From Parcubacteria group bacterium GW2011_GWD2_42_14 (GTDB lineage: Bacteria; Patescibacteriota; Minisyncoccia; Phycocordibacterales; UBA12088): DNA of 64,000 nucleotides. Positions 1 to 64,000 of this stretch are shown one piece after another. Numbering within the stretch: the stretch's first letter is position 1; the number at the start of each line of letters is the position of its first letter. The stretch spans positions 5,220 to 69,219 of the forward strand of contig LCCS01000007.1 in NCBI GenBank assembly GCA_000998045.1. Direction: 5' to 3'. The position numbers were made by a program, and so were the translations under genes. A model generated the notes under the pieces. It searched no databases. It was not told where the DNA came from and saw only the letters and a program-made list of their open reading frames with translations.

Positions 1-3000
1 TTGTTGCCGAAGGTACACTGTTACCGAATGTACCACCAACCGCTACCGAGTTACCGCTCTCCACAGTAAATGAGCTTGCATTTGTTATTGACCAGTTTCC
101 CGTAGAAGTTGCGTTTGTTTGAATTGTCCAACCGCCTGTCGCACTATTGAACGTCACGTGTGCAAACGTATTTTGACCTGTCGAAACTGTTCTGCCCGTA
201 GCTGTGGAGTTAAAGAGTACCGTGCCACCATTACTGTTCCACGTACCCCCAGTTGTTTCAAAACTTCCTCCCACAGTAAATACCCCCGTTGGTAATGTAG
301 AGGTACCTGCTAAGAAGCGGACTGTTCCACTTGCAGTAAGGTTGGTATCGGTAAATGCAAACGAACCACCTTCACCACTTACAATCACATTAAAGAGTGC
401 TGAGCCGTTGGTGCTTATTGTTTCAATAGTTGGTGAAGTAAAGCGAAGTGTTCCACCATTTGCGTTAATTGTACCCCCTGTCGTAACAAGTGATTTCCCA
501 ATCGTGAGTGTTTCTGCTGGATAGGTCAAGGTCCCATTTTGCAGTCGCATTGAACCAGACGACGTCGCATTTTGATCGGTCCATGACCAACTTCCTGTAC
601 CATTTACAGTGACATTGAAGAAGGGTGAATTATTTTGGTACAGCGTTTTCGCACCACTTCCTATAAGCTCAACCGTTCCATTATTATGCACAAATACACC
701 GCCAGAATTTGTAATATTTCCTGAAACCGTTGTGGTGCCAACCGTTAAGGTAAGTGTTCCCGTCGCAACGGTTAGATTTCCACCAATAGTTACCTGGCTT
801 GGTACAAAAGCCCAATTACCACCCACACCGTTCGCGGTAATGTTGTACCAAGCAGATGTTCCAGAATCGATCACATGACCAGTCGTCGTCGCAGAAAAAG
901 TTACCGTACCAGAACGAGAAGAAAAGTTTCCACGATTTACAAAGTCACCAACAACTTCAAGTGCGTAGTTTGTTGCTGAAACATCGAAAGTATTTCCTAT
1001 CTCAATAGTAAGATAGGTAAGCTTTGCTGGTGCACCTAATCGTACTATTTTTGAAGAACCATTTATATGAACCTTACCAAGGTCTTGTTTTGATACCGTC
1101 GAGTCAGTGATAACTCCTACAACTGATCCGTCGAAAGTTGTGGTGCCTATACCTTTCAAGAAAGTCGTGCCATTCGAAAGCGAAAGATTACCCCCGATAT
1201 AGAGACTTGCACTGGACGCATAGAGCGTGCCGTACGCCACACTTACTGATGCTTCAACGTCAAAGATACCGCCGAGCGTAAAGAGTGCAGTACCAGACGT
1301 TTGTCCAAACGTAACCGTGTTGAACGAACTTGCTGATGCTCCTGTTGCATCTACCAACTCATTGGTCGACGTAGCCGTAAATATGACGGTTGAACCCCCA
1401 GCCGTAAAGGTGCCGTTGTTGTCCCATGATCCGGACACATAGAGTGTGTTGTTGTCAGGAGTAATGGTACCGTTTATCTCTACATCATGTGCATAGAGTG
1501 TTCCGGAGTTTGAACTGTCTGGTCGGTAAGCAAAATTACTGCGAACTATAAGCTCTACATCACCGCACGTTCCAGACGCTGATGCACAGACGTACAAATC
1601 ATTACCTATATCTACATCAAAGAACACGTCCTCATCACCTGATACTGAGTAATCGTATAGCCCAATGAGTGCATTTGTGGTAGTAGTTGCATCATCTGAA
1701 CCAAGGGTAAGATGTCGTTCGTATAAAGGAATATTCGTCACATTGCCGACTCCATCATACGCAGTAACTGCAGCAGCTTCACTCGCATCACTTGCTCCAT
1801 CAATGAAGACCATAATTGTGTCTCCAGGGAAAGCAGTAACGTTTGCTATTGACCACGTACCACCTCCGCCAATTGTCCCTGTCTTACCGCTCTGCAATAC
1901 TCCATTAACAGCGACTGCAACAGTTCCTGATGTTACGTTTGTTGTCTGGTCATACTGTTTCGCAGTACCAGATACCGTCACTCCCTCAGACCACGTTACT
2001 GTCCAATCAGAGAGTGTTGGACAATCTCCTGCACTGCACGCAAATGAAGCGTTCACTCGAATAAGGTTGTACGTTGTATATGGCATATTTTCCATAGCCA
2101 CAGGTCCCGTCGTAAACCCTGCAGAATTACCTGCGAGCACTCCATCTGGTACAAGAGTCCACGAGTCACCACTGTCCGTTGAGTACTCTATTTGATAGAG
2201 GATATCTGAAGTTCCAGGTGTTGTATCATTCCACGATAATAGATCCCAACGTGGACCTTCTCCATCATAAAAATTAATTGGGCTGGAAATGACTGAACCT
2301 GAGGTTACCGAAGGGTACTTACGTGCACTCATGTGCATCGGCACGTTTGCGGTTGCAAGTGCTGACACGTTTGTTTCAAGCGTTTGACGGGTCGCCCAAA
2401 CACTTCCATTCCAGTGCGACACATCAATATTGGTATTCGCATCATCCCAAGATGCTACGAGGACCACACCATCTCCCGCCCGTACTGTTTGTACTGCCCA
2501 TGAGTCGGTAAAAGTAGAAAGCGCTGTCTCAGGTTGCAATGTAGCAGTATCCCAATACCGGTAAAATCCTGTAATGGTATCTGTATACGGGAATAGCAAG
2601 TATCCATCACGACCTGATGTCGTCTCATACGTACAGTCAAACGAATGACCTCCGTCTTTGCTATTACTATCAATACTTATCTGCGTCACCGCTCCCCACG
2701 CACTACCAGTCCATCTCGTAAAATAAAGACCATTGTTGTTCGCCACATAACACATCGCAAGATTGTCAGAGCCAACATCTTGAACAATTTTCGGGGTTTC
2801 AAGATCGTCTGCTAACGCGACTGATGAGGTTGCGCTCCAACTTGAACCATTCCATGTACGTGAGTGGAAGTTCGCATTTGTATTGTTAGAAGTGACAAAA
2901 ACCGCGTCACCCCCTGACCCTTCATATGCAATATCCATGCCAATGTTTTCAACATCTGCTGCTTCCATGGCTCCCTGCCTTGTACTATTACCCCAACCGC

Positions 3001-6000
3001 TTCCGTTCCAGACTTGGGCTTCAAAGTCGTACGTGGCTTCAGCAGGGTTTGCTCGTGCAGTCATAATAATCTCGTCAGACTCTGGGTCACTTGCAAGTTC
3101 AATCCATTCACAGTTTTGTGTGGAAGCGAGATTGATGGTCGTTGTCGCAGACCAGCTCACACCGTTCCACACACTATATGTTGCCTCACTTCCCCAACAG
3201 GACACCGCCAAAGCATCACCCGAGTCCGTCTCATAAGCAACATCAAATCCACGTCGCACCGCACTTGCAAGGGTAGCTAAACTTACGGGAGCACTCCATG
3301 TCTGTGTAACTGCAGTGTAGACCTGTGCCTTCACCGCACCACTCACACCACCTGTTACGAGCACATACTCGTCACGAGTAGAAGCAGGTGCAGTTCGAGC
3401 CCAGTACATACGTTCTCCGATATTGCTCGCACTTTTTTCAGTACCCCAACTTGTTCCATTCCACATACGGTATCGCGGTGTCTGCAGTACGCCTTCTGCA
3501 TAAACAAGGAGCACATCTCGAACTACGCTCGTAATACGAGCGGTATCAACACCACTTGCCTCAGTACTATTTAAGGTGTCCGTATCAAGCTGCTCATCAG
3601 TTGTTTGATGCCAAGTGGAACTGGTGACAGCTGTATCAACAGTAAAACTTCGCTGTGGTGACCACACGCTCCAAACATCAGCACCACCTGGGTCACGTGC
3701 ACGCACACGCCACCAGTATGTTGAACCGTTCGTTACCGCATCCCCACTCTGTATAACAAAACGAATAGTGTCACCATCAAAGAACGGCGTTGTATCGGTA
3801 GTCGAGGAGGTATTCGTAAATCCTGCATGGGTGTCCGACGAACGTGTCGTCGAACCAGTGAGGAAGGTCGCGTCAGTTGACCAACTTATTTCATATACCA
3901 AATCATTTGTTTCAGGATCAGTTGAATAAAATGTAAATGAAGGCGTTGTGGTACCAACTTTTTCGTTATCAAACAGAGTTAGTAGAGTGGGTTGTTCCAC
4001 TGCATAACCCCAAGAAAGTGTCCAACTTTGGAGTGAAGGACTTGCACCAGCGTTTGTAAACACGGCAACAATACGCAATTCATTGTAGACCGTAGGATCA
4101 AGACCAAGAAGTGAAACTGATGAGTTATCAAAGCCTGCACTGTTACCTGCCAGAGCCCCGTCCGGAATTAGCTCCCACGTTCCTGCGTTGTTGTACTCTA
4201 GTTTGTATTTGAGATCACTTGCAGTCTCAGTATCACTCCACGAGAGTGACCCCCATGCATTGCCTTGTGTACCCCATTCGTAATCAATTGCCGAACTTGT
4301 TGTCGTACCTGTCGTATTCGGTGGTGTGAGAACAATAGAATCAGTCGAAGTCGCTTCAGTTTGTTCATGGGTGTCGGTATCAAATTGATTGAGAGTTGTT
4401 TGGAACCATGTCGTTTCAGTTACTGATGAGATAGTAAGACTGGTAGAATCTGACCACTCACCCCACTCACCACTTCCGCTTGGGTCCCGTGCACGAACTC
4501 TCCACCAGTATGTCGTACCATTCGATAGAGCTGTGGTTGGAACAAGACGCACATTTTCACCGGCATTAAACGGACTTTTGTCGGAAGGAGTTGTTAAGTT
4601 TGTAAACGCTGTAAAATCATCCGAAGAATTCATGTCAATAATAGTAGAACCAAACGTGATATCATCATCAACCTGTATTTGGTAATGCAAATCATCTAGT
4701 TTTACGTCTTCAGCCACAAACTCAAACCACGGGGTCGTCGATGCAAGTGCCTGGTTATCAAAAGGTGCTTCGTGAAGCGGTTTGGTAGGTGGCGCATTCG
4801 TGATAAGTTGCGGATAGGTGTTGTATGCACTTAATTCTGTTCCGTCTGTATGGATGGCACGGAAACAGTAGTTCGTACTAGAGGTTGCATTGTGCTCAAG
4901 TACAAAATCCCACTCACCCTCATTTCCTGTTGTAATGCCGTTTGGATTTGATACTGCAGGATTACTTTCTTCGTATGATTCTACTGTGTCCGACGTCGAT
5001 AACAAGGTTGAGCTCAAGGTTGTGCCATCTGACACTCCATTATTATGGTACCCGCGCCATGGCTCACTTGAACCAATATCACCAACATCAGTCCAAACCA
5101 TGTCACTGCTACAGGTAACCCCTTCCGCCCATTGCAACTTTACCTCTATTGAAGATGCGCTCAAGCTCACATTCGTGTCGAGGATAGAAAGACGTAATCG
5201 AAGCACTGAACCAAAACTCGGAGCAAACGTTGCCGGAATCGGCGTACTTTCATCAACTGCATCACTTCCTACTGGCCACACATCACTCGGGCTCAGTGAG
5301 TCAACATTCGTATACCAACGATATTTATTCTCACTTAAATACGGCTGTCGCTCCCACGAGAGAGACCAGTCGTCAAGGGTTGGAGTTTGTGCAACTGTTG
5401 ACGTAAGATTTGTTTTAATACAAAGCATGTTATACGTCGATGTAGAAAGGCCTGAAAGATTGAGCGGGCTAGCAGTTGCATCAAATCCTGTGGAGTTACC
5501 CGAAAGGACAGCATCAGGTACGAGCACATTACAAGCTGCTGTGGTTGTTGCGTAGTAGACTTGGAGCGTTGCATTGGTTCCTACAGGTTCAGTCGTATTC
5601 CAAATCACCTCTCCCCACGATGGTTGACCAATAACGAGGTCGAAATCAACAATAGTTGAAACGATACTTCCTACCGAAGCTTGGTATTGCTGTGCGGCGA
5701 TAGAAATAGGTTCATACCATGGCTCAGCGGTTCGTGAAGGATAGTCATCTATGGTTGTCTTTGTCGTCCAACTGCTTCCATCCCAAGCGCTAAAATCATA
5801 GCGCGTGTTTGTGTTGTCGTGAAAAACAGCAAGTATCTTTCCATCTCCGGTACGTGTGGTATTCACGGTCCATGAATCTTCGACAGAACTGATAGATGCG
5901 CCACTATTTACTAAGTACTGCCATACACTTCCTGTAAAGTAGTTGTACTCAGCATTGACTGTATTTGAATATGCCACCAGATGGTACCCATCCCTTCCTG

Positions 6001-9000
6001 CAGTTGTCTCATACTGACATGATATTGGTCTACCATGTGCATCGGCGTCGGCTACACCGACATCCCCTTCAGTATCATGCTCACGATAGGCCCCCCACGT
6101 ATTCGTGGTTCCATTCCAAAAGACCGTCCCCATATCGTCATCTTCATCTATATAACAGAGTGCCATATCATCAGTTCCGTTGTCTGAAGCTACCTGCCCC
6201 CATTCAAAGTCATCACCCAAACCTACCGTGCCACCAGTACCCCACGATGAACCATCCCATGAGTTGTAAGCAAAGTTACCATTCTGACCATTTGAAATAA
6301 CAATAACTGCATTGGTGCCACTCTCTTCATATCCTATAGCAATACCCTCGCGCGCGGCTTCGTCTCCTGCTCCTCCGGTATACGAGCTACCCCAACTTCC
6401 CGCAACCGGGTCATACACCTGCGCTTCATAGTCAGGATTAGCTTGGGCGACATTGGCTCGCGCTACCATAATGAGCTCATCGGAGGATGGGTCTGCTGCC
6501 ATAGCGAGCCACTCGCAATTTTGCGTAAACGTGAGGTCAATAGTCGACGTCGCAGACCATGCTGTTCCATTCCATACCGCGTAGCTTGGGTCTTGATTCC
6601 CATCACAGTAGGCAACCACAGCATTTCCTGATTGCGTTTGATACTGTACATCAAAAGCCTTATACGCTGGACTTCCAACTGTCGGGGTTACCTCCCATAA
6701 GTTTCCCCATGTACCCGTTGTTCCATTATAAATTTGTACATTCACGTCACCCCCCGTATCTTGTGTTGCCAAAATGTACTCATTACGAGTTGTTGCTGCA
6801 CGAAGCGTTGTCCAGCTTATTTGCCCGCCGACACTAAGTGCTGAAGATGATGCGGACCATGCGGTACCATTCCATATGCGATAGTGTGGTGAGGTGTTAG
6901 TGTTTGAACCATATGCCACCATAGCTCCTACAGGCGGTGTTGTTGCAAGACGTACTTTGTTGGCACCATAGGTTTCTGTGCCTGAAAGTGTTCCCTGGTC
7001 AAACTGTGTATCTTCTGTTTGTATCCACGCTTTTGGACTGGTGTTTTCTACATAGGTAAAGCTCAAAATATCACTCCACTCTCCATAAATACCGGATCCA
7101 ATGTCCTTTGCTCGCACGCGCCAATAGTAGGTGGTACCTGTCGTAAGCGCACTTTGCATAGTAAAGCGAATACGATTACCTTCTGTAAAGGGTGAGGTAT
7201 CCCCTCCACTTACAGTATTGGTAAAACAGTTTGGCGAACACCCAGCTTCATTGTCGGAAGTACGGTCCCCAAGTGGAGAGGTTGCGACATCTGCATCATC
7301 ATCCCATTGAATTTCATAGATGATATCGGTTGCTCCGTCTGGATCCAGTGCGCTAAATTCAAAGTATGGCGTACTGCTACCTGTTTTTTCGTTATCAAAG
7401 GGAACATTGTAGAGAATTGGCTCGTCTGCCGGGTAATTACTTGCAGACCAATATCCCGCAAGATAGAAGTTGTCTGCGGCAGTACTCTCGGTGTAGTACT
7501 CTATGGTTGAGCTTGCATCACTTCCCGCGGTAACCATCATCCTTGATGGTGTCACTCCCGTAGAACCTCCCTCAGCTTCATGGAGATCAAGTACTCGTCC
7601 CAAAGAAGAACCGTTTGTGCGAACGCCAAGTTCTATCGCACCGTTTGCATCAGCATTGTTTGCAAACACTACTTCAGCAATCCCTGTAGGGGGAACAGTG
7701 AGATTGTCGAGTCGACGATCTGTCCATGTTGTGTTTGCTGTAGGACCTCCGAGATCACTCCAACTTTCTTTATAGGTCAAACCTGTCGGCATCGTGTCCC
7801 AGTATCCGGACAAAATAAAGTCTACATCGGTACCTATTCCAGGGCCATCATCGTCACTGTATGTTTCCACCCGTGCAGTCGACGTCGTCGCTTGAACAAA
7901 CATCGTGGCATACGTATCTCCACCAGTCTCTGGCTCATGCAAACGTATGTATCTGTTTAATGCTGAACCATCGGTACGTACTCCTGCGAGAAAGTCGGTA
8001 TTAGCTTGATTGTTTACCATCACAATTTCTGCCACATCTCCTTGGGTAAGACCATACGTGTTGAGATCCCAGTTGACCCAAGCATCATCAGTCGTACTTG
8101 GATCAGTGGTATCAAAACGCTCAACATATACACCATCGGTCCAGTACCCAAGGATACGAAACGTGACGAGTGTTGCACTATCTGCGTAGTACTGTATTGA
8201 TGAGCTTGCTGAAGCGGTGACATGTACCGTTACCTCTGACATACCTTCCACACCAGTACCTGTCGTCTCCGCCTCATGGAGCAGGAAGCGTCTATCAAGC
8301 GTGGAAGAGGCATGACGTACTCCAGCATACAGTTCATTTCCATAGTCGGTGTTGATGAGTGCCATTTCAATGACAGCGTTTGCAGGAATATTGTAGGGGG
8401 CACCTGAGAGATCAATTGTAGTCCACGCTCCAGTTGTGCTCGGTGTGATTGAGATAAACTGCTCAACGTATTGTCCAAGGGCATCACTTGCTAGCTTCCA
8501 CGTACGACTCTCAATAAATGCGGTTTGTCCTCCGATACGTATTTCTGCAGGTCCGAGGAGGTAGACATACGGAGAGACATCGGGTGCATCGTACTCATAG
8601 CGAAACACCTGTGTTTCTCCAGCTTGCAATTCAACATTCCACACGAGTCTCTTTGCTCGTCCCCACATGGTCGTTTCAGCATCCCCCGTGTCAATAAGTT
8701 CAAAGTCTATCGGAATCGCTTCGACAACCTCACCGACAAAGTCTGCGGTCGCTGTTACCGCAAGCTCCATCACATATGAAGCTTTGGGCCAAATACGAGT
8801 CGCACCATGTCGTTCTATGATATACGATTGTGACTCAGCGACTTCAAAGGAGTCAGTTATCTGATGTACTACCTCACCGTCTAGGTTTACGTGAGTAAGG
8901 GTAATACCATATTTTCCCACTTCGTGTGGTCGATACCATGCAAGATAGTCAGGATCATCTGTTACATTGTTTGCTCCACAGGTCGGCTGAGGTTCCACCC

Positions 9001-12000
9001 GTATCTCTTCGGCATCCCCTTCGGGGGTGGTAAGGGTGAGTCGTAACTCGGCATCACAAATTGTGTCTCCTTTATCGTCAAGAGCAGCCATGTGGAATTT
9101 GGTCAAATCATCCATCTTATAGACAGACTGTGGTGTATTTATAACTAAAACTCCCCAATAAAAATCAAAACTATCCGAGTATGCAGTTCCTGTTTCGTCT
9201 ACCGTAAGGGCGAGCGTGTACTTTCCTGGTACCAACTCACGAGGCATTTCAAGTATGTGAATCGTCCATTCACCCTCAACGCCATACACGATTTCAAAAT
9301 GTGCGTCTTCAACAAGAGCTCCATCGCGCATAAGGTGCACCTCAGTTACTTGCGCCAACCTGTCTCTAAAAAGACCACTCCAAAAACGTGAAAATTTCCC
9401 TTTCTGGGGGCGGTACTTAAGTGAAAATGTGATGTCCTCCCCTATAGCAAAATCTTTAAGTGCCTCCCGAAAATCATGCAATTGCGGTACCTGAAGATTT
9501 CGTAGGTAGTTGATGTGGTCAAACAGATTTTTTGAAAGAAGTGATTCAAACACACCCACTGCAGGCAGAGGCAGCTCCTCGACAGCACCAAGAGTAGTTG
9601 GGACAACAACCTCTTTGTAGCGAGCCAAACGATACTCGATTCCGCCTTCTGGATATCGTACTTCCTCTACATGCATGTCAGGTGGATAAGAAAGCAACAA
9701 ATCTCGAACGCCTGCAGTCAATTCTTCACCGGAGAGTCGTACCTGCAGTGGTCCTTGTGAAGAGAGTGTTTCTTCACCTCCCTCAACAAGCAATGCTTGT
9801 GATACACCTCGTACGAGAGTGATAGGCTCGTTGTCTCTTGACTGCACACGTGCATTCTCATACTCACTTACAAGAGAGAGTACGGCGCCGTCGGAAGGTT
9901 TTGTAATACCCGCATAGGCAATAGGTTCCGGTGTCAGTTGTGGCGCGAGTAGTCGAGAAGCTGAAGTCACTTGCTCGTTTCCAAAATAGGCAAACAAGGT
10001 TCTCGTGGCGAAAGCTTCTCTCTCAAGCTCGACCATATAGGTAGCAAGCTGGTCAACATATGAGTAGTCTCCTGGCCGTGAAGGAACTTCTTTTCGCGTC
10101 GCTGGGTCATAAAAACGCACATCAGCACCATCAAGAGCAGCCCGCTCAAAAAATTCAGAATGAGTACGGTCTATACGTACCTCATATAGTCCTGGAACAT
10201 CACCGTCAAGTGATTCACCTGCCTCGAAGGTAACGGGCATACGGTAGCCGAAAGCACTGCGCCACCACATACTTCTAGTCGCATCAGCTTCATCACCTTC
10301 AACCTCTACCACAAATTCACCAGCACGTTGTACTTCAAACTCAAGATCAATTGCAAAGTACCTTGTCTCCCTTGGCATAATCCTGAAATCTCTGTCGGCT
10401 TCCTGAATGCTCGTGAGAAGTGTAGGAGTATTCTCTTCTTCGTCATTGCCAAACAGACGGTCAAAAAAACTTGTGGCACTTCTTCCACCGTCAGTGACCT
10501 CAAGTAATGGAATAGGTTCCCACCCATTTTCATACACCATTGTTTCGCTTATGTTTATTCTGTCATTCCCTACGATACAATTGGTCTTGTCTGCATTAAA
10601 TGAATTACATGTTTCTGTTTGTCCTGTTGCTCTACAGGTGTACGTACTCGTAAGTTCAACTTCTGAAGTATCCTCTACGACTTCGGTTTCTTCATTTGGA
10701 TCAGGGGTGAGTACTTCTGTCTCAAGGGTACCGGTTTCTTCTTCTACCAACATTTCATCTCCACCCTCAGGTTCTTCTCCATGTTCACCTTCAACAAGCG
10801 CTTCTGGTTCAGTGCTTGAAATCACTTCTTCCACAGGCTCAAAAGTTTCTTCTGTTTCAGAAATATTTTTGTCTTGAAAATTTTCTATGTCTGCACTATT
10901 TTGACTGAGCTCCAGGTCCCACCCCGCTTCACAAAAATATGCTACCTCGCTATACACTGGTGTGTCATTTGGAGTGGGAACGTTTTTTATTCGTTCCTCT
11001 AAGCGCATCACCTGCGCCTGATGTCCAGTACGTGTAATGAGGCGGAAATTCTCTTCTCGATTACTCATGTTGGTTACCGCAATGTATGCACGTGCGGTAG
11101 TAAGTCCGTTGTACACATCAAAATCACTTCGTAGTACCAACTCGTCCCCAGGCACATACTCCGTAGCGGTAAGCTCGATTCTTTTCTCATTTTCTATGAG
11201 CACATCTGGTCGCCCTGAATCTTCAAGCACCGCAAGCTCGTGCAGAATGTTACTTACTTCAGGCAATGTTTGGTCAACTGATTCAGCCTCATAGGTTGTG
11301 TCTATCCACACACTGTCGACAAACAGTTCAGTACGGACTTCACCCTGTCGCACGTATTCAAGTTCAACGCGAAAATCATTAAGGGCATCCCATGACTGCA
11401 CATTGGGAAGCTGAAATGCAAAGTGACCACCGTTGTCATAGTTGCTTAAAGTTTTATCTAACAATATTTCTCCAGCCACATACCATGCACCACGGTACTG
11501 GTATCGAACCAAAAGCTTGTCAGGAGTAAAACTTTCTCCAAGAGTTTGTGCTGCAAGTGAAATACGAAGCTCGTATCCTTTTACCGTAAAATCAGAAAGT
11601 ACGCTTCCAATATCAAATCCGGTAAATTGGATTGTGTGGCACTCTATTCCCAACACCTGACACACGCGCACGTCCTCCTCTGCTTGAATGATATCGTCTG
11701 TATTCCCCTCCGTATTTTGATTTTCTGAAGTTGCACCTTCTGAAACTTCACCATTTTCAGTTGAATCAACTTCCTCTACACCCTCTACTGGTTCGGTTCC
11801 CTCTTCAGCTTCTCCAGATACTTCTACTGATTCTTCCAAAACAGGTTCCTCTACCGATTCATCTTGAGAACCTACCTCAGTGGTAGACTCACCTGTGTCT
11901 TGTGCACGTGCCGTGTATCCAACAAAACCTCTTGAAACATTAAGGAGATACCTCCCCACAGAAATGTCCGGAAGGGGTAGTATTTCTTCTTCACTATTCT

Positions 12001-12394
12001 CTACCTGGTCTTCTTCAGATTCATTTAGAGGAGCATCATCAGATACTGTTTCAGTTTCTTCAGTCCCGTCTTCTTGTGTATCGTCTGCATTACCCTCTGT
12101 TATTTCTACATCTCCAGTCTCTGGTAACCCAGTATCGAGTATTCCCTCAGGGGTTACAATTACAAATGTGGAATTTGTGCGATTGAAATCATCAAAAATA
12201 GCTTGGGCACCAAGATTTTGTTCCAACGCCAAACCTTCTTTCATCCAACCATCACTTGCAACATTGGTAGGAAAAATATGTATAGTACGCTCTTCATCTG
12301 TAGCAAACACTGCTACGGTTATAGTGAAAATCACAAACAAAGCAACCGCGAGAGATAGCTTGTAACGTTTGAATATTTGAAAGGTAGCGTGCAT
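1..12394 (-). CDS. Giant secreted surface protein/adhesin, >4,100 aa, 3'-truncated by the window edge
   Basis: ATG at 12394 (alternative 12421) gives MHATFQIFKRYKLSLAVALFVIFTITVAVFA (signal peptide). The same frame read at ~9970 (LFAYFGNEQVTS), ~6870 (PHYRIWNGTAW), ~5050 (WRGYHN), ~3460 (PRYRMWNGTSW) and 1-30 (GNSVPSAT) is open. It is absent from the ORF track, consistent with no stop inside the window. Contains acidic linkers, Fn3-like YYWRVRA modules, propeller-like WNG repeats and beta-helix-like repeats. Confidence 0.9.
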   Translation of the reverse strand, partial: MHATFQIFKRYKLSLAVALFVIFTITVAVFATDEERTIHIFPTNVASDGWMKEGLALEQNLGAQAIFDDFNRTNSTFVIVTPEGILDTGLPETGDVEITEGNADDTQEDGTEETETVSDDAPLNESEEDQVENSEEEILPLPDISVGRYLLNVSRGFVGYTARAQDTGESTTEVGSQDESVEEPVLEESVEVSGEAEEGTEPVEGVEEVDSTENGEVSEGATSENQNTEGNTDDIIQAEEDVRVCQVLGIECHTIQFTGFDIGSVLSDFTVKGYELRISLAAQTLGESFTPDKLLVRYQYRGAWYVAGEILLDKTLSNYDNGGHFAFQLPNVQSWDALNDFRVELEYVRQGEVRTELFVDSVWIDTTYEAESVDQTLPEVSNILHELAVLEDSGRPDVLIENEKRIELTATEYVPGDELVLRSDFDVYNGLTTARAYIAVTNMSNREENFRLITRTGHQAQVMRLEERIKNVPTPNDTPVYSEVAYFCEAGWDLELSQNSADIENFQDKNISETEETFEPVEEVISSTEPEALVEGEHGEEPEGGDEMLVEEETGTLETEVLTPDPNEETEVVEDTSEVELTSTYTCRATGQTETCNSFNADKTNCIVGNDRINISETMVYENGWEPIPLLEVTDGGRSATSFFDRLFGNDEEENTPTLLTSIQEADRDFRIMPRETRYFAIDLEFEVQRAGEFVVEVEGDEADATRSMWWRSAFGYRMPVTFEAGESLDGDVPGLYEVRIDRTHSEFFERAALDGADVRFYDPATRKEVPSRPGDYSYVDQLATYMVELEREAFATRTLFAYFGNEQVTSASRLLAPQLTPEPIAYAGITKPSDGAVLSLVSEYENARVQSRDNEPITLVRGVSQALLVEGGEETLSSQGPLQVRLSGEELTAGVRDLLLSYPPDMHVEEVRYPEGGIEYRLARYKEVVVPTTLGAVEELPLPAVGVFESLLSKNLFDHINYLRNLQVPQLHDFREALKDFAIGEDITFSLKYRPQKGKFSRFWSGLFRDRLAQVTEVHLMRDGALVEDAHFEIVYGVEGEWTIHILEMPRELVPGKYTLALTVDETGTAYSDSFDFYWGVLVINTPQSVYKMDDLTKFHMAALDDKGDTICDAELRLTLTTPEGDAEEIRVEPQPTCGANNVTDDPDYLAWYRPHEVGKYGITLTHVNLDGEVVHQITDSFEVAESQSYIIERHGATRIWPKASYVMELAVTATADFVGEVVEAIPIDFELIDTGDAETTMWGRAKRLVWNVELQAGETQVFRYEYDAPDVSPYVYLLGPAEIRIGGQTAFIESRTWKLASDALGQYVEQFISITPSTTGAWTTIDLSGAPYNIPANAVIEMALINTDYGNELYAGVRHASSTLDRRFLLHEAETTGTGVEGMSEVTVHVTASASSSIQYYADSATLVTFRILGYWTDGVYVERFDTTDPSTTDDAWVNWDLNTYGLTQGDVAEIVMVNNQANTDFLAGVRTDGSALNRYIRLHEPETGGDTYATMFVQATTSTARVETYSDDDGPGIGTDVDFILSGYWDTMPTGLTYKESWSDLGGPTANTTWTDRRLDNLTVPPTGIAEVVFANNADANGAIELGVRTNGSSLGRVLDLHEAEGGSTGVTPSRMMVTAGSDASSTIEYYTESTAADNFYLAGYWSASNYPADEPILYNVPFDNEKTGSSTPYFEFSALDPDGATDIIYEIQWDDDADVATSPLGDRTSDNEAGCSPNCFTNTVSGGDTSPFTEGNRIRFTMQSALTTGTTYYWRVRAKDIGSGIYGEWSDILSFTYVENTSPKAWIQTEDTQFDQGTLSGTETYGANKVRLATTPPVGAMVAYGSNTNTSPHYRIWNGTAWSASSSALSVGGQISWTTLRAATTRNEYILATQDTGGDVNVQIYNGTTGTWGNLWEVTPTVGSPAYKAFDVQYQTQSGNAVVAYCDGNQDPSYAVWNGTAWSATSTIDLTFTQNCEWLAMAADPSSDELIMVARANVAQANPDYEAQVYDPVAGSWGSSYTGGAGDEAAREGIAIGYEESGTNAVIVISNGQNGNFAYNSWDGSSWGTGGTVGLGDDFEWGQVASDNGTDDMALCYIDEDDDMGTVFWNGTTNTWGAYREHDTEGDVGVADADAHGRPISCQYETTAGRDGYHLVAYSNTVNAEYNYFTGSVWQYLVNSGASISSVEDSWTVNTTRTGDGKILAVFHDNTNTRYDFSAWDGSSWTTKTTIDDYPSRTAEPWYEPISIAAQQYQASVGSIVSTIVDFDLVIGQPSWGEVIWNTTEPVGTNATLQVYYATTTAACNVLVPDAVLSGNSTGFDATASPLNLSGLSTSTYNMLCIKTNLTSTVAQTPTLDDWSLSWERQPYLSENKYRWYTNVDSLSPSDVWPVGSDAVDESTPIPATFAPSFGSVLRLRLSILDTNVSLSASSIEVKLQWAEGVTCSSDMVWTDVGDIGSSEPWRGYHNNGVSDGTTLSSTLLSTSDTVESYEESNPAVSNPNGITTGNEGEWDFVLEHNATSSTNYCFRAIHTDGTELSAYNTYPQLITNAPPTKPLHEAPFDNQALASTTPWFEFVAEDVKLDDLHYQIQVDDDITFGSTIIDMNSSDDFTAFTNLTTPSDKSPFNAGENVRLVPTTALSNGTTYWWRVRARDPSGSGEWGEWSDSTSLTISSVTETTWFQTTLNQFDTDTHEQTEATSTDSIVLTPPNTTGTTTSSAIDYEWGTQGNAWGSLSWSDTETASDLKYKLEYNNAGTWELIPDGALAGNSAGFDNSSVSLLGLDPTVYNELRIVAVFTNAGASPSLQSWTLSWGYAVEQPTLLTLFDNEKVGTTTPSFTFYSTDPETNDLVYEISWSTDATFLTGSTTRSSDTHAGFTNTSSTTDTTPFFDGDTIRFVIQSGDAVTNGSTYWWRVRARDPGGADVWSVWSPQRSFTVDTAVTSSTWHQTTDEQLDTDTLNSTEASGVDTARITSVVRDVLLVYAEGVLQTPRYRMWNGTSWGTEKSASNIGERMYWARTAPASTRDEYVLVTGGVSGAVKAQVYTAVTQTWSAPVSLATLASAVRRGFDVAYETDSGDALAVSCWGSEATYSVWNGVSWSATTTINLASTQNCEWIELASDPESDEIIMTARANPAEATYDFEAQVWNGSGWGNSTRQGAMEAADVENIGMDIAYEGSGGDAVFVTSNNTNANFHSRTWNGSSWSATSSVALADDLETPKIVQDVGSDNLAMCYVANNNGLYFTRWTGSAWGAVTQISIDSNSKDGGHSFDCTYETTSGRDGYLLFPYTDTITGFYRYWDTATLQPETALSTFTDSWAVQTVRAGDGVVLVASWDDANTNIDVSHWNGSVWATRQTLETNVSALATANVPMHMSARKYPSVTSGSVISSPINFYDGEGPRWDLLSWNDTTPGTSDILYQIEYSTDSGDSWTLVPDGVLAGNSAGFTTGPVAMENMPYTTYNLIRVNASFACSAGDCPTLSDWTVTWSEGVTVSGTAKQYDQTTNVTSGTVAVAVNGVLQSGKTGTIGGGGTWSIANVTAFPGDTIMVFIDGASDASEAAAVTAYDGVGNVTNIPLYERHLTLGSDDATTTTNALIGLYDYSVSGDEDVFFDVDIGNDLYVCASASGTCGDVELIVRSNFAYRPDSSNSGTLYAHDVEINGTITPDNNTLYVSGSWDNNGTFTAGGSTVIFTATSTNELVDATGASASSFNTVTFGQTSGTALFTLGGIFDVEASVSVAYGTLYASSASLYIGGNLSLSNGTTFLKGIGTTTFDGSVVGVITDSTVSKQDLGKVHINGSSKIVRLGAPAKLTYLTIEIGNTFDVSATNYALEVVGDFVNRGNFSSRSGTVTFSATTTGHVIDSGTSAWYNITANGVGGNWAFVPSQVTIGGNLTVATGTLTLTVGTTTVSGNITNSGGVFVHNNGTVELIGSGAKTLYQNNSPFFNVTVNGTGSWSWTDQNATSSGSMRLQNGTLTYPAETLTIGKSLVTTGGTINANGGTLRFTSPTIETISTNGSALFNVIVSGEGGSFAFTDTNLTASGTVRFLAGTSTLPTGVFTVGGSFETTGGTWNSNGGTVLFNSTATGRTVSTGQNTFAHVTFNSATGGWTIQTNATSTGNWSITNASSFTVESGNSVAVGGTFGNSVPSAT

Positions 12395-12811
12395 CAAAAT
12401 ACCAAAAGAGCCCCAACTCATGGGAACATCTAGGTCATATACATTATTGCACAAAAATGGCTTAAAATATCTAAAAAAGTCATATATAACGCCATATACT
12501 GTGGATAGCATTTACAATTTTAAACAAAACTCACCCCGCATTTTAGGCTCTGGGTAGAAAAGCCTCTACACGTTCGTACAATCGTTTGTAGTAGAAGTAT
12601 TTTTCGATCAGCTCTCCCCCCGTGCAATAAGAGTACCCGCACTCATGACTGATACCATAGTGTGTCCAGTTTACGTAGATCCACATGTATGCAAGTTTCG
12701 CAATAGAGTATCGCAAAAAGCAAGGGTACTTTTTCTCATAACCCATAGTCTTATCACCTTACCACACACCTTGGCGTCGACGTCGGTGTATACCTGTTGT
12801 GCCGAACATTT

Positions 12812-12986
12812 GGACCCACATAAGCGGATGCAGTTCGAGGCGCACAGGCAAAATACTGCGAGGCGTACAGCAGTACGATGAGTAGTATTTTGTGTAGTGC
12901 AACAAAGAAATGCGACCAATTTTTCTTATGAGCTTTGCGAATTAGAAAAATGAAGTACTCTTGTGGTGCGCCGTTTATGTGGGTCC
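12812..12986. mobile_element. 120-bp palindromic element (family P) with nested ~56-bp insert
   Basis: TIRs GGACCCACATAAGCGG/CCGTTTATGTGGGTCC. Core GGATGCAGTTCGAGGCG...GTAC...GTACG...GAAATGCG is shared with copies at 22778, 24337, 24557 and 56817. Confidence 0.85.
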
Positions 12987-12990
12987 AAAC

Positions 12991-14469
12991 CTACTTGAGG
13001 AGCTTGCGAACATCCTCCACCTCCTTATCAATAAGTTCTTCAGAAATATCCAATGCGTCTTTAAGTCCTTCGAGAATTGTTCTCTCCGTATCAGTCATGT
13101 TGGGTTTGTGCGATAGCTCAAGCACCTTCTCCTCAATTTCATCTCTAAGGACTCCAAAAATATTAATAAGTCTGTCTCCAACCTCAGCTGTTTCTCTTTT
13201 AATATGATCTTTTTCTTCATGAAAACGACGTCGCTCTTGAATTAACATCGTAATAACGATTGCAAGCGCACCCATAAAGAGAAGTGATACCCAATATATA
13301 GCCCCGAAGCCACTCTCCTTAATAGCATTTGGGTCCACCTCTTCAACCTTGGTTCCCGTTACAGTAACGGGGGCCTCGGCTGAGCGTTCATTGCCAGCGA
13401 AGTCGACAGCTGTAACACCTATCGTATGGTCTCCCGGATCCAAGTTGGTAATCGTATACCCGCCTGAGACTAGCTCGTTGGGCTGAACATCGCGTGGACT
13501 TTCTCCGTCTATCACAACACGATACAGTTCTACACCCGAAAGCGAGTCTTGTGCTTCAAATCGTATTTGTGCCGTTAAGTCTCCACCTACTGCAGTTACC
13601 CCAAACTCATCTGGTGGTGTGGTGTCAATTTGCAGTTTGTACGAAGTTGAACTTCCCCACCCTCCTCGATTTAAGTATTCCGCAGTGAAGTACCACGTAC
13701 CGTCCGTTATCCCCGTTTTACTCCATTCACCTACGGGCGGTTCATGTTTCTCAGTCGACGTCGCATCAGGAACATCTCCAAACGCAAACCGAACTCCAAG
13801 AACCCCATAGGGAATATCCCACGTGAATTTCGCATCTGATTTGTTATACCACACACCCTGTTCTGGATGCGTAGGACTTGAGATATCAGGAGCATCCGGT
13901 GGTGGGATTTTGGTATTTCTTTCTTGTGTAGGGGTGGTGGGCGGAGTAACTGGATCAGGTGGCTTGGCTGAAGCAGGGGTGACAGTAAATGTCGCTCCCG
14001 CAGAACCCGAAAGTACGTCCTGCCCTGCACCCGCAAGTAGGGTGGATTTTGTAAATTCAACTTTAGCAGAACCTTCTGCTTTTGCCTTAAAGGTAATGGT
14101 TGCGACTGCTTTTGAGCCAGAAATAGCCGTTGTACCACCTCCAGAAAACGTAATAGTCCCACCACTTATTTTTGGTTCAACTACCCAAAGATTAAAAGGT
14201 GAACCCTCTTTTGATACTGATACAGCGGTAAGCTTGCTCGTGTCGTAGGTAATAGTCGCTTCACCCGTGTTGACCGCATCAGTACCCGCATTGACCATGA
14301 CCTTTACAGCAAAAGTTTTACCAACCTCGAAACTGCCGTCTGCTGGTGAGAGTAGGTAGCTTGCAGCCAGAGAAACCTGTGGCACAGTGAGGCCGACAAG
14401 CGAACACATAAAAAACAGAAAGAAGAGTTTCTGTCTAAAATTTGGTAATGTGAAAAAAGCCTCGCTCAT
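12991..14469 (-). CDS. Cohesin-domain protein with Ig/Fn3-like domains, C-terminal TM helix and cytoplasmic coiled coil
   Basis: Signal peptide, then LSPADGSFEVGKTFAVKVMVNAG...EATITYD...SPFNLW (cohesin-like), a Pro/Thr linker and TM IYWVSLLFMGALAIVITMLI. Likely start MSEAFF at 14469 rather than 14529. Confidence 0.8.
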   Translation of the reverse strand: MSEAFFTLPNFRQKLFFLFFMCSLVGLTVPQVSLAASYLLSPADGSFEVGKTFAVKVMVNAGTDAVNTGEATITYDTSKLTAVSVSKEGSPFNLWVVEPKISGGTITFSGGGTTAISGSKAVATITFKAKAEGSAKVEFTKSTLLAGAGQDVLSGSAGATFTVTPASAKPPDPVTPPTTPTQERNTKIPPPDAPDISSPTHPEQGVWYNKSDAKFTWDIPYGVLGVRFAFGDVPDATSTEKHEPPVGEWSKTGITDGTWYFTAEYLNRGGWGSSTSYKLQIDTTPPDEFGVTAVGGDLTAQIRFEAQDSLSGVELYRVVIDGESPRDVQPNELVSGGYTITNLDPGDHTIGVTAVDFAGNERSAEAPVTVTGTKVEEVDPNAIKESGFGAIYWVSLLFMGALAIVITMLIQERRRFHEEKDHIKRETAEVGDRLINIFGVLRDEIEEKVLELSHKPNMTDTERTILEGLKDALDISEELIDKEVEDVRKLLK

Positions 14470-14494
14470 GCTCAATGTTTGCGAGCGAGGAATC

Positions 14495-14992
14495 TTATTG
14501 TAGACCCTGCGCTCCGTGATCGTCTGCACGTACTACATTCAAACGAAGTCCTTTCCCTTGCTTACCAATGAGTGGCAAACGTAGTGCCAATACGCCATCT
14601 TTTGTTTTTGCCTCTGCTCGTTCAGGATCTATCTCATCCGGAAGAATTATTTGTCTGTAAAAATCCCCCCAATGGCATTCCTCGAGAGTAAAATCACCAT
14701 TTTGTGAGGCGTGTGATTCGTGCATGAGCTGTTCTGGACGAAGGGCCGAACCTTGAATACTTACCACGTCGTTGTCTCCTGCAATAGAAACGTCCAAGGT
14801 CTGCATATCCATACCTGCAAGTTGTGCATAGATGACTATTTCTGTATCAGATTGAAACACATCGACAGGAAGCTGAAGTGCGTGACCAGGAAGTACTGGC
14901 TGTGAACTTTTAGCTGACGCTGAGGCATCTACAAGCTGGCCTTCTTTGTCAACAAGACCTTTCCCTTTTAGTTTATCCATAAAAGTACCCAT
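14495..14992 (-). CDS. Hsp20/alpha-crystallin small heat-shock protein
   Basis: LPVDVFQSDTEIVIYAQLAG...ECHWGDFYRQIILP...AEAKTKDGVLALRLP. Confidence 0.9.
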   Translation of the reverse strand: MGTFMDKLKGKGLVDKEGQLVDASASAKSSQPVLPGHALQLPVDVFQSDTEIVIYAQLAGMDMQTLDVSIAGDNDVVSIQGSALRPEQLMHESHASQNGDFTLEECHWGDFYRQIILPDEIDPERAEAKTKDGVLALRLPLIGKQGKGLRLNVVRADDHGAQGLQ

Positions 14993-15138
14993 AAGAAATG
15001 AACTATGACTAATGAACTACTAATGCGATGTGATGGCGACCCCTCTTAGAGTAGCAACTGCATTCGTAAGAACAGTATACCACCACTTATGCATGAAAAA
15101 TAAAAAAGTGCTGAGGGTAAAATGGGGATAAAGAAAAA

Positions 15139-15188
15139 GAGTTACCGAGTTGCGAGTAAAGCGAGTATCGAGTTAACGAGTTACGAGT
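15139..15188. repeat. Imperfect 7-8-nt CGAGT(T) tandem array
   Basis: gagttaccgagttgcgagtaaagcgagtatcgagttaacgagttacgagt; reverse-orientation arrays at ~29228-29262 and ~63466-63524. Confidence 0.6.
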
Positions 15189-15219
15189 GTCGATGAAGAT
15201 AGCAAAGAAAAACATCGCA

Positions 15220-15344
15220 CAGAACTTTTGTTTTTGAGTGAATATCGAGGCACCAAGGAGTCATGTTTACGAGTCGTATTATCTATACGATGAGAAAACT
15301 GACGACGCAGGTAACAAAGATATTCGCCAAAAACAGAAGTTCTG
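15220..15344. mobile_element. Divergent relative of the 120-bp palindromic family
   Basis: TIR CAGAACTTTTGTTTTTG/CAAAAACAGAAGTTCTG. Internal TCGAGGC...CGAG.CGTA...TACGATGAG...AACAAAGA matches the family P layout. Ends 1 bp from the stop of the dockerin gene. Confidence 0.65.
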
Positions 15345-15345
15345 G

Positions 15346-17214
15346 TTAGCCTGTCCAGTAGAATAGAAGTATAGAAAAGTCCGGTAGCGAGACCGTTCCG
15401 TCTTTGTTTACATCCGCTTCAACACTTGCAGTGTTCCAGTTAAAAAGAAGTATAGAAAAGTCGATTAAGTTTACCGAATCGTCACAGTTTAAATCTCCTC
15501 GACTCAGACAATCATCATCAGCAACCGTAACACCTAACCCTATTGTTTTTCTGGCACTTTTATCGCTCTCCACAAGGCCGTTTGGCATTTTCCCTTGTGC
15601 GACAAACTCATAGGTCCCCTTAGGAAGTTTCAGAGTAGGTATAGTGATAGTCCATGCTCCACTTCCATCTGCGGTAGTTGTACTCACAATATCTGCTGTA
15701 GAAACCTCAGCAAGCTTTGGACGTAGCCATGTCGTAAGCACTGCTTGTGGTGCAGAGTATCCCGTTACAACGAGGGGTGTCCCAGGCGATATGGAAGCTT
15801 CAGCCACAGACACCGTTGGAGGCAACATAATGTTATTGAGAGAGTTAAGGGTGTTTGTTTGTAGCCATAGTGTGGTTGAGAAGGTAGCACTGCGTACACC
15901 TTTGCTGTCTACTGCATAAATGCCAAACGAGTACGATCCTCGATCAAGACCTTCTGTTTTGTCACTAAATTCTCCACCTCCTCCTGCTCCCTTCGTAGTT
16001 ATGGTGACACCGTCCCTGAGGAACGAAACGGTAGCCCCAGGGTACGCCCATCCTTCTATACTTACATCAGCTTGAGGAAGCTTGGTACCTGTACCATCGT
16101 CTCCACCCCCGCTCGAACTACCTCCACCACCATCTCCGCCAGCAGGGCTTGTACCACTCCCTGACCCCGTAGAACCGCCTCCTGTACCGACATCGTCTCC
16201 TGTCCCTGATCCACCCTGCACCGTTGTCGAAGAAACTCCCGTGCCCGTGCCCGTGCCCGTCGTCGTGGCTGTCGACGTCGCACTTCCTGGCATGAGACCT
16301 ATAGTAAACGAGAGTTCGTAATCCGGATCCATTTCGTTTTCTCGGAAGTCCACACATCGGAGAAAGTAGTCGTACGTCGTGTCGTCTTCAAGATTGCTCA
16401 CTTGTGCAAAATGCCACTTAACAAGTCCTGAGGAAGTGCCTGTGAAGGAATATGGCATCAGGTCATACGCCATACTTGAGGTTGCAAAACGACAGTAAGC
16501 AGCTTCATCGGTAGTTACAAACATTTCTACTGCTCGGGTACCAACCTGTAACAGTCCGGTAGGCACCGCCGACAAAATAACTGGGGGTATTTGGTCAGTC
16601 GTATCGACTGGTCCGGCTGTCACCTGATCAACTATAGCTATCATAGTGCGCCCATAGTCCAGCTCGACATCACTGGTATTGTATGTGTACACTGTCACGG
16701 GGTATGAGCTAGTCGCAGCACTTAACTGTGCTTGCACATCTCCAGTAGCACCATACTGAGCATTCGTGCCTATTTCTACCACTACTTCGTTATTAGCAGG
16801 TATGCCAAGGGAGGTATTTAGATCAAAACGTATCTTCCCTGCACTTCCACTCGTGACCGTCACATCATCAGTACCAGCTGTTTGTATGGAGGATAGTGGT
16901 CTCTCGGTGTACGGTCCCCCTGGAACTGCGGAGAAAGCTATATCGACGTCGGAAAAGTTCAGCGTTGCCGGCAATATAATTCCACCCTCATCAAAAACTA
17001 TTTCTATGGCGCCATTGGCAGGAACTGCTTGCGTCAGAGTAAATGTAATCTTTTGATTCGTGTACGCACTTGGGGCGCTGGTCGAGAGCAAGTCGCTAAT
17101 GCGCGTGAGGTAGCTCGTCGCATACACCCTAGAAACAAAAGTAAGTAGTACACATACAACAACCAATCCAAAAATACTTTTGTGAAATTGTGGTGTGATT
17201 TTAAAATGTTCCAT
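15346..17214 (-). CDS. Secreted dockerin protein with pilin-like N-domain, Gly/Thr/Ser linker and Ig domains
   Basis: C-terminal duplicated Ca-binding repeat GDLNCDDSVNLIDFSILLFNW / ADVNKDGTVSLPDFSILLFYW; signal peptide; N-domain similar to 20371-20973. Confidence 0.85.
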   Translation of the reverse strand: MEHFKITPQFHKSIFGLVVVCVLLTFVSRVYATSYLTRISDLLSTSAPSAYTNQKITFTLTQAVPANGAIEIVFDEGGIILPATLNFSDVDIAFSAVPGGPYTERPLSSIQTAGTDDVTVTSGSAGKIRFDLNTSLGIPANNEVVVEIGTNAQYGATGDVQAQLSAATSSYPVTVYTYNTSDVELDYGRTMIAIVDQVTAGPVDTTDQIPPVILSAVPTGLLQVGTRAVEMFVTTDEAAYCRFATSSMAYDLMPYSFTGTSSGLVKWHFAQVSNLEDDTTYDYFLRCVDFRENEMDPDYELSFTIGLMPGSATSTATTTGTGTGTGVSSTTVQGGSGTGDDVGTGGGSTGSGSGTSPAGGDGGGGSSSGGGDDGTGTKLPQADVSIEGWAYPGATVSFLRDGVTITTKGAGGGGEFSDKTEGLDRGSYSFGIYAVDSKGVRSATFSTTLWLQTNTLNSLNNIMLPPTVSVAEASISPGTPLVVTGYSAPQAVLTTWLRPKLAEVSTADIVSTTTADGSGAWTITIPTLKLPKGTYEFVAQGKMPNGLVESDKSARKTIGLGVTVADDDCLSRGDLNCDDSVNLIDFSILLFNWNTASVEADVNKDGTVSLPDFSILLFYWTG

Positions 17215-17222
17215 GTATCTAC

Positions 17223-18055
17223 TTATTTGCTCTCAACTGACACAACACATCTGAATCCCAATGCATCACCATTAAAGGTTTCGGGACTTGCCGCATAGGT
17301 AGCATATAACCCTGCATCATCATAGTTATTGAAATAGCCTCCACGCATAATTCCCGCCTCAATGTTTGAGTCTGTCCAAAATCTATCATTAAAATAATTT
17401 GCACTTTTTTCTGTCCCAGTCGTATATGCCAGACAAACCCTGATTCGGGAAGAATGGAGTTTTGATACATACCGAGAGCAACCGTACCTTCTACCCACTC
17501 CCACACGTTTCCTATCATATCGTATGCACCCGCAGATGAAATGCATCGCGTTCCACTGCCTGTTTCAGAAACTCCCTCTGCCCTGTTGTGTGCAACATTG
17601 CAATCTTCTTCGTTCCAGCCACTCGCCTCATCGGGTGTGCCAAACGCTGCAACAAACCATTCGTTAGGTGTCGGTAGTCGTTTACCCGCTTGTGCGCACG
17701 CGCGCTCTGCAAGCTCTCGCGTTACATGTCTCCATGGTATACGCTCTTTTCTAGCAACAGGTATACACGTAGTGTTTGAAAGGTTAAACATTGATTCATC
17801 GATATTTTTGGGATCTTGATAGAAGCACGCCTCATGTGCAGACACCTCGTACACATCAATACAGAAAGGATTAAGTGTTTTTGAGATGTACACCATATTG
17901 TCAGGACATGAACCCTGAAATGGTCGCGTAGAAAACAGCAAACCACCAAGTAACGTGTGGTACTGGTCGCGAAAGTCAAAAGCATTCACAGCAAGTGTGG
18001 CGAGAAGCGTTGAACCCACAACGACCGCTATGGTCTTTGCCAGATTTCTAAGCAT
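17223..18055 (-). pseudogene. FGE-sulfatase (SUMF1/C-type-lectin fold) protein, frameshifted near 17430
   Basis: CPDNMV, FCIDVYE, CAQAGKRLPT, YDMIGNVWEWV lie in one frame. RGGYFNN...LGFRCV lies in another frame ending at 17223. Confidence 0.75.
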
Positions 18056-18088
18056 GATGTATAGGATGGAAATGCACCCTATATCAGT

Positions 18089-18134
18089 ATTCTATCATCG
18101 AAATGGCCTATCCCTTTCCTGATGCAGTGGATAG
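18089..18134 (-). promoter_or_regulatory. Extended -10 (TGnTAGAAT) with upstream DnaA-box-like 9-mer CTATCCACT
   Basis: -10 at 18089-18094, box at 18126-18134, 31-bp gap. Confidence 0.5.
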
Positions 18135-18135
18135 A

Positions 18136-18250
18136 AAAGTTGAAAGTTAAATGTTTAAAGTTAAAAGTTAAATGCACCTCGCCTTCGGCGAACACAATCC
18201 CGCACATGCGGGATTGTGAACTTTCAACTTTAAACTTTCAACATTTAACT
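18136..18250. repeat. Heptad-arm inverted element with GC hairpin core
   Basis: (AAAGTTR)n arm, CACAATCCCGCACATGCGGGATTGTG, then (AACTTTY)n arm; same layout at 58434-58533. Confidence 0.7.
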
Positions 18251-18610
18251 CACTAGTGATTTTCGTCTCTTTGAATCAAGATAAAAGTTCATTAAGATAA
18301 GTCCCAAGAGACCACTACCCATGAGCGTGATAAGAAGTAGCACTTTTCTATCGCCTGAACCTTGTGATGTGGTAAGAGCAAGCTCACGAGCATCAAGCAT
18401 CTTCTCTCTTTCATCTAACTGTGCTACAAGAGTATTCACACCATTCTCCTCTACGCCAGCATACACACCGACAGTGTTTGCGGTCAAATCAGAATCTTGT
18501 TGAAGTGCAATACTCCAACTCTGCCCGAGAAGTAGTGCAAAGGCTGAAAACAATACAAGAGTCGTATTAAGGAGAAGTTTGATTTCTCTCTTTGAGTATA
18601 ACCAAAACAT
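18245..18610 (-). CDS. Small two-TM protein with central coiled coil
   Basis: Hydrophobic N- and C-segments; NTLVAQLDEREKMLDARE; GGAGG 1 nt before the ATG; in operon. Confidence 0.75.
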   Translation of the reverse strand: MFWLYSKREIKLLLNTTLVLFSAFALLLGQSWSIALQQDSDLTANTVGVYAGVEENGVNTLVAQLDEREKMLDARELALTTSQGSGDRKVLLLITLMGSGLLGLILMNFYLDSKRRKSLVS

Positions 18611-18628
18611 ACCTCCACTGTAGAACTC

Positions 18629-19708
18629 TTAGGCAAAAAAGGCAACCATTCCTATAAACAGTAAAGCGAGTATGACAAGTATCCACGTTGTAGTTCGTAC
18701 CAATCTTTTTGCAAAGGATACATTCTGTGACTTGTGCGTACTTTGTGGTGTTTGCCCTGCTTTCTTGAGCATACTTCGTACATACCTACGTACACCCACG
18801 ATAAAGGTGAGGAGTACTATTGCAAGTGCACCGAATGCTATTCCAATTTCCTTCAATGGTAATACCCAGAAACTTACCTCTTTTGTGATAGTTCTTTTTT
18901 GTGTATCACCGAAGAGCACACTTGCTTCCGCCGTATATCTTCCGAGTGCAAAGCCGTCAAATTCCCATGTGGTATCAAACACTCGGTCGAATCGAGGAAG
19001 TATAGCCCCCCCTGTCTCATTAAACTTCACCTGCCCTACTTCATTACCAAACATATCAAAGATATTGATAATACCAAGGGGTCGTTGATGTATCGTACCA
19101 GTGTTCTCTATTTTGGTTTTAAATATTACCGACGGCGTCGTAACGATAGCCTTTTCGGTAAAAAATTCACGGAAGAGCATGTCGTCGTTTATCTCACCTC
19201 GCACTCTCAGGTTCACGAGTGACGCTACGTGGAAGCCCACTCCAGCTCCTGTCTCGGTAACCTTGTCAGCTTCTCGCGTTACGAAGAAAGCGGCAAAGTA
19301 ACTCCCCGGAGATGCATCTGTAGGTACTTCTATGCGATACGGCACTGCGACAGATTCACCTACCTCCATGGTAACAGATTCAAGAGAGGGCTTCAGCCAT
19401 GCAGCTGCTTCCAAAGGATCATTGTTATTCACTTCATCTGCAAACGAGGGCGTACCTGTCTCACTCATCCCTGTAATGTTTCGCGTACCGATATAGTATG
19501 TTTGTTTTCCCCCCTCTTCGTTTGAGACGGTAAGCACACCCTCAAGCACCTGCCCTGCATCCACCACTTCGTCTATCTGGCTCGGCTGGACCTTAACTGC
19601 AAGACCGCCCTGCGCATGTGCACATGTACTCTGGAGAGTTAGGAGCCCTATTAAAAACATACCACTACCCAGCAATTTTATACTTTTAAGTGTACTGTGT
19701 TTTACCAT
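18629..19708 (-). CDS. DUF916/DUF3324-like (WxL-interacting-like) membrane-anchored Ig protein, paralog 1
   Basis: Signal peptide; YRIEVPTDASPGSYFA; ENTGTIHQRPLG; GRYTA; FWVLP followed by TM helices. Confidence 0.75.
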   Translation of the reverse strand: MVKHSTLKSIKLLGSGMFLIGLLTLQSTCAHAQGGLAVKVQPSQIDEVVDAGQVLEGVLTVSNEEGGKQTYYIGTRNITGMSETGTPSFADEVNNNDPLEAAAWLKPSLESVTMEVGESVAVPYRIEVPTDASPGSYFAAFFVTREADKVTETGAGVGFHVASLVNLRVRGEINDDMLFREFFTEKAIVTTPSVIFKTKIENTGTIHQRPLGIINIFDMFGNEVGQVKFNETGGAILPRFDRVFDTTWEFDGFALGRYTAEASVLFGDTQKRTITKEVSFWVLPLKEIGIAFGALAIVLLTFIVGVRRYVRSMLKKAGQTPQSTHKSQNVSFAKRLVRTTTWILVILALLFIGMVAFFA

Positions 19709-19732
19709 AAGAAAATTAAATGATTTTTCAAT

Positions 19733-19771
19733 CTATAAACCTCCGTACAAAAAATGTGCGGAGGTTTATAG
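19733..19771. terminator. Strong hairpin after the pilin-like subunit gene
   Basis: CTATAAACCTCCGTACA...TGTGCGGAGGTTTATAG. Confidence 0.65.
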
Positions 19772-19804
19772 TATAGCATTAGCGTAAAGTATACCTCGCT
19801 ACTT

Positions 19805-20973
19805 CTAGAATACTGGCGTAGCAATGTAGGTAAGTGTAGCAGTGTAATCTTTTGCAGCTTCCTGTAGATTGCTAATCTCAACTTTGTAAGCTACGGTCGT
19901 TGTACCAACTCCCATACCACCAGACTGTAATGCAGGTAGAGGGTGATAAAACACTTCTACAGGATTGTTTATGAAGTTACCAACATACGCCGCCTGTGCA
20001 TTTCCCCACAGACTCGGTACGGTACTTGAACTCACTACGTTGTCGTCAGAGGTAAGTCCCCAGTGACCATAGGTATCAATCGAACCAAGCACTGGTGTAG
20101 GACCATCCCATAAGGTACTTGAGGCAATACCTCCTGCATCTGGTCCGTTAACAAACGGATTAATCGTCGCGCCGTTTCCTGATGTAAGCGTTTGGTCTGC
20201 AAACACGGTAACGCTGAAGCCGTTAAGTGCGTTTGTGTCAACTCGAAGTTGCTGTGCCATAAGTTTCGCTGTATCAGGAGCAATGATACCGAAAGGAACT
20301 GTAGTTGCTGTAGAAGAAGCAAAGGTGGTAGTGACGTCATCGTTGACACTAACACCTCCTGCAACTCCCTTTATAGAGATACCGAAGCGGTAACAGTAAC
20401 ATCATCAATAACTGCAATACGAGTATCTCCTGAATCAGTCATCGTTCCTCCAAGACGTATCACGTATGAATCGGCTGTTGCAGGGTTCGCAATGAAGTTT
20501 GTAACTCCCGCAACAATTTGTACAACGGTGCCGGCAGTAATGCTGTCAGTTGGACATACGGTAAGTTCAATAAAATCAGCAGTGTCATCTACATCACTCG
20601 CGTACATCTCACTCGCGGCTCCAGTACAGTTTCCAACAGCAGCGACTTCGGTGATAGTACCGCCTGAAACAGCTGAAATATTGATATCACCAAGAGCAAG
20701 ACCTGTCAGGTCAAACTCTTGACCATCTGGATCAAAAGTAACACGTAGTGTTTCCGATGCAGCTATGGCATTTACTAACTCAAACTGTAATGTGTGCGTG
20801 GCATCTAAACCTATATCTGAATCTGATAATGTGTCGCTAAACTCAACAACGTTGTCTGCGTTTGCGTTATGAATCATGGCAGGCAAGCCTAAACTCCATG
20901 CAAGCAATGCGACAATAGTCGCTAGAGCGATAGTTCTATAGTGCATTGGAAATGCGAATGCTATATTTTTCAT
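19805..20973 (-). pseudogene. Two-domain WxL/pilin-like secreted subunit (~390 aa), frameshifted at ~20375
   Basis: Frame 1: signal peptide ...DTRIAVIDDVTVTASV then TAA. Frame 2 resumes SIKGVAGGVSVNDDVTTTFASSTATTVPFGIIAP...DYTATLTYIATPVF. Confidence 0.8.
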
Positions 20974-21106
20974 GCGTGATTGTTAATAATAATTAATAAA
21001 AAGGGCTGACTAATGTATAGCTAAAAAACCTATACGTACGGATGTACATATAACAGCAATGGTGAAATGGTGAGCGAATACAATCCGCCAACTACATTCA
21101 ATAATG

Positions 21107-21152
21107 ATTATACATGGTATATAGCTTTTAAATGTAATAATACTGTGGATAA
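21107..21152 (-). promoter_or_regulatory. -10 TATAAT with perfect DnaA box TTATCCACA upstream
   Basis: -10 at 21107-21112, box at 21144-21152, 31-bp gap. Confidence 0.55.
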
Positions 21153-21278
21153 CACGACGTAAATTTTAAATTTACAATTTGAAATTTGAAATTTGAAAAC
21201 AGCGCTGCACTCTTCTCTACAACGAATTGAAGGAAGAGAAATATAAAACCATCCACAAATTAACCATTGAAATTTTTT

Positions 21279-21342
21279 CGTCTTTGCGAGTCGAAACGAA
21301 GCAAACCATATATGGATCGCTTTGTTGCGACTCGCGATGACA
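21279..21342. repeat. CGTC-tagged REP-like palindrome
   Basis: CGTCTTTGCGAGTCG..ACGAAGC...GCTTTGTTGCGACTCGCGATGAC; near-identical left half at 25273. Confidence 0.75.
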
Positions 21343-21418
21343 ATCCTACTGGTTAGTTGTTGCTTGTATAAGCAATACTTTCCGAGCAGTTATTTGAATC
21401 TTTTATTTCCCCAATACA

Positions 21419-22930
21419 CTACTCTTCTTGTAGTTCTATAGTGCTTCCATCAGGACGAACCTCCGTCACACTGTAGTCACGCGTAACAGTCATCACATCC
21501 TCAAAGAAAAAGCTCAGCACAAAGCCACCAAACGCCACAACCACAACAGAAACAAAAAACAACCAGTACTTGTAAAGAAATGTACCGAAGGTGAGTACCT
21601 CTGTATGTTGCTGGTGATGTGACATGTACACAGCCTGCACATCAGGCTCTATCACTTCACGCGCAGGGGTACCTACACGTCTCAAATCTATCAACCCTGC
21701 TTTAATAGGCTGTACCAGTGTGCCTAGTTTAATACGAGGAACTTCAGTAGCTACATACTTACTCTGTGGTACATGCGCTGTCTGAAAGTCACCCTGCATC
21801 TGCAAATGTGCGGTTTCGAGAGCGAGTGCACGACGAATGTAGAGTCGTAGTACCCATCCCACAAAGAACACGAGTGCGAGTAAACCTCCAACAATCTGTA
21901 ATAACGGCACTACTGGCAGTACATAGAAGTATGTCGTCGCAAGTGCTGACTGCTTGGCGTCCTTACCATACCCTATCGTTGCTTCTGCTTTATATCTCCC
22001 TATATCCCACAAGCCCGTATCTGACTCCCATGTAAAGCTAAATTTGCGCACGCTGTTTGGAAGCACGTTTCCATAATCCTTTTGCTGGTTAATAGGAATC
22101 GTTCCTCGCACCTTTCCAAACATGTTGTAGATAACAATATTTCCCTGCGGTATGAGGTGTACATTTCCTTTGTTCTCAAACCGTAGTGAGAGTTTTGCTG
22201 TTGCAGTGTCATACACCATTTCTTCCGTAGCAAAATCTCGTATCTGTCCTTTCTCAATCACATCACCGGAAACGGAAAGAAAGATGAGTGAGGCTATGGA
22301 ACTGGTAACATTCACCGTGTTGCCTTCCACCCCTCTCCCCTCTGGAGATCTGTTTCCTATCAGGATAGCTGCATAATGTCCGCCTGGGGCGGCATCATTC
22401 GGAACAGTAATAGTAAGTGGGAGTTTGTACGTCTGCTCCCGCACAATAGAAAACGCTTCTTGAGGCACAGTAATCCATCCTGCTAGTGTAGAGCTCTCCT
22501 CACTTTCAGCAGTAGGAGTAATGAAGACAGGACTTCCACTTTCACCTGATGGGCGAAAAAGTACCGGGTCTGCAAATAAAGAGAGGTCGTACTGGTTGTT
22601 GTTCACGACCGTGATATATGAAGACCATGTCTCCCCCGGTTGCAGGTTTATCTGGAAGAGAGGCGGAGCAATCGTTAAACTCAAACCCATCTCAGATGCA
22701 AAGAGAAGTGAGGTGGGACTGAAAATACTGACACAGCACAAAAAGACAGTGCAGGCACGACCGATATTGTACTTATAGGACTTATGCAAACGAGTGGAGT
22801 TCGAGGCGAGCAAACAAAATAATACGAGGCGTATAGATAGTACGGTGAGTATTATTTTGTGTAGCACAACGAAGAAATCCGCCGCTTGCGTATGTCCTAT
22901 CTTACCTTCTCGAAGATAACTGAATAACAT
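21419..22930 (-). CDS. DUF916/DUF3324-like membrane-anchored Ig protein, paralog 2 (start uncertain; N-terminus includes an in-frame palindromic element)
   Basis: ITVPNDAAPGGHYAAI; ENKGNVHLIPQG; GRYKA; FYVLP followed by TM; second C-terminal TM. Confidence 0.75.
   Translation of the reverse strand: MLFSYLREGKIGHTQAADFFVVLHKIILTVLSIRLVLFCLLASNSTRLHKSYKYNIGRACTVFLCCVSIFSPTSLLFASEMGLSLTIAPPLFQINLQPGETWSSYITVVNNNQYDLSLFADPVLFRPSGESGSPVFITPTAESEESSTLAGWITVPQEAFSIVREQTYKLPLTITVPNDAAPGGHYAAILIGNRSPEGRGVEGNTVNVTSSIASLIFLSVSGDVIEKGQIRDFATEEMVYDTATAKLSLRFENKGNVHLIPQGNIVIYNMFGKVRGTIPINQQKDYGNVLPNSVRKFSFTWESDTGLWDIGRYKAEATIGYGKDAKQSALATTYFYVLPVVPLLQIVGGLLALVFFVGWVLRLYIRRALALETAHLQMQGDFQTAHVPQSKYVATEVPRIKLGTLVQPIKAGLIDLRRVGTPAREVIEPDVQAVYMSHHQQHTEVLTFGTFLYKYWLFFVSVVVVAFGGFVLSFFFEDVMTVTRDYSVTEVRPDGSTIELQEE
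22778..22897. mobile_element. 120-bp palindromic element (family P), inside a reading frame
   Basis: TA|GGACTTATGC...GCGTATGTCC|TA, exactly 120 bp, with family core. Confidence 0.85.
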
Positions 22931-24218
22931 TTCCATGTGTTTTAGTATTCCCTTTTGTATCCCTTGGCGCAAGAGTCACTGTGGCACCATACGTATGTGC
23001 TTCATTTCTGCGAGATACCTGCTCTCGTGCCTGCCTTGCGTCCGTAAGGTGCAGATGGGTTACCGATGTATGTGTCTGTGGTATACGAGCAGATACTTGT
23101 GGTATTCGACTGGTTCGTCGGACATCACTACGCTCTACGAGGTCCTCATCTACACGTGCTTCCGCGCGCTTGCGAGCACGTGCTGGTTGCGCCATGGAGC
23201 TCATATGCACAATGTATGTACCTACTACGGCAAGTACGAGAACTCCCATCAAGGCTGCCGTAATCTCTTTCCATGGGAAGACCCAGAAGTACACCGTGTC
23301 TTGTACGCTTGCAAGCTGGTTTTCTCCATACTCAAGATCAAGGAACGCTTTATACTTTCCAAACCTGCCCACAGCACTCCATGACGCCGCAAGTTGTCTT
23401 TTATTTTCAGGATTTATTTCTTCACCGTCAGCGTTTAAAGGAATACTCCCCACCTCCTCTCCTTTGCGGTTAAAGATGCGTATTGAACCCCTTGGTTCAA
23501 GCAAACGGTTCCCCACGTTTTCAAGCAAATATGAAAAAGATACTGAGTTGCCAAGCACTACACTATCTTCACTTATAAAATTTCCCAACTGTAATCGCTC
23601 TATCGCATTGTCTTCCACCTCTACATTGAGCATGAGTGCGCTTCCTTCTATACCTGCTTCTGCTTCGGTGCGACGTGCCCCTTCACGAAACTGTAGTCGC
23701 GCGTAGTAGCTTCCGGGCTTTGCACTCAAGTTGACATGTATCAAGTACGGAATTTTTCGACTCTCTCGAGGGTCAAGATCTATCACTCCTCGGGTGATTT
23801 CTACCCAGTTTGCCAAAGACGTCGATAGGTCCGATGCTCCTGGCCCCACAAACTCTTTTGCACCTTCAGTGGGGTCGATATTTTCTACTGATATGTATAC
23901 ATCTACTCGCTTGTCAGTATTGTTGGTAACAATCACCTCTTTTTTGATAATGTCCCGTGGTTTTGCTTTTTCATTTGCTACTACTGGAGAAACAGAAAAC
24001 GTACTCAACCCCATACTCGTGTCTGGTATCGAGCCATCAACTTCTGCCTCTGCTTCTACTTCTACTTCTACTGGTACAGCATCCTCTATCTCACCTTGCG
24101 GAAGTGGTTCTTCTGCAAATACTAGTACTGTAGTAGTAATTAAGGTATACGCAAAAAAACAGGCCAACATACCGAAAAGAAAGGCCTGACGTACGGCTAC
24201 CTGAGTGTTTACCCCCAT
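22902..24218 (-). CDS. DUF916/DUF3324-like membrane-anchored Ig protein, paralog 3
   Basis: YLIHVNLSAKPGSYYA; ENVGNRLLEPRG; GKYKA; FWVFP followed by TM. Confidence 0.75.
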   Translation of the reverse strand: MGVNTQVAVRQAFLFGMLACFFAYTLITTTVLVFAEEPLPQGEIEDAVPVEVEVEAEAEVDGSIPDTSMGLSTFSVSPVVANEKAKPRDIIKKEVIVTNNTDKRVDVYISVENIDPTEGAKEFVGPGASDLSTSLANWVEITRGVIDLDPRESRKIPYLIHVNLSAKPGSYYARLQFREGARRTEAEAGIEGSALMLNVEVEDNAIERLQLGNFISEDSVVLGNSVSFSYLLENVGNRLLEPRGSIRIFNRKGEEVGSIPLNADGEEINPENKRQLAASWSAVGRFGKYKAFLDLEYGENQLASVQDTVYFWVFPWKEITAALMGVLVLAVVGTYIVHMSSMAQPARARKRAEARVDEDLVERSDVRRTSRIPQVSARIPQTHTSVTHLHLTDARQAREQVSRRNEAHTYGATVTLAPRDTKGNTKTHGNVIQLSSRR

Positions 24219-24224
24219 AGGTAT

Positions 24225-24271
24225 ATTGTAGCGTATCTACGCAAAAAACTAGCATTTAAAGGTGTGTATAG
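24225..24271 (-). promoter_or_regulatory. Leaderless-type -10 TACAAT with upstream 9-mer CTATACACA
   Basis: -10 at 24225-24230, 6 nt before ATG 24218; box at 24263-24271, 32-bp gap. Confidence 0.5.
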
Positions 24272-24336
24272 AGTGGGCAAATTTGAAATTTGAAATGAAT
24301 CCCGTTAAAGATCCTGCCATTTATGTAAGTTCTGAA

Positions 24337-24551
24337 GGACTTACGTAAACGGATGCAGTTCGAGGCGCGCAAACAAAATACTACGAGCCGTACAGGCAGG
24401 TACGGTGAGGAGTATTTTGTGTAGCGCAACAAAGAAATGCGACCAATTTTTCTTATGAGCCTTGCAATTAGAAAAATGAAGTACTCTTGCCTGCCCCGTA
24501 CCCATTGCGAAGCTTTGTGGTACTGGGGTGGTGCGCCATTTATGTAATTTC
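24337..24551. mobile_element. Family P element with two levels of nested inserts
   Basis: Family core plus the same ACCA...TGGT insert as the 12812 copy, itself interrupted at 24490-24528 by a CCTG-hairpin. Confidence 0.8.
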
Positions 24552-24556
24552 TGAAA

Positions 24557-24676
24557 GGACTTACATAAATGGATGCAGTTCGAGGCGCCCAAACAAAATG
24601 GAACGAGTTGTATGAACAATACTACGAGAGACATTTTGTGTAGGACAACGATGAAATGCGCCGTTTCCGTAAGTCC
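24557..24676. mobile_element. 120-bp palindromic element (family P), tandem copy abutting a TAG stop
   Basis: GGACTTACATAAATGG...CCGTTTCCGTAAGTCC; last base overlaps the TAG at 24676-24678. Confidence 0.85.
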
Positions 24677-25230
24677 TACACGAAATAATGAAATAAGATG
24701 ACAGTAGCTACCGGCAAAAACAAGTTATCTGATCCTCGCAATGATACCACTTCAACAGCAGTGAGAACGACTGCCATATATAATGCTTGTACGTACTGTA
24801 CGTCAAAAAATACGAGGACACAGAAAGATGCTACGAGACAGGCAAAGGAACCTTCAAAGGAACGTTTTTCATCATATATATGATACGTGTGGGTACCGAA
24901 ACGTATACCTGCGAGCGCTGCAAATGTATCAGCAAGCGCTAATAATAGCATCGCAGTCTGGAAAAGAGGCACATTTTCGGGCAAAGCTACGTATGCGGTC
25001 ACCACTACCCCTACTACAAAGAACAGTTCACCGAAAGAAACTCGTTCGACATTGTGCACAGCAGTATGCAGACGAGCAAACCGTATAAACATAAATACAC
25101 CCAAAAGCACGAGTGCAATGAAGATAAGTACCTCTACACGCACAAGAGTAGCAAGAACAGCAAATGCCATTGCAAGCACTGCGTGCAATCCTTTTCGGAT
25201 AAATTCTTTATGTATATGCATATTTTCCAT
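24676..25230 (-). CDS. Phytol/dolichol kinase-like (CTP-transferase-like) membrane protein
   Basis: EFIRKGLH, LALADTFAALAG, KRSFEGS, GSDNLFLP motifs; multi-TM. Confidence 0.8.
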   Translation of the reverse strand: MENMHIHKEFIRKGLHAVLAMAFAVLATLVRVEVLIFIALVLLGVFMFIRFARLHTAVHNVERVSFGELFFVVGVVVTAYVALPENVPLFQTAMLLLALADTFAALAGIRFGTHTYHIYDEKRSFEGSFACLVASFCVLVFFDVQYVQALYMAVVLTAVEVVSLRGSDNLFLPVATVILFHYFV

Positions 25231-25272
25231 TCCAGGTAACCGTACACTTTACACAACTAACTCCAAAAATAT

Positions 25273-25326
25273 CGTCTTTGCGAGTCGCAACGAAGCAAAC
25301 CAGGTCTTGTTTACAGGTGCGACTCG
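25273..25326. repeat. CGTC-tagged REP-like palindrome (partial)
   Basis: CGTCTTTGCGAGTCGCAACGAAGCAAACCA matches 21279 at 29/30 positions. Confidence 0.7.
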
Positions 25327-25365
25327 GTTAGTTAGAGATGGTATAGAAACAACAGGTCAACTCTT

Positions 25366-25719
25366 TTACACCACTGCGTCACGAAGTTGGTCACGCGTCT
25401 CACTATATGTTTTTTGTATCGCCTCAAGTTCACGAGCAACAAATTCAGGTAAATCTGTCATGTGTGCGTCTAGAAAGGCAAATACCTCCTCTTGCTTTGC
25501 ACCATCCTCGGGGTTTGCTTCACTGCTCTCAAGAAGGCTCGTAAGAATGTCACGTTTTGAACTATCAAGTTCAGCCCATGCTTTATGCAGGATTTTTTGC
25601 ATTATCACTTCACCGACATCTTCTGCAAATTCCTCGAATTCTTCTTTAGAAGCATCTTCTAAATCAAAGGAGTCTACATTTGTATTTTTTGTATCATTCA
25701 TATCTATATCGTTATGCAT
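25366..25719 (-). CDS. Small acidic helical protein (CPR DUF5663-like)
   Basis: EEFAEDVGEVIMQKIL...FLDAHMTDLPEFVAREL; ATG directly abuts the upstream stop. Confidence 0.65.
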   Translation of the reverse strand: MHNDIDMNDTKNTNVDSFDLEDASKEEFEEFAEDVGEVIMQKILHKAWAELDSSKRDILTSLLESSEANPEDGAKQEEVFAFLDAHMTDLPEFVARELEAIQKTYSETRDQLRDAVV

Positions 25720-28700
25720 TTAGAATTTTTTTGTCTCTATAACTTGTCCTTCTGGGGCGTTTGGATGCAGTTTTTTAAGCATGGCTTCGTGTTGTTCCAA
25801 CTGTAGCATTACATCTTTCGGTTTCATACCATCATAGGCACTCCAGTCAATGGAAAACTTGGCAAGTGGTGTATCGCTAGCACCTTTAAGTGCTACTGCG
25901 ATGTCAGTTAACTGCGCATGGACCATGTCCCTAAAGGTGTGGTTGTTTTCGGAGTTAAAAAATTGATGTGCGGTGAGCGAACGCCATTCAGGCTCTTCTG
26001 TAGGATACTTAATCTCTACCAGCTTTGTTATTTCAGGTGTAACTTCAATAGGCGGAAGTTTTGCAACGGCTCTCGTGCCATATACAGGATCTGTATTCCA
26101 CCCCACTTTTGGTGCCTCATACTTAGCGAGAGGTATTCGCTCAACTTCTGGAAGAGTGGTTTTACTTTCAGGAACTGCCGTATCTGGTTTACTTTCAGGT
26201 ACTGCCGTATTTTTAGGAACGGTAACTGGCTCTGGTATTGGTTCAGCTGTTGGTAGATTGTCTGGAGGGGTAGCAAGTTTAGGTCTGAAAGGTTCTACTT
26301 CTTCCAAACGCAAATGAAGTTTGTTGATAAGCTCTCCAAGCGTATCGTTATTTTTTACACTTTGTTCAATAATATCAGCAACATTTGGTATCTTCGGTTG
26401 TAGGGAATGCTCAAGCTTGTCCACAAGATTATATGTTAAAGCTTCAACCCCCGCACCCATCGTTACAGGGGGCTTATTATCAATGGTATACGTCAATGAT
26501 TTGCTTTTATCAAAAATATCCTCCATACGCACATGACTCATTGGTCCCCAGTAACTCATAATCAAGCTCCTTTGACCTTGAAGGACGGAACCTTGAAAGT
26601 ACCCCTCTTTGAATAAATCTGCTAATGCCGGTCGTGTAGCTGCACCATGGTAGTCAGGACCAATTTGCTCTTTAGCATGGGCTAGATCTTCCTTAATAGT
26701 CATCGGTGGTGCTTCTTTCGTAGGTTCAGGGACATCTTTAACCTCCGGTTTGGTAGCGTCTTCCAGTGGAAGAGATACTGGTGGTTTTTCTACAGGAGGA
26801 GTAACCTCAACCGGAACACTTTTGTGTCCGTGAATTTTTTCGATTTCAGTACTGAGCAAATCTTTATCAAGTGTAGCCTCATAAACGCCATTTACTTTTA
26901 CCTTATGCCAATCTTCGCCCTTGATATTGAAATCCCTCATCATATTAGGATCCTTTTCAATTTCTTGCTGAATCAAGTGGGCTATTTTACCCCGTTCAAC
27001 ATCAGTGAGATTTGGGTAGGTCTTCTTCACCCATGTATCGTTCTCAAGAAAATCTTGCAGTTCACCCTCTACACTTGAGCCTGCCTCATAGACACCTTTG
27101 AGCGTAACGCCTTTTTCAGAAATTATTTTAGATACGTCTGGGGTTGGTTCTAAAGGTGCCTCATTGAGATTTTTTGGTATTTCATAAGGTGGAACATCTT
27201 TCAGAGGTGGGGTTTGTGTATCTGTAGAAGCTTCTTCTCCAATACCAAGTTTTTGAAGTAGCTCTGCGATATCAGGCTTAGCTGAATATGCGTCCACCGC
27301 AGACTTTGGAATGACAAGTGACGCCTCTTCTGCAGAGGAGTACTTTTTTATTTCATCTTCAGGAAGAGTAGCAATGTCACCAGACTCGGGCTCTGGAACC
27401 TTAATGTCTACACCGCCGAAGTGAACGTCCTCTTGAGAACCTTCTGGTACTTTGATATCTACACCACCGAAGTGAACGTCCTCTTGAGAACCTTCTGGTA
27501 CTTTGATATCTACACCACCAAAGTGTATGTCTTTTTCAGAGAAAGTCGCAACATCCCCAGACTCAGGCATGTGCGTATCTACAGTTCCTGGTTTAGGTAT
27601 TTTTCCTTCTATAGGCTCTGGGGATTTTTCTTTGAAATCTTGAGGAATTCCAGATGATGAAGAATTCCCAAATACCGCTTCATACGCTTCTCCTCCCGCA
27701 ATTGATCCCACCCCACCAGCTGCCATTGCAGCTCCGACAGCAGCAACTGAAGACACCTTCTTTTTTAAGCGAACATCTCTCTGAATCGCTCGACGGTCTT
27801 CTCGGCTCTGACGAAGTGACGTTTCTTTAAATGATTCGTGCTGTTTTTTTAAAGCGCGTTCACCAAACTCTTCAGACTTTTTATCCCCATATCGTTTTGT
27901 CTCCAAAGCCGCAAAACCACCAAAAAACGTCCCAAATCCTTTACGTGCAGCCATGGCTCCCCCTGTAGCAAGTGCCCCTGCTGTAGCCCAACCTAATGCA
28001 CCCGCCCCCAAACCTGCAAGACCTGCCAGGCCGGCTCCATACAATGCCCGTTTTTTTAATGGAAGCTTTCTATACCACAACAAGAAAGCCTTCGATCCTC
28101 GAACAAGCTTATACCGCGATTCACCTTTTTCGTTTTCTTGGTAGCGTAGTCCCTCAAGCAGTTGTACCTCGTTGTCTATGTGGTGCTCGAGCATAGTCTC
28201 GTGACGCGCAACATACTCTGTAAGCGCATCATCTTTACTTTTTTTGGAAAGTTGCTCTTTTACAAAGTATTCCATTCGCTCTTGTCGATGTCCACGCAAC
28301 CCCTCAAGTAAGTTGTCGTAGGTATACTGTGCCTGAAGCATTTCTTGTTTTGCATTATCAAGTTCAGGTGTTGCGATAAACCGACGGAGCATTCCGGCAC
28401 CTCTTCGCTCTTCCTCATATTTTTTACTCGCTTCAAGGAATACTGCTTCTGCGTCTTTGACCTGAGCTCGATACGCTTTATAGTTTTCGCGAATTTCTTT
28501 CCACGCTTCATCTCTATTCCTCACTCTCTTGCAAACCTTCCGTGGTTGCACCACTCGCACTTGTTTCTTCAAACTCGGGGCTTGCACTGTCCTGTCGTTC
28601 AGGCTCTTCCAGCCCTTCGGGAAGTGTAAGGTCTGTTTCTGTACTTTCATTTTCTATTTCCTTCTCAGCTTTTATTTTTTTAGCTTCCTCACGTGCTTGA

Positions 28701-29062
28701 TCTATAAGTTCTTCTGGAAGAGGTTCTTCATTCACTTCTTCTACTTCAGCAGTAACATTTTCTTTCTCCTCTACCGACTCACCTCCTCCAGTATTTCCTT
28801 GAAATATCTGTTCTTCTATAGGCAATCGCTCAGGCTCCATCATAACCTCATCGGAAGTAGGTTCTTCTGTCGCATCAAGTCCGCGCTCTAAATCCTTCCC
28901 TACGAAAAAATCTTTAACCCAGCTTTGTTTCTCCACCGTTGTTGGCTTTGGTTTCCTTACTTGCGCCCTTGATCCTGCCCGCACCGCATCAATAGACTTC
29001 GGAACAACTTCTGATAAAGGTTTAGGTGGTTGTATACCATCGAAGCTTTTTGGTCCTTCCAT
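25720..29062 (-). pseudogene. Large (~1,110 aa) coiled-coil/Gly-Ala hydrophobic-hairpin protein split by a frameshift at ~28515
   Basis: The acidic 182-aa ORF ends QESEE*. The overlapping ORF becomes protein-like only from RDEAWKEIRENY. One promoter at 29071. Confidence 0.6.
27392..27535 (-). repeat. Coding tandem repeat, 51 bp x ~3 (EDVHFGGVDIKVPEGSQ)
   Basis: Near-identical direct repeats, flanked by PESGD(V/I)AT duplicates. Confidence 0.9.
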
Positions 29063-29070
29063 ATGTATAA

Positions 29071-29116
29071 AGTGTACCCTTCCTAGTACATTAAGTACAA
29101 GGGAAAGTGTTTATAA
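29071..29116 (-). promoter_or_regulatory. -10 TACACT with upstream 9-mer TTATAAACA
   Basis: -10 at 29071-29076, 8 nt before ATG 29062; box at 29108-29116, 31-bp gap. Confidence 0.45.
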
Positions 29117-29265
29117 ACTCTAGATTCTCATTTCAAAAACCTTAACTACTCTAAATTAACCATCGGAATTATATAATTAATACTAGTATACATACTAGTT
29201 ATAATTCTAGTATTTTTTCGCGTATTAACTCAGAACTCGTCACTCGTCACTCGCTTTACTCTTAT

Positions 29266-32200
29266 TTAGAACACTGGCAATACAATATATACAATCTTAC
29301 TCTCATATATACCTGCAGGCTGACCTTCACCTGCGCCTATTCTATATATAATGTCTGTTGTTTCATCATGTACAGGCCCCGAGCTATAGGCTATTTCTTC
29401 AAGTGTCTCCGTAAGTGGCGCAAACGTGTCATTAAGTAAGAATCTTGTTGAACCTCCTGTAAGGGTATTATCACCAGCATGATACCCATAGCAACTTTGT
29501 GCTGTTACCAAACATCCCGTCGTCCACGGTACCGGCGAGCTGTTTGAACCTGCAATATCCTCAATTCCTACCCCTCCACTACTCATAAGGTTTTGGCGTT
29601 CATACGCCACCACCTGATACCCTTCGGTCGCGTTTGTGGTAACAGTTAACCGTTGCACTGCTTCCTTCGGTACACCAAGCTCAAGTACCCCAAACGGTAT
29701 CGAAGTTGCCGAAGTTTCCACATCAGCAACATATCCTTCGGTTGAAAATCCAGCGGTGACACCTTGAATTGAGAAACTTAACGTTGCACCCTCGGTTGAA
29801 AGCGAAGGATAACTTGTGAGTGTTGTGGAAGCAGTAACCGGGGTATCACGTTCTACATCATATAGTCTAAAGAAGTACGTCATATTATTTCGTGCGTTGT
29901 TGTGCTGTAGGGTAAATTCAAACTCCTTTTTTGTGACGTTGGTGAATACGAAGCCTGAGTCGCCTGCACGATACAATACACCTCCTGTAGCATGTGCAAG
30001 ATATGCAATTACTTCAGAGGTGTGGGTGAGCTCTCCATCGTCACGCTCATCAATAGCAAACTGAGCCGAATCTGCATCAACATTGCCATAACGTACCCAT
30101 CCCCCTTCGGCACCATTGCGCGTCTGCTTATGTGCAATAATCCCGGGAATACCGATAAACAACTGTGTAAACGCTTGTTCGTACCATGGAATATCTGCCC
30201 ATCCAGTAATGGACTCCGTTGTGGTCGTCGCCTCAAATGCAATGCCGTTGTTGGTAAATACACCTCCTTCAATGGCGATCCAGCCTATGGTCTCTGTATT
30301 TGTGGGTTCCGCCGTTTCACCGTCAGGTACCTCTATTGAACAAGCAAAAGTATTCGCATTTGGCAAGGCGATAGAAGTAGTCAAGAAATCAGGTGAATTT
30401 GTGTTGTTGTTGGTCTGCAATGAGGTGAGTATGACCGGCGTACTCGAAAATGTCTGTGTAAACGTACACGTATCATCTGAGGCGCCACTCACCGCATTAC
30501 CATAGTAGTGATTAGTATCAAGTGTATTTACATCTACTTTTCTTCCATCAGGAAGGGTATACGACCCACGCTCCATAACTATGTATGACAACAATTCCTC
30601 CCCGTGAGTGTCGGGCTCATTGTCCGGCTCTTGTATACGGACCGTAAAACTTGAGGTGGTGGTACCCGTGATAATCGCCACTGCCGGTCTATTCAGTGCA
30701 CCACCTCCCGTATCTCCAGAAATCGCTTCAACAATAAAGACAGGATCGATGTAGGTATGTGCAAGAGTTACTGTTGTTCCTACACTGTCCGCAGTCGTCG
30801 TTCCTACTTCACCAACGACTTCCGGAGTATATGAGTACTCATTGTATGTTCCACATCCGTCCCCTACTCCTCCTACGCAACTATCGGAAGTGGCGAGTAC
30901 TGCTTCGTCAATAAACTCTCCTTCCGCACCTGCTCCATCCGCATAGCACCACGGGGAGCTTGTAGTACAACTATCTCTATCGGTCACATCAGTCACCACA
31001 CTAAAGTCAGAAAATTCTGACCACTGAAGTTTAAATTTCGTATTACCTCCATCACGACCTGCAATCTCTTCCACCAGCACCCGTAGCTTGAGAACTTCCG
31101 CTTGTGGAATATTGGACGGCGCAGTATTAGTGGCTGCTAGTGATGAAACGGGCGTGACTGCGGTCTCATCGTCATACCATCGCCAGTCTTTTTGTTCTGT
31201 ATCAAATCCTGCTATGGTGATAGTGGGGTAGTAGAGGTACTCATCAAGTTCACTACCATCTGACTCAACCATACGGAAACAGTAGCTCGAAAAATCTACC
31301 ACCCCATTTGCCTCAAGTATCCAATCATACTCAACATCATCCCCGAAATATATTTTGTAAGGATTGAGTGCTGTTGGGTTCGCTTCTTCATATGTTCCAG
31401 CACGACTTGAAACAGAAAGATTTAAATCACCTACTGTTGGAGGATTTGTTGAGAGAGTCGAACCACTGAGCGGAGTAGCATTATATCCACGCCACAGTAC
31501 GGTTGTTGAAGCAGAATCTCCCGTGTCTAGCCATGTACTTATTGCGGAACATGCCGTATCACGAGTACCGTACTGTAGCTTGTACTGTTTTGTTCCTTGA
31601 GAGATGTTTGCACCAGAAACAGAAAGCGACATGCGTACGCGCACCCTATCTCCATCGGAAGGTGCCATATCAAGTCCTGTAATCGTGGTGTTTTCACCCA
31701 AATCAGCCACACCTAACGGCCATGGATCGGTTGGGTCAAGAGTGTCATTGTCAACGTAAAATCGGAAATAGTTTTGACTCACCTTCAGTACCGCTGTCGG
31801 CCAATCCACGACTTCTGTGCGGTATGCACGGCCAGTACCAGTGTCTGATATCCAGAGTTGGTAGAACGTGGTAGAGGTGATACCCGCCCCCATAATTGCT
31901 CGAGGATGCACCGTGTCAGTACCAAGTCCCCACATGTTCATAAAAATGGAACCATTTGAGAGTGATGAAAGTGTTCTACCTATCGCAATCGAATACGTTG
32001 ATGGCTCAACACCTCCAGCGTTTTGTGTCGCATTTGACCGTGCAACTACCATCGGGCTACCAGTAATTTGTGTGTTTTCAATAACCCACGCTACCGAAGT
32101 ATGAGAACTAGCAGTCCTCACGGTCCCTGGAACACTATATGCAACTTGCCCAACACTGGAGAGCCAAACCTGATGCCCGTACTCATCAACACGGTTATCT

Positions 32201-35200
32201 ATCACTCGTTTTTGCGTATGCAAAAAAGCACGTGACAAATCATTAACTGGTGTAATATTTTCAACCTCGGTCGCTCCCGGGGTGTTATACGTATGTTCAC
32301 TGCGCTGAGTCTTCCAGTTATCTCCAGTAAACTCTACAATTGCATAACTTACCACCGAAGCAACTGAGCCAGTTATACCTCGGGTAAAGGTTGCATCATC
32401 TGATCCACTATTCCATACAGCAGTTGAAAGACCTGCAGGATAGCCAGTCGAGTTAGCCGAAGGGTTCTGCTGACCTGTGATAAACACAACAACATCATTG
32501 TCGTTCGCCACATCTTCTATAGTCGGCGTTGTCACCGTCGTGTTCGCTGAACCATATATTGCATTTTCTTGCGCTCGTACAATCATTTCATTATCTCCTC
32601 CTGCAGGTCCTGTATACTCGATAATTTCCCAGTAAATACGAGTCGAATTTGTTATACCGGTACGTTGGAACGTGACACTGTTTGTAATGTTACTTGGATT
32701 TTGGATACTTGTGGTTACATTACTTGCATTTTGGGTTCCACCTCCCGACGTCGCTCCTGCGCCGGTATGCGAAGCATTTGTGATACGTATAAATGCACTC
32801 GTACTCGCTTTCGGTGCAACATACTCGACACCTGCAGTGATAGTGACCGAGGAAGTGGTGTTTGCAATGTCGCTCACCCCACGTTGAATGTAAAAGTCCT
32901 GATTGGTACTCACCACAGCTTCTGCATATGTCTCGTAGGCCAGTGCCCCCTCCTCGTCTCTCACTCTAAAACAGTATGTCGTACCTGCTGTCGCGTCTAT
33001 GTTTGGCTCAATAACGTACTCAAGTTCCATAAACTCATCCGGTTCGAGTGTAAGGATATCGCTCACTGCAGTGTTTTCAATAACACCGCTGTTTGGTGTC
33101 AAGAAAATCGCGTTTTCGTCAGACACCCCACCAAGTGCAGCTGCAATGTTAGTAGTATCACTGCCTGCAGTCACCTCTTCAGACTCCGAAGGACTCCAGA
33201 CAGCGCCCGTTGAACCCACAGTCGCCCACTCTGAGATTGCACTACACGTCGTCACTCGTTCTGCGTATTCAAGAGTAAACACAGAAGGGTCAGAGCTCGT
33301 TGCACCTTTGTTACTTACTGCAAATCGAAGTCTTTCGACGACACCTGATAACGCTCCCGTAATCGGGACATCCTCAACTCCACCAGTTTTTGATGTTGCG
33401 AGCGACTCACTGCCATCGTCATTCCTAAAATGGTAGTGCTCCAAAACCAATAGCGATTTTTCAATAGTCGTTGAACCAGTGGGACCAACAGGATAGCTTG
33501 GGTTTATCGTACCAGTGGACACCGAGACATCAGTACTTGGATTCGCAATTGATATTTGAATGGTTTCGAGGTTCCCTGCATCAGAATCAACGTCCATTAC
33601 GGCATACACACATATAGCAAACGAATCTGTAATACCCACAGTTTCAGTGAAGGTTATAGTACCATTAGCACTTGAGAAACCATTCACAGCAGTCGATCCA
33701 TACTGTTCTTCATTTCCATCATAACTTTCACTTGCGCACGTATACGGACTTGATGAATCAAGCTCGTACAGCAATTTTATGTTTTTGAGATTGTTTTGTG
33801 CATCTACGGTTCCTGTTTCGCTAAGTATGATGGAGTTCACATCACGAGGGCCAGAGAAATCTTGCAACACCAACGTACCTCCGAGGTAGTTGTTTGTTGA
33901 ACTTGCTTGTACCGCTTCAACATGTGCGCCTTGAGCTGAGACAAACACATCAGACATCATGGCCACTTCAGGAAAAGTATTGTAAACCGGAAGTGCAGTG
34001 CCACTGTCTGTAACACGAAAACAGTAGCTACCTCCATCGACAGCGCCAGCAAGTGCCACAACAGAATACTCAAGTTCTACAAACTCATCCGGTTCGAGAA
34101 TAAGCGCACCTGTCTCGCTCGTTGTGTCACGCACACCACCGTTTGGAGTGAGAAATACTGCATTTTCATCAGTCACTCCACCCGTAGCTTCTCCTATGTT
34201 GGTCGTCGAATTTCCTTCAGTAAGGTTTAACGAGTTATACATATCCCACGCACCATCCACGGAGGCTACGTTCGTCCACCCTTCTGTCGTTGCGGAACAA
34301 GTCCCATTGAGTAGAGCATACTCAAGACGAAACGTGGTAGCAGTCGACGCCGAAATACCTTCGTTTGACACCTGCACACGTATACGTTGCGGTGACGCTT
34401 CAGGGAAGTTAGTCAACACCGTATCTTCATTGCCCTCTGTCGCACTTCCCGCTCCCGACTCACTCCCGTTGTCTAAACGCCAATGATAGTGTGTCTGTGT
34501 GAGAAGTGGTGCGGTGAGTGTTGTTGTATCTGGAATTTCAAGTGGTTCAGATTGGATAAGCAACAAATCTCCTCCACCAAGCACCACATCATTACCCGAG
34601 GTAATTTGAAGCTCAATCGTTTCTCCAGAAAGAGCGTTTGTGGTGACATCCATGATGGGATAGAGACACACTGCTTGTGTACTTGAAGCGGAGACTGCTC
34701 CTGCAAACGATGCGGTGCCGTTTGCACCACTGAAACCATCCGCATCGGTCACCCCATACTGCAGTTCACTGCCTCCGTAGCTTTCACTTGCACAGTCATA
34801 GGGTGCGGTTGTATCAAACTCATAGAGTAGTGTAATGTTATCAAGACTATTTTGTGCATCTACAGTTCCTGTTTCAGTGATGGTAACATCAGTTACCGTA
34901 TGGGTTTCTACACTACCATTATCTACTATAACAAAAGCCCCACCAACATGTTGGCTCACGCTCGGAATCGTCATTTCCGCAACCTGTGCTCCTGTTGTTG
35001 TCGCAAACGCATGTATCCTATAGGTAGCCTCTGGGTACCGAGGGTACTCGGACAGTGGTGCGCCTTGGTCGGAAACACGGAAACAATACTGCGTTGTGTC
35101 GATAGCAAATGAGGTTGGACTAATGGCATACTCTAGTTCAAGAAAATCTGCTCCATTAACAGTCAGCATCCCTGTCTCATCTCCCGTATCAAGTACGGCT

Positions 35201-38200
35201 CCATTGGGGGTAAGAAAATGTGTGTTCTCATCAGGTACACCACCCTCCGCACTCGCAATGTTCGTCGTATTTTCCCCATGGGTAAGGTTCAATGAGTCGT
35301 ACATATCCCACGCACCACCGGCTTCACCGACTCGCGTCCACGTCGACACATCACCACAACTCGTTACTTTTTCACCGTACTCAAGACGAAAAGCTTTCGC
35401 GTTGGTGTTGACCTCTCCTTCGTTTGAAACTTCCAGACGGAGTCGGTACGGTCTTCCCATTTTCGTACTCGACAACGGGGTATCCTCTACTCCACCTGTT
35501 GCCGAAGTCGCCTCGGCTTCATTCCCATTGTTTTCCCGCCAGTGGTAGTGAACCTGGTGCAAGATACTTTTCTGCCACGCTACATATCGGTAGTTGTTGA
35601 TGCCGTTTGCGTTCGTCTCAGCAGCACTTCCCAGAGAAAAACCATTAAAAGTTGTTCCTGTAATTGCGCCGGCAACAGAGCCACTATTGATAAAGGGAAG
35701 TGCTCCATCTCCAACTATGTCAGAAAATCGCCATACACCTTGTGTTGCAGTCGTGCGTTTTATCCAAAGATGAAATGGTTGAAAACCAACAGTGATGTCT
35801 TGACTGGTGCCGTTACCGCTGTATGTTCCAAGTGCAAACGTACTTGATGTTGCAAATCCAAAATACCAATACATGTTTGCAGTAGCATTTACGTTTGAGG
35901 CGTTACCAACCTGAAAACCATCTGTGTTTAAAGTCTGAATTAAATTCACTCCATCAAGTGTCGCGGTAAAGTAACTTGAAAGATCTCCCGTGTGTTCTGT
36001 TGAACGCCACACACCGCCACTCACCCCATTATTCTTTATGGTGAGCATGTCTGGACTGAAAGGTAAATGTGTAATACTGCGATTATCAATTCCATTGCCG
36101 TAGTACGCACCAATAACAAAATCCGCTGCGCCAGAGTTGGTATCCGGATTCCATGCATTTCCAAACGCCGTCCAGTAGTACGTGACCCCGGGGGTATTAA
36201 CCGTTGCGTCGGTACCAATAGAGAAACTTTCCGATTGTAAGGAGGTAATACCTTCTGCGAAGTTTGCGTTTGGTGAATCAAGGTACGCGGTTGAATTTCC
36301 ACCCATAATCCTTGTTGAAAATACTCCTGCTTGTGTAGTGTTTCCTTTAATTATTACCAGATCTGGTTCAAAGCCAAGATCAGAAAATACGAGCGTGTTC
36401 CCTGTACCAACATATGAACCCGAATTCATCTGGTACGTGCCGTTTGCAACGTGAGGAGTAGCTCCACCAAAGGCAGCGTAGTAGTGCGTATTCCCGTTTC
36501 CGTTTGCTGTGTTGCTCGTTCCTACTTGGAAGCCGTCAGATTCCAGAGCCTGTACTGCATTTATCAAGTTCGCCGTATCGGCAAAATAGCTTGAACTGTC
36601 TCCATAGGATTCATTGAGCGAGTGGACTGCACCCACTGCAACATTTGCGTTTTTAGTAAATAACCAATCAGGGCGGAAACCGACACTTCCGATGCTTCTG
36701 TTATCGCTCGTATTTCCGGCATACGTACCTACATCCACTTCTCCTACCGATTCTTTAAACGTGGCAAAGTAATATATACCTGCATTCACGTTGTGCGTCG
36801 TCCCAACTGTAAAACCATTTGCATCTAGGGTCGTAAAGAATGTCCCTGTGGTATCTTCTACTGTTGCGGAAAAATACTGGGCATAGTTGACTGGCATCAC
36901 ACTTGAGCGCCACGTGGGGAGAACAGCGGTAGAGCGCTTCACCCACACCAAATCTGGCTGAAATCCAGAAGGGATGGCCTTCGTCGCACCACCGTCTCCT
37001 GTGTAGCGCCCTACACAAAAGGTCCCTCCCGAAGAACACTCAGATCCACTAAATGCAACCCATGTAAAACGATTGTTTAAATCATTAATTCCTGTTCCTG
37101 CTACACGAAATCCATCATTGGTTAACACGATGAGTCCTGCCGCATTGTCAGCGGTCGCACTCCCGAGGTAGGCAGTGTTGTTTTGGGGCATGGCCACGGT
37201 TTTCCAAACAGCACCCGTTCCGGCTGTGGTGTTCGCTTTAACAATTACCATGTCAGGAGTAAAGCCAAGTCCGCTTATCTCCTTCACTCCTCCATCTCCA
37301 ACGTAATATCCTGTTTGCGTTTTGTATGTTGCGGTACCACGGCTTGTAGTATCAGCCCACACTACATATCGGTAGTTATTAACCCCAAGTGTGTTTGCTT
37401 CCACCCCCGTCCCCACTGAAAAACCGTTCGCATAAAAACCAGTGAGGGCGTCCTGCACCAACGCAGTGTTTAAAAAAGGAAACGACGTCGCTCCTGTGGT
37501 ACTCGCCGTACGCAGAACCCCTTGTACTGCACCAGTTTGCTTCACCCATGCATGGTCTGGCGCGAAGCTTGTATCGACATTGTGTGCCACGCCGGTACCG
37601 CTGTAGGTACCTACTGCAAAGTTTGTCCCTGTTGCAAACCCGAAGTACCAATATAAGCTGGCTGCAGTATTCACGTTCGCAAGAGTACCTATTTGAAAAC
37701 CATCAACGGTTAAACTTTGAATTTGATTTGCACCATCGGCTAATGCATGAAAATAACTTGATACGTCACCAACATGCTCGCTTGAACGCCACACAGCTTG
37801 CGTAGCACCACTTGTCTTTACTGTTAGAAAATCAGGACTGAACGGTAAACGAGTAATACTTCTGTTGTCTAACCCATTTCCATAGTAGGCACCAATAACA
37901 AAATCTTGCGACCCAGTATTTGTCTTGGGGTTCCAGGCATTGCCGTACGCAGTCCACACATACTCGACACCATTTGTGTTGACGGTTGCATGACTACCAA
38001 TCGTAAAGCCGTTAGGTGAGAGCGTTGTGATACCTCCCGCAAAGTTCGCGGTTGCAACACCGAGGTATGCTGTGGAATCACCCCCCATCATACTTGTTGA
38101 GAACACCGCTTGTTCCGTAGAGCTTGCTTTCACAATGACTAAGTCTGGTGCAAAACCAAGATTCGATATAACTCGTGCATTACCATCTCCAACATAGGTA

Positions 38201-39267
38201 CCCGAAACTGCTGTAAACGTCCCTTGAGCACTATGGTCAACAGCACCACCAAAGGCAGCGTAGTAGTGCGTATTCCCGTTTCCGTTTGCGGTATTACTAG
38301 TCCCTACTTGAAACCCGTCAGATTCCAGAGCCTGTACTGCATTTATTAAGTTCGCCGTATCGGCAAAGTAGCTTGAGCTGTCACCGTAGGATTCGTTGAG
38401 CGAGTACACAGCACCCACCGTAGCATTGGCGTTCTTGGTAAACAGCCAGTCGGGACGAAAGCCAACATCAGGAATGCTTCTGTTGTCACTTGTATTTCCA
38501 GTATAGGTACCAACATCGATAACACCCGCCACTTCTTTAAATGCCATGTAGGAGTAAATACCCCCAACAGCATTGTTCGTCGCACCTACACTAAACCCTG
38601 TTGCGTCAAGTGTCGTAAAATATGCACCGGTGCTGTTTTCGAGAGTCGCTGAGAAAAATTGAGCGTAATTGTCTGGCATACTACTTGAGCGCCAGTTTGC
38701 CAAAACAGCTGTTGATTGCTTCACGATGACCAAGTCGGGGTCAAACCCTGTCGGTACCGCCTGAGTCGCGTTACCGTCACCTGTATATCTCCCCACACAT
38801 AGTTGTCCACCAGCACTACAATCAGAACCAGAAAACGCCACCCATGTGTAACGGTTGTTAACCGTATCGGAAAGTGTACCTGTTACGATAAAACCGTTTG
38901 GAGTAAATTGTATTTGAGCCGTGGTATTGTCTGCTGTTGCAACACCCAAGTACGCCACATTATTTTTTGGCATACCAATAGTTTTCATAATAGCGCCCGT
39001 ACCCCCTGCGGTGTCAGCTTTCAGTATTACCACCTCGGGGGTAAACCCAAGCCCGGAAATCTCATTTGAAGATCCGCTTCCCACATAATAACCCGTCTGC
39101 ATCTGGTAGGTAGCAGCTACTACGCGAGTGATGCCGAGGAACCGTGCTATTGGATTATGGAAAACAATTATAAGCACAAGCAGAAGTACCCCCAAGAGAA
39201 GCACAAAACGCCTCACAAAGAGGTGTTGCCATATACGGGATAGTTTGTGAACAATAAACTCCTTCAT
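29266..39267 (-). CDS. Giant 3,333-aa modular adhesin with C-terminal WxL/pilin-like domain
   Basis: N-terminal hydrophobic segment; 12 GxYxGxG...GFxPD repeats; five YHWR...YCFR-type modules; ends YESKIVYIVLPVF. Confidence 0.9.
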   Translation of the reverse strand: MKEFIVHKLSRIWQHLFVRRFVLLLGVLLLVLIIVFHNPIARFLGITRVVAATYQMQTGYYVGSGSSNEISGLGFTPEVVILKADTAGGTGAIMKTIGMPKNNVAYLGVATADNTTAQIQFTPNGFIVTGTLSDTVNNRYTWVAFSGSDCSAGGQLCVGRYTGDGNATQAVPTGFDPDLVIVKQSTAVLANWRSSSMPDNYAQFFSATLENSTGAYFTTLDATGFSVGATNNAVGGIYSYMAFKEVAGVIDVGTYTGNTSDNRSIPDVGFRPDWLFTKNANATVGAVYSLNESYGDSSSYFADTANLINAVQALESDGFQVGTSNTANGNGNTHYYAAFGGAVDHSAQGTFTAVSGTYVGDGNARVISNLGFAPDLVIVKASSTEQAVFSTSMMGGDSTAYLGVATANFAGGITTLSPNGFTIGSHATVNTNGVEYVWTAYGNAWNPKTNTGSQDFVIGAYYGNGLDNRSITRLPFSPDFLTVKTSGATQAVWRSSEHVGDVSSYFHALADGANQIQSLTVDGFQIGTLANVNTAASLYWYFGFATGTNFAVGTYSGTGVAHNVDTSFAPDHAWVKQTGAVQGVLRTASTTGATSFPFLNTALVQDALTGFYANGFSVGTGVEANTLGVNNYRYVVWADTTSRGTATYKTQTGYYVGDGGVKEISGLGFTPDMVIVKANTTAGTGAVWKTVAMPQNNTAYLGSATADNAAGLIVLTNDGFRVAGTGINDLNNRFTWVAFSGSECSSGGTFCVGRYTGDGGATKAIPSGFQPDLVWVKRSTAVLPTWRSSVMPVNYAQYFSATVEDTTGTFFTTLDANGFTVGTTHNVNAGIYYFATFKESVGEVDVGTYAGNTSDNRSIGSVGFRPDWLFTKNANVAVGAVHSLNESYGDSSSYFADTANLINAVQALESDGFQVGTSNTANGNGNTHYYAAFGGATPHVANGTYQMNSGSYVGTGNTLVFSDLGFEPDLVIIKGNTTQAGVFSTRIMGGNSTAYLDSPNANFAEGITSLQSESFSIGTDATVNTPGVTYYWTAFGNAWNPDTNSGAADFVIGAYYGNGIDNRSITHLPFSPDMLTIKNNGVSGGVWRSTEHTGDLSSYFTATLDGVNLIQTLNTDGFQVGNASNVNATANMYWYFGFATSSTFALGTYSGNGTSQDITVGFQPFHLWIKRTTATQGVWRFSDIVGDGALPFINSGSVAGAITGTTFNGFSLGSAAETNANGINNYRYVAWQKSILHQVHYHWRENNGNEAEATSATGGVEDTPLSSTKMGRPYRLRLEVSNEGEVNTNAKAFRLEYGEKVTSCGDVSTWTRVGEAGGAWDMYDSLNLTHGENTTNIASAEGGVPDENTHFLTPNGAVLDTGDETGMLTVNGADFLELEYAISPTSFAIDTTQYCFRVSDQGAPLSEYPRYPEATYRIHAFATTTGAQVAEMTIPSVSQHVGGAFVIVDNGSVETHTVTDVTITETGTVDAQNSLDNITLLYEFDTTAPYDCASESYGGSELQYGVTDADGFSGANGTASFAGAVSASSTQAVCLYPIMDVTTNALSGETIELQITSGNDVVLGGGDLLLIQSEPLEIPDTTTLTAPLLTQTHYHWRLDNGSESGAGSATEGNEDTVLTNFPEASPQRIRVQVSNEGISASTATTFRLEYALLNGTCSATTEGWTNVASVDGAWDMYNSLNLTEGNSTTNIGEATGGVTDENAVFLTPNGGVRDTTSETGALILEPDEFVELEYSVVALAGAVDGGSYCFRVTDSGTALPVYNTFPEVAMMSDVFVSAQGAHVEAVQASSTNNYLGGTLVLQDFSGPRDVNSIILSETGTVDAQNNLKNIKLLYELDSSSPYTCASESYDGNEEQYGSTAVNGFSSANGTITFTETVGITDSFAICVYAVMDVDSDAGNLETIQISIANPSTDVSVSTGTINPSYPVGPTGSTTIEKSLLVLEHYHFRNDDGSESLATSKTGGVEDVPITGALSGVVERLRFAVSNKGATSSDPSVFTLEYAERVTTCSAISEWATVGSTGAVWSPSESEEVTAGSDTTNIAAALGGVSDENAIFLTPNSGVIENTAVSDILTLEPDEFMELEYVIEPNIDATAGTTYCFRVRDEEGALAYETYAEAVVSTNQDFYIQRGVSDIANTTSSVTITAGVEYVAPKASTSAFIRITNASHTGAGATSGGGTQNASNVTTSIQNPSNITNSVTFQRTGITNSTRIYWEIIEYTGPAGGDNEMIVRAQENAIYGSANTTVTTPTIEDVANDNDVVVFITGQQNPSANSTGYPAGLSTAVWNSGSDDATFTRGITGSVASVVSYAIVEFTGDNWKTQRSEHTYNTPGATEVENITPVNDLSRAFLHTQKRVIDNRVDEYGHQVWLSSVGQVAYSVPGTVRTASSHTSVAWVIENTQITGSPMVVARSNATQNAGGVEPSTYSIAIGRTLSSLSNGSIFMNMWGLGTDTVHPRAIMGAGITSTTFYQLWISDTGTGRAYRTEVVDWPTAVLKVSQNYFRFYVDNDTLDPTDPWPLGVADLGENTTITGLDMAPSDGDRVRVRMSLSVSGANISQGTKQYKLQYGTRDTACSAISTWLDTGDSASTTVLWRGYNATPLSGSTLSTNPPTVGDLNLSVSSRAGTYEEANPTALNPYKIYFGDDVEYDWILEANGVVDFSSYCFRMVESDGSELDEYLYYPTITIAGFDTEQKDWRWYDDETAVTPVSSLAATNTAPSNIPQAEVLKLRVLVEEIAGRDGGNTKFKLQWSEFSDFSVVTDVTDRDSCTTSSPWCYADGAGAEGEFIDEAVLATSDSCVGGVGDGCGTYNEYSYTPEVVGEVGTTTADSVGTTVTLAHTYIDPVFIVEAISGDTGGGALNRPAVAIITGTTTSSFTVRIQEPDNEPDTHGEELLSYIVMERGSYTLPDGRKVDVNTLDTNHYYGNAVSGASDDTCTFTQTFSSTPVILTSLQTNNNTNSPDFLTTSIALPNANTFACSIEVPDGETAEPTNTETIGWIAIEGGVFTNNGIAFEATTTTESITGWADIPWYEQAFTQLFIGIPGIIAHKQTRNGAEGGWVRYGNVDADSAQFAIDERDDGELTHTSEVIAYLAHATGGVLYRAGDSGFVFTNVTKKEFEFTLQHNNARNNMTYFFRLYDVERDTPVTASTTLTSYPSLSTEGATLSFSIQGVTAGFSTEGYVADVETSATSIPFGVLELGVPKEAVQRLTVTTNATEGYQVVAYERQNLMSSGGVGIEDIAGSNSSPVPWTTGCLVTAQSCYGYHAGDNTLTGGSTRFLLNDTFAPLTETLEEIAYSSGPVHDETTDIIYRIGAGEGQPAGIYESKIVYIVLPVF

Positions 39268-39276
39268 ACTACTGCA

Positions 39277-41007
39277 CTATTCAATTACAGGATCTGCATC
39301 AGAATCGGTATCTTCTTTCGTACTGGTGCTTATCGAATTCGTTCCTTGCGGTATAGCTTCCGGTACTTCATCTCTCGGAGTTTTTGGTACAAACGGCTGT
39401 GGGTTTGCCTTGGTGCCAAGCTCAGTCATTTCTCCCGTGTCGAGATCGTACCCAATAGTTTCTACATCACCATTGTCGTGCTTTGAATCAAACAGAAGAG
39501 CAAAGCGTGGGTTTTCATACTTTGTCCCCTCATTTTTTTCAAGTGTATGTTTTTTTTCGGTACGCATGTCGTACACCACAACCTCCCACGAAGAGCCTCG
39601 TTCGCTTTGCCAGGTGATAAGTCCGTCATACGCAGCTGGAAACATATCATGCACCACGTTGTCGGTAAGCTGTTCTATGTCAAACTCTTGCCCAATATCA
39701 TCTATGTCGGTCATCATGATTTCCCAGTTGGTATCCATCCATTCCTGCCAAACAATGGTGTCTCCCGCAATACTTGGGTTCGTGCTGTTTTGCCTGTTTT
39801 TCGTAACTTGGCGCGTCGTCTTGGTAGGTATCTCATGTATCATAATTTGTAGACGATCGTTCAACATTGCTTGCCAAACAATGCGCAAGGTTTCATCGTC
39901 AAACACTGGAGCAAAATCATCGTAGCTATTGTTCGTAATACGATGAATCTCAATACCATCAAAGTAAAATATTTCTTTGTCACCTTCCCTGTCCTTTTCT
40001 GCATACACGCGAGGATCTTCACTCGACACCTGCCGTTCTGGACCTGCAGCAACACAGTAGAATTCCCCATCAGACACCAAGGTACAATCTCCCTCGCCAA
40101 AAACATACTTATTCTCCATGTTGTGCACCACAGGTACCTCTCCATCAAAAACTTCATCAGTCGTTGTCGCGCTATCTTCTAAAGACTCATCGTCGACGTC
40201 GGTAACGACGTCGTTTTCATCAGTACCTGCAGTATTAGCACCCACATCACCTGTGACTTCGTTTTCGGTAGCACCTTCGTCTTCAAAACCGTCGTCAGAC
40301 GGAGGTGTTTCCTCATCTGTAACGGTCACATTTTCCTCAGTGTCATGAACATCGACTACTGCATCTTCTTCTGGCGAATCAGTCACCCCTTCGCCAGTTT
40401 CAGAAACAGCGTCTATATCGTCGTTACTAGTTTGGGTCACCTCTTCTCCATTGGTAACTACCTCTTCAGTCTCTGGGGTAGAATCTTCTTCTGCATCATA
40501 CACGTCCGCTTCAGGCACTATCGAGTCAGCTATTTCAGCACCTGAATCATCTACCACCTCACTAGAATCATTCCCCACATCTTCCGTTGTTTGAGAAAGA
40601 GGAGTACTTGGGGTATCTTCAAGCTCCATACCCATCGCTACGTAGACGGGTTGAAAAAGTATGAGCAAAATCAATATTTGTGTCACCATACGACCAAGGT
40701 AGCTGTCAATACCAAAACGAACCAACAAACTACTTGCAGGTGACCTGTCATGAGAAAAAATTTCTGATGATACTCGTCTTTGGGGAGAATCCCTTGAGGA
40801 CGCCAAGTAAAGTTTTTGAGGAATGTTTGGTGGAGGCTTAGGTTTTGAATGTAGAGCAATGTTACTATAGCTTGATACTGAGCCATTTTTTTGGCATGAC
40901 GGCGCATACACACCCCTAGGTTTGAGTATAACCGTATGGTTTTTTGTGTGATTTGACCGTGATGACATTGACATATACCAGCTAAAAAACGCAGAGAAAT
41001 TGCGCAA
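39277..41007 (-). CDS. Exported protein with long acidic linker and TolB-like beta-propeller C-domain (start uncertain)
   Basis: RITNNSYDDFAP, QVTKNRQNSTNPSIAGDTIVWQ, QLTDNVVHDMFP repeats; TM/signal ILILLILFQPVYVAMG. Confidence 0.7.
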   Translation of the reverse strand: MRNFSAFFSWYMSMSSRSNHTKNHTVILKPRGVYAPSCQKNGSVSSYSNIALHSKPKPPPNIPQKLYLASSRDSPQRRVSSEIFSHDRSPASSLLVRFGIDSYLGRMVTQILILLILFQPVYVAMGMELEDTPSTPLSQTTEDVGNDSSEVVDDSGAEIADSIVPEADVYDAEEDSTPETEEVVTNGEEVTQTSNDDIDAVSETGEGVTDSPEEDAVVDVHDTEENVTVTDEETPPSDDGFEDEGATENEVTGDVGANTAGTDENDVVTDVDDESLEDSATTTDEVFDGEVPVVHNMENKYVFGEGDCTLVSDGEFYCVAAGPERQVSSEDPRVYAEKDREGDKEIFYFDGIEIHRITNNSYDDFAPVFDDETLRIVWQAMLNDRLQIMIHEIPTKTTRQVTKNRQNSTNPSIAGDTIVWQEWMDTNWEIMMTDIDDIGQEFDIEQLTDNVVHDMFPAAYDGLITWQSERGSSWEVVVYDMRTEKKHTLEKNEGTKYENPRFALLFDSKHDNGDVETIGYDLDTGEMTELGTKANPQPFVPKTPRDEVPEAIPQGTNSISTSTKEDTDSDADPVIE

Positions 41008-41131
41008 TTTATCACATATATTGTATCACTACGTCACAGAGGTACTTCTACCTATTTTCCACATTGCAAATCCTAGGTTTTATGTCAAAAAAATTATGCA
41101 AAAAAGACAGCGTAATTCAGAAAAAAAAGAT

Positions 41132-41163
41132 AAAAAAGTCACAAGATTTCTCTTGCGACTTTT
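41132..41163 (-). terminator. Rho-independent terminator
   Basis: AAAAGTCACAAGA...TCTTGCGACTTTT downstream of 41190. Confidence 0.55.
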
Positions 41164-41189
41164 CTAAAAATTATTTGTAAACCCTTTAA

Positions 41190-41756
41190 TTACTCTTGAA
41201 AATCTGCTCGCATCATTCCTCGATGTAGCCCTCGTTGAAATCCTTGACCTACACGATTTGGCATTTCAAGTCCTAATTCTTCGCGGAGCTCATTTGCACG
41301 TACTATATCACCTGCCTCCATTGCCTCATGCATTGCAACAAACGTAGGGAAATTTTCTTCTGTTACCACTTCACGTATTTTTCCTCTTCCCCAATCTTCT
41401 GATTCAGATATAAAATCAGACCATGCCTCAAAATCGTTTTCTTCCAAAACTTTCGCAAGTTCCTCATGTCGCTCCATCTGCTCATTGTGTCGTTGTGACA
41501 TTGCTGTAAAACGTTCTTCAGTGAGTCCTTGTTTACACTGAGTAGACGCTATTTCTAACCATGATTCGTAATCACCCTCTTCAAGAGCTTGGTTGAACGC
41601 TTCACGTGTTTCTGCGCTTACCTGACCACGAAATCCTATGGTGTTTGTGTCATAAAATGCAGACACTCCTACCGCTCCTGCAAGTCCTGCTCCTATAATA
41701 GCTGCTACTGCGGAAAAACTAAGTAGTCGCGCATCTAGTGTTGTAATTTTTTTCAT
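41190..41756 (-). CDS. Secreted helical protein associated with the ECF sigma operon
   Basis: Signal peptide; duplicated ALEEGDYESW / VLEENDFEAW motif. Confidence 0.7.
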   Translation of the reverse strand: MKKITTLDARLLSFSAVAAIIGAGLAGAVGVSAFYDTNTIGFRGQVSAETREAFNQALEEGDYESWLEIASTQCKQGLTEERFTAMSQRHNEQMERHEELAKVLEENDFEAWSDFISESEDWGRGKIREVVTEENFPTFVAMHEAMEAGDIVRANELREELGLEMPNRVGQGFQRGLHRGMMRADFQE

Positions 41757-41808
41757 ATAAGTTAAATGAATTATTAATTGATTCTACTTGCTTACTACGT
41801 TCGTTTTT

Positions 41809-42603
41809 CTATCTTTCTTTCATTTCAGAAGGTTGGGATATTCGTACATGATTAGTCAAAGGACCACCACGTCCATGAAACGGCTGAACCAGTGTGGATT
41901 TAAACACATTTTCTCCTCCCTCTATGGTTGTTGTACCGACTACTCGTACCCGCATGCCCTCATGTGGCATTCTGAACGGGTGGTTATCATTTTCAGTGAT
42001 AATCACAACCTTGAGTACTTCACCATCCAATTTTTGTAACGTAAATGTTTCTTTTTCAACATTCGTGACCGTCCCCGCGATAACACCCTGATCTGTATCC
42101 ATCCACATTTTCGGTTGAAAATTCGTAAGGGGTCTATACATTGGCATTTCGGTGAGTAAGTAGCGGTCAATTGCTTCACCTACCCCTAATGCATGTGCAC
42201 TTGACCCTATCAAAATACTTACACCGACAGCAAGCGCCACGAGCCACGAGGAACTCCATCGGTATCCACGACGAGTCTCACGAAGCGCATAGACCGTATA
42301 AAAAATTGCTATACACAAGAGAAACAACCATAGAAACGGCACCAAACGAAAAAGAAACAACAGGTCAGAAAAGAGTATGTGGTGTTCCATAAAACGTGAT
42401 GCGTTTCCAATGTATATCGTAAGTGCTGTTGCCAAGCTTCCTATGAGCAGTGCCACACACACCATTCCCCACACTACCCACTCACGAACAAAAAAGTGCC
42501 ACTTTGGTTTTGGGTTCAAGCCTTTTTGTTCAATCAGATCCAAAATCTTTTTGCTCAAGTGTGGCGCCTCTGTTTTGTTTTGCTCGTCAATCATGTTGTT
42601 CAT
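41809..42603 (-). CDS. Putative membrane anti-sigma factor
   Basis: Three TM helices plus OB-fold-like C-domain; overlaps the sigma gene stop. Confidence 0.6.
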   Translation of the reverse strand: MNNMIDEQNKTEAPHLSKKILDLIEQKGLNPKPKWHFFVREWVVWGMVCVALLIGSLATALTIYIGNASRFMEHHILFSDLLFLFRLVPFLWLFLLCIAIFYTVYALRETRRGYRWSSSWLVALAVGVSILIGSSAHALGVGEAIDRYLLTEMPMYRPLTNFQPKMWMDTDQGVIAGTVTNVEKETFTLQKLDGEVLKVVIITENDNHPFRMPHEGMRVRVVGTTTIEGGENVFKSTLVQPFHGRGGPLTNHVRISQPSEMKER

Positions 42604-43150
42604 GCATACTGCTAAATTGTTTTTTCGCACGATGTATAAGTGTCGCTACTGTTCCACTTGGTGTGGTAAGAATGTCACTTATTTCCTCATAGCTTTTCCC
42701 CTCAAGAAAGTGTAGAACGAGAACGGTGTAATATTTTTCAGGCATATGCGAGAGAGTTCGTGCAACCGCGTCTTTGGTGAGCGTATACTCATGCGTACCA
42801 CGTGACACTTCCATACTATGTGCAAATGTTTGAAAGTCATCATCTCCCAGTGCTACTGTGTCCGGACGGACTTTTTTCTTACGGAGCCAATTTATTGCTT
42901 CGTTATGGGCTATGCGGTATATCCATGAGGAAAAGGAAAGTGCTGTATCGAACCCCTGCACATTGACATACGCTTTTATGAAAACTTCCTGCAAGACATC
43001 ATGGGCTTCTTCACCTAGTCCCGGCATTATACGCTTGAGATAGCGAAGTAACTTTTCTTCATACCTATCAACAAGGCACGCAAAGGCTTCGCGCTCAGTG
43101 CTCACGCGAATCATTATTTCCTCGTCGGTCTGTCCGGTACAATCTGCCAC
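42587..43150 (-). CDS. ECF RNA polymerase sigma factor
   Basis: DVLQEVFIKAY, FSSWIYRIAHN, LEGKSYEEISDILTTPSGTVATLIHRAKK. Confidence 0.92.
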   Translation of the reverse strand: MADCTGQTDEEIMIRVSTEREAFACLVDRYEEKLLRYLKRIMPGLGEEAHDVLQEVFIKAYVNVQGFDTALSFSSWIYRIAHNEAINWLRKKKVRPDTVALGDDDFQTFAHSMEVSRGTHEYTLTKDAVARTLSHMPEKYYTVLVLHFLEGKSYEEISDILTTPSGTVATLIHRAKKQFSSMHEQHD

Positions 43151-43287
43151 GATATCATCAGTGTACTACGTTAACGGGTTGCTGTTTCTTTCAAAATAGT
43201 GTGAAAATGTTTTGAGTTTACATACACAATATAGTCCATGGCAGACCTGGAACTAAACTCAGAAAGTACAAGTTGAAAAGGAGATAT

Positions 43288-43755
43288 TTACTTTTTTGTT
43301 GAAAGTAAATCGCGAATTTCAGTAAGCAACTGTTCCTGTTTTGACAGTATAGCTTTTTCTTCTTCTTCAGATTCTTTCTTCAGATTCTCCTCTTCTTTTT
43401 GAGCTTTTTTAAGAGTTTTAGCAATAACCAAATCTTTTTGTTTTTGAATTTCATTCATACCTTTCACAACGAGAAAAATGACAAAAGCCACTATGAGAAA
43501 GGTAATAATTGAGTTTATAAAAAATCCATACTGTACCGTTACCGCAGGAGCATCATTCACCGATTCTTTCAACGTCCATCGTAAATCACTAAAATCAATT
43601 CCTCCTGTAATATACCCAATCACGGGCATGATAATGTCATTCGTGAGCGAAGTGACAATCTTACCAAAAGCACCGCCCACCACCACAGCAACTGCCAAAT
43701 CAACCACATTGCCTCGCATGGCAAACTGCTTAAATTCTTCTAGAAAGTTTTTCAT
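43288..43755 (-). CDS. mscL: Large-conductance mechanosensitive channel
   Basis: EFKQFAMRGNVVDLAVAVVVGGAFGKIV; LLTEIRDLL. Confidence 0.97.
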   Translation of the reverse strand: MKNFLEEFKQFAMRGNVVDLAVAVVVGGAFGKIVTSLTNDIIMPVIGYITGGIDFSDLRWTLKESVNDAPAVTVQYGFFINSIITFLIVAFVIFLVVKGMNEIQKQKDLVIAKTLKKAQKEEENLKKESEEEEKAILSKQEQLLTEIRDLLSTKK

Positions 43756-43874
43756 CCCGTTAGAGACAGGTCACGAAGTGACCGTCGGTTAGTCTAATAA
43801 ATATCATGTATATTCTGTTTTTCCTTTCAGTACACATTACTCTGTTTATTACATATGTATCGTCTCTACGGGAT
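43754..43874. mobile_element. ~121-bp TIR element (family S), copy A, at the mscL start codon
   Basis: ATCCCGTTAGAGAC...GTCTCT(A)ACGGGAT; internal GGTCAC-GAA-GTGACC hairpin. Confidence 0.8.
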
Positions 43875-44090
43875 AATTTTTAATTTGAAATTTTTAATTT
43901 TTAGTGAATGACACAATGTTTTAATTTTTTTCTCGATTCTTAAAACACTTTTTAATTTTAAACATTAAAAATTCATTACGAATTGTAAATTAAAAATTTT
44001 AAATTATCTGTCGGTATTTTCATTATATACACTATCTCATAGTGGCTTACATGACAAATTAGGTTACACTGCTCTATAAGATCTATCCAT

Positions 44091-44951
44091 ATGAATATTT
44101 CACTCATACTGATTTCAGCAATCTTTATTATGCTCGCTTCACTCAGTGGGGCTATTTTTGCTTGGAAAACTATTGGTGACTGGCTTGCGCCACGCTTACG
44201 ATACTTGATTGCTCTTGCAGCAGGAGTGTTCGTGGTAATTATTTTTGGACTACTCACTGAAGTATTCCATGAGGGTGGGATGACGTACACTACAGTATTT
44301 GCGTTTTTTCTTGGAGCAGTACTCCTAGAAGGCGTTATACGACTACTGCCGGAAAACACCCACCACCACCACGAGGTAGATTGTGATCATCCGCACGGCA
44401 TCCTTGATGCTCGAAGAATGATGATGGTAGATGCGGTACACAACATACACGATGGACTCACCCTCGTACCCGCATTTTTAGTTTCCCCTGTTGTCGGCTA
44501 TGGTACCGCAGCAGGTATTTTTCTACATGAAATAGTGCAGGAGATATCAGAATTTTTCATTTTAAAAGAAGCTGGGTACACTGCACGCAAAGCGCTTCTA
44601 TGGAACTTTGCCGTATCATCCACTATTCTTGTTGGTGTACTTCTTGCAGCGACACTTGTGGCAACTGAACGTTTTTCTGGTCCGCTTATTGCCTTTTCTG
44701 CTGGCGGTTTTTTGTACGTACTTTTTCGTGATCTTGGTCCCAGTATTATTTTCCACGCTCGTAAAGAAAAGAAATACCTGCAGTATGGTATTTCTTTTTG
44801 TATCGGCTTCTTACTGATGCTCAGCGTGAGCTTGCTTGTTCCTCATGAACTCGAACTTGAGGAGGAGCTTCCTCTGCCAGAAGGATTTGGACTTGCCCGC
44901 ACACCAAGTCTCCTACTGTGCTACGGCACGCACAGTGAAACTGTGCAGTAG
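44091..44951 (+). CDS. ZIP-family metal transporter
   Basis: His-rich loop HHHHEVDCDH; DAVHNIHDG; LHEIVQEISEF. Confidence 0.9.
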   Translation: MNISLILISAIFIMLASLSGAIFAWKTIGDWLAPRLRYLIALAAGVFVVIIFGLLTEVFHEGGMTYTTVFAFFLGAVLLEGVIRLLPENTHHHHEVDCDHPHGILDARRMMMVDAVHNIHDGLTLVPAFLVSPVVGYGTAAGIFLHEIVQEISEFFILKEAGYTARKALLWNFAVSSTILVGVLLAATLVATERFSGPLIAFSAGGFLYVLFRDLGPSIIFHARKEKKYLQYGISFCIGFLLMLSVSLLVPHELELEEELPLPEGFGLARTPSLLLCYGTHSETVQ

Positions 44952-44975
44952 GAGACTTGGTGTGCGGGCTTGCCC
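44892..44975. mobile_element. 77-bp hairpin insertion flanked by CTTGCCC direct repeats
   Basis: 24-bp perfect IR GCCCGCACACCAAGTCTCCTACTG/CAGTAGGAGACTTGGTGTGCGGGC. Confidence 0.75.
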
Positions 44976-45117
44976 ATCGGTAATCAAAAATGTACCAAGT
45001 TCATGTCTTTGTTAATATATAAACATCACTTTTAAAAAATGATGTTTTACATACAAGACCTTTGTATGTGTGCGGGCTTGCCCTGTAGTTCAACTAAAAT
45101 GATTTGCTTGTATATTG

Positions 45118-45699
45118 CTAGTCTACAAGTATTTCTGTAGACTCTGGAAGTCGCTCACGAATTATTTCAATATCATTTTTTGAAACAGCGCTATTACCTC
45201 GAAGATCAAGCTGTGTGAGATTTTGAAGATTACCAATTTCGTAGGGCAAACCGGTAAGATTGTTATGGGAAAGATTCAAAACTTTTAGGTTATTCAATTG
45301 ACCTATCTCTGCAGGTACTCCGGTAAACGCATTATACGAGAGGTCAAGCACTACCAATTCTGAAAGAAATCGAATCTCTGCTTGAAGCGCTCCCTCAAGT
45401 GTATTGTGAGACAGATCAAGCTTTTCTATACCGAGGCGTTCAAATACATACGGTGGCACCTCTTGCAGGTTTTGGTCACGCAGACTAAGTGTTGCTCCAG
45501 CACGAATAGCATCCTCTACGAATGGTTTTTCTTCTAATTCATCAGGTAGATTTTGAACATCTGGTGGAGAAGTGGTTATAGGTGTACTTTTTACTTCCTG
45601 TTGAGGAACAGTTTGAGTATTCGCAATATACACCATCCCTATAATCCCCACGAGTGCAATTCCGCTTGCTACTGCTAGTGTTACGTGTGTGACTCTCAT
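45118..45699 (-). CDS. Membrane-anchored leucine-rich repeat protein
   Basis: LxxLxLxxNxLxxLPxEIGxL repeats; N-terminal TM. Confidence 0.88.
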   Translation of the reverse strand: MRVTHVTLAVASGIALVGIIGMVYIANTQTVPQQEVKSTPITTSPPDVQNLPDELEEKPFVEDAIRAGATLSLRDQNLQEVPPYVFERLGIEKLDLSHNTLEGALQAEIRFLSELVVLDLSYNAFTGVPAEIGQLNNLKVLNLSHNNLTGLPYEIGNLQNLTQLDLRGNSAVSKNDIEIIRERLPESTEILVD

Positions 45700-45741
45700 C
45701 TTGTAATTCTACCACGTATGTCATTTTGCTGATACGTGCTT

Positions 45742-47076
45742 TTATGAAGCGAGAAAGTCAATAGCTGCATCCACCCAAGGATCGCTTGATGTTGCTGATT
45801 TTGGATCAACTTGTATATCAGGTGTTAGTCCCCCATTTGAGATAGAAACACCATTCGGTGTATACCATCGAGCAACGGTCACCTTAAGCGACAGCTCGTC
45901 AGTAATACTTACAAGTTCTTGCACGGAACCTTTTCCAAAAGTATTGGTTCCGACTAGTGTTGCAACACCATGCTCTTGTAATGCTCCCGCAAGAATTTCA
46001 GAAGCAGAAGCACTTCCTTGGTCAACTAATATCGCTACACGCGGAACCGACTCTTTAAACAACATCCTTCCGTGCGAAGTATGTACAATCTCTTTCTTTT
46101 CTGGACCACTATACTCACGCACCACGACTGCACCCTCGGGTAAAAACCAACTCGCTATCTGTATGGCTGATTCAATATATCCACCAGGATTTCCCCGCAA
46201 ATCAAGAATAAGTGATGATGCGCCACTTTCTACAAAAGACGTAAGTTCTCGTTCAAAAGAAGCGATTGATGTTTGAGAAAAACTAAAAAGTTGCAGAAGA
46301 TAAAAATCTTGGACTTCTGTTTCAGCTGGTTCAGGAGATGGTTCTGTAGAAGCTGGAGTACCTGGCGTGTCATTATTTGAAGCTACCGCAATTACAGGCA
46401 CTTCACGTTCTATCACCGTATGGGCTGTAGAAGGTATCTCAATCGTTCCTCGAATTATGGAGACATCACGAGGTTCTTGCCCTTCACTCTGTATAGAGAG
46501 CACCACTTCGGTACCACCTTCCCCACGGATAAGCTTAACCGCATCGTCAACAAGCATGCCACCTGTCTCCACTCCATCTATCTTGAGTATTTTGTCCCCC
46601 GAGACAAGTCCCGCAGACTCGGCGGGCGATCCTGTAAGTGGTCCCACCACCACGAGTCCGCCATCCCGCTCACCTATAACTGCACCGATGCCTTCGAGTG
46701 AACCCTTTGTTGCGATCTTAAAATCTTCTGAAACTTGAGGACGCATAAAAACTGTGTATGGGTCATTGTAGCTCGCTACCAAACCCTCTATAGATCGATA
46801 GACCCTATCCTCTGCGGGAATTTCTTCCGCAGTGCTCGTTCCGAAAGGAATAAACTTTCGCTCAAGCGTATTCCATACTCTCCAGTACGGTGTAAAGTCA
46901 AACTTTTCACCTGCACCACCTATTTGCGCAGTCAGCACATCTCCTTGAATATTATCAAGGGTTGAAACTTTTTCTGACTCGGCGAGTTGGTTCTGTCCCA
47001 CATATATTCCACCTACAAAAACTGCTCCGAGCACAACAACATAAACACCGAGTAAGCTAGCTTTGTTCGCATTCAT
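45742..47076 (-). CDS. ctpA: S41 carboxyl-terminal processing protease with PDZ domain
   Basis: LILDLRGNPGG, SASASEILAGAL, TFGKGSVQ. Start MNANK at 47076 with TATACT 7 nt upstream. Confidence 0.9.
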   Translation of the reverse strand: MNANKASLLGVYVVVLGAVFVGGIYVGQNQLAESEKVSTLDNIQGDVLTAQIGGAGEKFDFTPYWRVWNTLERKFIPFGTSTAEEIPAEDRVYRSIEGLVASYNDPYTVFMRPQVSEDFKIATKGSLEGIGAVIGERDGGLVVVGPLTGSPAESAGLVSGDKILKIDGVETGGMLVDDAVKLIRGEGGTEVVLSIQSEGQEPRDVSIIRGTIEIPSTAHTVIEREVPVIAVASNNDTPGTPASTEPSPEPAETEVQDFYLLQLFSFSQTSIASFERELTSFVESGASSLILDLRGNPGGYIESAIQIASWFLPEGAVVVREYSGPEKKEIVHTSHGRMLFKESVPRVAILVDQGSASASEILAGALQEHGVATLVGTNTFGKGSVQELVSITDELSLKVTVARWYTPNGVSISNGGLTPDIQVDPKSATSSDPWVDAAIDFLAS

Positions 47077-47159
47077 GGGTAACAGTATACACGTGTACTC
47101 CATTAAAACCCATACATGTCTACCATGGAAACACTGATATATCATGGTAGTATTAGCAC

Positions 47160-48626
47160 ATGGGACAATGCGTCACAATTAAAAATGCAACCGCATTTAT
47201 CCTGCTTGGCGCAACAGGTGATTTGGCTCAAAAGAAACTTTTACCGGCTCTTATTGATTTATTTGAGAAAGGCGTCCTTCCAAAACGTTTTTACATACTC
47301 GCTTTCTCAAGAAGTTCTCTTGATACGGCAGGATATCGAGAATTCGTAAGAAAACATATAGAAGCAAAAGGCAAGCAGTACACACAAAAAAGTATTGAGG
47401 ATTTTCTAAGTATTATTGAATACACACAAGGAAATTTTGATGAACCTGCAGCATTTGAGCGCACAAAAAAAATTCTAGAAGCCTACGATGAACGTATAGG
47501 CACCTGCTCAAGCAAACTTTTTTATCTCGCAGTCCCTCCACAGTTTTATGATGCTATTTTTGAACAGTTAGCCAACGTTAAACTGGAGCAACCGTGTATG
47601 GTTGGAGATGGATGGACACGCATCTTGGTTGAAAAGCCTTTCGGTAGCAACCTCGAAAACGCCCAGCACCTTGATGAAAAACTGAGTAAACTTTTTCACG
47701 AGGAACAAATTTATCGTATTGACCACTATCTTGCTAAAAGCGCACTCCAAAATATCATTGCATTCCGTTTTTCAAATGTGCTCTTTGAGGATAAGTGGAA
47801 CAATGAAAACATAGAGTCTGTTTACATTACCCTTTATGAAACCATCGACGTCACTACCCGAGGAGCTTTTTTTGACAAAGTTGGTGCACTCAGAGATATG
47901 GGACAAAATCACATTCTTCAAATGCTCACCCTCATAGCCATGGATCATCCCGAAAAACTTGAAGCTTCTAATCTGCGCCAAAAACGTGCAGAGATTTTAG
48001 AGGCGTTGCGCATACCAACACACCGTGAGAGTTTGACCGATATTGTGAAGGGACAATACGAAGGGTATCAATACGTGAAAGATGTAGAAAAAGGCTCAAA
48101 AACTGAAACATACTTTTTGGTGAAAGCGTTCCTTGATACCCCACGATGGCAAGGAGTTCCCTTCTATTTAGAACACGGCAAATCATTATCAAAAAGTGAA
48201 ACGGCAATAACGGTACGATTTCGCTCTGCAAAAAACTGTGTTTGTAACGAGGGAGAAAAACATAACCATCAAAATATTGTTCGCTTCACCATCTCACCAG
48301 AACAAAAAATTTCTGTGCAATTCTGGGTTCGCAAGCAGGGCCTTAAGTACGAACTACAACCAAGAGAATTACTCTTTGACCGTACAACGACACCTCCAGA
48401 AGATCGAAAACTTATTTCAGACCCGTATGAAGAAGTACTTTTTGATGCACTCTGTGGCGACCAAACCTTGTTTGTGAGCAACAAAGAGCAACATGCAGCG
48501 TGGAAATACATCACTGCCATACTTGAGTTATGGGAGGACGTTGTACCACTTTCTTACGCTTCTGGAAGTTTCGGACCAGAATCAAAACTTAAAAAAGAGA
48601 TTGAGGAATCATTATTGTTACAGTAA
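47160..48626 (+). CDS. zwf: Glucose-6-phosphate 1-dehydrogenase
   Basis: GATGDLA, VEKPFG, YRIDHYLAK, RWQGVPF. Confidence 0.97.
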   Translation: MGQCVTIKNATAFILLGATGDLAQKKLLPALIDLFEKGVLPKRFYILAFSRSSLDTAGYREFVRKHIEAKGKQYTQKSIEDFLSIIEYTQGNFDEPAAFERTKKILEAYDERIGTCSSKLFYLAVPPQFYDAIFEQLANVKLEQPCMVGDGWTRILVEKPFGSNLENAQHLDEKLSKLFHEEQIYRIDHYLAKSALQNIIAFRFSNVLFEDKWNNENIESVYITLYETIDVTTRGAFFDKVGALRDMGQNHILQMLTLIAMDHPEKLEASNLRQKRAEILEALRIPTHRESLTDIVKGQYEGYQYVKDVEKGSKTETYFLVKAFLDTPRWQGVPFYLEHGKSLSKSETAITVRFRSAKNCVCNEGEKHNHQNIVRFTISPEQKISVQFWVRKQGLKYELQPRELLFDRTTTPPEDRKLISDPYEEVLFDALCGDQTLFVSNKEQHAAWKYITAILELWEDVVPLSYASGSFGPESKLKKEIEESLLLQ

Positions 48627-48640
48627 TATAAGATGGCACT

Positions 48641-49561
48641 ATGAACATTGCATACATAGGACTCGGCAAAATGGGACGAAATATGGTAGAACGACTTATT
48701 AGTCGAGGGCATACCGTCACTGCGTATGACAGTAATCCTGAAGCACGAGTAGTAGCAGAAAAATTGGGTGCAACCGTAGTGAATACCTTAGATGCACTTA
48801 TAGAAAACACCCCTGCACCTAGGACCGTATGGCTCATGGTGCCTCATCATGTCGTTGAAACGGTGCTTGAAGAATTAAAGCTACACCTTGAAAAAGGCGA
48901 TACTATTATTGAAGGCGGTAACTCACCATTTAGAGAGACGATACGTCGTCACAAAGAGTTTGAAGCTATGGGTATTGCTTTTTTAGACGCGGGAGTAAGT
49001 GGCGGACCTGGTGGTGCAAAAGATGGCGCATGTATCATGGTAGGTGGAAAACAAGAGCACTACAATAACTACGAATCTCTTTTTAAAGATCTTGCAGTCC
49101 GTAATGGCTACGCCTACATTGGAAGTACCGGTTCAGGACATTTTGTAAAAATGGTACACAACGGTATCGAGTACGGAATGATGCAAGCACTTGCGGAAGG
49201 TTTTGATATGTTACAGCAAGCCCACTTTGAAAAGCCGCTTCCACTTACTGCGATTGCAAATCTTTACAACCATGGCAGTGTCATAGAATCACGTCTTGTG
49301 GGGTGGCTCTTGAAAGGATTTGAGATGTACGGAGAAGACTTGGAAGCGATTACCGGAAGTGCACAAGCAAGCGGAGAGGGTCTCTGGACTGTCGAGACAG
49401 CGAAAGATATGAGAATTCCGGTTGACGTCATTGAAGGAGCACTTACCGCCCGAACAAAAAGTTGTACAAATCCAAATTATCAGGGTCAACTTATCTCGGT
49501 TATGCGTAACCAGTTTGGAGGACACGAGTGTACCCTGCCAGAAGATAAAAAACAATCATAA
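48641..49561 (+). CDS. gnd: 6-phosphogluconate dehydrogenase (short, decarboxylating)
   Basis: IGLGKMG, DAGVSGG, GHFVKMVHNGIEYG, MRNQFGGH. Confidence 0.95.
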   Translation: MNIAYIGLGKMGRNMVERLISRGHTVTAYDSNPEARVVAEKLGATVVNTLDALIENTPAPRTVWLMVPHHVVETVLEELKLHLEKGDTIIEGGNSPFRETIRRHKEFEAMGIAFLDAGVSGGPGGAKDGACIMVGGKQEHYNNYESLFKDLAVRNGYAYIGSTGSGHFVKMVHNGIEYGMMQALAEGFDMLQQAHFEKPLPLTAIANLYNHGSVIESRLVGWLLKGFEMYGEDLEAITGSAQASGEGLWTVETAKDMRIPVDVIEGALTARTKSCTNPNYQGQLISVMRNQFGGHECTLPEDKKQS

Positions 49562-49562
49562 T

Positions 49563-50279
49563 ATGTTGAAACTACATGTGAGTGAGTCGCCAATGGACGA
49601 AGCGGGAGACGCGCTTGAGAAAGCTCTTGAGGAACAAAAAGATAAACACATTTTGCTTCTTTTTTCTGGAGGTAGCGCGATAACGCTTGTGAACTACCTG
49701 CATGCAAAAATTCTTTCTTCACACCACACCATTTCTGTACTTGATGAAAGGTATACCTTTGATCAAGACGAAAGTAATTTTTCAATACTGGAACGAACTT
49801 CTTTTTTTTCACAAGTAGCGGAGCTTGGTGTCCCTGTTCTTGATCCTCGTCCTCGTGCAAACGAAACACTTGAAGAAACAGCAAAACGTTTCGATCTTGC
49901 GCTTAAACATTGGCATATTAGTCATAGAGACGGGGTCGTACTTGCCACTATGGGTATTGGACCTGATGGCCATACATCAGGGATTCTTCCTATGCCTGAA
50001 AATACCAAAGATTTTGAAAAACTGTTCCTTGATGAAAAAAAATGTGCAGTTGGATATGAGTCATCACCAGAGAAAAACCCATATACAAAAAGAATTACTA
50101 CAACAGTTACGTACCTTACGCGACATGTCGAACAAGCAATCGTCTTTGCGTCAGGTGTGCCGAAAAGAGAGGTCCTTCAAAAAATAGTTGCAGGAGAAGG
50201 AGATATTGCGTCCATACCCGCTATGGTTCTGCAACAAATGAAGCATGTTGATTTGTATACTGACCTGTCACTGGCATAA
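49563..50279 (+). CDS. pgl: 6-phosphogluconolactonase
   Basis: LLFSGGS, LDER, MGIGPDGHTSG; start MLKLHV just after the gnd stop. Confidence 0.8.
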   Translation: MLKLHVSESPMDEAGDALEKALEEQKDKHILLLFSGGSAITLVNYLHAKILSSHHTISVLDERYTFDQDESNFSILERTSFFSQVAELGVPVLDPRPRANETLEETAKRFDLALKHWHISHRDGVVLATMGIGPDGHTSGILPMPENTKDFEKLFLDEKKCAVGYESSPEKNPYTKRITTTVTYLTRHVEQAIVFASGVPKREVLQKIVAGEGDIASIPAMVLQQMKHVDLYTDLSLA

Positions 50280-51129
50280 AGTGCTGTTGATATTTTCTTT
50301 GTAGCATCTCACAAATTGCACCTGCCACATTAATCTGTGTCACCCTTTCAAAAGTGCGAAATTGCGGTGACATGTTTACCTCTATGCGATAGTACGTGCC
50401 TTCGTGCTCCAGTAAATCAACTCCAGCGACGGAGAGTCCTGCTACCTGTGTCGCGTGTACGGCTAGGTCGATAGCTTGCTCTGGAAGCTCTACACATTCT
50501 CGCCTCCCTCCAGCTCGCACGGTAAGAAAATCTTCACCTTCGTTGTATCGCTTCATTACTCCAAGAGCAACCCCATCTATAACTATCACTCGATAGTCAA
50601 ATTGGATGGGGATATATTTCTGTAGAAGTATAGGAAAATTAAAAGTCTGAATAAAATCATCCAGCCCACTTCTGTTGTGCAACAACCGCACCTTTATACC
50701 CATACTACCCTCAAGACTTTTTGCAATGATAGGGTACTCTAGGGCATTGAGTACATTGCGGTGAGAAGAAAAAATAAGCCGATAGTCAAGTACTGGTATC
50801 CCATCATCCACCATAGTCGGTAAGAACTTATCAAAATAGGTTGCGCGGGTTGCAAATACATCTTCAACGATCACCTTGTTGTGCTTACGTAGATAATTTG
50901 CAATAACTGCCATTTCACTCGCAAGTTCGCCCAAACCACGAAAAAAATACACATCGTACTCAAGAATATTTCTACCATCATTTGCGGTTACCGAAGTTTG
51001 GTTATTAGTTACGGAAAAAATAACATCAGTCGGTGATACCATTTCAAATTGCAAACCTCTCTTAAAAAATTCTTCTTGCAGTCTTGTTGCTGCATGACAT
51101 TTGGTATTACCAACAAGGAGCGTTTTCAT
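50221..51129 (-). CDS. RimK-family ATP-grasp ligase
   Basis: YPIIAKSLEGSMG, LLQKYIP..FDYRVIV, AGVDLL, IEVNMSPQF. Confidence 0.85.
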   Translation of the reverse strand: MKTLLVGNTKCHAATRLQEEFFKRGLQFEMVSPTDVIFSVTNNQTSVTANDGRNILEYDVYFFRGLGELASEMAVIANYLRKHNKVIVEDVFATRATYFDKFLPTMVDDGIPVLDYRLIFSSHRNVLNALEYPIIAKSLEGSMGIKVRLLHNRSGLDDFIQTFNFPILLQKYIPIQFDYRVIVIDGVALGVMKRYNEGEDFLTVRAGGRRECVELPEQAIDLAVHATQVAGLSVAGVDLLEHEGTYYRIEVNMSPQFRTFERVTQINVAGAICEMLQRKYQQHFMPVTGQYTNQHASFVAEP

Positions 51130-51248
51130 CCCGTTAGAGACAGGTCACAACGTGACCGTCGGTTAAATTAGTAATTTTTGGCATATGTATCATATTCTAT
51201 ATTTGAAACTACTTTCAGAAACATTACAGTTTTGGTCTCTAACGGGAC
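51128..51248. mobile_element. ~121-bp TIR element (family S), copy B
   Basis: ATCCCGTTAGAGAC...GTCTCTAACGGGAC; overlaps the RimK-like ATG and the TAG of 51239-51643. Confidence 0.85.
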
Positions 51249-51643
51249 TCATAACAACTGCGTGACGCAAACACTTCTTGAGGCGTGGGACTTACACCTC
51301 CTTTGATTTCAGCTACTCGGGCAGAACCAAGTGTCGCAACAAAACAAGCTTCCATTTCAGGAGTGAGGGTACTTGGAAGTGATTCAGGGTTAATACCTAT
51401 TGCCCTAAGAGCAGATTCTTGCTCTGGGGAAAGCTTTGAATTTTTCTCAAGTGAAGAAGTTTCTGTATTGTCACCAGTAGGCCGAGCTTGCTGCTCCCCG
51501 GAAAATTCCGAGTCTGAAGTCATGAGTGAGATAAGCGGGCGAACATTAAACGGGTCTGCAAACCAAAGGTACGCAAGTACACAGAGAAGTATAAAAAAGA
51601 TAACTCCAAGCGTGGTAAAAAAATAATTGAAAAATTTCTTCAT
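51239..51643 (-). CDS. Membrane-anchored hypothetical protein
   Basis: N-terminal TM; C-terminal helical domain with two Cys. Confidence 0.7.
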   Translation of the reverse strand: MKKFFNYFFTTLGVIFFILLCVLAYLWFADPFNVRPLISLMTSDSEFSGEQQARPTGDNTETSSLEKNSKLSPEQESALRAIGINPESLPSTLTPEMEACFVATLGSARVAEIKGGVSPTPQEVFASRSCYESR

Positions 51644-51717
51644 TTTGACAGAGACAGATTATATGTATAAAAAGCTTGTCTAAGCAGTAGTAGTACTACC
51701 AAAAACACATGTGCGTA

Positions 51718-52476
51718 CTATACACTTTTTTTACCTTTCGTGTGGTACGATTTCCACGCATAGAACACCACCGCAGAACTTGAAGCAACGTTCAAAGATT
51801 CCACTTCTTTCTCAATAGGTATGGAGAGTCGGAAGTCACACACATCTTCAGTTTTTTCACGAAGGCCTTTGCCCTCATTCCCAAGCACAAATACTGATGG
51901 TTTTGTAAAGTTTTCATCAGGAATACTTGTATCACCATCTCCAGCAAGTCCATATATCCAGAAACCTCGTTCCTTCAAATCACGCAATGTTGTGTTAACG
52001 TTTCCTATCGTCACCAAAGGTAATGCAAACGCCATGCCAGCAGACACTTTCACGACCGTGCCAGTGACGGGTGCTTGTCGGTACTCAGGTATCAAAACGC
52101 CTGAAATGCCGAACGCTGCAGCGTTACGTATCACTGCTCCGACATTATGAGGATCAGTAAGCTCGTTAAGTACGACAAGTGCAGTAGTATCCGTAATAGT
52201 AAGACCCTCAATAAAAGGTTTATATGGTTTGAGTATTTTGTTGGGAGAAACACGAGCCACCACACCTTGATGTACTGCATCCTTACCCACATCCCGAGGA
52301 AGGTGATCTTCATCACATCGGTCAAAAGTAACGGACAGTTCTTCAACTTTCGCTCTAATTTTTTCTGCCTCACGTCCACCGACAAAATAGACATGCTGTA
52401 CAGTCTCTGGTGCTCGGGTAAGTGCCTCAAAAACAGCATGCGTACCGAATATGTAGGTTTGATCTCTATTTTTCAT
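51718..52476 (-). CDS. rlmB: 23S rRNA Gm2251 2'-O-methyltransferase (TrmH/SpoU family)
   Basis: HQGVVA, TDPHNVGAVIR, LGNEGKGL, ESLNVA. Confidence 0.9.
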   Translation of the reverse strand: MKNRDQTYIFGTHAVFEALTRAPETVQHVYFVGGREAEKIRAKVEELSVTFDRCDEDHLPRDVGKDAVHQGVVARVSPNKILKPYKPFIEGLTITDTTALVVLNELTDPHNVGAVIRNAAAFGISGVLIPEYRQAPVTGTVVKVSAGMAFALPLVTIGNVNTTLRDLKERGFWIYGLAGDGDTSIPDENFTKPSVFVLGNEGKGLREKTEDVCDFRLSIPIEKEVESLNVASSSAVVFYAWKSYHTKGKKSV

Positions 52477-52596
52477 CCCGTTAGAGACAGGTCACGAAGT
52501 GACCGTCGGTTAAACTGATAATATTTGTTTCCTGTACGTTATTCATGATACTTTCTGTAGGTGTGTTCTTCTACGCTTTCTCGTCTCTAACGGGAT
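52475..52596. mobile_element. ~122-bp TIR element (family S), copy C, at the rlmB start codon
   Basis: Perfect 14-bp TIRs; TTCAT on both sides. Confidence 0.85.
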
Positions 52597-52768
52597 TCAT
52601 GATTGTATAGGTAATCCCAGGACACCTGTAATACCATACAAACGAGTACAACGCAATCAAAACCGTAGTACCGAGTTTGCGAGCCTGCCCGCCGTGGCGG
52701 GTAAAAGTTACCGAGTCGCGGAAAATCTGCATAGATATGCGACAGCATACGTTTGAGTTTAAGTGCAC

Positions 52769-53917
52769 TTAAAACTTTCCGGATGAAGCTGGAATTAGTG
52801 TGCTTCTAAAGCTAACTTCTTCTTGATAACAAGTTCTTCCAGTATCATGGGTATACCATTTTGAACCCGCATCCATATATCGCGTAGTTTGTTGTGTTTC
52901 TGACGGAAGTGCAAATGTTGCACAAAGTTCAAATCCTCCGGTACTCAACCCTTCTCTCGTCTCAAGTGGCCTAACCACGCGATACTCGTATTGAGCACCT
53001 GTCTCAGGATCACGTCTGTTTGCACAGTACGAGAGCGAGCTATTTTTCTCCAATTCCGAGAGATTTGATGGTAGACGCTCAAACTGATTTGCAAAGCCGT
53101 TAACACACATCGCCAGTTCATCAAGGTCACTTGATCGTCGAGCGTCAAATGTTCGATCTCGTTCACTTGCGGGTGAGCCGGTCGCAACAAACCCAAGAAT
53201 AATTCCCAAGAGTGTAATACCCACGAGGCCCCAGCCAAACATTTGGAATGACGTGCGTTGTATGTCACCTCGATATTGTATTTTCTTTCGTTCAAGGAAA
53301 TAAAAGCCAAAGATAGAGCTAGCGAGTACCAATACTGTGATACCCTTAAGGAAGAAGCGAATACTTATTTCTCCTTGCAAGAACGTGTACAAAATGGTGA
53401 TGAGGTCACCCACAATAACTACCGCAGCTACAAGGAGTACGAGGTACGTAACCCATTTTGTGAGATTTGACTCAACCTTATTCTCCTCTTCCCGAAACTT
53501 CTTAAACCACATACGAATAGCCATCACAAACAACGGTACTCCTATGATGAGTCCTGCCATTGCGTAGTGTATCGCATTACTTGCTCCACCGTAGTAGTAC
53601 ACAGACTGGAGTGGGTCTGGGAAAAAGTGCTCAATTATTTTAAAGTAGAGTGTTCCAAGCGCAGTTGTAATAATACCAAGCAGTATGAAAGAAAAAAGGT
53701 TTAACACCACTTCTACCGTACTTGATTTTTTTGCAAAGAGTCCGCGTGTTCCTTTCTGTGGCACGGGCACTCCTCCATCCACAAGTGCTTGTGCATATGC
53801 TGTACTAGCCTCATCTTCAGACCAACCAACCGCAACAAGCTGTTCTAGAATGTCTTTCTTTGAAACTCTTTGTTCGATTTGTTTGGCAATATATGCCGAT
53901 AATGTTTGAGGTTCCAT
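52769..53917 (-). CDS. CPR multi-TM protein (DUF5671-like) with pilin-like C-terminal domain
   Basis: KWVTYLVLLVAAVVIVGDLI; DARRSSDL...DPETGAQYEY...FELCATF. Confidence 0.7.
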   Translation of the reverse strand: MEPQTLSAYIAKQIEQRVSKKDILEQLVAVGWSEDEASTAYAQALVDGGVPVPQKGTRGLFAKKSSTVEVVLNLFSFILLGIITTALGTLYFKIIEHFFPDPLQSVYYYGGASNAIHYAMAGLIIGVPLFVMAIRMWFKKFREEENKVESNLTKWVTYLVLLVAAVVIVGDLITILYTFLQGEISIRFFLKGITVLVLASSIFGFYFLERKKIQYRGDIQRTSFQMFGWGLVGITLLGIILGFVATGSPASERDRTFDARRSSDLDELAMCVNGFANQFERLPSNLSELEKNSSLSYCANRRDPETGAQYEYRVVRPLETREGLSTGGFELCATFALPSETQQTTRYMDAGSKWYTHDTGRTCYQEEVSFRSTLIPASSGKF

Positions 53918-53985
53918 AAGTATATGAGTGAGTACTAATATATAAACTGTAGCACGCGTGGGTAGTTATGCAATCAGTAAACAAG

Positions 53986-54013
53986 CAAGGTCATGTGTTA
54001 CCACATGACCTTG
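53986..54013. terminator. Hairpin downstream of the PhoH gene
   Basis: CAAGGTCATGTG-TTAC-CACATGACCTTG. Confidence 0.6.
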
Positions 54014-54034
54014 TAAAAATAACCGGCATCCTGG

Positions 54035-55822
54035 TTATTTCCCGTAATACTGAGCAATCCGTGCAGCGAGTCTCCCACGTTCAACCGTCCGAAGCGTTAT
54101 GAGGTTCATCAAATCGGTACCACGTGTTGCATCAATCAGTTTCGCAACACCAGAATCCCGGAAAGATATACCAACATCATCCTGCTCCACATTTCCCGTA
54201 AGGACTAACTGCCCACCTTCCTGTACACGCGAGCCAAGCATTTTACCTTGATTTGTTTTCGTGTGCTGTGCTTCGTCGATCAAAGCGATGTTAGAGATAT
54301 TTGCACCTCGAAGAAGACTCACGCTTTCAAAACTCGTGCCTTCCCCTTGAAGATGCACCCACAAGGCTTCCAGTCTAGCTATCTCGTCACTTACATAGCC
54401 TCCACCTTTTACTTGCTGACCGGCTTTTTTGGTTGCCACCCTATCTCTCCGGTACTGTCGTCGCTTGGATTTAGGTAGAGTCTTTATATCGACAGCCAGT
54501 GTATCTTCCTCCGCCACTTTTTTTTCATTTGCACAAAACTTCTTTTTCTCCTTAATATCTTTTGAGAGTAAACGCAGGAGGGTATCTCTACCTCCCAATA
54601 CTCCAGGAAGAAAGTTTTTGATTTTCGATTCCACACTGCCAGGAAGAAAACCAATCGATTCCCCAGATTCAACAGCATCACGAGAAACCTGAACTATTTT
54701 ATGCACACCATTTTTGATTTGTTGGTATGCACAAGCAAGGGTTATAAAAGTCTTACCTGTACCAGCTCCACCCTCTGCAATAACCAAGGGCGTCCTGTAG
54801 TCCAAAATTGCATTGACAAGGCAATTTTGTTCTGCATTCATAGCATGAACGTAGAAAACTTTTTCTTGGTACTGATAATCTTTCAGTTCCCGTACATGAA
54901 CGGTTTGTGCGTTTACTTTCTCAAGCACAATGTACTGCCGCTCTGTCTCAGGCTCCAGTTGCCGACGCGTTTCAGAATCCAGAGGTCGCCCAAAAATAAG
55001 AAATTCATACATCACCACGTTTTCAAATTCTTTCCCTTTAAAAACGTACTCCCTTTTTCCGTCCTGCTGTGGTATTGGGTGTGGCATTTCTCCATCTTCG
55101 GTCTTTTGCCTTCGCAATAACTCCAAAGGGAAGTAATGTACGCCCTTTGAACGAAAACTCTCTTCACTTGGAGTTTCATTCAGGTACGTTTCGACACGTA
55201 AACCCACGAGTAACCCAACGATACGCATGATGTTGTCAAAAGAAACGAGTAAAAAGTCATGACTTTTTCCTTCGGGTAACACAGCATCCTCTTTTCTCTT
55301 CTTGAGACAAGAGCGTAGAATTTCATGATCAGAATTATCCGGATCAAGAAATTTTTCCAACTCATTTTCTTTGGGCATTTCGAAAAACAGTTTCGCCTTG
55401 AAATGCTTCCTGCTTCTACCATTGGGAATTTTCTCCCCCGGCTTTATCAAAGGAATCCCATTTTTTATTTGGCTCATTGGAACACTTTCTGTAAGGTATA
55501 AAAGCATTTTCGCAGCTGTGCGAGCATTCCTTGTTTGCTTCTCATCCCCTCCTTTCTTTGGAACTTTTTTTCTATCAAGCTCCAGTAATACCTTTAGTGG
55601 TATAAAAATATCATTGTCGTCATCTTTAGGGTCCTTACCGTTGAAGTGAAACATGGCCAAAGGATCTGTCATAAGAATATTCGTATCAAGGGCAATGAGT
55701 TTCCTTTTTTTTGCTCCCTTGTACATACAAGAACTACCAAAAGGGGTTTGTTTTTTTTGTACCCTCTTTTTGTTGTTTGATTTCTTTACTGGTCTTGTAG
55801 TCCCACCGGTGATTGTTGGCAT
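54035..55822 (-). CDS. PIN-PhoH (PhoH2-like) ATPase
   Basis: PIN ALDTNILMTDP; Walker A GGAGTGKT; IGFLPG; LIDEAQ. AAGGAGG precedes MPTITG at 55822. Confidence 0.82.
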   Translation of the reverse strand: MPTITGGTTRPVKKSNNKKRVQKKQTPFGSSCMYKGAKKRKLIALDTNILMTDPLAMFHFNGKDPKDDDNDIFIPLKVLLELDRKKVPKKGGDEKQTRNARTAAKMLLYLTESVPMSQIKNGIPLIKPGEKIPNGRSRKHFKAKLFFEMPKENELEKFLDPDNSDHEILRSCLKKRKEDAVLPEGKSHDFLLVSFDNIMRIVGLLVGLRVETYLNETPSEESFRSKGVHYFPLELLRRQKTEDGEMPHPIPQQDGKREYVFKGKEFENVVMYEFLIFGRPLDSETRRQLEPETERQYIVLEKVNAQTVHVRELKDYQYQEKVFYVHAMNAEQNCLVNAILDYRTPLVIAEGGAGTGKTFITLACAYQQIKNGVHKIVQVSRDAVESGESIGFLPGSVESKIKNFLPGVLGGRDTLLRLLSKDIKEKKKFCANEKKVAEEDTLAVDIKTLPKSKRRQYRRDRVATKKAGQQVKGGGYVSDEIARLEALWVHLQGEGTSFESVSLLRGANISNIALIDEAQHTKTNQGKMLGSRVQEGGQLVLTGNVEQDDVGISFRDSGVAKLIDATRGTDLMNLITLRTVERGRLAARIAQYYGK

Positions 55823-55916
55823 GGGTAGCCTCCTTGGTAGATTGTTTGTATTTCTTCTGTAAAGGTCCAGAAACCTACTTCCACTGTACATTTTTTACCC
55901 ATTTTGTCTATGACGC

Positions 55917-55948
55917 AAAAATCCCCGAACGTCAAGACGTCGGGGATT
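55917..55948 (-). terminator. Rho-independent terminator
   Basis: AATCCCCGA...TCGGGGATT with A-tract on + strand. Confidence 0.65.
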
Positions 55949-55962
55949 AAAGAACGAAAGAA

Positions 55963-56571
55963 CTACAATTCTGATGGGTTATATCGCGACCCACCTGGCA
56001 ATTCTTTCCTTGCATTACAGTCCATGTCGGCCCTGTGGTAGATGGTACCAAACGTCTCGTCACAAGAAATTGTGGAGGCTGTCCCATAAGTGAAATTGGT
56101 ATTCACCTTATCACCCTCCGCAAAAGAAAAATGGTACTGTGCAAATTTTTTCTGAGCACGTTTCATAATTTCGCGTATTACTTCATCCGAAGTATCGGTA
56201 AAAATAATAACAAACTCATCTCCATAGAGGTGCCCAACGACTTCATCGGGACGAGTGGAGTGGAGCAATATTTCTCCTGCCACCTTCAACACTTTGTCAC
56301 CATTTTTGTGCCCGTAACGATTATTAACTAGGCCAAAATGATCAAGGTCTATGGCAACAACCGTGATTTTTTGAAACAAACCGCGGTGAAAATGACCAAA
56401 GATTGACCGCACTACCGCTTCCAGTCCACGCTCGTTGGGAAGACCTGAAATAGAACTTGCATATGCTTGGATTTTTGTGTACTCAAGCTTACGATATAGG
56501 TACCACAGTGCGAGGAATTGTATAAAAATTAAAAACCACGCGAGCCACTCAGAATGTCCCATAACCTTCAC
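55963..56571 (-). CDS. Membrane-anchored GGDEF-domain protein (YGDEF variant)
   Basis: SGLPNER, IDLDHFGLVNNRYGHKNGDKVL, YGDEFVII. Confidence 0.85.
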   Translation of the reverse strand: MKVMGHSEWLAWFLIFIQFLALWYLYRKLEYTKIQAYASSISGLPNERGLEAVVRSIFGHFHRGLFQKITVVAIDLDHFGLVNNRYGHKNGDKVLKVAGEILLHSTRPDEVVGHLYGDEFVIIFTDTSDEVIREIMKRAQKKFAQYHFSFAEGDKVNTNFTYGTASTISCDETFGTIYHRADMDCNARKELPGGSRYNPSEL

Positions 56572-56816
56572 CCTTTGTTAATTTTCCTTATTTCTAGAAC
56601 GTACCCATCCTGTCTGTATTATATCACTATATATAGCATTATGTCAATGCATTTTGGGTAAAATACCCATATATGTAGAGCTAAATTATGAAGTGTAAAG
56701 TCAAAAGTAGTAAGCTCATATAATACAAGTTTTTGTTTTTTGCTCACGGCTCTCGGCTCAAGGCTAATACCCCGCCATAGCGAGACAAGCTTTCAACTTT
56801 CAAGTCTTTGTATAAA

Positions 56817-56936
56817 GGACCTACGCAAGCGGATGCAGTTCGAGGCGCGCAAACAAAATACTACGAGGCGTATTAGGTATACGATGAGGAGTATTTTGTG
56901 CAGCGCAACGATGAAATGCGCCGTTTGCGTAGGACC
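56817..56936. mobile_element. 120-bp palindromic element (family P) abutting the ABC-F TAG stop
   Basis: GGACCTACGCAAGCGG...CCGTTTGCGTAGGACC; last base overlaps TAG 56936-56938. Confidence 0.85.
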
Positions 56937-58414
56937 TATTTCTTTTTTTTATCGAGGTCGATAGTATCGTCGATACGAATTTGCGCCACAAACTCAGGGA
57001 CGTGAGACACAAGGAGCATAGCCCCTTCATACGAGTCGAGTGCCTTTGCTATCACAGGAATATGTCGGAAGTTGATATGATTGGTTGGCTCATCAAGAAT
57101 AATAAGTCCGGGTTTAAGCAAAACGAGTCGAGCAAACGCCACCAATCCTTTTTGCCCTTCAGAGAGAAGTCCAATCTTCGTGTTAATGATATCACTCGTT
57201 ATTAAAAACCCCGCTGCTGTTGCGCGCATGTCTTCTTGGAATTTTTCCTCCATTACCGACATAAGACAATCATAGACGGTCTGATCAAAATCGAGGTTTG
57301 AAAAATCTTGTCGGTAGTACCCTATCTTTACACCCTGCGCCACCATTTCCCCCTTTGCATGTCCTTTGGCAAGCGACTCGAGAAGTGTCGTTTTCCCTAT
57401 ACCGTTCGGTCCTACGATTTGAAAGTGTTGCCCCCTTTTCAAGACTACATCACATTTGACCTCTTTAGGAGTGTGGTCGCGAATAACGGTATACGACGTA
57501 AGCCGTAAAATCTCTGAGGGTATGTCCTGTTGGACCGGTATTGTAAATCGTCGAATCGCTCGGTCTTCTTTTCGCACCTCTACCTTGTTCTCCTCATGTT
57601 CTTCCACTTTCTCTCGCATCCGTTTGGCAACGAGACGCATCCCCCCACCTTTATGTGCAAAGAAGTTTGCTTTATCTTTGTTTGCCTGAATCTCCTTTTC
57701 CAATTGCGCATTCTTCCTTTTTTCTTTGAGTACGCGAGCAGCTATTTCCTCGACAACGTCATGATAATCGCCTTCGTACCGTTCGATGGTGTGCATTTGT
57801 TCATTCAAGTACAACACGCCGTGAGTAAAAGCATTCAAAAAGTCGGCATCGTGTGAAATGACAATCACGGTCTTTGTGTATGTCTTCAAAAACTCAGTGA
57901 GATGTTCTATCCCAGCGCTGTCTAGGTTGTTGGTTGGTTCATCGAGCAATAGCACATCTGGATTTTGGATAAGCGCGGAAGCCAATAGGAGACGTGCTTG
58001 TTGTCCTCCGGAAAAACTCCCAACTATTCTATCTTTGAACGAGTCACGTACTTTAGGATTCTTGGGTAAAAGATTCACTACCTCAAGTATCTCGTCAATT
58101 TTTGGATCAATGTTGTACACTTTTTCAGGAAAGCATGCTTCAAAAAATTCTCGCACTGAGAGGAGAAGCTCGTCTCGTGGTATCACTTGCCGTGAGATCG
58201 CAATACTGGTATGTGGCATAACATTTACCTTTCCTTCATCGGGCTTATATAGCCCTCCTATTAGGCCAAAGAGCGTGCTCTTACCTGCACCGTTTTGCCC
58301 CATGAGAGTAAGCTTCGCTCCACGTCGAATAGAAAAACTTGTCTCAACAAGAATTGGTTTATGCACACTATGTTCGAATGACACGGTGTCAAACGATATA
58401 AGTCCTCGAGGCAC
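56936..58414 (-). CDS. ABC-F family ATPase
   Basis: Two ABC domains (GQNGAGKS/FSGGQQ/LDEPTNNLD; GPNGIGKT/LSEGQ/LDEPTNH); no TM. Confidence 0.92.
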   Translation of the reverse strand: MPRGLISFDTVSFEHSVHKPILVETSFSIRRGAKLTLMGQNGAGKSTLFGLIGGLYKPDEGKVNVMPHTSIAISRQVIPRDELLLSVREFFEACFPEKVYNIDPKIDEILEVVNLLPKNPKVRDSFKDRIVGSFSGGQQARLLLASALIQNPDVLLLDEPTNNLDSAGIEHLTEFLKTYTKTVIVISHDADFLNAFTHGVLYLNEQMHTIERYEGDYHDVVEEIAARVLKEKRKNAQLEKEIQANKDKANFFAHKGGGMRLVAKRMREKVEEHEENKVEVRKEDRAIRRFTIPVQQDIPSEILRLTSYTVIRDHTPKEVKCDVVLKRGQHFQIVGPNGIGKTTLLESLAKGHAKGEMVAQGVKIGYYRQDFSNLDFDQTVYDCLMSVMEEKFQEDMRATAAGFLITSDIINTKIGLLSEGQKGLVAFARLVLLKPGLIILDEPTNHINFRHIPVIAKALDSYEGAMLLVSHVPEFVAQIRIDDTIDLDKKKK

Positions 58415-58433
58415 ACTCTATCAACGGTGTGCC

Positions 58434-58533
58434 AAAGTTGAATGTTAAAAGTTGAAAGTTGAAAGCACTTTTTACGCAAGCCCGCATATGCGGGCTTGCG
58501 AACTTTTAACTTAGTACTTTCAACTTTTAACTT
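58434..58533. repeat. Heptad-arm inverted element with GC hairpin core
   Basis: (AAAGTTR)n - CGCAAGCCCGCATATGCGGGCTTGCG - (AACTTTY)n. Confidence 0.7.
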
Positions 58534-58609
58534 GGTGAGAGTTGCGATATTTTTATCTATCTGTAGTATCTACCACAGAATCAACAAACCAATATAATAG
58601 GAGAACAGT

Positions 58610-59125
58610 ATGGATAACCCTCAAGAAGAAAAGAAACTATCCTTAGCAGCAGTGTGTTTACTTTATAAAGAAGGGAAAATCCTTCTTGCTTGGAAAACTG
58701 ACAAAATCGGTAAAGATACATGGAATGGATACGGTGGTGGTGTTGAACAAGGTGAGACGATTGAAGAATGTGCTCTTCGAGAATTGGAAGAGGAAACAGA
58801 TGGTGTTATAGCACTGCAACGGAATCTCGAAAAAATAGCAATCGTACATTTTCATAACACCATGACCACAGGAGAAACTTTTGTCTGCGTCGTTCATTTT
58901 TTCTTGGTAGATAAATGGTTGGGTGAAGTACACGAAACAAAGGAAATGATACATCCGCGATGGTTCCCCATTGACGCACTACCGTTCCATGAAATGATGC
59001 CTTCAGACAAAGACTGGCTTCCTATCGCCCTTGGAGGAAGTAAGATTATTGTCCACGCACACCTTGGACCATTTCAGAAAGAGTTACTCCGTCCAACAGA
59101 AATCGAGTACGTAACTGAGTTTTAA
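58610..59125 (+). CDS. Nudix hydrolase (MTH1/8-oxo-dGTPase-like)
   Basis: WNGYGGGVEQGETIEECALRELEEE; EMIHPRWF; MMPSDKDW. Confidence 0.88.
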   Translation: MDNPQEEKKLSLAAVCLLYKEGKILLAWKTDKIGKDTWNGYGGGVEQGETIEECALRELEEETDGVIALQRNLEKIAIVHFHNTMTTGETFVCVVHFFLVDKWLGEVHETKEMIHPRWFPIDALPFHEMMPSDKDWLPIALGGSKIIVHAHLGPFQKELLRPTEIEYVTEF

Positions 59126-59142
59126 CCTATTTTCCTACACAA

Positions 59143-59176
59143 AAACGCTTCCTCGTCCTAAGACTTGGGAGCGTTT
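59143..59176. terminator. Hairpin terminator
   Basis: AAACGCTTCC...GGGAGCGTTT after the Nudix stop. Confidence 0.5.
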
Positions 59177-59558
59177 AAGATTTAAAAAACCACACATTGA
59201 CAACACCTGCGTGAACCTGTACAACGGAGCAAGAATTCACCACCATACATGTTCACTTTTTTAGGGAGATTGCCATGGCAAAATTTAGAAGTAAATACGG
59301 AAGAAAGTGGAGAAGCAAACGCGTCTGCAAGAAATCTGTACCTACAGTCCCTGGTACGTCCGGTAGTGAAAAACGGAAACTTGCCACAGTCGTCAAAATT
59401 CTTTCTGTCTTTACTTGCGTATGTCTCGCGATCGTCTTCCTTTTGTAGAGATTCCGCAACTTCATTTTCCTGTACCATTTTATATCGGAACTTCAAAACC
59501 CTTTTCGAGTTTGAAAAGGGTTTTGCTTTTATTCACTTTCCTCTTGTGTATGACTAGA

Positions 59559-59783
59559 TTACACAACACATGAACACTTCTCTTCTGCCTGAGAACACTT
59601 CTGACACTGTGCTTGCATCTTTCTTCCAGAACTACAGGTACGCCAATGCATAGGATCATACACTTTGGAACTCATGCCACACCCTGGACACTTCCAGTCC
59701 GGCGCAGGACTCCCGCAAACACTGCACGTTGAACTCGATATATGTGCAACAATTTGTGTACTAATTTTTCCGTTATTTTCCAT
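59559..59783 (-). CDS. Small Cys-rich (zinc-finger-like) protein
   Basis: CSVC, CPGC, HxxxC, CQKC, CSC. Confidence 0.55.
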   Translation of the reverse strand: MENNGKISTQIVAHISSSTCSVCGSPAPDWKCPGCGMSSKVYDPMHWRTCSSGRKMQAQCQKCSQAEEKCSCVV

Positions 59784-59849
59784 ATATATACAACCTTAAA
59801 CACTGGGTAAGTAATGCGACTGTAAAACTTCTACAGGATTTTATTTTAA

Positions 59850-59932
59850 GACTTAAGCAAATGGATGTAGTTCTAGGAAAACAAACAAAATGGAGTAAGC
59901 TGTACTCGTTGTACAGTGAACGACATTTTGTG
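59850..59932. mobile_element. Truncated, degenerate family P element
   Basis: GACTTAAGCAAATGGATGTAGTTC...AAACAAAATGGA...GACATTTTGTG resembles the 24557 copy. Confidence 0.55.
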
Positions 59933-59935
59933 CCA

Positions 59936-59998
59936 CTATGCTTTTTTGTCTTTCTTTGGTTTCTTTTTCTCTTTTCGCGCGTCTTTTCCTTTAGCCAT
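59936..59998 (-). CDS. 20-aa Lys-rich small protein MAKGKDARKEKKKPKKDKKA
   Basis: Clean ATG...TAG in an otherwise unexplained gap; below the ORF-track cut-off. Confidence 0.55.
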   Translation of the reverse strand: MAKGKDARKEKKKPKKDKKA

Positions 59999-60149
59999 AC
60001 TTGTTATTACATTACTGGTACACGTATATTCTACATTCTACCTCACATCACCAGTGAAGAACTAGTGGAGAATATCTCCTCAGTGTTCATTCTCGCCCTC
60101 GTCTGCAACTCTTACTCGAAACTTCATACTTCTTTGCTACAGTCAAAGC

Positions 60150-60788
60150 ATGAAGCTAACAAGACACTCTGTTTCCTCTCTACTCATCTTTTCCGTTAAT
60201 GGTTTATTTGTGGTAGCTACCGGCTACGCACTCATGTACGCACAGTGGTCAACATTGTTTATTGTGGCACAAGGAACCTTGCTCAATTACACCCCCTTTC
60301 TTCTTGAAAAAAAGTATGCAATACATACCCCTCGTGAAATTCATGCAAGTATTTCTCTGTTTGTATTTGGCTCCTTTATTCTCGGCGAGGTGCAGAATTT
60401 TTATAATACGATATGGTGGTGGGACGCTTTGCTCCATTTTAGTGCTGGGTACATGCTCACTGTTATTGCCCTCATCATGCTTTCTGTTGTGTTTACCGGC
60501 AAGAATATCACTACCACACCATTTGTAATGACACTATTTGCAGGTTCGTTTGCAATAGCAGGAAGTAGTGTGTGGGAAGTGTATGAGTTTCTTATTGACC
60601 CGTTCACCGAAACGGTCATGCAACCCTCACTCACTGACACCATGTGGGATATAATGCTGGCAAGTATTGCTTCCCTACTCGCATCATTTCACGGGTGGAG
60701 TTACTTCAAAAAGAAGAAAACAAAACCAACCGCATTGATAGAAAAAATAATTAGAGATGGTGTTCAAAAAAACCAGATGTACTCTTAA
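60150..60788 (+). CDS. Membrane protein (DUF2238-like)
   Basis: FYNTIWWWDALLHF; WEVYEF; LTDTMWDI. Confidence 0.75.
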   Translation: MKLTRHSVSSLLIFSVNGLFVVATGYALMYAQWSTLFIVAQGTLLNYTPFLLEKKYAIHTPREIHASISLFVFGSFILGEVQNFYNTIWWWDALLHFSAGYMLTVIALIMLSVVFTGKNITTTPFVMTLFAGSFAIAGSSVWEVYEFLIDPFTETVMQPSLTDTMWDIMLASIASLLASFHGWSYFKKKKTKPTALIEKIIRDGVQKNQMYS

Positions 60789-60791
60789 AAT

Positions 60792-62090
60792 TTATTTCCA
60801 CAAATTACTACTATCATCACTTACAGAAGTGGTCGATACTGAAGAAGTAAACCAGTCAATATTTCGAGTGAGGTACATGACACCGGCGATAAGCAAGAAA
60901 ATGAGAGCCGAACCAAAAAGAAGGGCGTAATCTTCAAGCTTGAGCACGACATACATAAAACCATAGAGCACACAAAGAAGCATGGCAACATACCCTGCCC
61001 GCGCCCTTTCTTTAAGAATACTCATACTATATGTGGTGATGAGCACTATAGTTAGCACTGTTGCGAGCATGTAGGAGTACAAGAAGCCAATATGTTCTGT
61101 GAGTGACAAAAGAAGAAGATAGAACAATGCAAGAGACGCACCAATGAGTAAGTACTGTACGGGGTGAAGGCGAATCTTCGTTAATGTTTCAAAAAGGAAA
61201 AAAGCAGTAAACGTGATTAGTATGAAAAGTACCGCATACTTAACACTTCTGAAGACTTGTGTATACCGCCCTACTCCTTCATACAACCCTACCCCAAACT
61301 GCGAGTTCATAAGCATGTCTATGTTTACTCCCCCATCACTTTGCCAGTGTTGCGGATAACTCCTTCCAAAAGAAGATACATTCCACGTTGCCTCAAATCC
61401 TTCTTGTGTAACCGTACGTTCGGTCGGCAAATACGCACCTACAAACTCAGGACTATCCCACACTGAAGATGCTCGTACCACCGTCTCACTTCCCACAGGC
61501 ACAAAAAGAGCACGGTCACTTCCCCTTACTTCAACTTCAAAAGAGAAAGGATACTCAGTGGCGCTTTTCGACAACGGGACAAACGCATGGACACCGGAAC
61601 CTTGAAAAAAATCAACCGTGGTCCCTGGGTAAAATGGCGTATCGTTCATGTTCCAAGAAAGAGACAACTGTTTTTCAATACTCCGTGTATCTGATAAAGA
61701 GACGACCAACCTTGGTTGCACGGCTAACAAATTTTTCGGAATGTCTGAAGCAGAAAATGATCCATGAACGGTAATTTTTTCTGTGTATACTACAGAATCA
61801 AAAATACCTCTGCTTCGAATCTCAGGTACTAACGTGCTTTCGATTTCCAAACGTTGTGGGAGCACGTATGAAAAAACAGACTCCTTGTCCTTTTGTGGAA
61901 TCTCAAACACGAGAACCGGCCCAAGCACTGTTTGAGCGCTCCCCCAACTCTCTGCAATCTCTTGTTGCACTTGTGTATAGCGGTGTTCACGCTCCATTAC
62001 CAAACCCAACACAAGATAACTTGCAATTAGACAAATGACGGCAATAAAGCCAACACCAAATAATTTCTTTGAGACACTGTGTGTATTCAT
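60792..62090 (-). CDS. creD: Inner membrane protein CreD
   Basis: IAESWG..QTVLGP; RGIF; PEFVGAYLP; RSVKYAVLFI; HPVQYLLIG; EDYALLFGS. Confidence 0.93.
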   Translation of the reverse strand: MNTHSVSKKLFGVGFIAVICLIASYLVLGLVMEREHRYTQVQQEIAESWGSAQTVLGPVLVFEIPQKDKESVFSYVLPQRLEIESTLVPEIRSRGIFDSVVYTEKITVHGSFSASDIPKNLLAVQPRLVVSLSDTRSIEKQLSLSWNMNDTPFYPGTTVDFFQGSGVHAFVPLSKSATEYPFSFEVEVRGSDRALFVPVGSETVVRASSVWDSPEFVGAYLPTERTVTQEGFEATWNVSSFGRSYPQHWQSDGGVNIDMLMNSQFGVGLYEGVGRYTQVFRSVKYAVLFILITFTAFFLFETLTKIRLHPVQYLLIGASLALFYLLLLSLTEHIGFLYSYMLATVLTIVLITTYSMSILKERARAGYVAMLLCVLYGFMYVVLKLEDYALLFGSALIFLLIAGVMYLTRNIDWFTSSVSTTSVSDDSSNLWK

Positions 62091-62223
62091 ACTATTGTTA
62101 TATAAATCATGTGTACAGAATGTAACCGTGGTACAAGTACGAAAGTTGCATATTGCACATGCCTAAAATACCACAAATTTCTCACCATGGTACACAACGT
62201 GGCAATTACAACACGAGTTTTAC

Positions 62224-62253
62224 AAAAAGCGCACCGTATACTACGGTGCGCTT
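62224..62253 (-). terminator. Rho-independent terminator
   Basis: AAGCGCACCGTA-TAC-TACGGTGCGCTT. Confidence 0.7.
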
Positions 62254-62265
62254 ATACCAAACATG

Positions 62266-62769
62266 TTAGTTGGTTAAGAGTCGAATCATTTTTTTGATTC
62301 GATGTACATACTCATTTTTTGTTGGTTTTCGAGAAAATCTCTTTCCCTTGATTGGTCCACTCGAAAAGCTAACCGCAAGCGCGTCGTGATTTTTTATTTC
62401 ATACTCCTCTACTAGATAGGTTAAGTACGCCACTCCAACCTTGATATTATTATCAGGGTTAAAAAGATTATTACTAAACCTCTCGTGAGGGTATGCCTCT
62501 CGAACTTGTTCAAGAGCAATTTGCCTTATCTGCATAAGACCTGCTGCTCTAGACTTTTCGTTGAAGGCTCGCGGTTTTCCACTTGATTCAACAAGAATCG
62601 TTGCGGACACAAATATCGGTTCTACCTTTCCACCGAAGCGTTATACATAGAAATCGATTAATTCACCATACCTTTCTGATATCTCACGCACCTCATGATG
62701 TGCATGAACTGTAGTGTATGAGACACCAATAAAAATGAGACCTACTAAAAGAACAATTAGAACTTTCAC
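62266..62769 (-). pseudogene. SLT lytic transglycosylase with in-frame TAA at 62641-62643
   Basis: GGAGG then GTG 62769 gives signal peptide MKVLIVLLVGLIFIG...DFYV*RFGG...LVESSG...AAGLMQI...NIKVGVAYL. Confidence 0.75.
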
Positions 62770-62891
62770 TGTACCTTCCTCCGTTAAGTTTAACTTCAGT
62801 AGTATTGTGACCTATCTAACTCCTCCCATAGTATACCAAACAAGAAAGAGTACGCAAATTTTAGGGCTTAAAATATACGTAATTTAGGAAA

Positions 62892-63395
62892 TCATTTTTG
62901 AGAATCAAGAAGTCGATTCTGTCCGTTAGGACCAAAGAACTCTCGTTTGGCTTTTTTATACTCCTCTAGAGACTTGCCTTCAAATTGACTTTTGAGGCTG
63001 TTGTATTTTTCAAGCATACCTTTATCTTTTCTCAATAAATCCCGAGTTTTATAAAACTCATCAAATTTCGTATCCATGACCGTAACCATGATACTCATCG
63101 GCATTTCAGAGTGATCTTTTTTATGAAAAAGTGCTAATTCATTTGTCCAAAGATGCGGGTGATTCTCATGATATAAACTCTTTAACTTCTCGCATGTAGA
63201 ATGAAAATCTTGTTTGGTAACTCGAATTTGAATATCCAAATCACCCACAGTAAGAGAGCCTGGGACAGAGGTCGCGCCTACATGCTCAACGAGGGCGTTT
63301 GGGCACAAGGTTAGGATATGTTCTTTCTCTTCTTTGAAGAGACCTTTTGCGATAGGCAACAACTCCTCTGTTTTGTAAAAATGTATTGGTGTCAT
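62892..63395 (-). CDS. GrpB-family (nucleotidyltransferase-like) protein
   Basis: VEHVGATSVPG..GDLDIQI; RDLLR...YNSLK...YKKAKREF. Confidence 0.85.
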   Translation of the reverse strand: MTPIHFYKTEELLPIAKGLFKEEKEHILTLCPNALVEHVGATSVPGSLTVGDLDIQIRVTKQDFHSTCEKLKSLYHENHPHLWTNELALFHKKDHSEMPMSIMVTVMDTKFDEFYKTRDLLRKDKGMLEKYNSLKSQFEGKSLEEYKKAKREFFGPNGQNRLLDSQK

Positions 63396-63511
63396 TGTGA
63401 AATAGTACCCTATCTTGTAAATCTGAAAAGCTTAAGGTCGAACTATTATCTCGCCACAGCGTCAGGCTCGTTACCTGCCTGCGCAGGCAGGCTCAGAACT
63501 CGTTACTCGCT

Positions 63512-64000
63512 TTACTCGTTACTCTTTCTCGTTGCCAATTGCCCACATGCACCTTCAATATCTCTACCGAAACGATAGCGAATAGCTACATCGACCCCTG
63601 CTCTCTCGAGAAGTGACTTGAAATGATTGATTTGCTTTTCACTCGTTGCCGTATATTTTCCTGTCGGATTATATGAGATAAGGTTTACCATACACAATTT
63701 ACCTTTGAGAATTTTTCCAAGCTCTATGGCGTGGTCATCAGTATCATTCACACCATCGACGAGCAGGTACTCAAACATCACCTTACGCTTGGTCACGCGT
63801 ACGTATTCGTCAATAACCTCCATAAGTTTCTCTATGGAGTACGTGCGCCCGATAGGCATTATCTCTCCACGCACTACATCGTTACTTGCATGGAGTGATA
63901 CTGCGAGGTTAACGGGCAAGTCTTCATTCGCAAGCCTTTGTATACCCTCAAGGATACCACACGTGGAAATTGAAATATGCCGAGCACCGATACCGAACAT
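63512..64000 (-). CDS. rlmN: Dual-specificity RNA methyltransferase RlmN (C-terminal part)
   Basis: ISISTCG, LAVSLHA, FEYLL, VNLI.YN, GRDIEGACGQL. Confidence 0.93.
   Translation of the reverse strand: MFGIGARHISISTCGILEGIQRLANEDLPVNLAVSLHASNDVVRGEIMPIGRTYSIEKLMEVIDEYVRVTKRKVMFEYLLVDGVNDTDDHAIELGKILKGKLCMVNLISYNPTGKYTATSEKQINHFKSLLERAGVDVAIRYRFGRDIEGACGQLATRKSNE

Follow-up and report, generated by a model that had tools for sequence, protein, structure and literature searches.

The question raised by this locus is which kind of surface structure is built from a secreted subunit, a giant secreted protein, three membrane-anchored proteins, a dockerin and a cohesin that are encoded side by side. 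The locus lies in a stretch of 64,000 nucleotides (the window) on contig C7 of Parcubacteria group bacterium GW2011_GWD2_42_14, whose genome assembly is of 1.08 Mb and 94% complete. The named relatives of its pilin and chaperones belong to the Parcubacteria group, Pacebacteria or Patescibacteria. The analysis reported here indicates that a thin surface fibre of the Pam kind is the most likely product of this locus, whose bearer is an ultrasmall bacterium of groundwater.

The minus strand carries every gene considered here, and those named by the first-pass annotation are present where it placed them. Read in the direction of transcription, a 576-aa protein and a giant of 3,333 aa precede three genes that vary or are unrelated, after which come chaperone C, chaperone B and the pilin. 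The pilin gene is followed by chaperone A, a 121-aa protein, a protein similar to formylglycine-generating enzyme (FGE), the dockerin protein, HSP20, the cohesin protein and a second giant. The features considered are as follows.

29266..39267, minus strand: secreted giant of 3,333 aa, candidate tip adhesin, with repeats and a C-terminal pilin acceptor domain
22902..24218, minus strand: chaperone C, with two beta domains and a C-terminal membrane helix, WxLIP/PamC-D-like
21419..22972, minus strand: chaperone B, the listed 5' end of which enters a dispersed repeat
19805..20973, minus strand: major pilin, 394 aa with the assembly gap counted, made up of signal peptide, N-sandwich, linker strand and C-terminal acceptor domain
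20379..20380, no strand: 16-base assembly gap dividing the pilin gene in the window
19733..19771, minus strand: hairpin 3' of the pilin gene that may terminate transcription or stabilise the mRNA
18629..19708, minus strand: chaperone A, the most conserved of the three paralogues
18245..18610, minus strand: 121-aa protein with two hydrophobic helices, its position kept in relatives, with no family
17223..18055, minus strand: FGE-sulfatase-like secreted protein, found only in some relatives, with a 22-base assembly gap at 17431
15346..17214, minus strand: candidate base subunit with C-terminal dockerin
14495..14992, minus strand: HSP20, its position kept within the family
12991..14529, minus strand: candidate anchor with cohesin, Ig/Fn3-like stalk, membrane helix and cytoplasmic tail

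The ORFs at 24676-29062, between the giant and chaperone C, are variable among relatives and were excluded from the system. Two proteins without a family match keep their place across the family, namely the 576-aa acidic protein (39277-41007) and the 121-aa two-helix protein. The second giant (2-12511 of the window, minus strand) belongs to an ORF that extends beyond the end of the contig and has a length of at least 5,910 aa; relatives have it behind the cohesin gene, and one of its repeats also occurs in the first giant.

In the window the pilin is read as two ORFs of 200 and about 190 aa. The first-pass annotation had described a single subunit of ~390 aa without mention of this frameshift, and the single gene, though not its intactness in the window, is what stands. 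Contigs from three of four sequencing runs (X1, X3 and X4) carry 16 extra bases behind 20379; X3 and X4 represent one sample, and all three runs, from two samples, are possibly the source of the window DNA. The contigs of the fourth run break at this site. With the restored bases the 1169 become 395 codons, and in relatives one ORF of about 390 aa encodes the pilin; the split hence stems from an error of assembly, as does the gap of 22 bases that interrupts the FGE-like gene at 17431. The two frameshifts could otherwise be taken as signs of a broken pilin gene in a decaying locus. This explanation has next to no likelihood, as both gaps are filled, with the pilin in frame, in contigs of three of the four runs; at the level of contigs the pseudogene reading is refuted, since no contig spans the pilin site in the short form. 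Compared with the public contigs, the small deletions at 17431 and 20379 lie less than 3 kb apart, which suggests further assembly errors in the genome.

A dispersed intergenic repeat of ~130 bp is found at 12811-12949, 22772-22916, 24336-24476 and 24551-24678, with copies on many other contigs. It accounts for a shadow ORF and for a false 5' extension of chaperone B, the true start of which is probably near 22790. The pilin gene had been credited with its own promoter and a strong terminator. The former did not hold up in the promoter scan, where promoter-like sites occur at chance level (28 against 29.1 expected). For the latter, a strong hairpin does follow the gene (-30.2 kcal/mol for 93 nt, z -6.05), but it is not listed by the terminator scan, which is itself at chance level.

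The two domains of the pilin were said to be shared each with a different neighbour, and both relationships are significant in profile comparisons. The C-domain and the last ~170 aa of the giant are 27% identical over 191 columns in BLASTP (E 2e-10), and the profile-profile alignment gives P 99.7% (E 4.5e-27). The N-domain matches that of the dockerin protein weakly in the pairwise comparison (E 2e-4) and with P 99.2% (E 2e-19) between profiles, over 160 columns that include the strand after the domain.

The pilin has no match in Pfam or PHROGs, and a sequence search of the PDB gave 0 matches to E 5. A relationship emerged with the pilins of the Pam pilus. The pilin family aligns by hhalign with 54 PamB-like sequences, collected with a PamB-like query alone (54 of 121, a tally that includes the unpublished G369), with P 99.0% and E 6e-18 over 300 columns covering both domains and the linker. 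The N-domain and C-domain taken separately reach 93.8% and 96.7%; four unrelated domains used as controls (cohesin, two-Ig base, Fn3 stalk and chaperone) remain at or below 2.5% with this profile. Searched over all ORFs of the genome, the PamB-like profile matches the two pilin halves and the C-terminus of the giant and nothing else. A PamA-like alignment of just 3 sequences gave P 2.4%, which is not significant, with an HMM match of the N-domain at E 2e-4. These comparisons use proxy operons, L151-L153 of Candidatus Saccharibacteria, rather than the PamA and PamB sequences of M. amalyticus themselves. In the proxies seven genes are arranged as the accession numbers of the Pam paper imply; one pilin is of 58-64 kDa and has 4 cysteines, another is of 37-38 kDa and has 6, and genes for ATP synthase lie nearby. 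L151 additionally has MFS and CBS-domain genes. By gene content and order the three loci appear to be Pam operons. The fibre can hence no longer be called undescribed, as it had been, given this homology to operons of Pam layout. The designation of the subunit as WxL/pilin-like is retained in its second half and dropped in its first, since the Pfam WxL domain (PF13731) is found in 0 of 112 members of the pilin family. Homology of the C-domain to WxL proteins is only a lead, with weak Atlas scores of 0.86-0.91 to clusters that are 22-44% WxL.

The structure predicted for the intact pilin orthologue of a relative, G001, has two beta-sandwiches (pLDDT 95.5, pTM 0.72), and the linker between them (residues 150-162) pairs with nothing. 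Its alternating residues V153, V155, A157 and V159 (V-x-V-x-A-x-V) are 98-100% conserved among 119 sequences. This strand may resemble the donor strands of class-5 fimbriae. The N-domain resembles many Ig-like folds (Z 8-10). The best fold match of the C-part is TLP-1 (Z 8.6, rmsd 3.0, 147 residues aligned), which is taken as supporting evidence only because the Z score is modest and barely above the 'common' range of the tool. TLP-1 is described as an environmental fibril built by donor-strand exchange (PMC11494351). With the whole pilin model, all that Foldseek yielded were generic adhesins of two Ig domains, at an rmsd near 28, and no Pam, WxL or class-5 pilin chain is among the fold-search matches listed. 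The first-pass annotation had made the N-domain the donor; the conserved strand between the domains, unpaired in the model, takes that place, in agreement with the account of the Pam pilus (PMC13278184).

Two further groups of proteins were observed in the searches. Giant ORFs of up to 3,829 aa in family f49 (G060:C9:359172-360140, G088:C61:3015-3983 and others) match the whole of the pilin, and since the match covers N-domain, linker and C-domain these giants could sit inside the shaft and not at the tip. The loci L131 (6504-14737), L132 and L133 have the same chaperone together with short secreted proteins and large proteins that share another conserved C-terminus, missed by the pilin profiles and probably a further pilin subtype.

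The three proteins that flank the pilin gene are paralogous, as had been noted, with 26-29% identity (E 1e-25 to 1e-31) and a C-terminal hydrophobic helix in each. Their description as DUF916-like needs qualification. The three proteins of the window are without a Pfam match, whereas PF06030 (DUF916) is found at E<=0.1 in 42 of 83 members of the chaperone family, and the family profile matches EfmWxLIP1 in the PDB (E 1e-4). The curated cut-off of PF06030 (27.3 bits) is passed by two homologues and by two PamC-like proteins (34.9 and 31.1 bits), and the profile matches PamC/D-like proteins at E 1e-40 and 1e-29. DUF3324 (PF11797) is absent among the 25 families listed of the 48 found for the 83 members. 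By sequence the three membrane proteins are thus placed as relatives of both the PamC/D-like and the WxLIP/DUF916 chaperones, and the passing of the PF06030 cut-off by PamC-like proteins, with the shared profile matches, makes the Pam and Elr chaperones appear to be one family.

This relationship bears on a short static surface complex as a different explanation, in which, as in the platform model of WxL/Csc proteins, each membrane 'chaperone' would permanently hold one C-domain protein and no long polymer would form. Such a complex, to which the WxLIP homology, the presence of three membrane paralogues for few clients and the lack of any filament for the lineage in the literature searched would be agreeable, is improbable. 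An unpaired and highly conserved linker strand is sensible only as a donor, orphan extra pilin genes are present away from chaperone genes, and the homologous Pam pilins and ElrD are reported to form filaments by cryo-EM (PMC13278184; bioRxiv 10.64898/2026.10.17.759780). Polymerisation of the pilin is accordingly the reading followed here, and it is very probable.

The giant has a signal peptide and about twelve repeats of ~100 aa over residues ~40-1240, which are similar to a phage tail-fibre protein (phrog_24898, E 1e-45). Repeats of ~350 aa extend over ~1230-2120. The giant also has a match to DUF7483. The acceptor domain occupies ~3163-3333 and matches the PamB-like profile with P 94.0%. 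No linker strand is found ahead of it, and the linker motif was likewise missing before the acceptor domain of the giants of 8 relatives (best scores -5.1 to 3.4). In distant loci the tip role is filled by a giant or by a PamT-like protein of ~250 aa. A location of the giant at the tip is likely.

The base and the anchor of the fibre were proposed to be joined by a dockerin and a cohesin. Both domains exceed their Pfam cut-offs, the cohesin (PF00963) with 42.5 bits against 24.1 and the dockerin (PF00404) with 26.3 bits against 22.9, and the cohesin gene was rightly placed two genes past the dockerin gene, HSP20 lying between them. The dockerin protein consists of a pilin-type N-domain (95.4% against the PamB-like profile), a degenerate strand, a Cys-pair domain, a Gly/Ser/Thr linker, two Ig-like domains (~380-565) and a C-terminal dockerin with two Ca-loop motifs; it is without an acceptor domain and without a membrane helix. 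The cohesin protein has its cohesin at 68-175 and a membrane helix at ~411. Similarity of the base candidate to PamR-like proteins is confined to one Ig domain (P 84.7%).

Base-type proteins, defined by two Ig-like domains, were collected from the fetched stretches. Of 56, six were dropped: one was truncated, and in the other five (1 ending in a dockerin, 4 in a helix) fewer than 4 kb of DNA followed the gene and no cohesin was visible there. The remaining 50 were kept. A cohesin gene lies within 4 kb downstream of 38 of the 40 dockerin-ended genes (23 families) and of 0 of the 10 genes that end in a membrane helix (6 families). For both exceptions, a protein homologous to the cohesin protein of the window is encoded at another place in the genome. 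The Fisher value of 6e-9 for this pattern overstates it, since kin are not independent, and the family counts are used instead. The two-Ig relatives of the dockerin protein are found downstream of a chaperone gene, have a linker-like start and end in a membrane helix or a dockerin. A linker-like strand directly after the signal peptide scores above 6 bits in 8 of 39 base-type proteins against 3 of 141 N-termini of chaperones and cohesins.

The linkage with cohesin genes thus favours the cohesin-dockerin base as proposed; the weak part is the strand of the window's own base family, which is degenerate, with an invariant Gly-Pro inside and best windows of -0.7 to 4.6 with the pilin-linker matrix against a pilin median of 15.8. 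That degenerate strand could also belong to a surface-display scaffold of dockerin protein and cohesin separate from a Pam-type pilus, which would then be held by the last membrane chaperone or shed; Pam pili are indeed reported to detach easily (PMC13278184). Cohesins are widespread in the phylum (81 of 301 genomes with PF00963, many of them without a pilin match), and 14 of the 40 dockerin-ended genes are without a chaperone gene in the fetched stretch, in some cases where the contigs end. A cassette on contig C6, described below, which has a dockerin protein and no recognisable pilin, is in keeping with a separate scaffold as well. We regard this arrangement as rather unlikely, considering that the dockerin protein shares with the pilin an N-domain plus strand and that its two-Ig relatives combine a place behind a chaperone gene with a linker-like start and either of two kinds of membrane or dockerin ending. 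Capping of the fibre by the dockerin protein and anchoring by the cohesin are the preferred reading, and on balance a probable one.

The cassette on contig C6 (G000:C6:10289-19306) encodes a 629-aa secreted protein, a distant WxLIP-like chaperone, a protein of strand, two-Ig and dockerin, two cohesin-membrane proteins and a 240-aa adaptor of cohesin and dockerin. The 629-aa protein matches the pilin C-domain with P under 1%. The cassette is possibly a second, divergent fibre system. Two further dockerins and four further cohesin-like domains in the genome are possible alternative partners.

The description of the system as sortase-less is correct for the locus, where no protein has a C-terminal LPxTG, and needs amending for the genome, which has a single sortase-family gene (G000:C10:14766-15167, PF04203, E 5e-22), unlinked to the locus. 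A simple pattern found no convincing C-terminal LPxTG signals in the genome. No usher (PF00577) was matched in the 94%-complete genome, the control being positive in E. coli, and Pfam gives no carbohydrate-active enzyme in the locus.

The gene neighbourhood is conserved in relatives, as the survey called for by the first-pass annotation reveals. A query with the pilin C-domain has matches in 15 of the 24 other genomes of the family and in 0 of 16 genomes of the order's other families. The 15 stretches of DNA fetched from relatives comprise 12 of operon type, two with orphan pilin genes and one with the giant alone. The order chaperone C, chaperone B, pilin, chaperone A is kept in 12/12 of the operon-type loci, the dockerin gene comes after these in 9/9 loci whose contig continues, and the cohesin gene is found in 7/8, the exception having a 67%-identical orthologue on another contig. 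A giant lies upstream in 8 of the 12. Among 301 genomes of the phylum (own included) the pilin profile is found in 68, the chaperone in 146, a count that includes the unpublished G194, and the base two-Ig region in 76.

The closest known system is the Pam pilus of Ca. Mycosynbacter amalyticus, reported to be assembled by donor-strand exchange and solved by cryo-EM (Troman et al. 2026, PMC13278184). Both share a two-domain pilin of N-sandwich, linker strand and truncated Ig C-domain, chaperones anchored in the membrane by their C-terminus, an acceptor-only tip and the lack of an usher, and the present system would share the donor-only base and the filament as well (PMC13278184). The present genome has one pilin gene where Pam has PamA/B/E, and the locus has three chaperones in place of two, a 3,333-aa tip against the single-domain PamT, and a base ending in a dockerin beside a cohesin anchor where PamR has a membrane helix; the ATP synthase, CorB and MFS neighbours of Pam are not seen (PMC13278184). 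Homology of pilin and chaperones to Pam, together with the missing PamR-type base, defines it as a variant of Pam. In the main text of the Pam paper the terms cohesin, dockerin, WxL, Parcubacteria and Paceibacteria do not occur (PMC13278184).

In the Elr/WxL pilus of Enterococcus faecalis (Sleutel et al. 2026, bioRxiv 10.64898/2026.10.17.759780) a DUF916-type protein is described as priming the WxL pilin for the exchange of donor strands, and filaments of the WxL protein ElrD are seen by cryo-EM (bioRxiv 10.64898/2026.10.17.759780). The present locus resembles it in a probably DUF916-related membrane chaperone, presumed donor-strand exchange, a large acceptor-only candidate tip with variable payload and a putative donor-only terminator, and differs from it in that the Elr donor strand is N-terminal, the Elr pilin has one domain and the anchor is LPxTG with sortase A (bioRxiv 10.64898/2026.10.17.759780). 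On the strength of a screen of RefSeq genera at Pfam cut-offs, Elr has been reported to be restricted to Bacillota, and the main text of the preprint mentions neither CPR nor cohesin or dockerin (bioRxiv 10.64898/2026.10.17.759780). Chaperone-usher pili and TLP-1 fibrils (PMC11494351) have in common with the proposed pilus the donor-strand completion of an Ig-like domain; here no usher is found, the chaperones are membrane-tethered and the presumed donor strand is internal. By Pfam definition the system is outside WxL/Elr, and it is outside chaperone-usher.

A cohesin-dockerin pair serves as the anchor of cellulosomes, where for example SdbA or OlpB holds CipA. In the locus, as in cellulosomes, the cohesin is anchored to the cell and Ig-like modules stand before the dockerin; here the cargo would be a pilus base, a membrane helix forms the anchor, and Pfam finds no carbohydrate-active enzyme in the locus. 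Cohesin-dockerin as the anchor of a pilus was not found in the literature searched, which mostly excludes subscription journals.

The proposed assembly builds on what is directly observed, namely the homologies, the architecture, the gene order, the unpaired linker of the monomer model and the difference between dockerin/cohesin and membrane-helix endings. The subunits would be secreted via their signal peptides, and the open groove of each C-domain would be filled by a membrane-tethered WxLIP/PamC-D-like chaperone, as deduced from Pam and Elr. The giant, with an acceptor domain only, would start the fibre and so be located at its tip. The dockerin protein, having N-domain and strand without a groove, would terminate the growth, and its dockerin would plug into the membrane-anchored cohesin, the job done elsewhere by the membrane helix of PamR or the sortase signal of ElrB. 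A polymer assembled head to tail without an usher, with an acceptor-only protein at its tip and with chaperones in the membrane, had been foreseen; the support for it is good, and it is in line with the experimentally solved structures of the Pam and Elr pili. We favour, with reasonable confidence, the complete scheme of a Pam-type pilus whose growth is ended by a dockerin protein that plugs into a membrane cohesin. Attachment of the fibre to a host is a somewhat better than even prospect.

More tentatively, and at a little below an even chance, Pam and WxL/Elr may be one family of usher-less donor-strand pili built by membrane chaperones. The chaperone, found in about half of the sampled Patescibacteria genomes (146/301), would not be restricted to Bacillota, and the base would be swappable between a membrane helix, a sortase signal and a dockerin, with the cohesin-dockerin plug in use in most of the sampled CPR lineages. 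Two discoveries of 2026, Pam and Elr, the main texts of which are silent on each other's lineages, are now linked, and the WxLIP chaperone family reaches far beyond Bacillota. Anchoring of pili is a suggested use of cohesin-dockerin pairs and, if true, would give them a major non-cellulosomal role. The anchor would then be calcium-dependent and possibly releasable, for fibres tipped with giant host-binding proteins that resemble tail fibres. A candidate shaft, tip and anchor can thus be named for the finding and holding of hosts by the Parcubacteria group, and the variable giant tip is a candidate determinant of host range.
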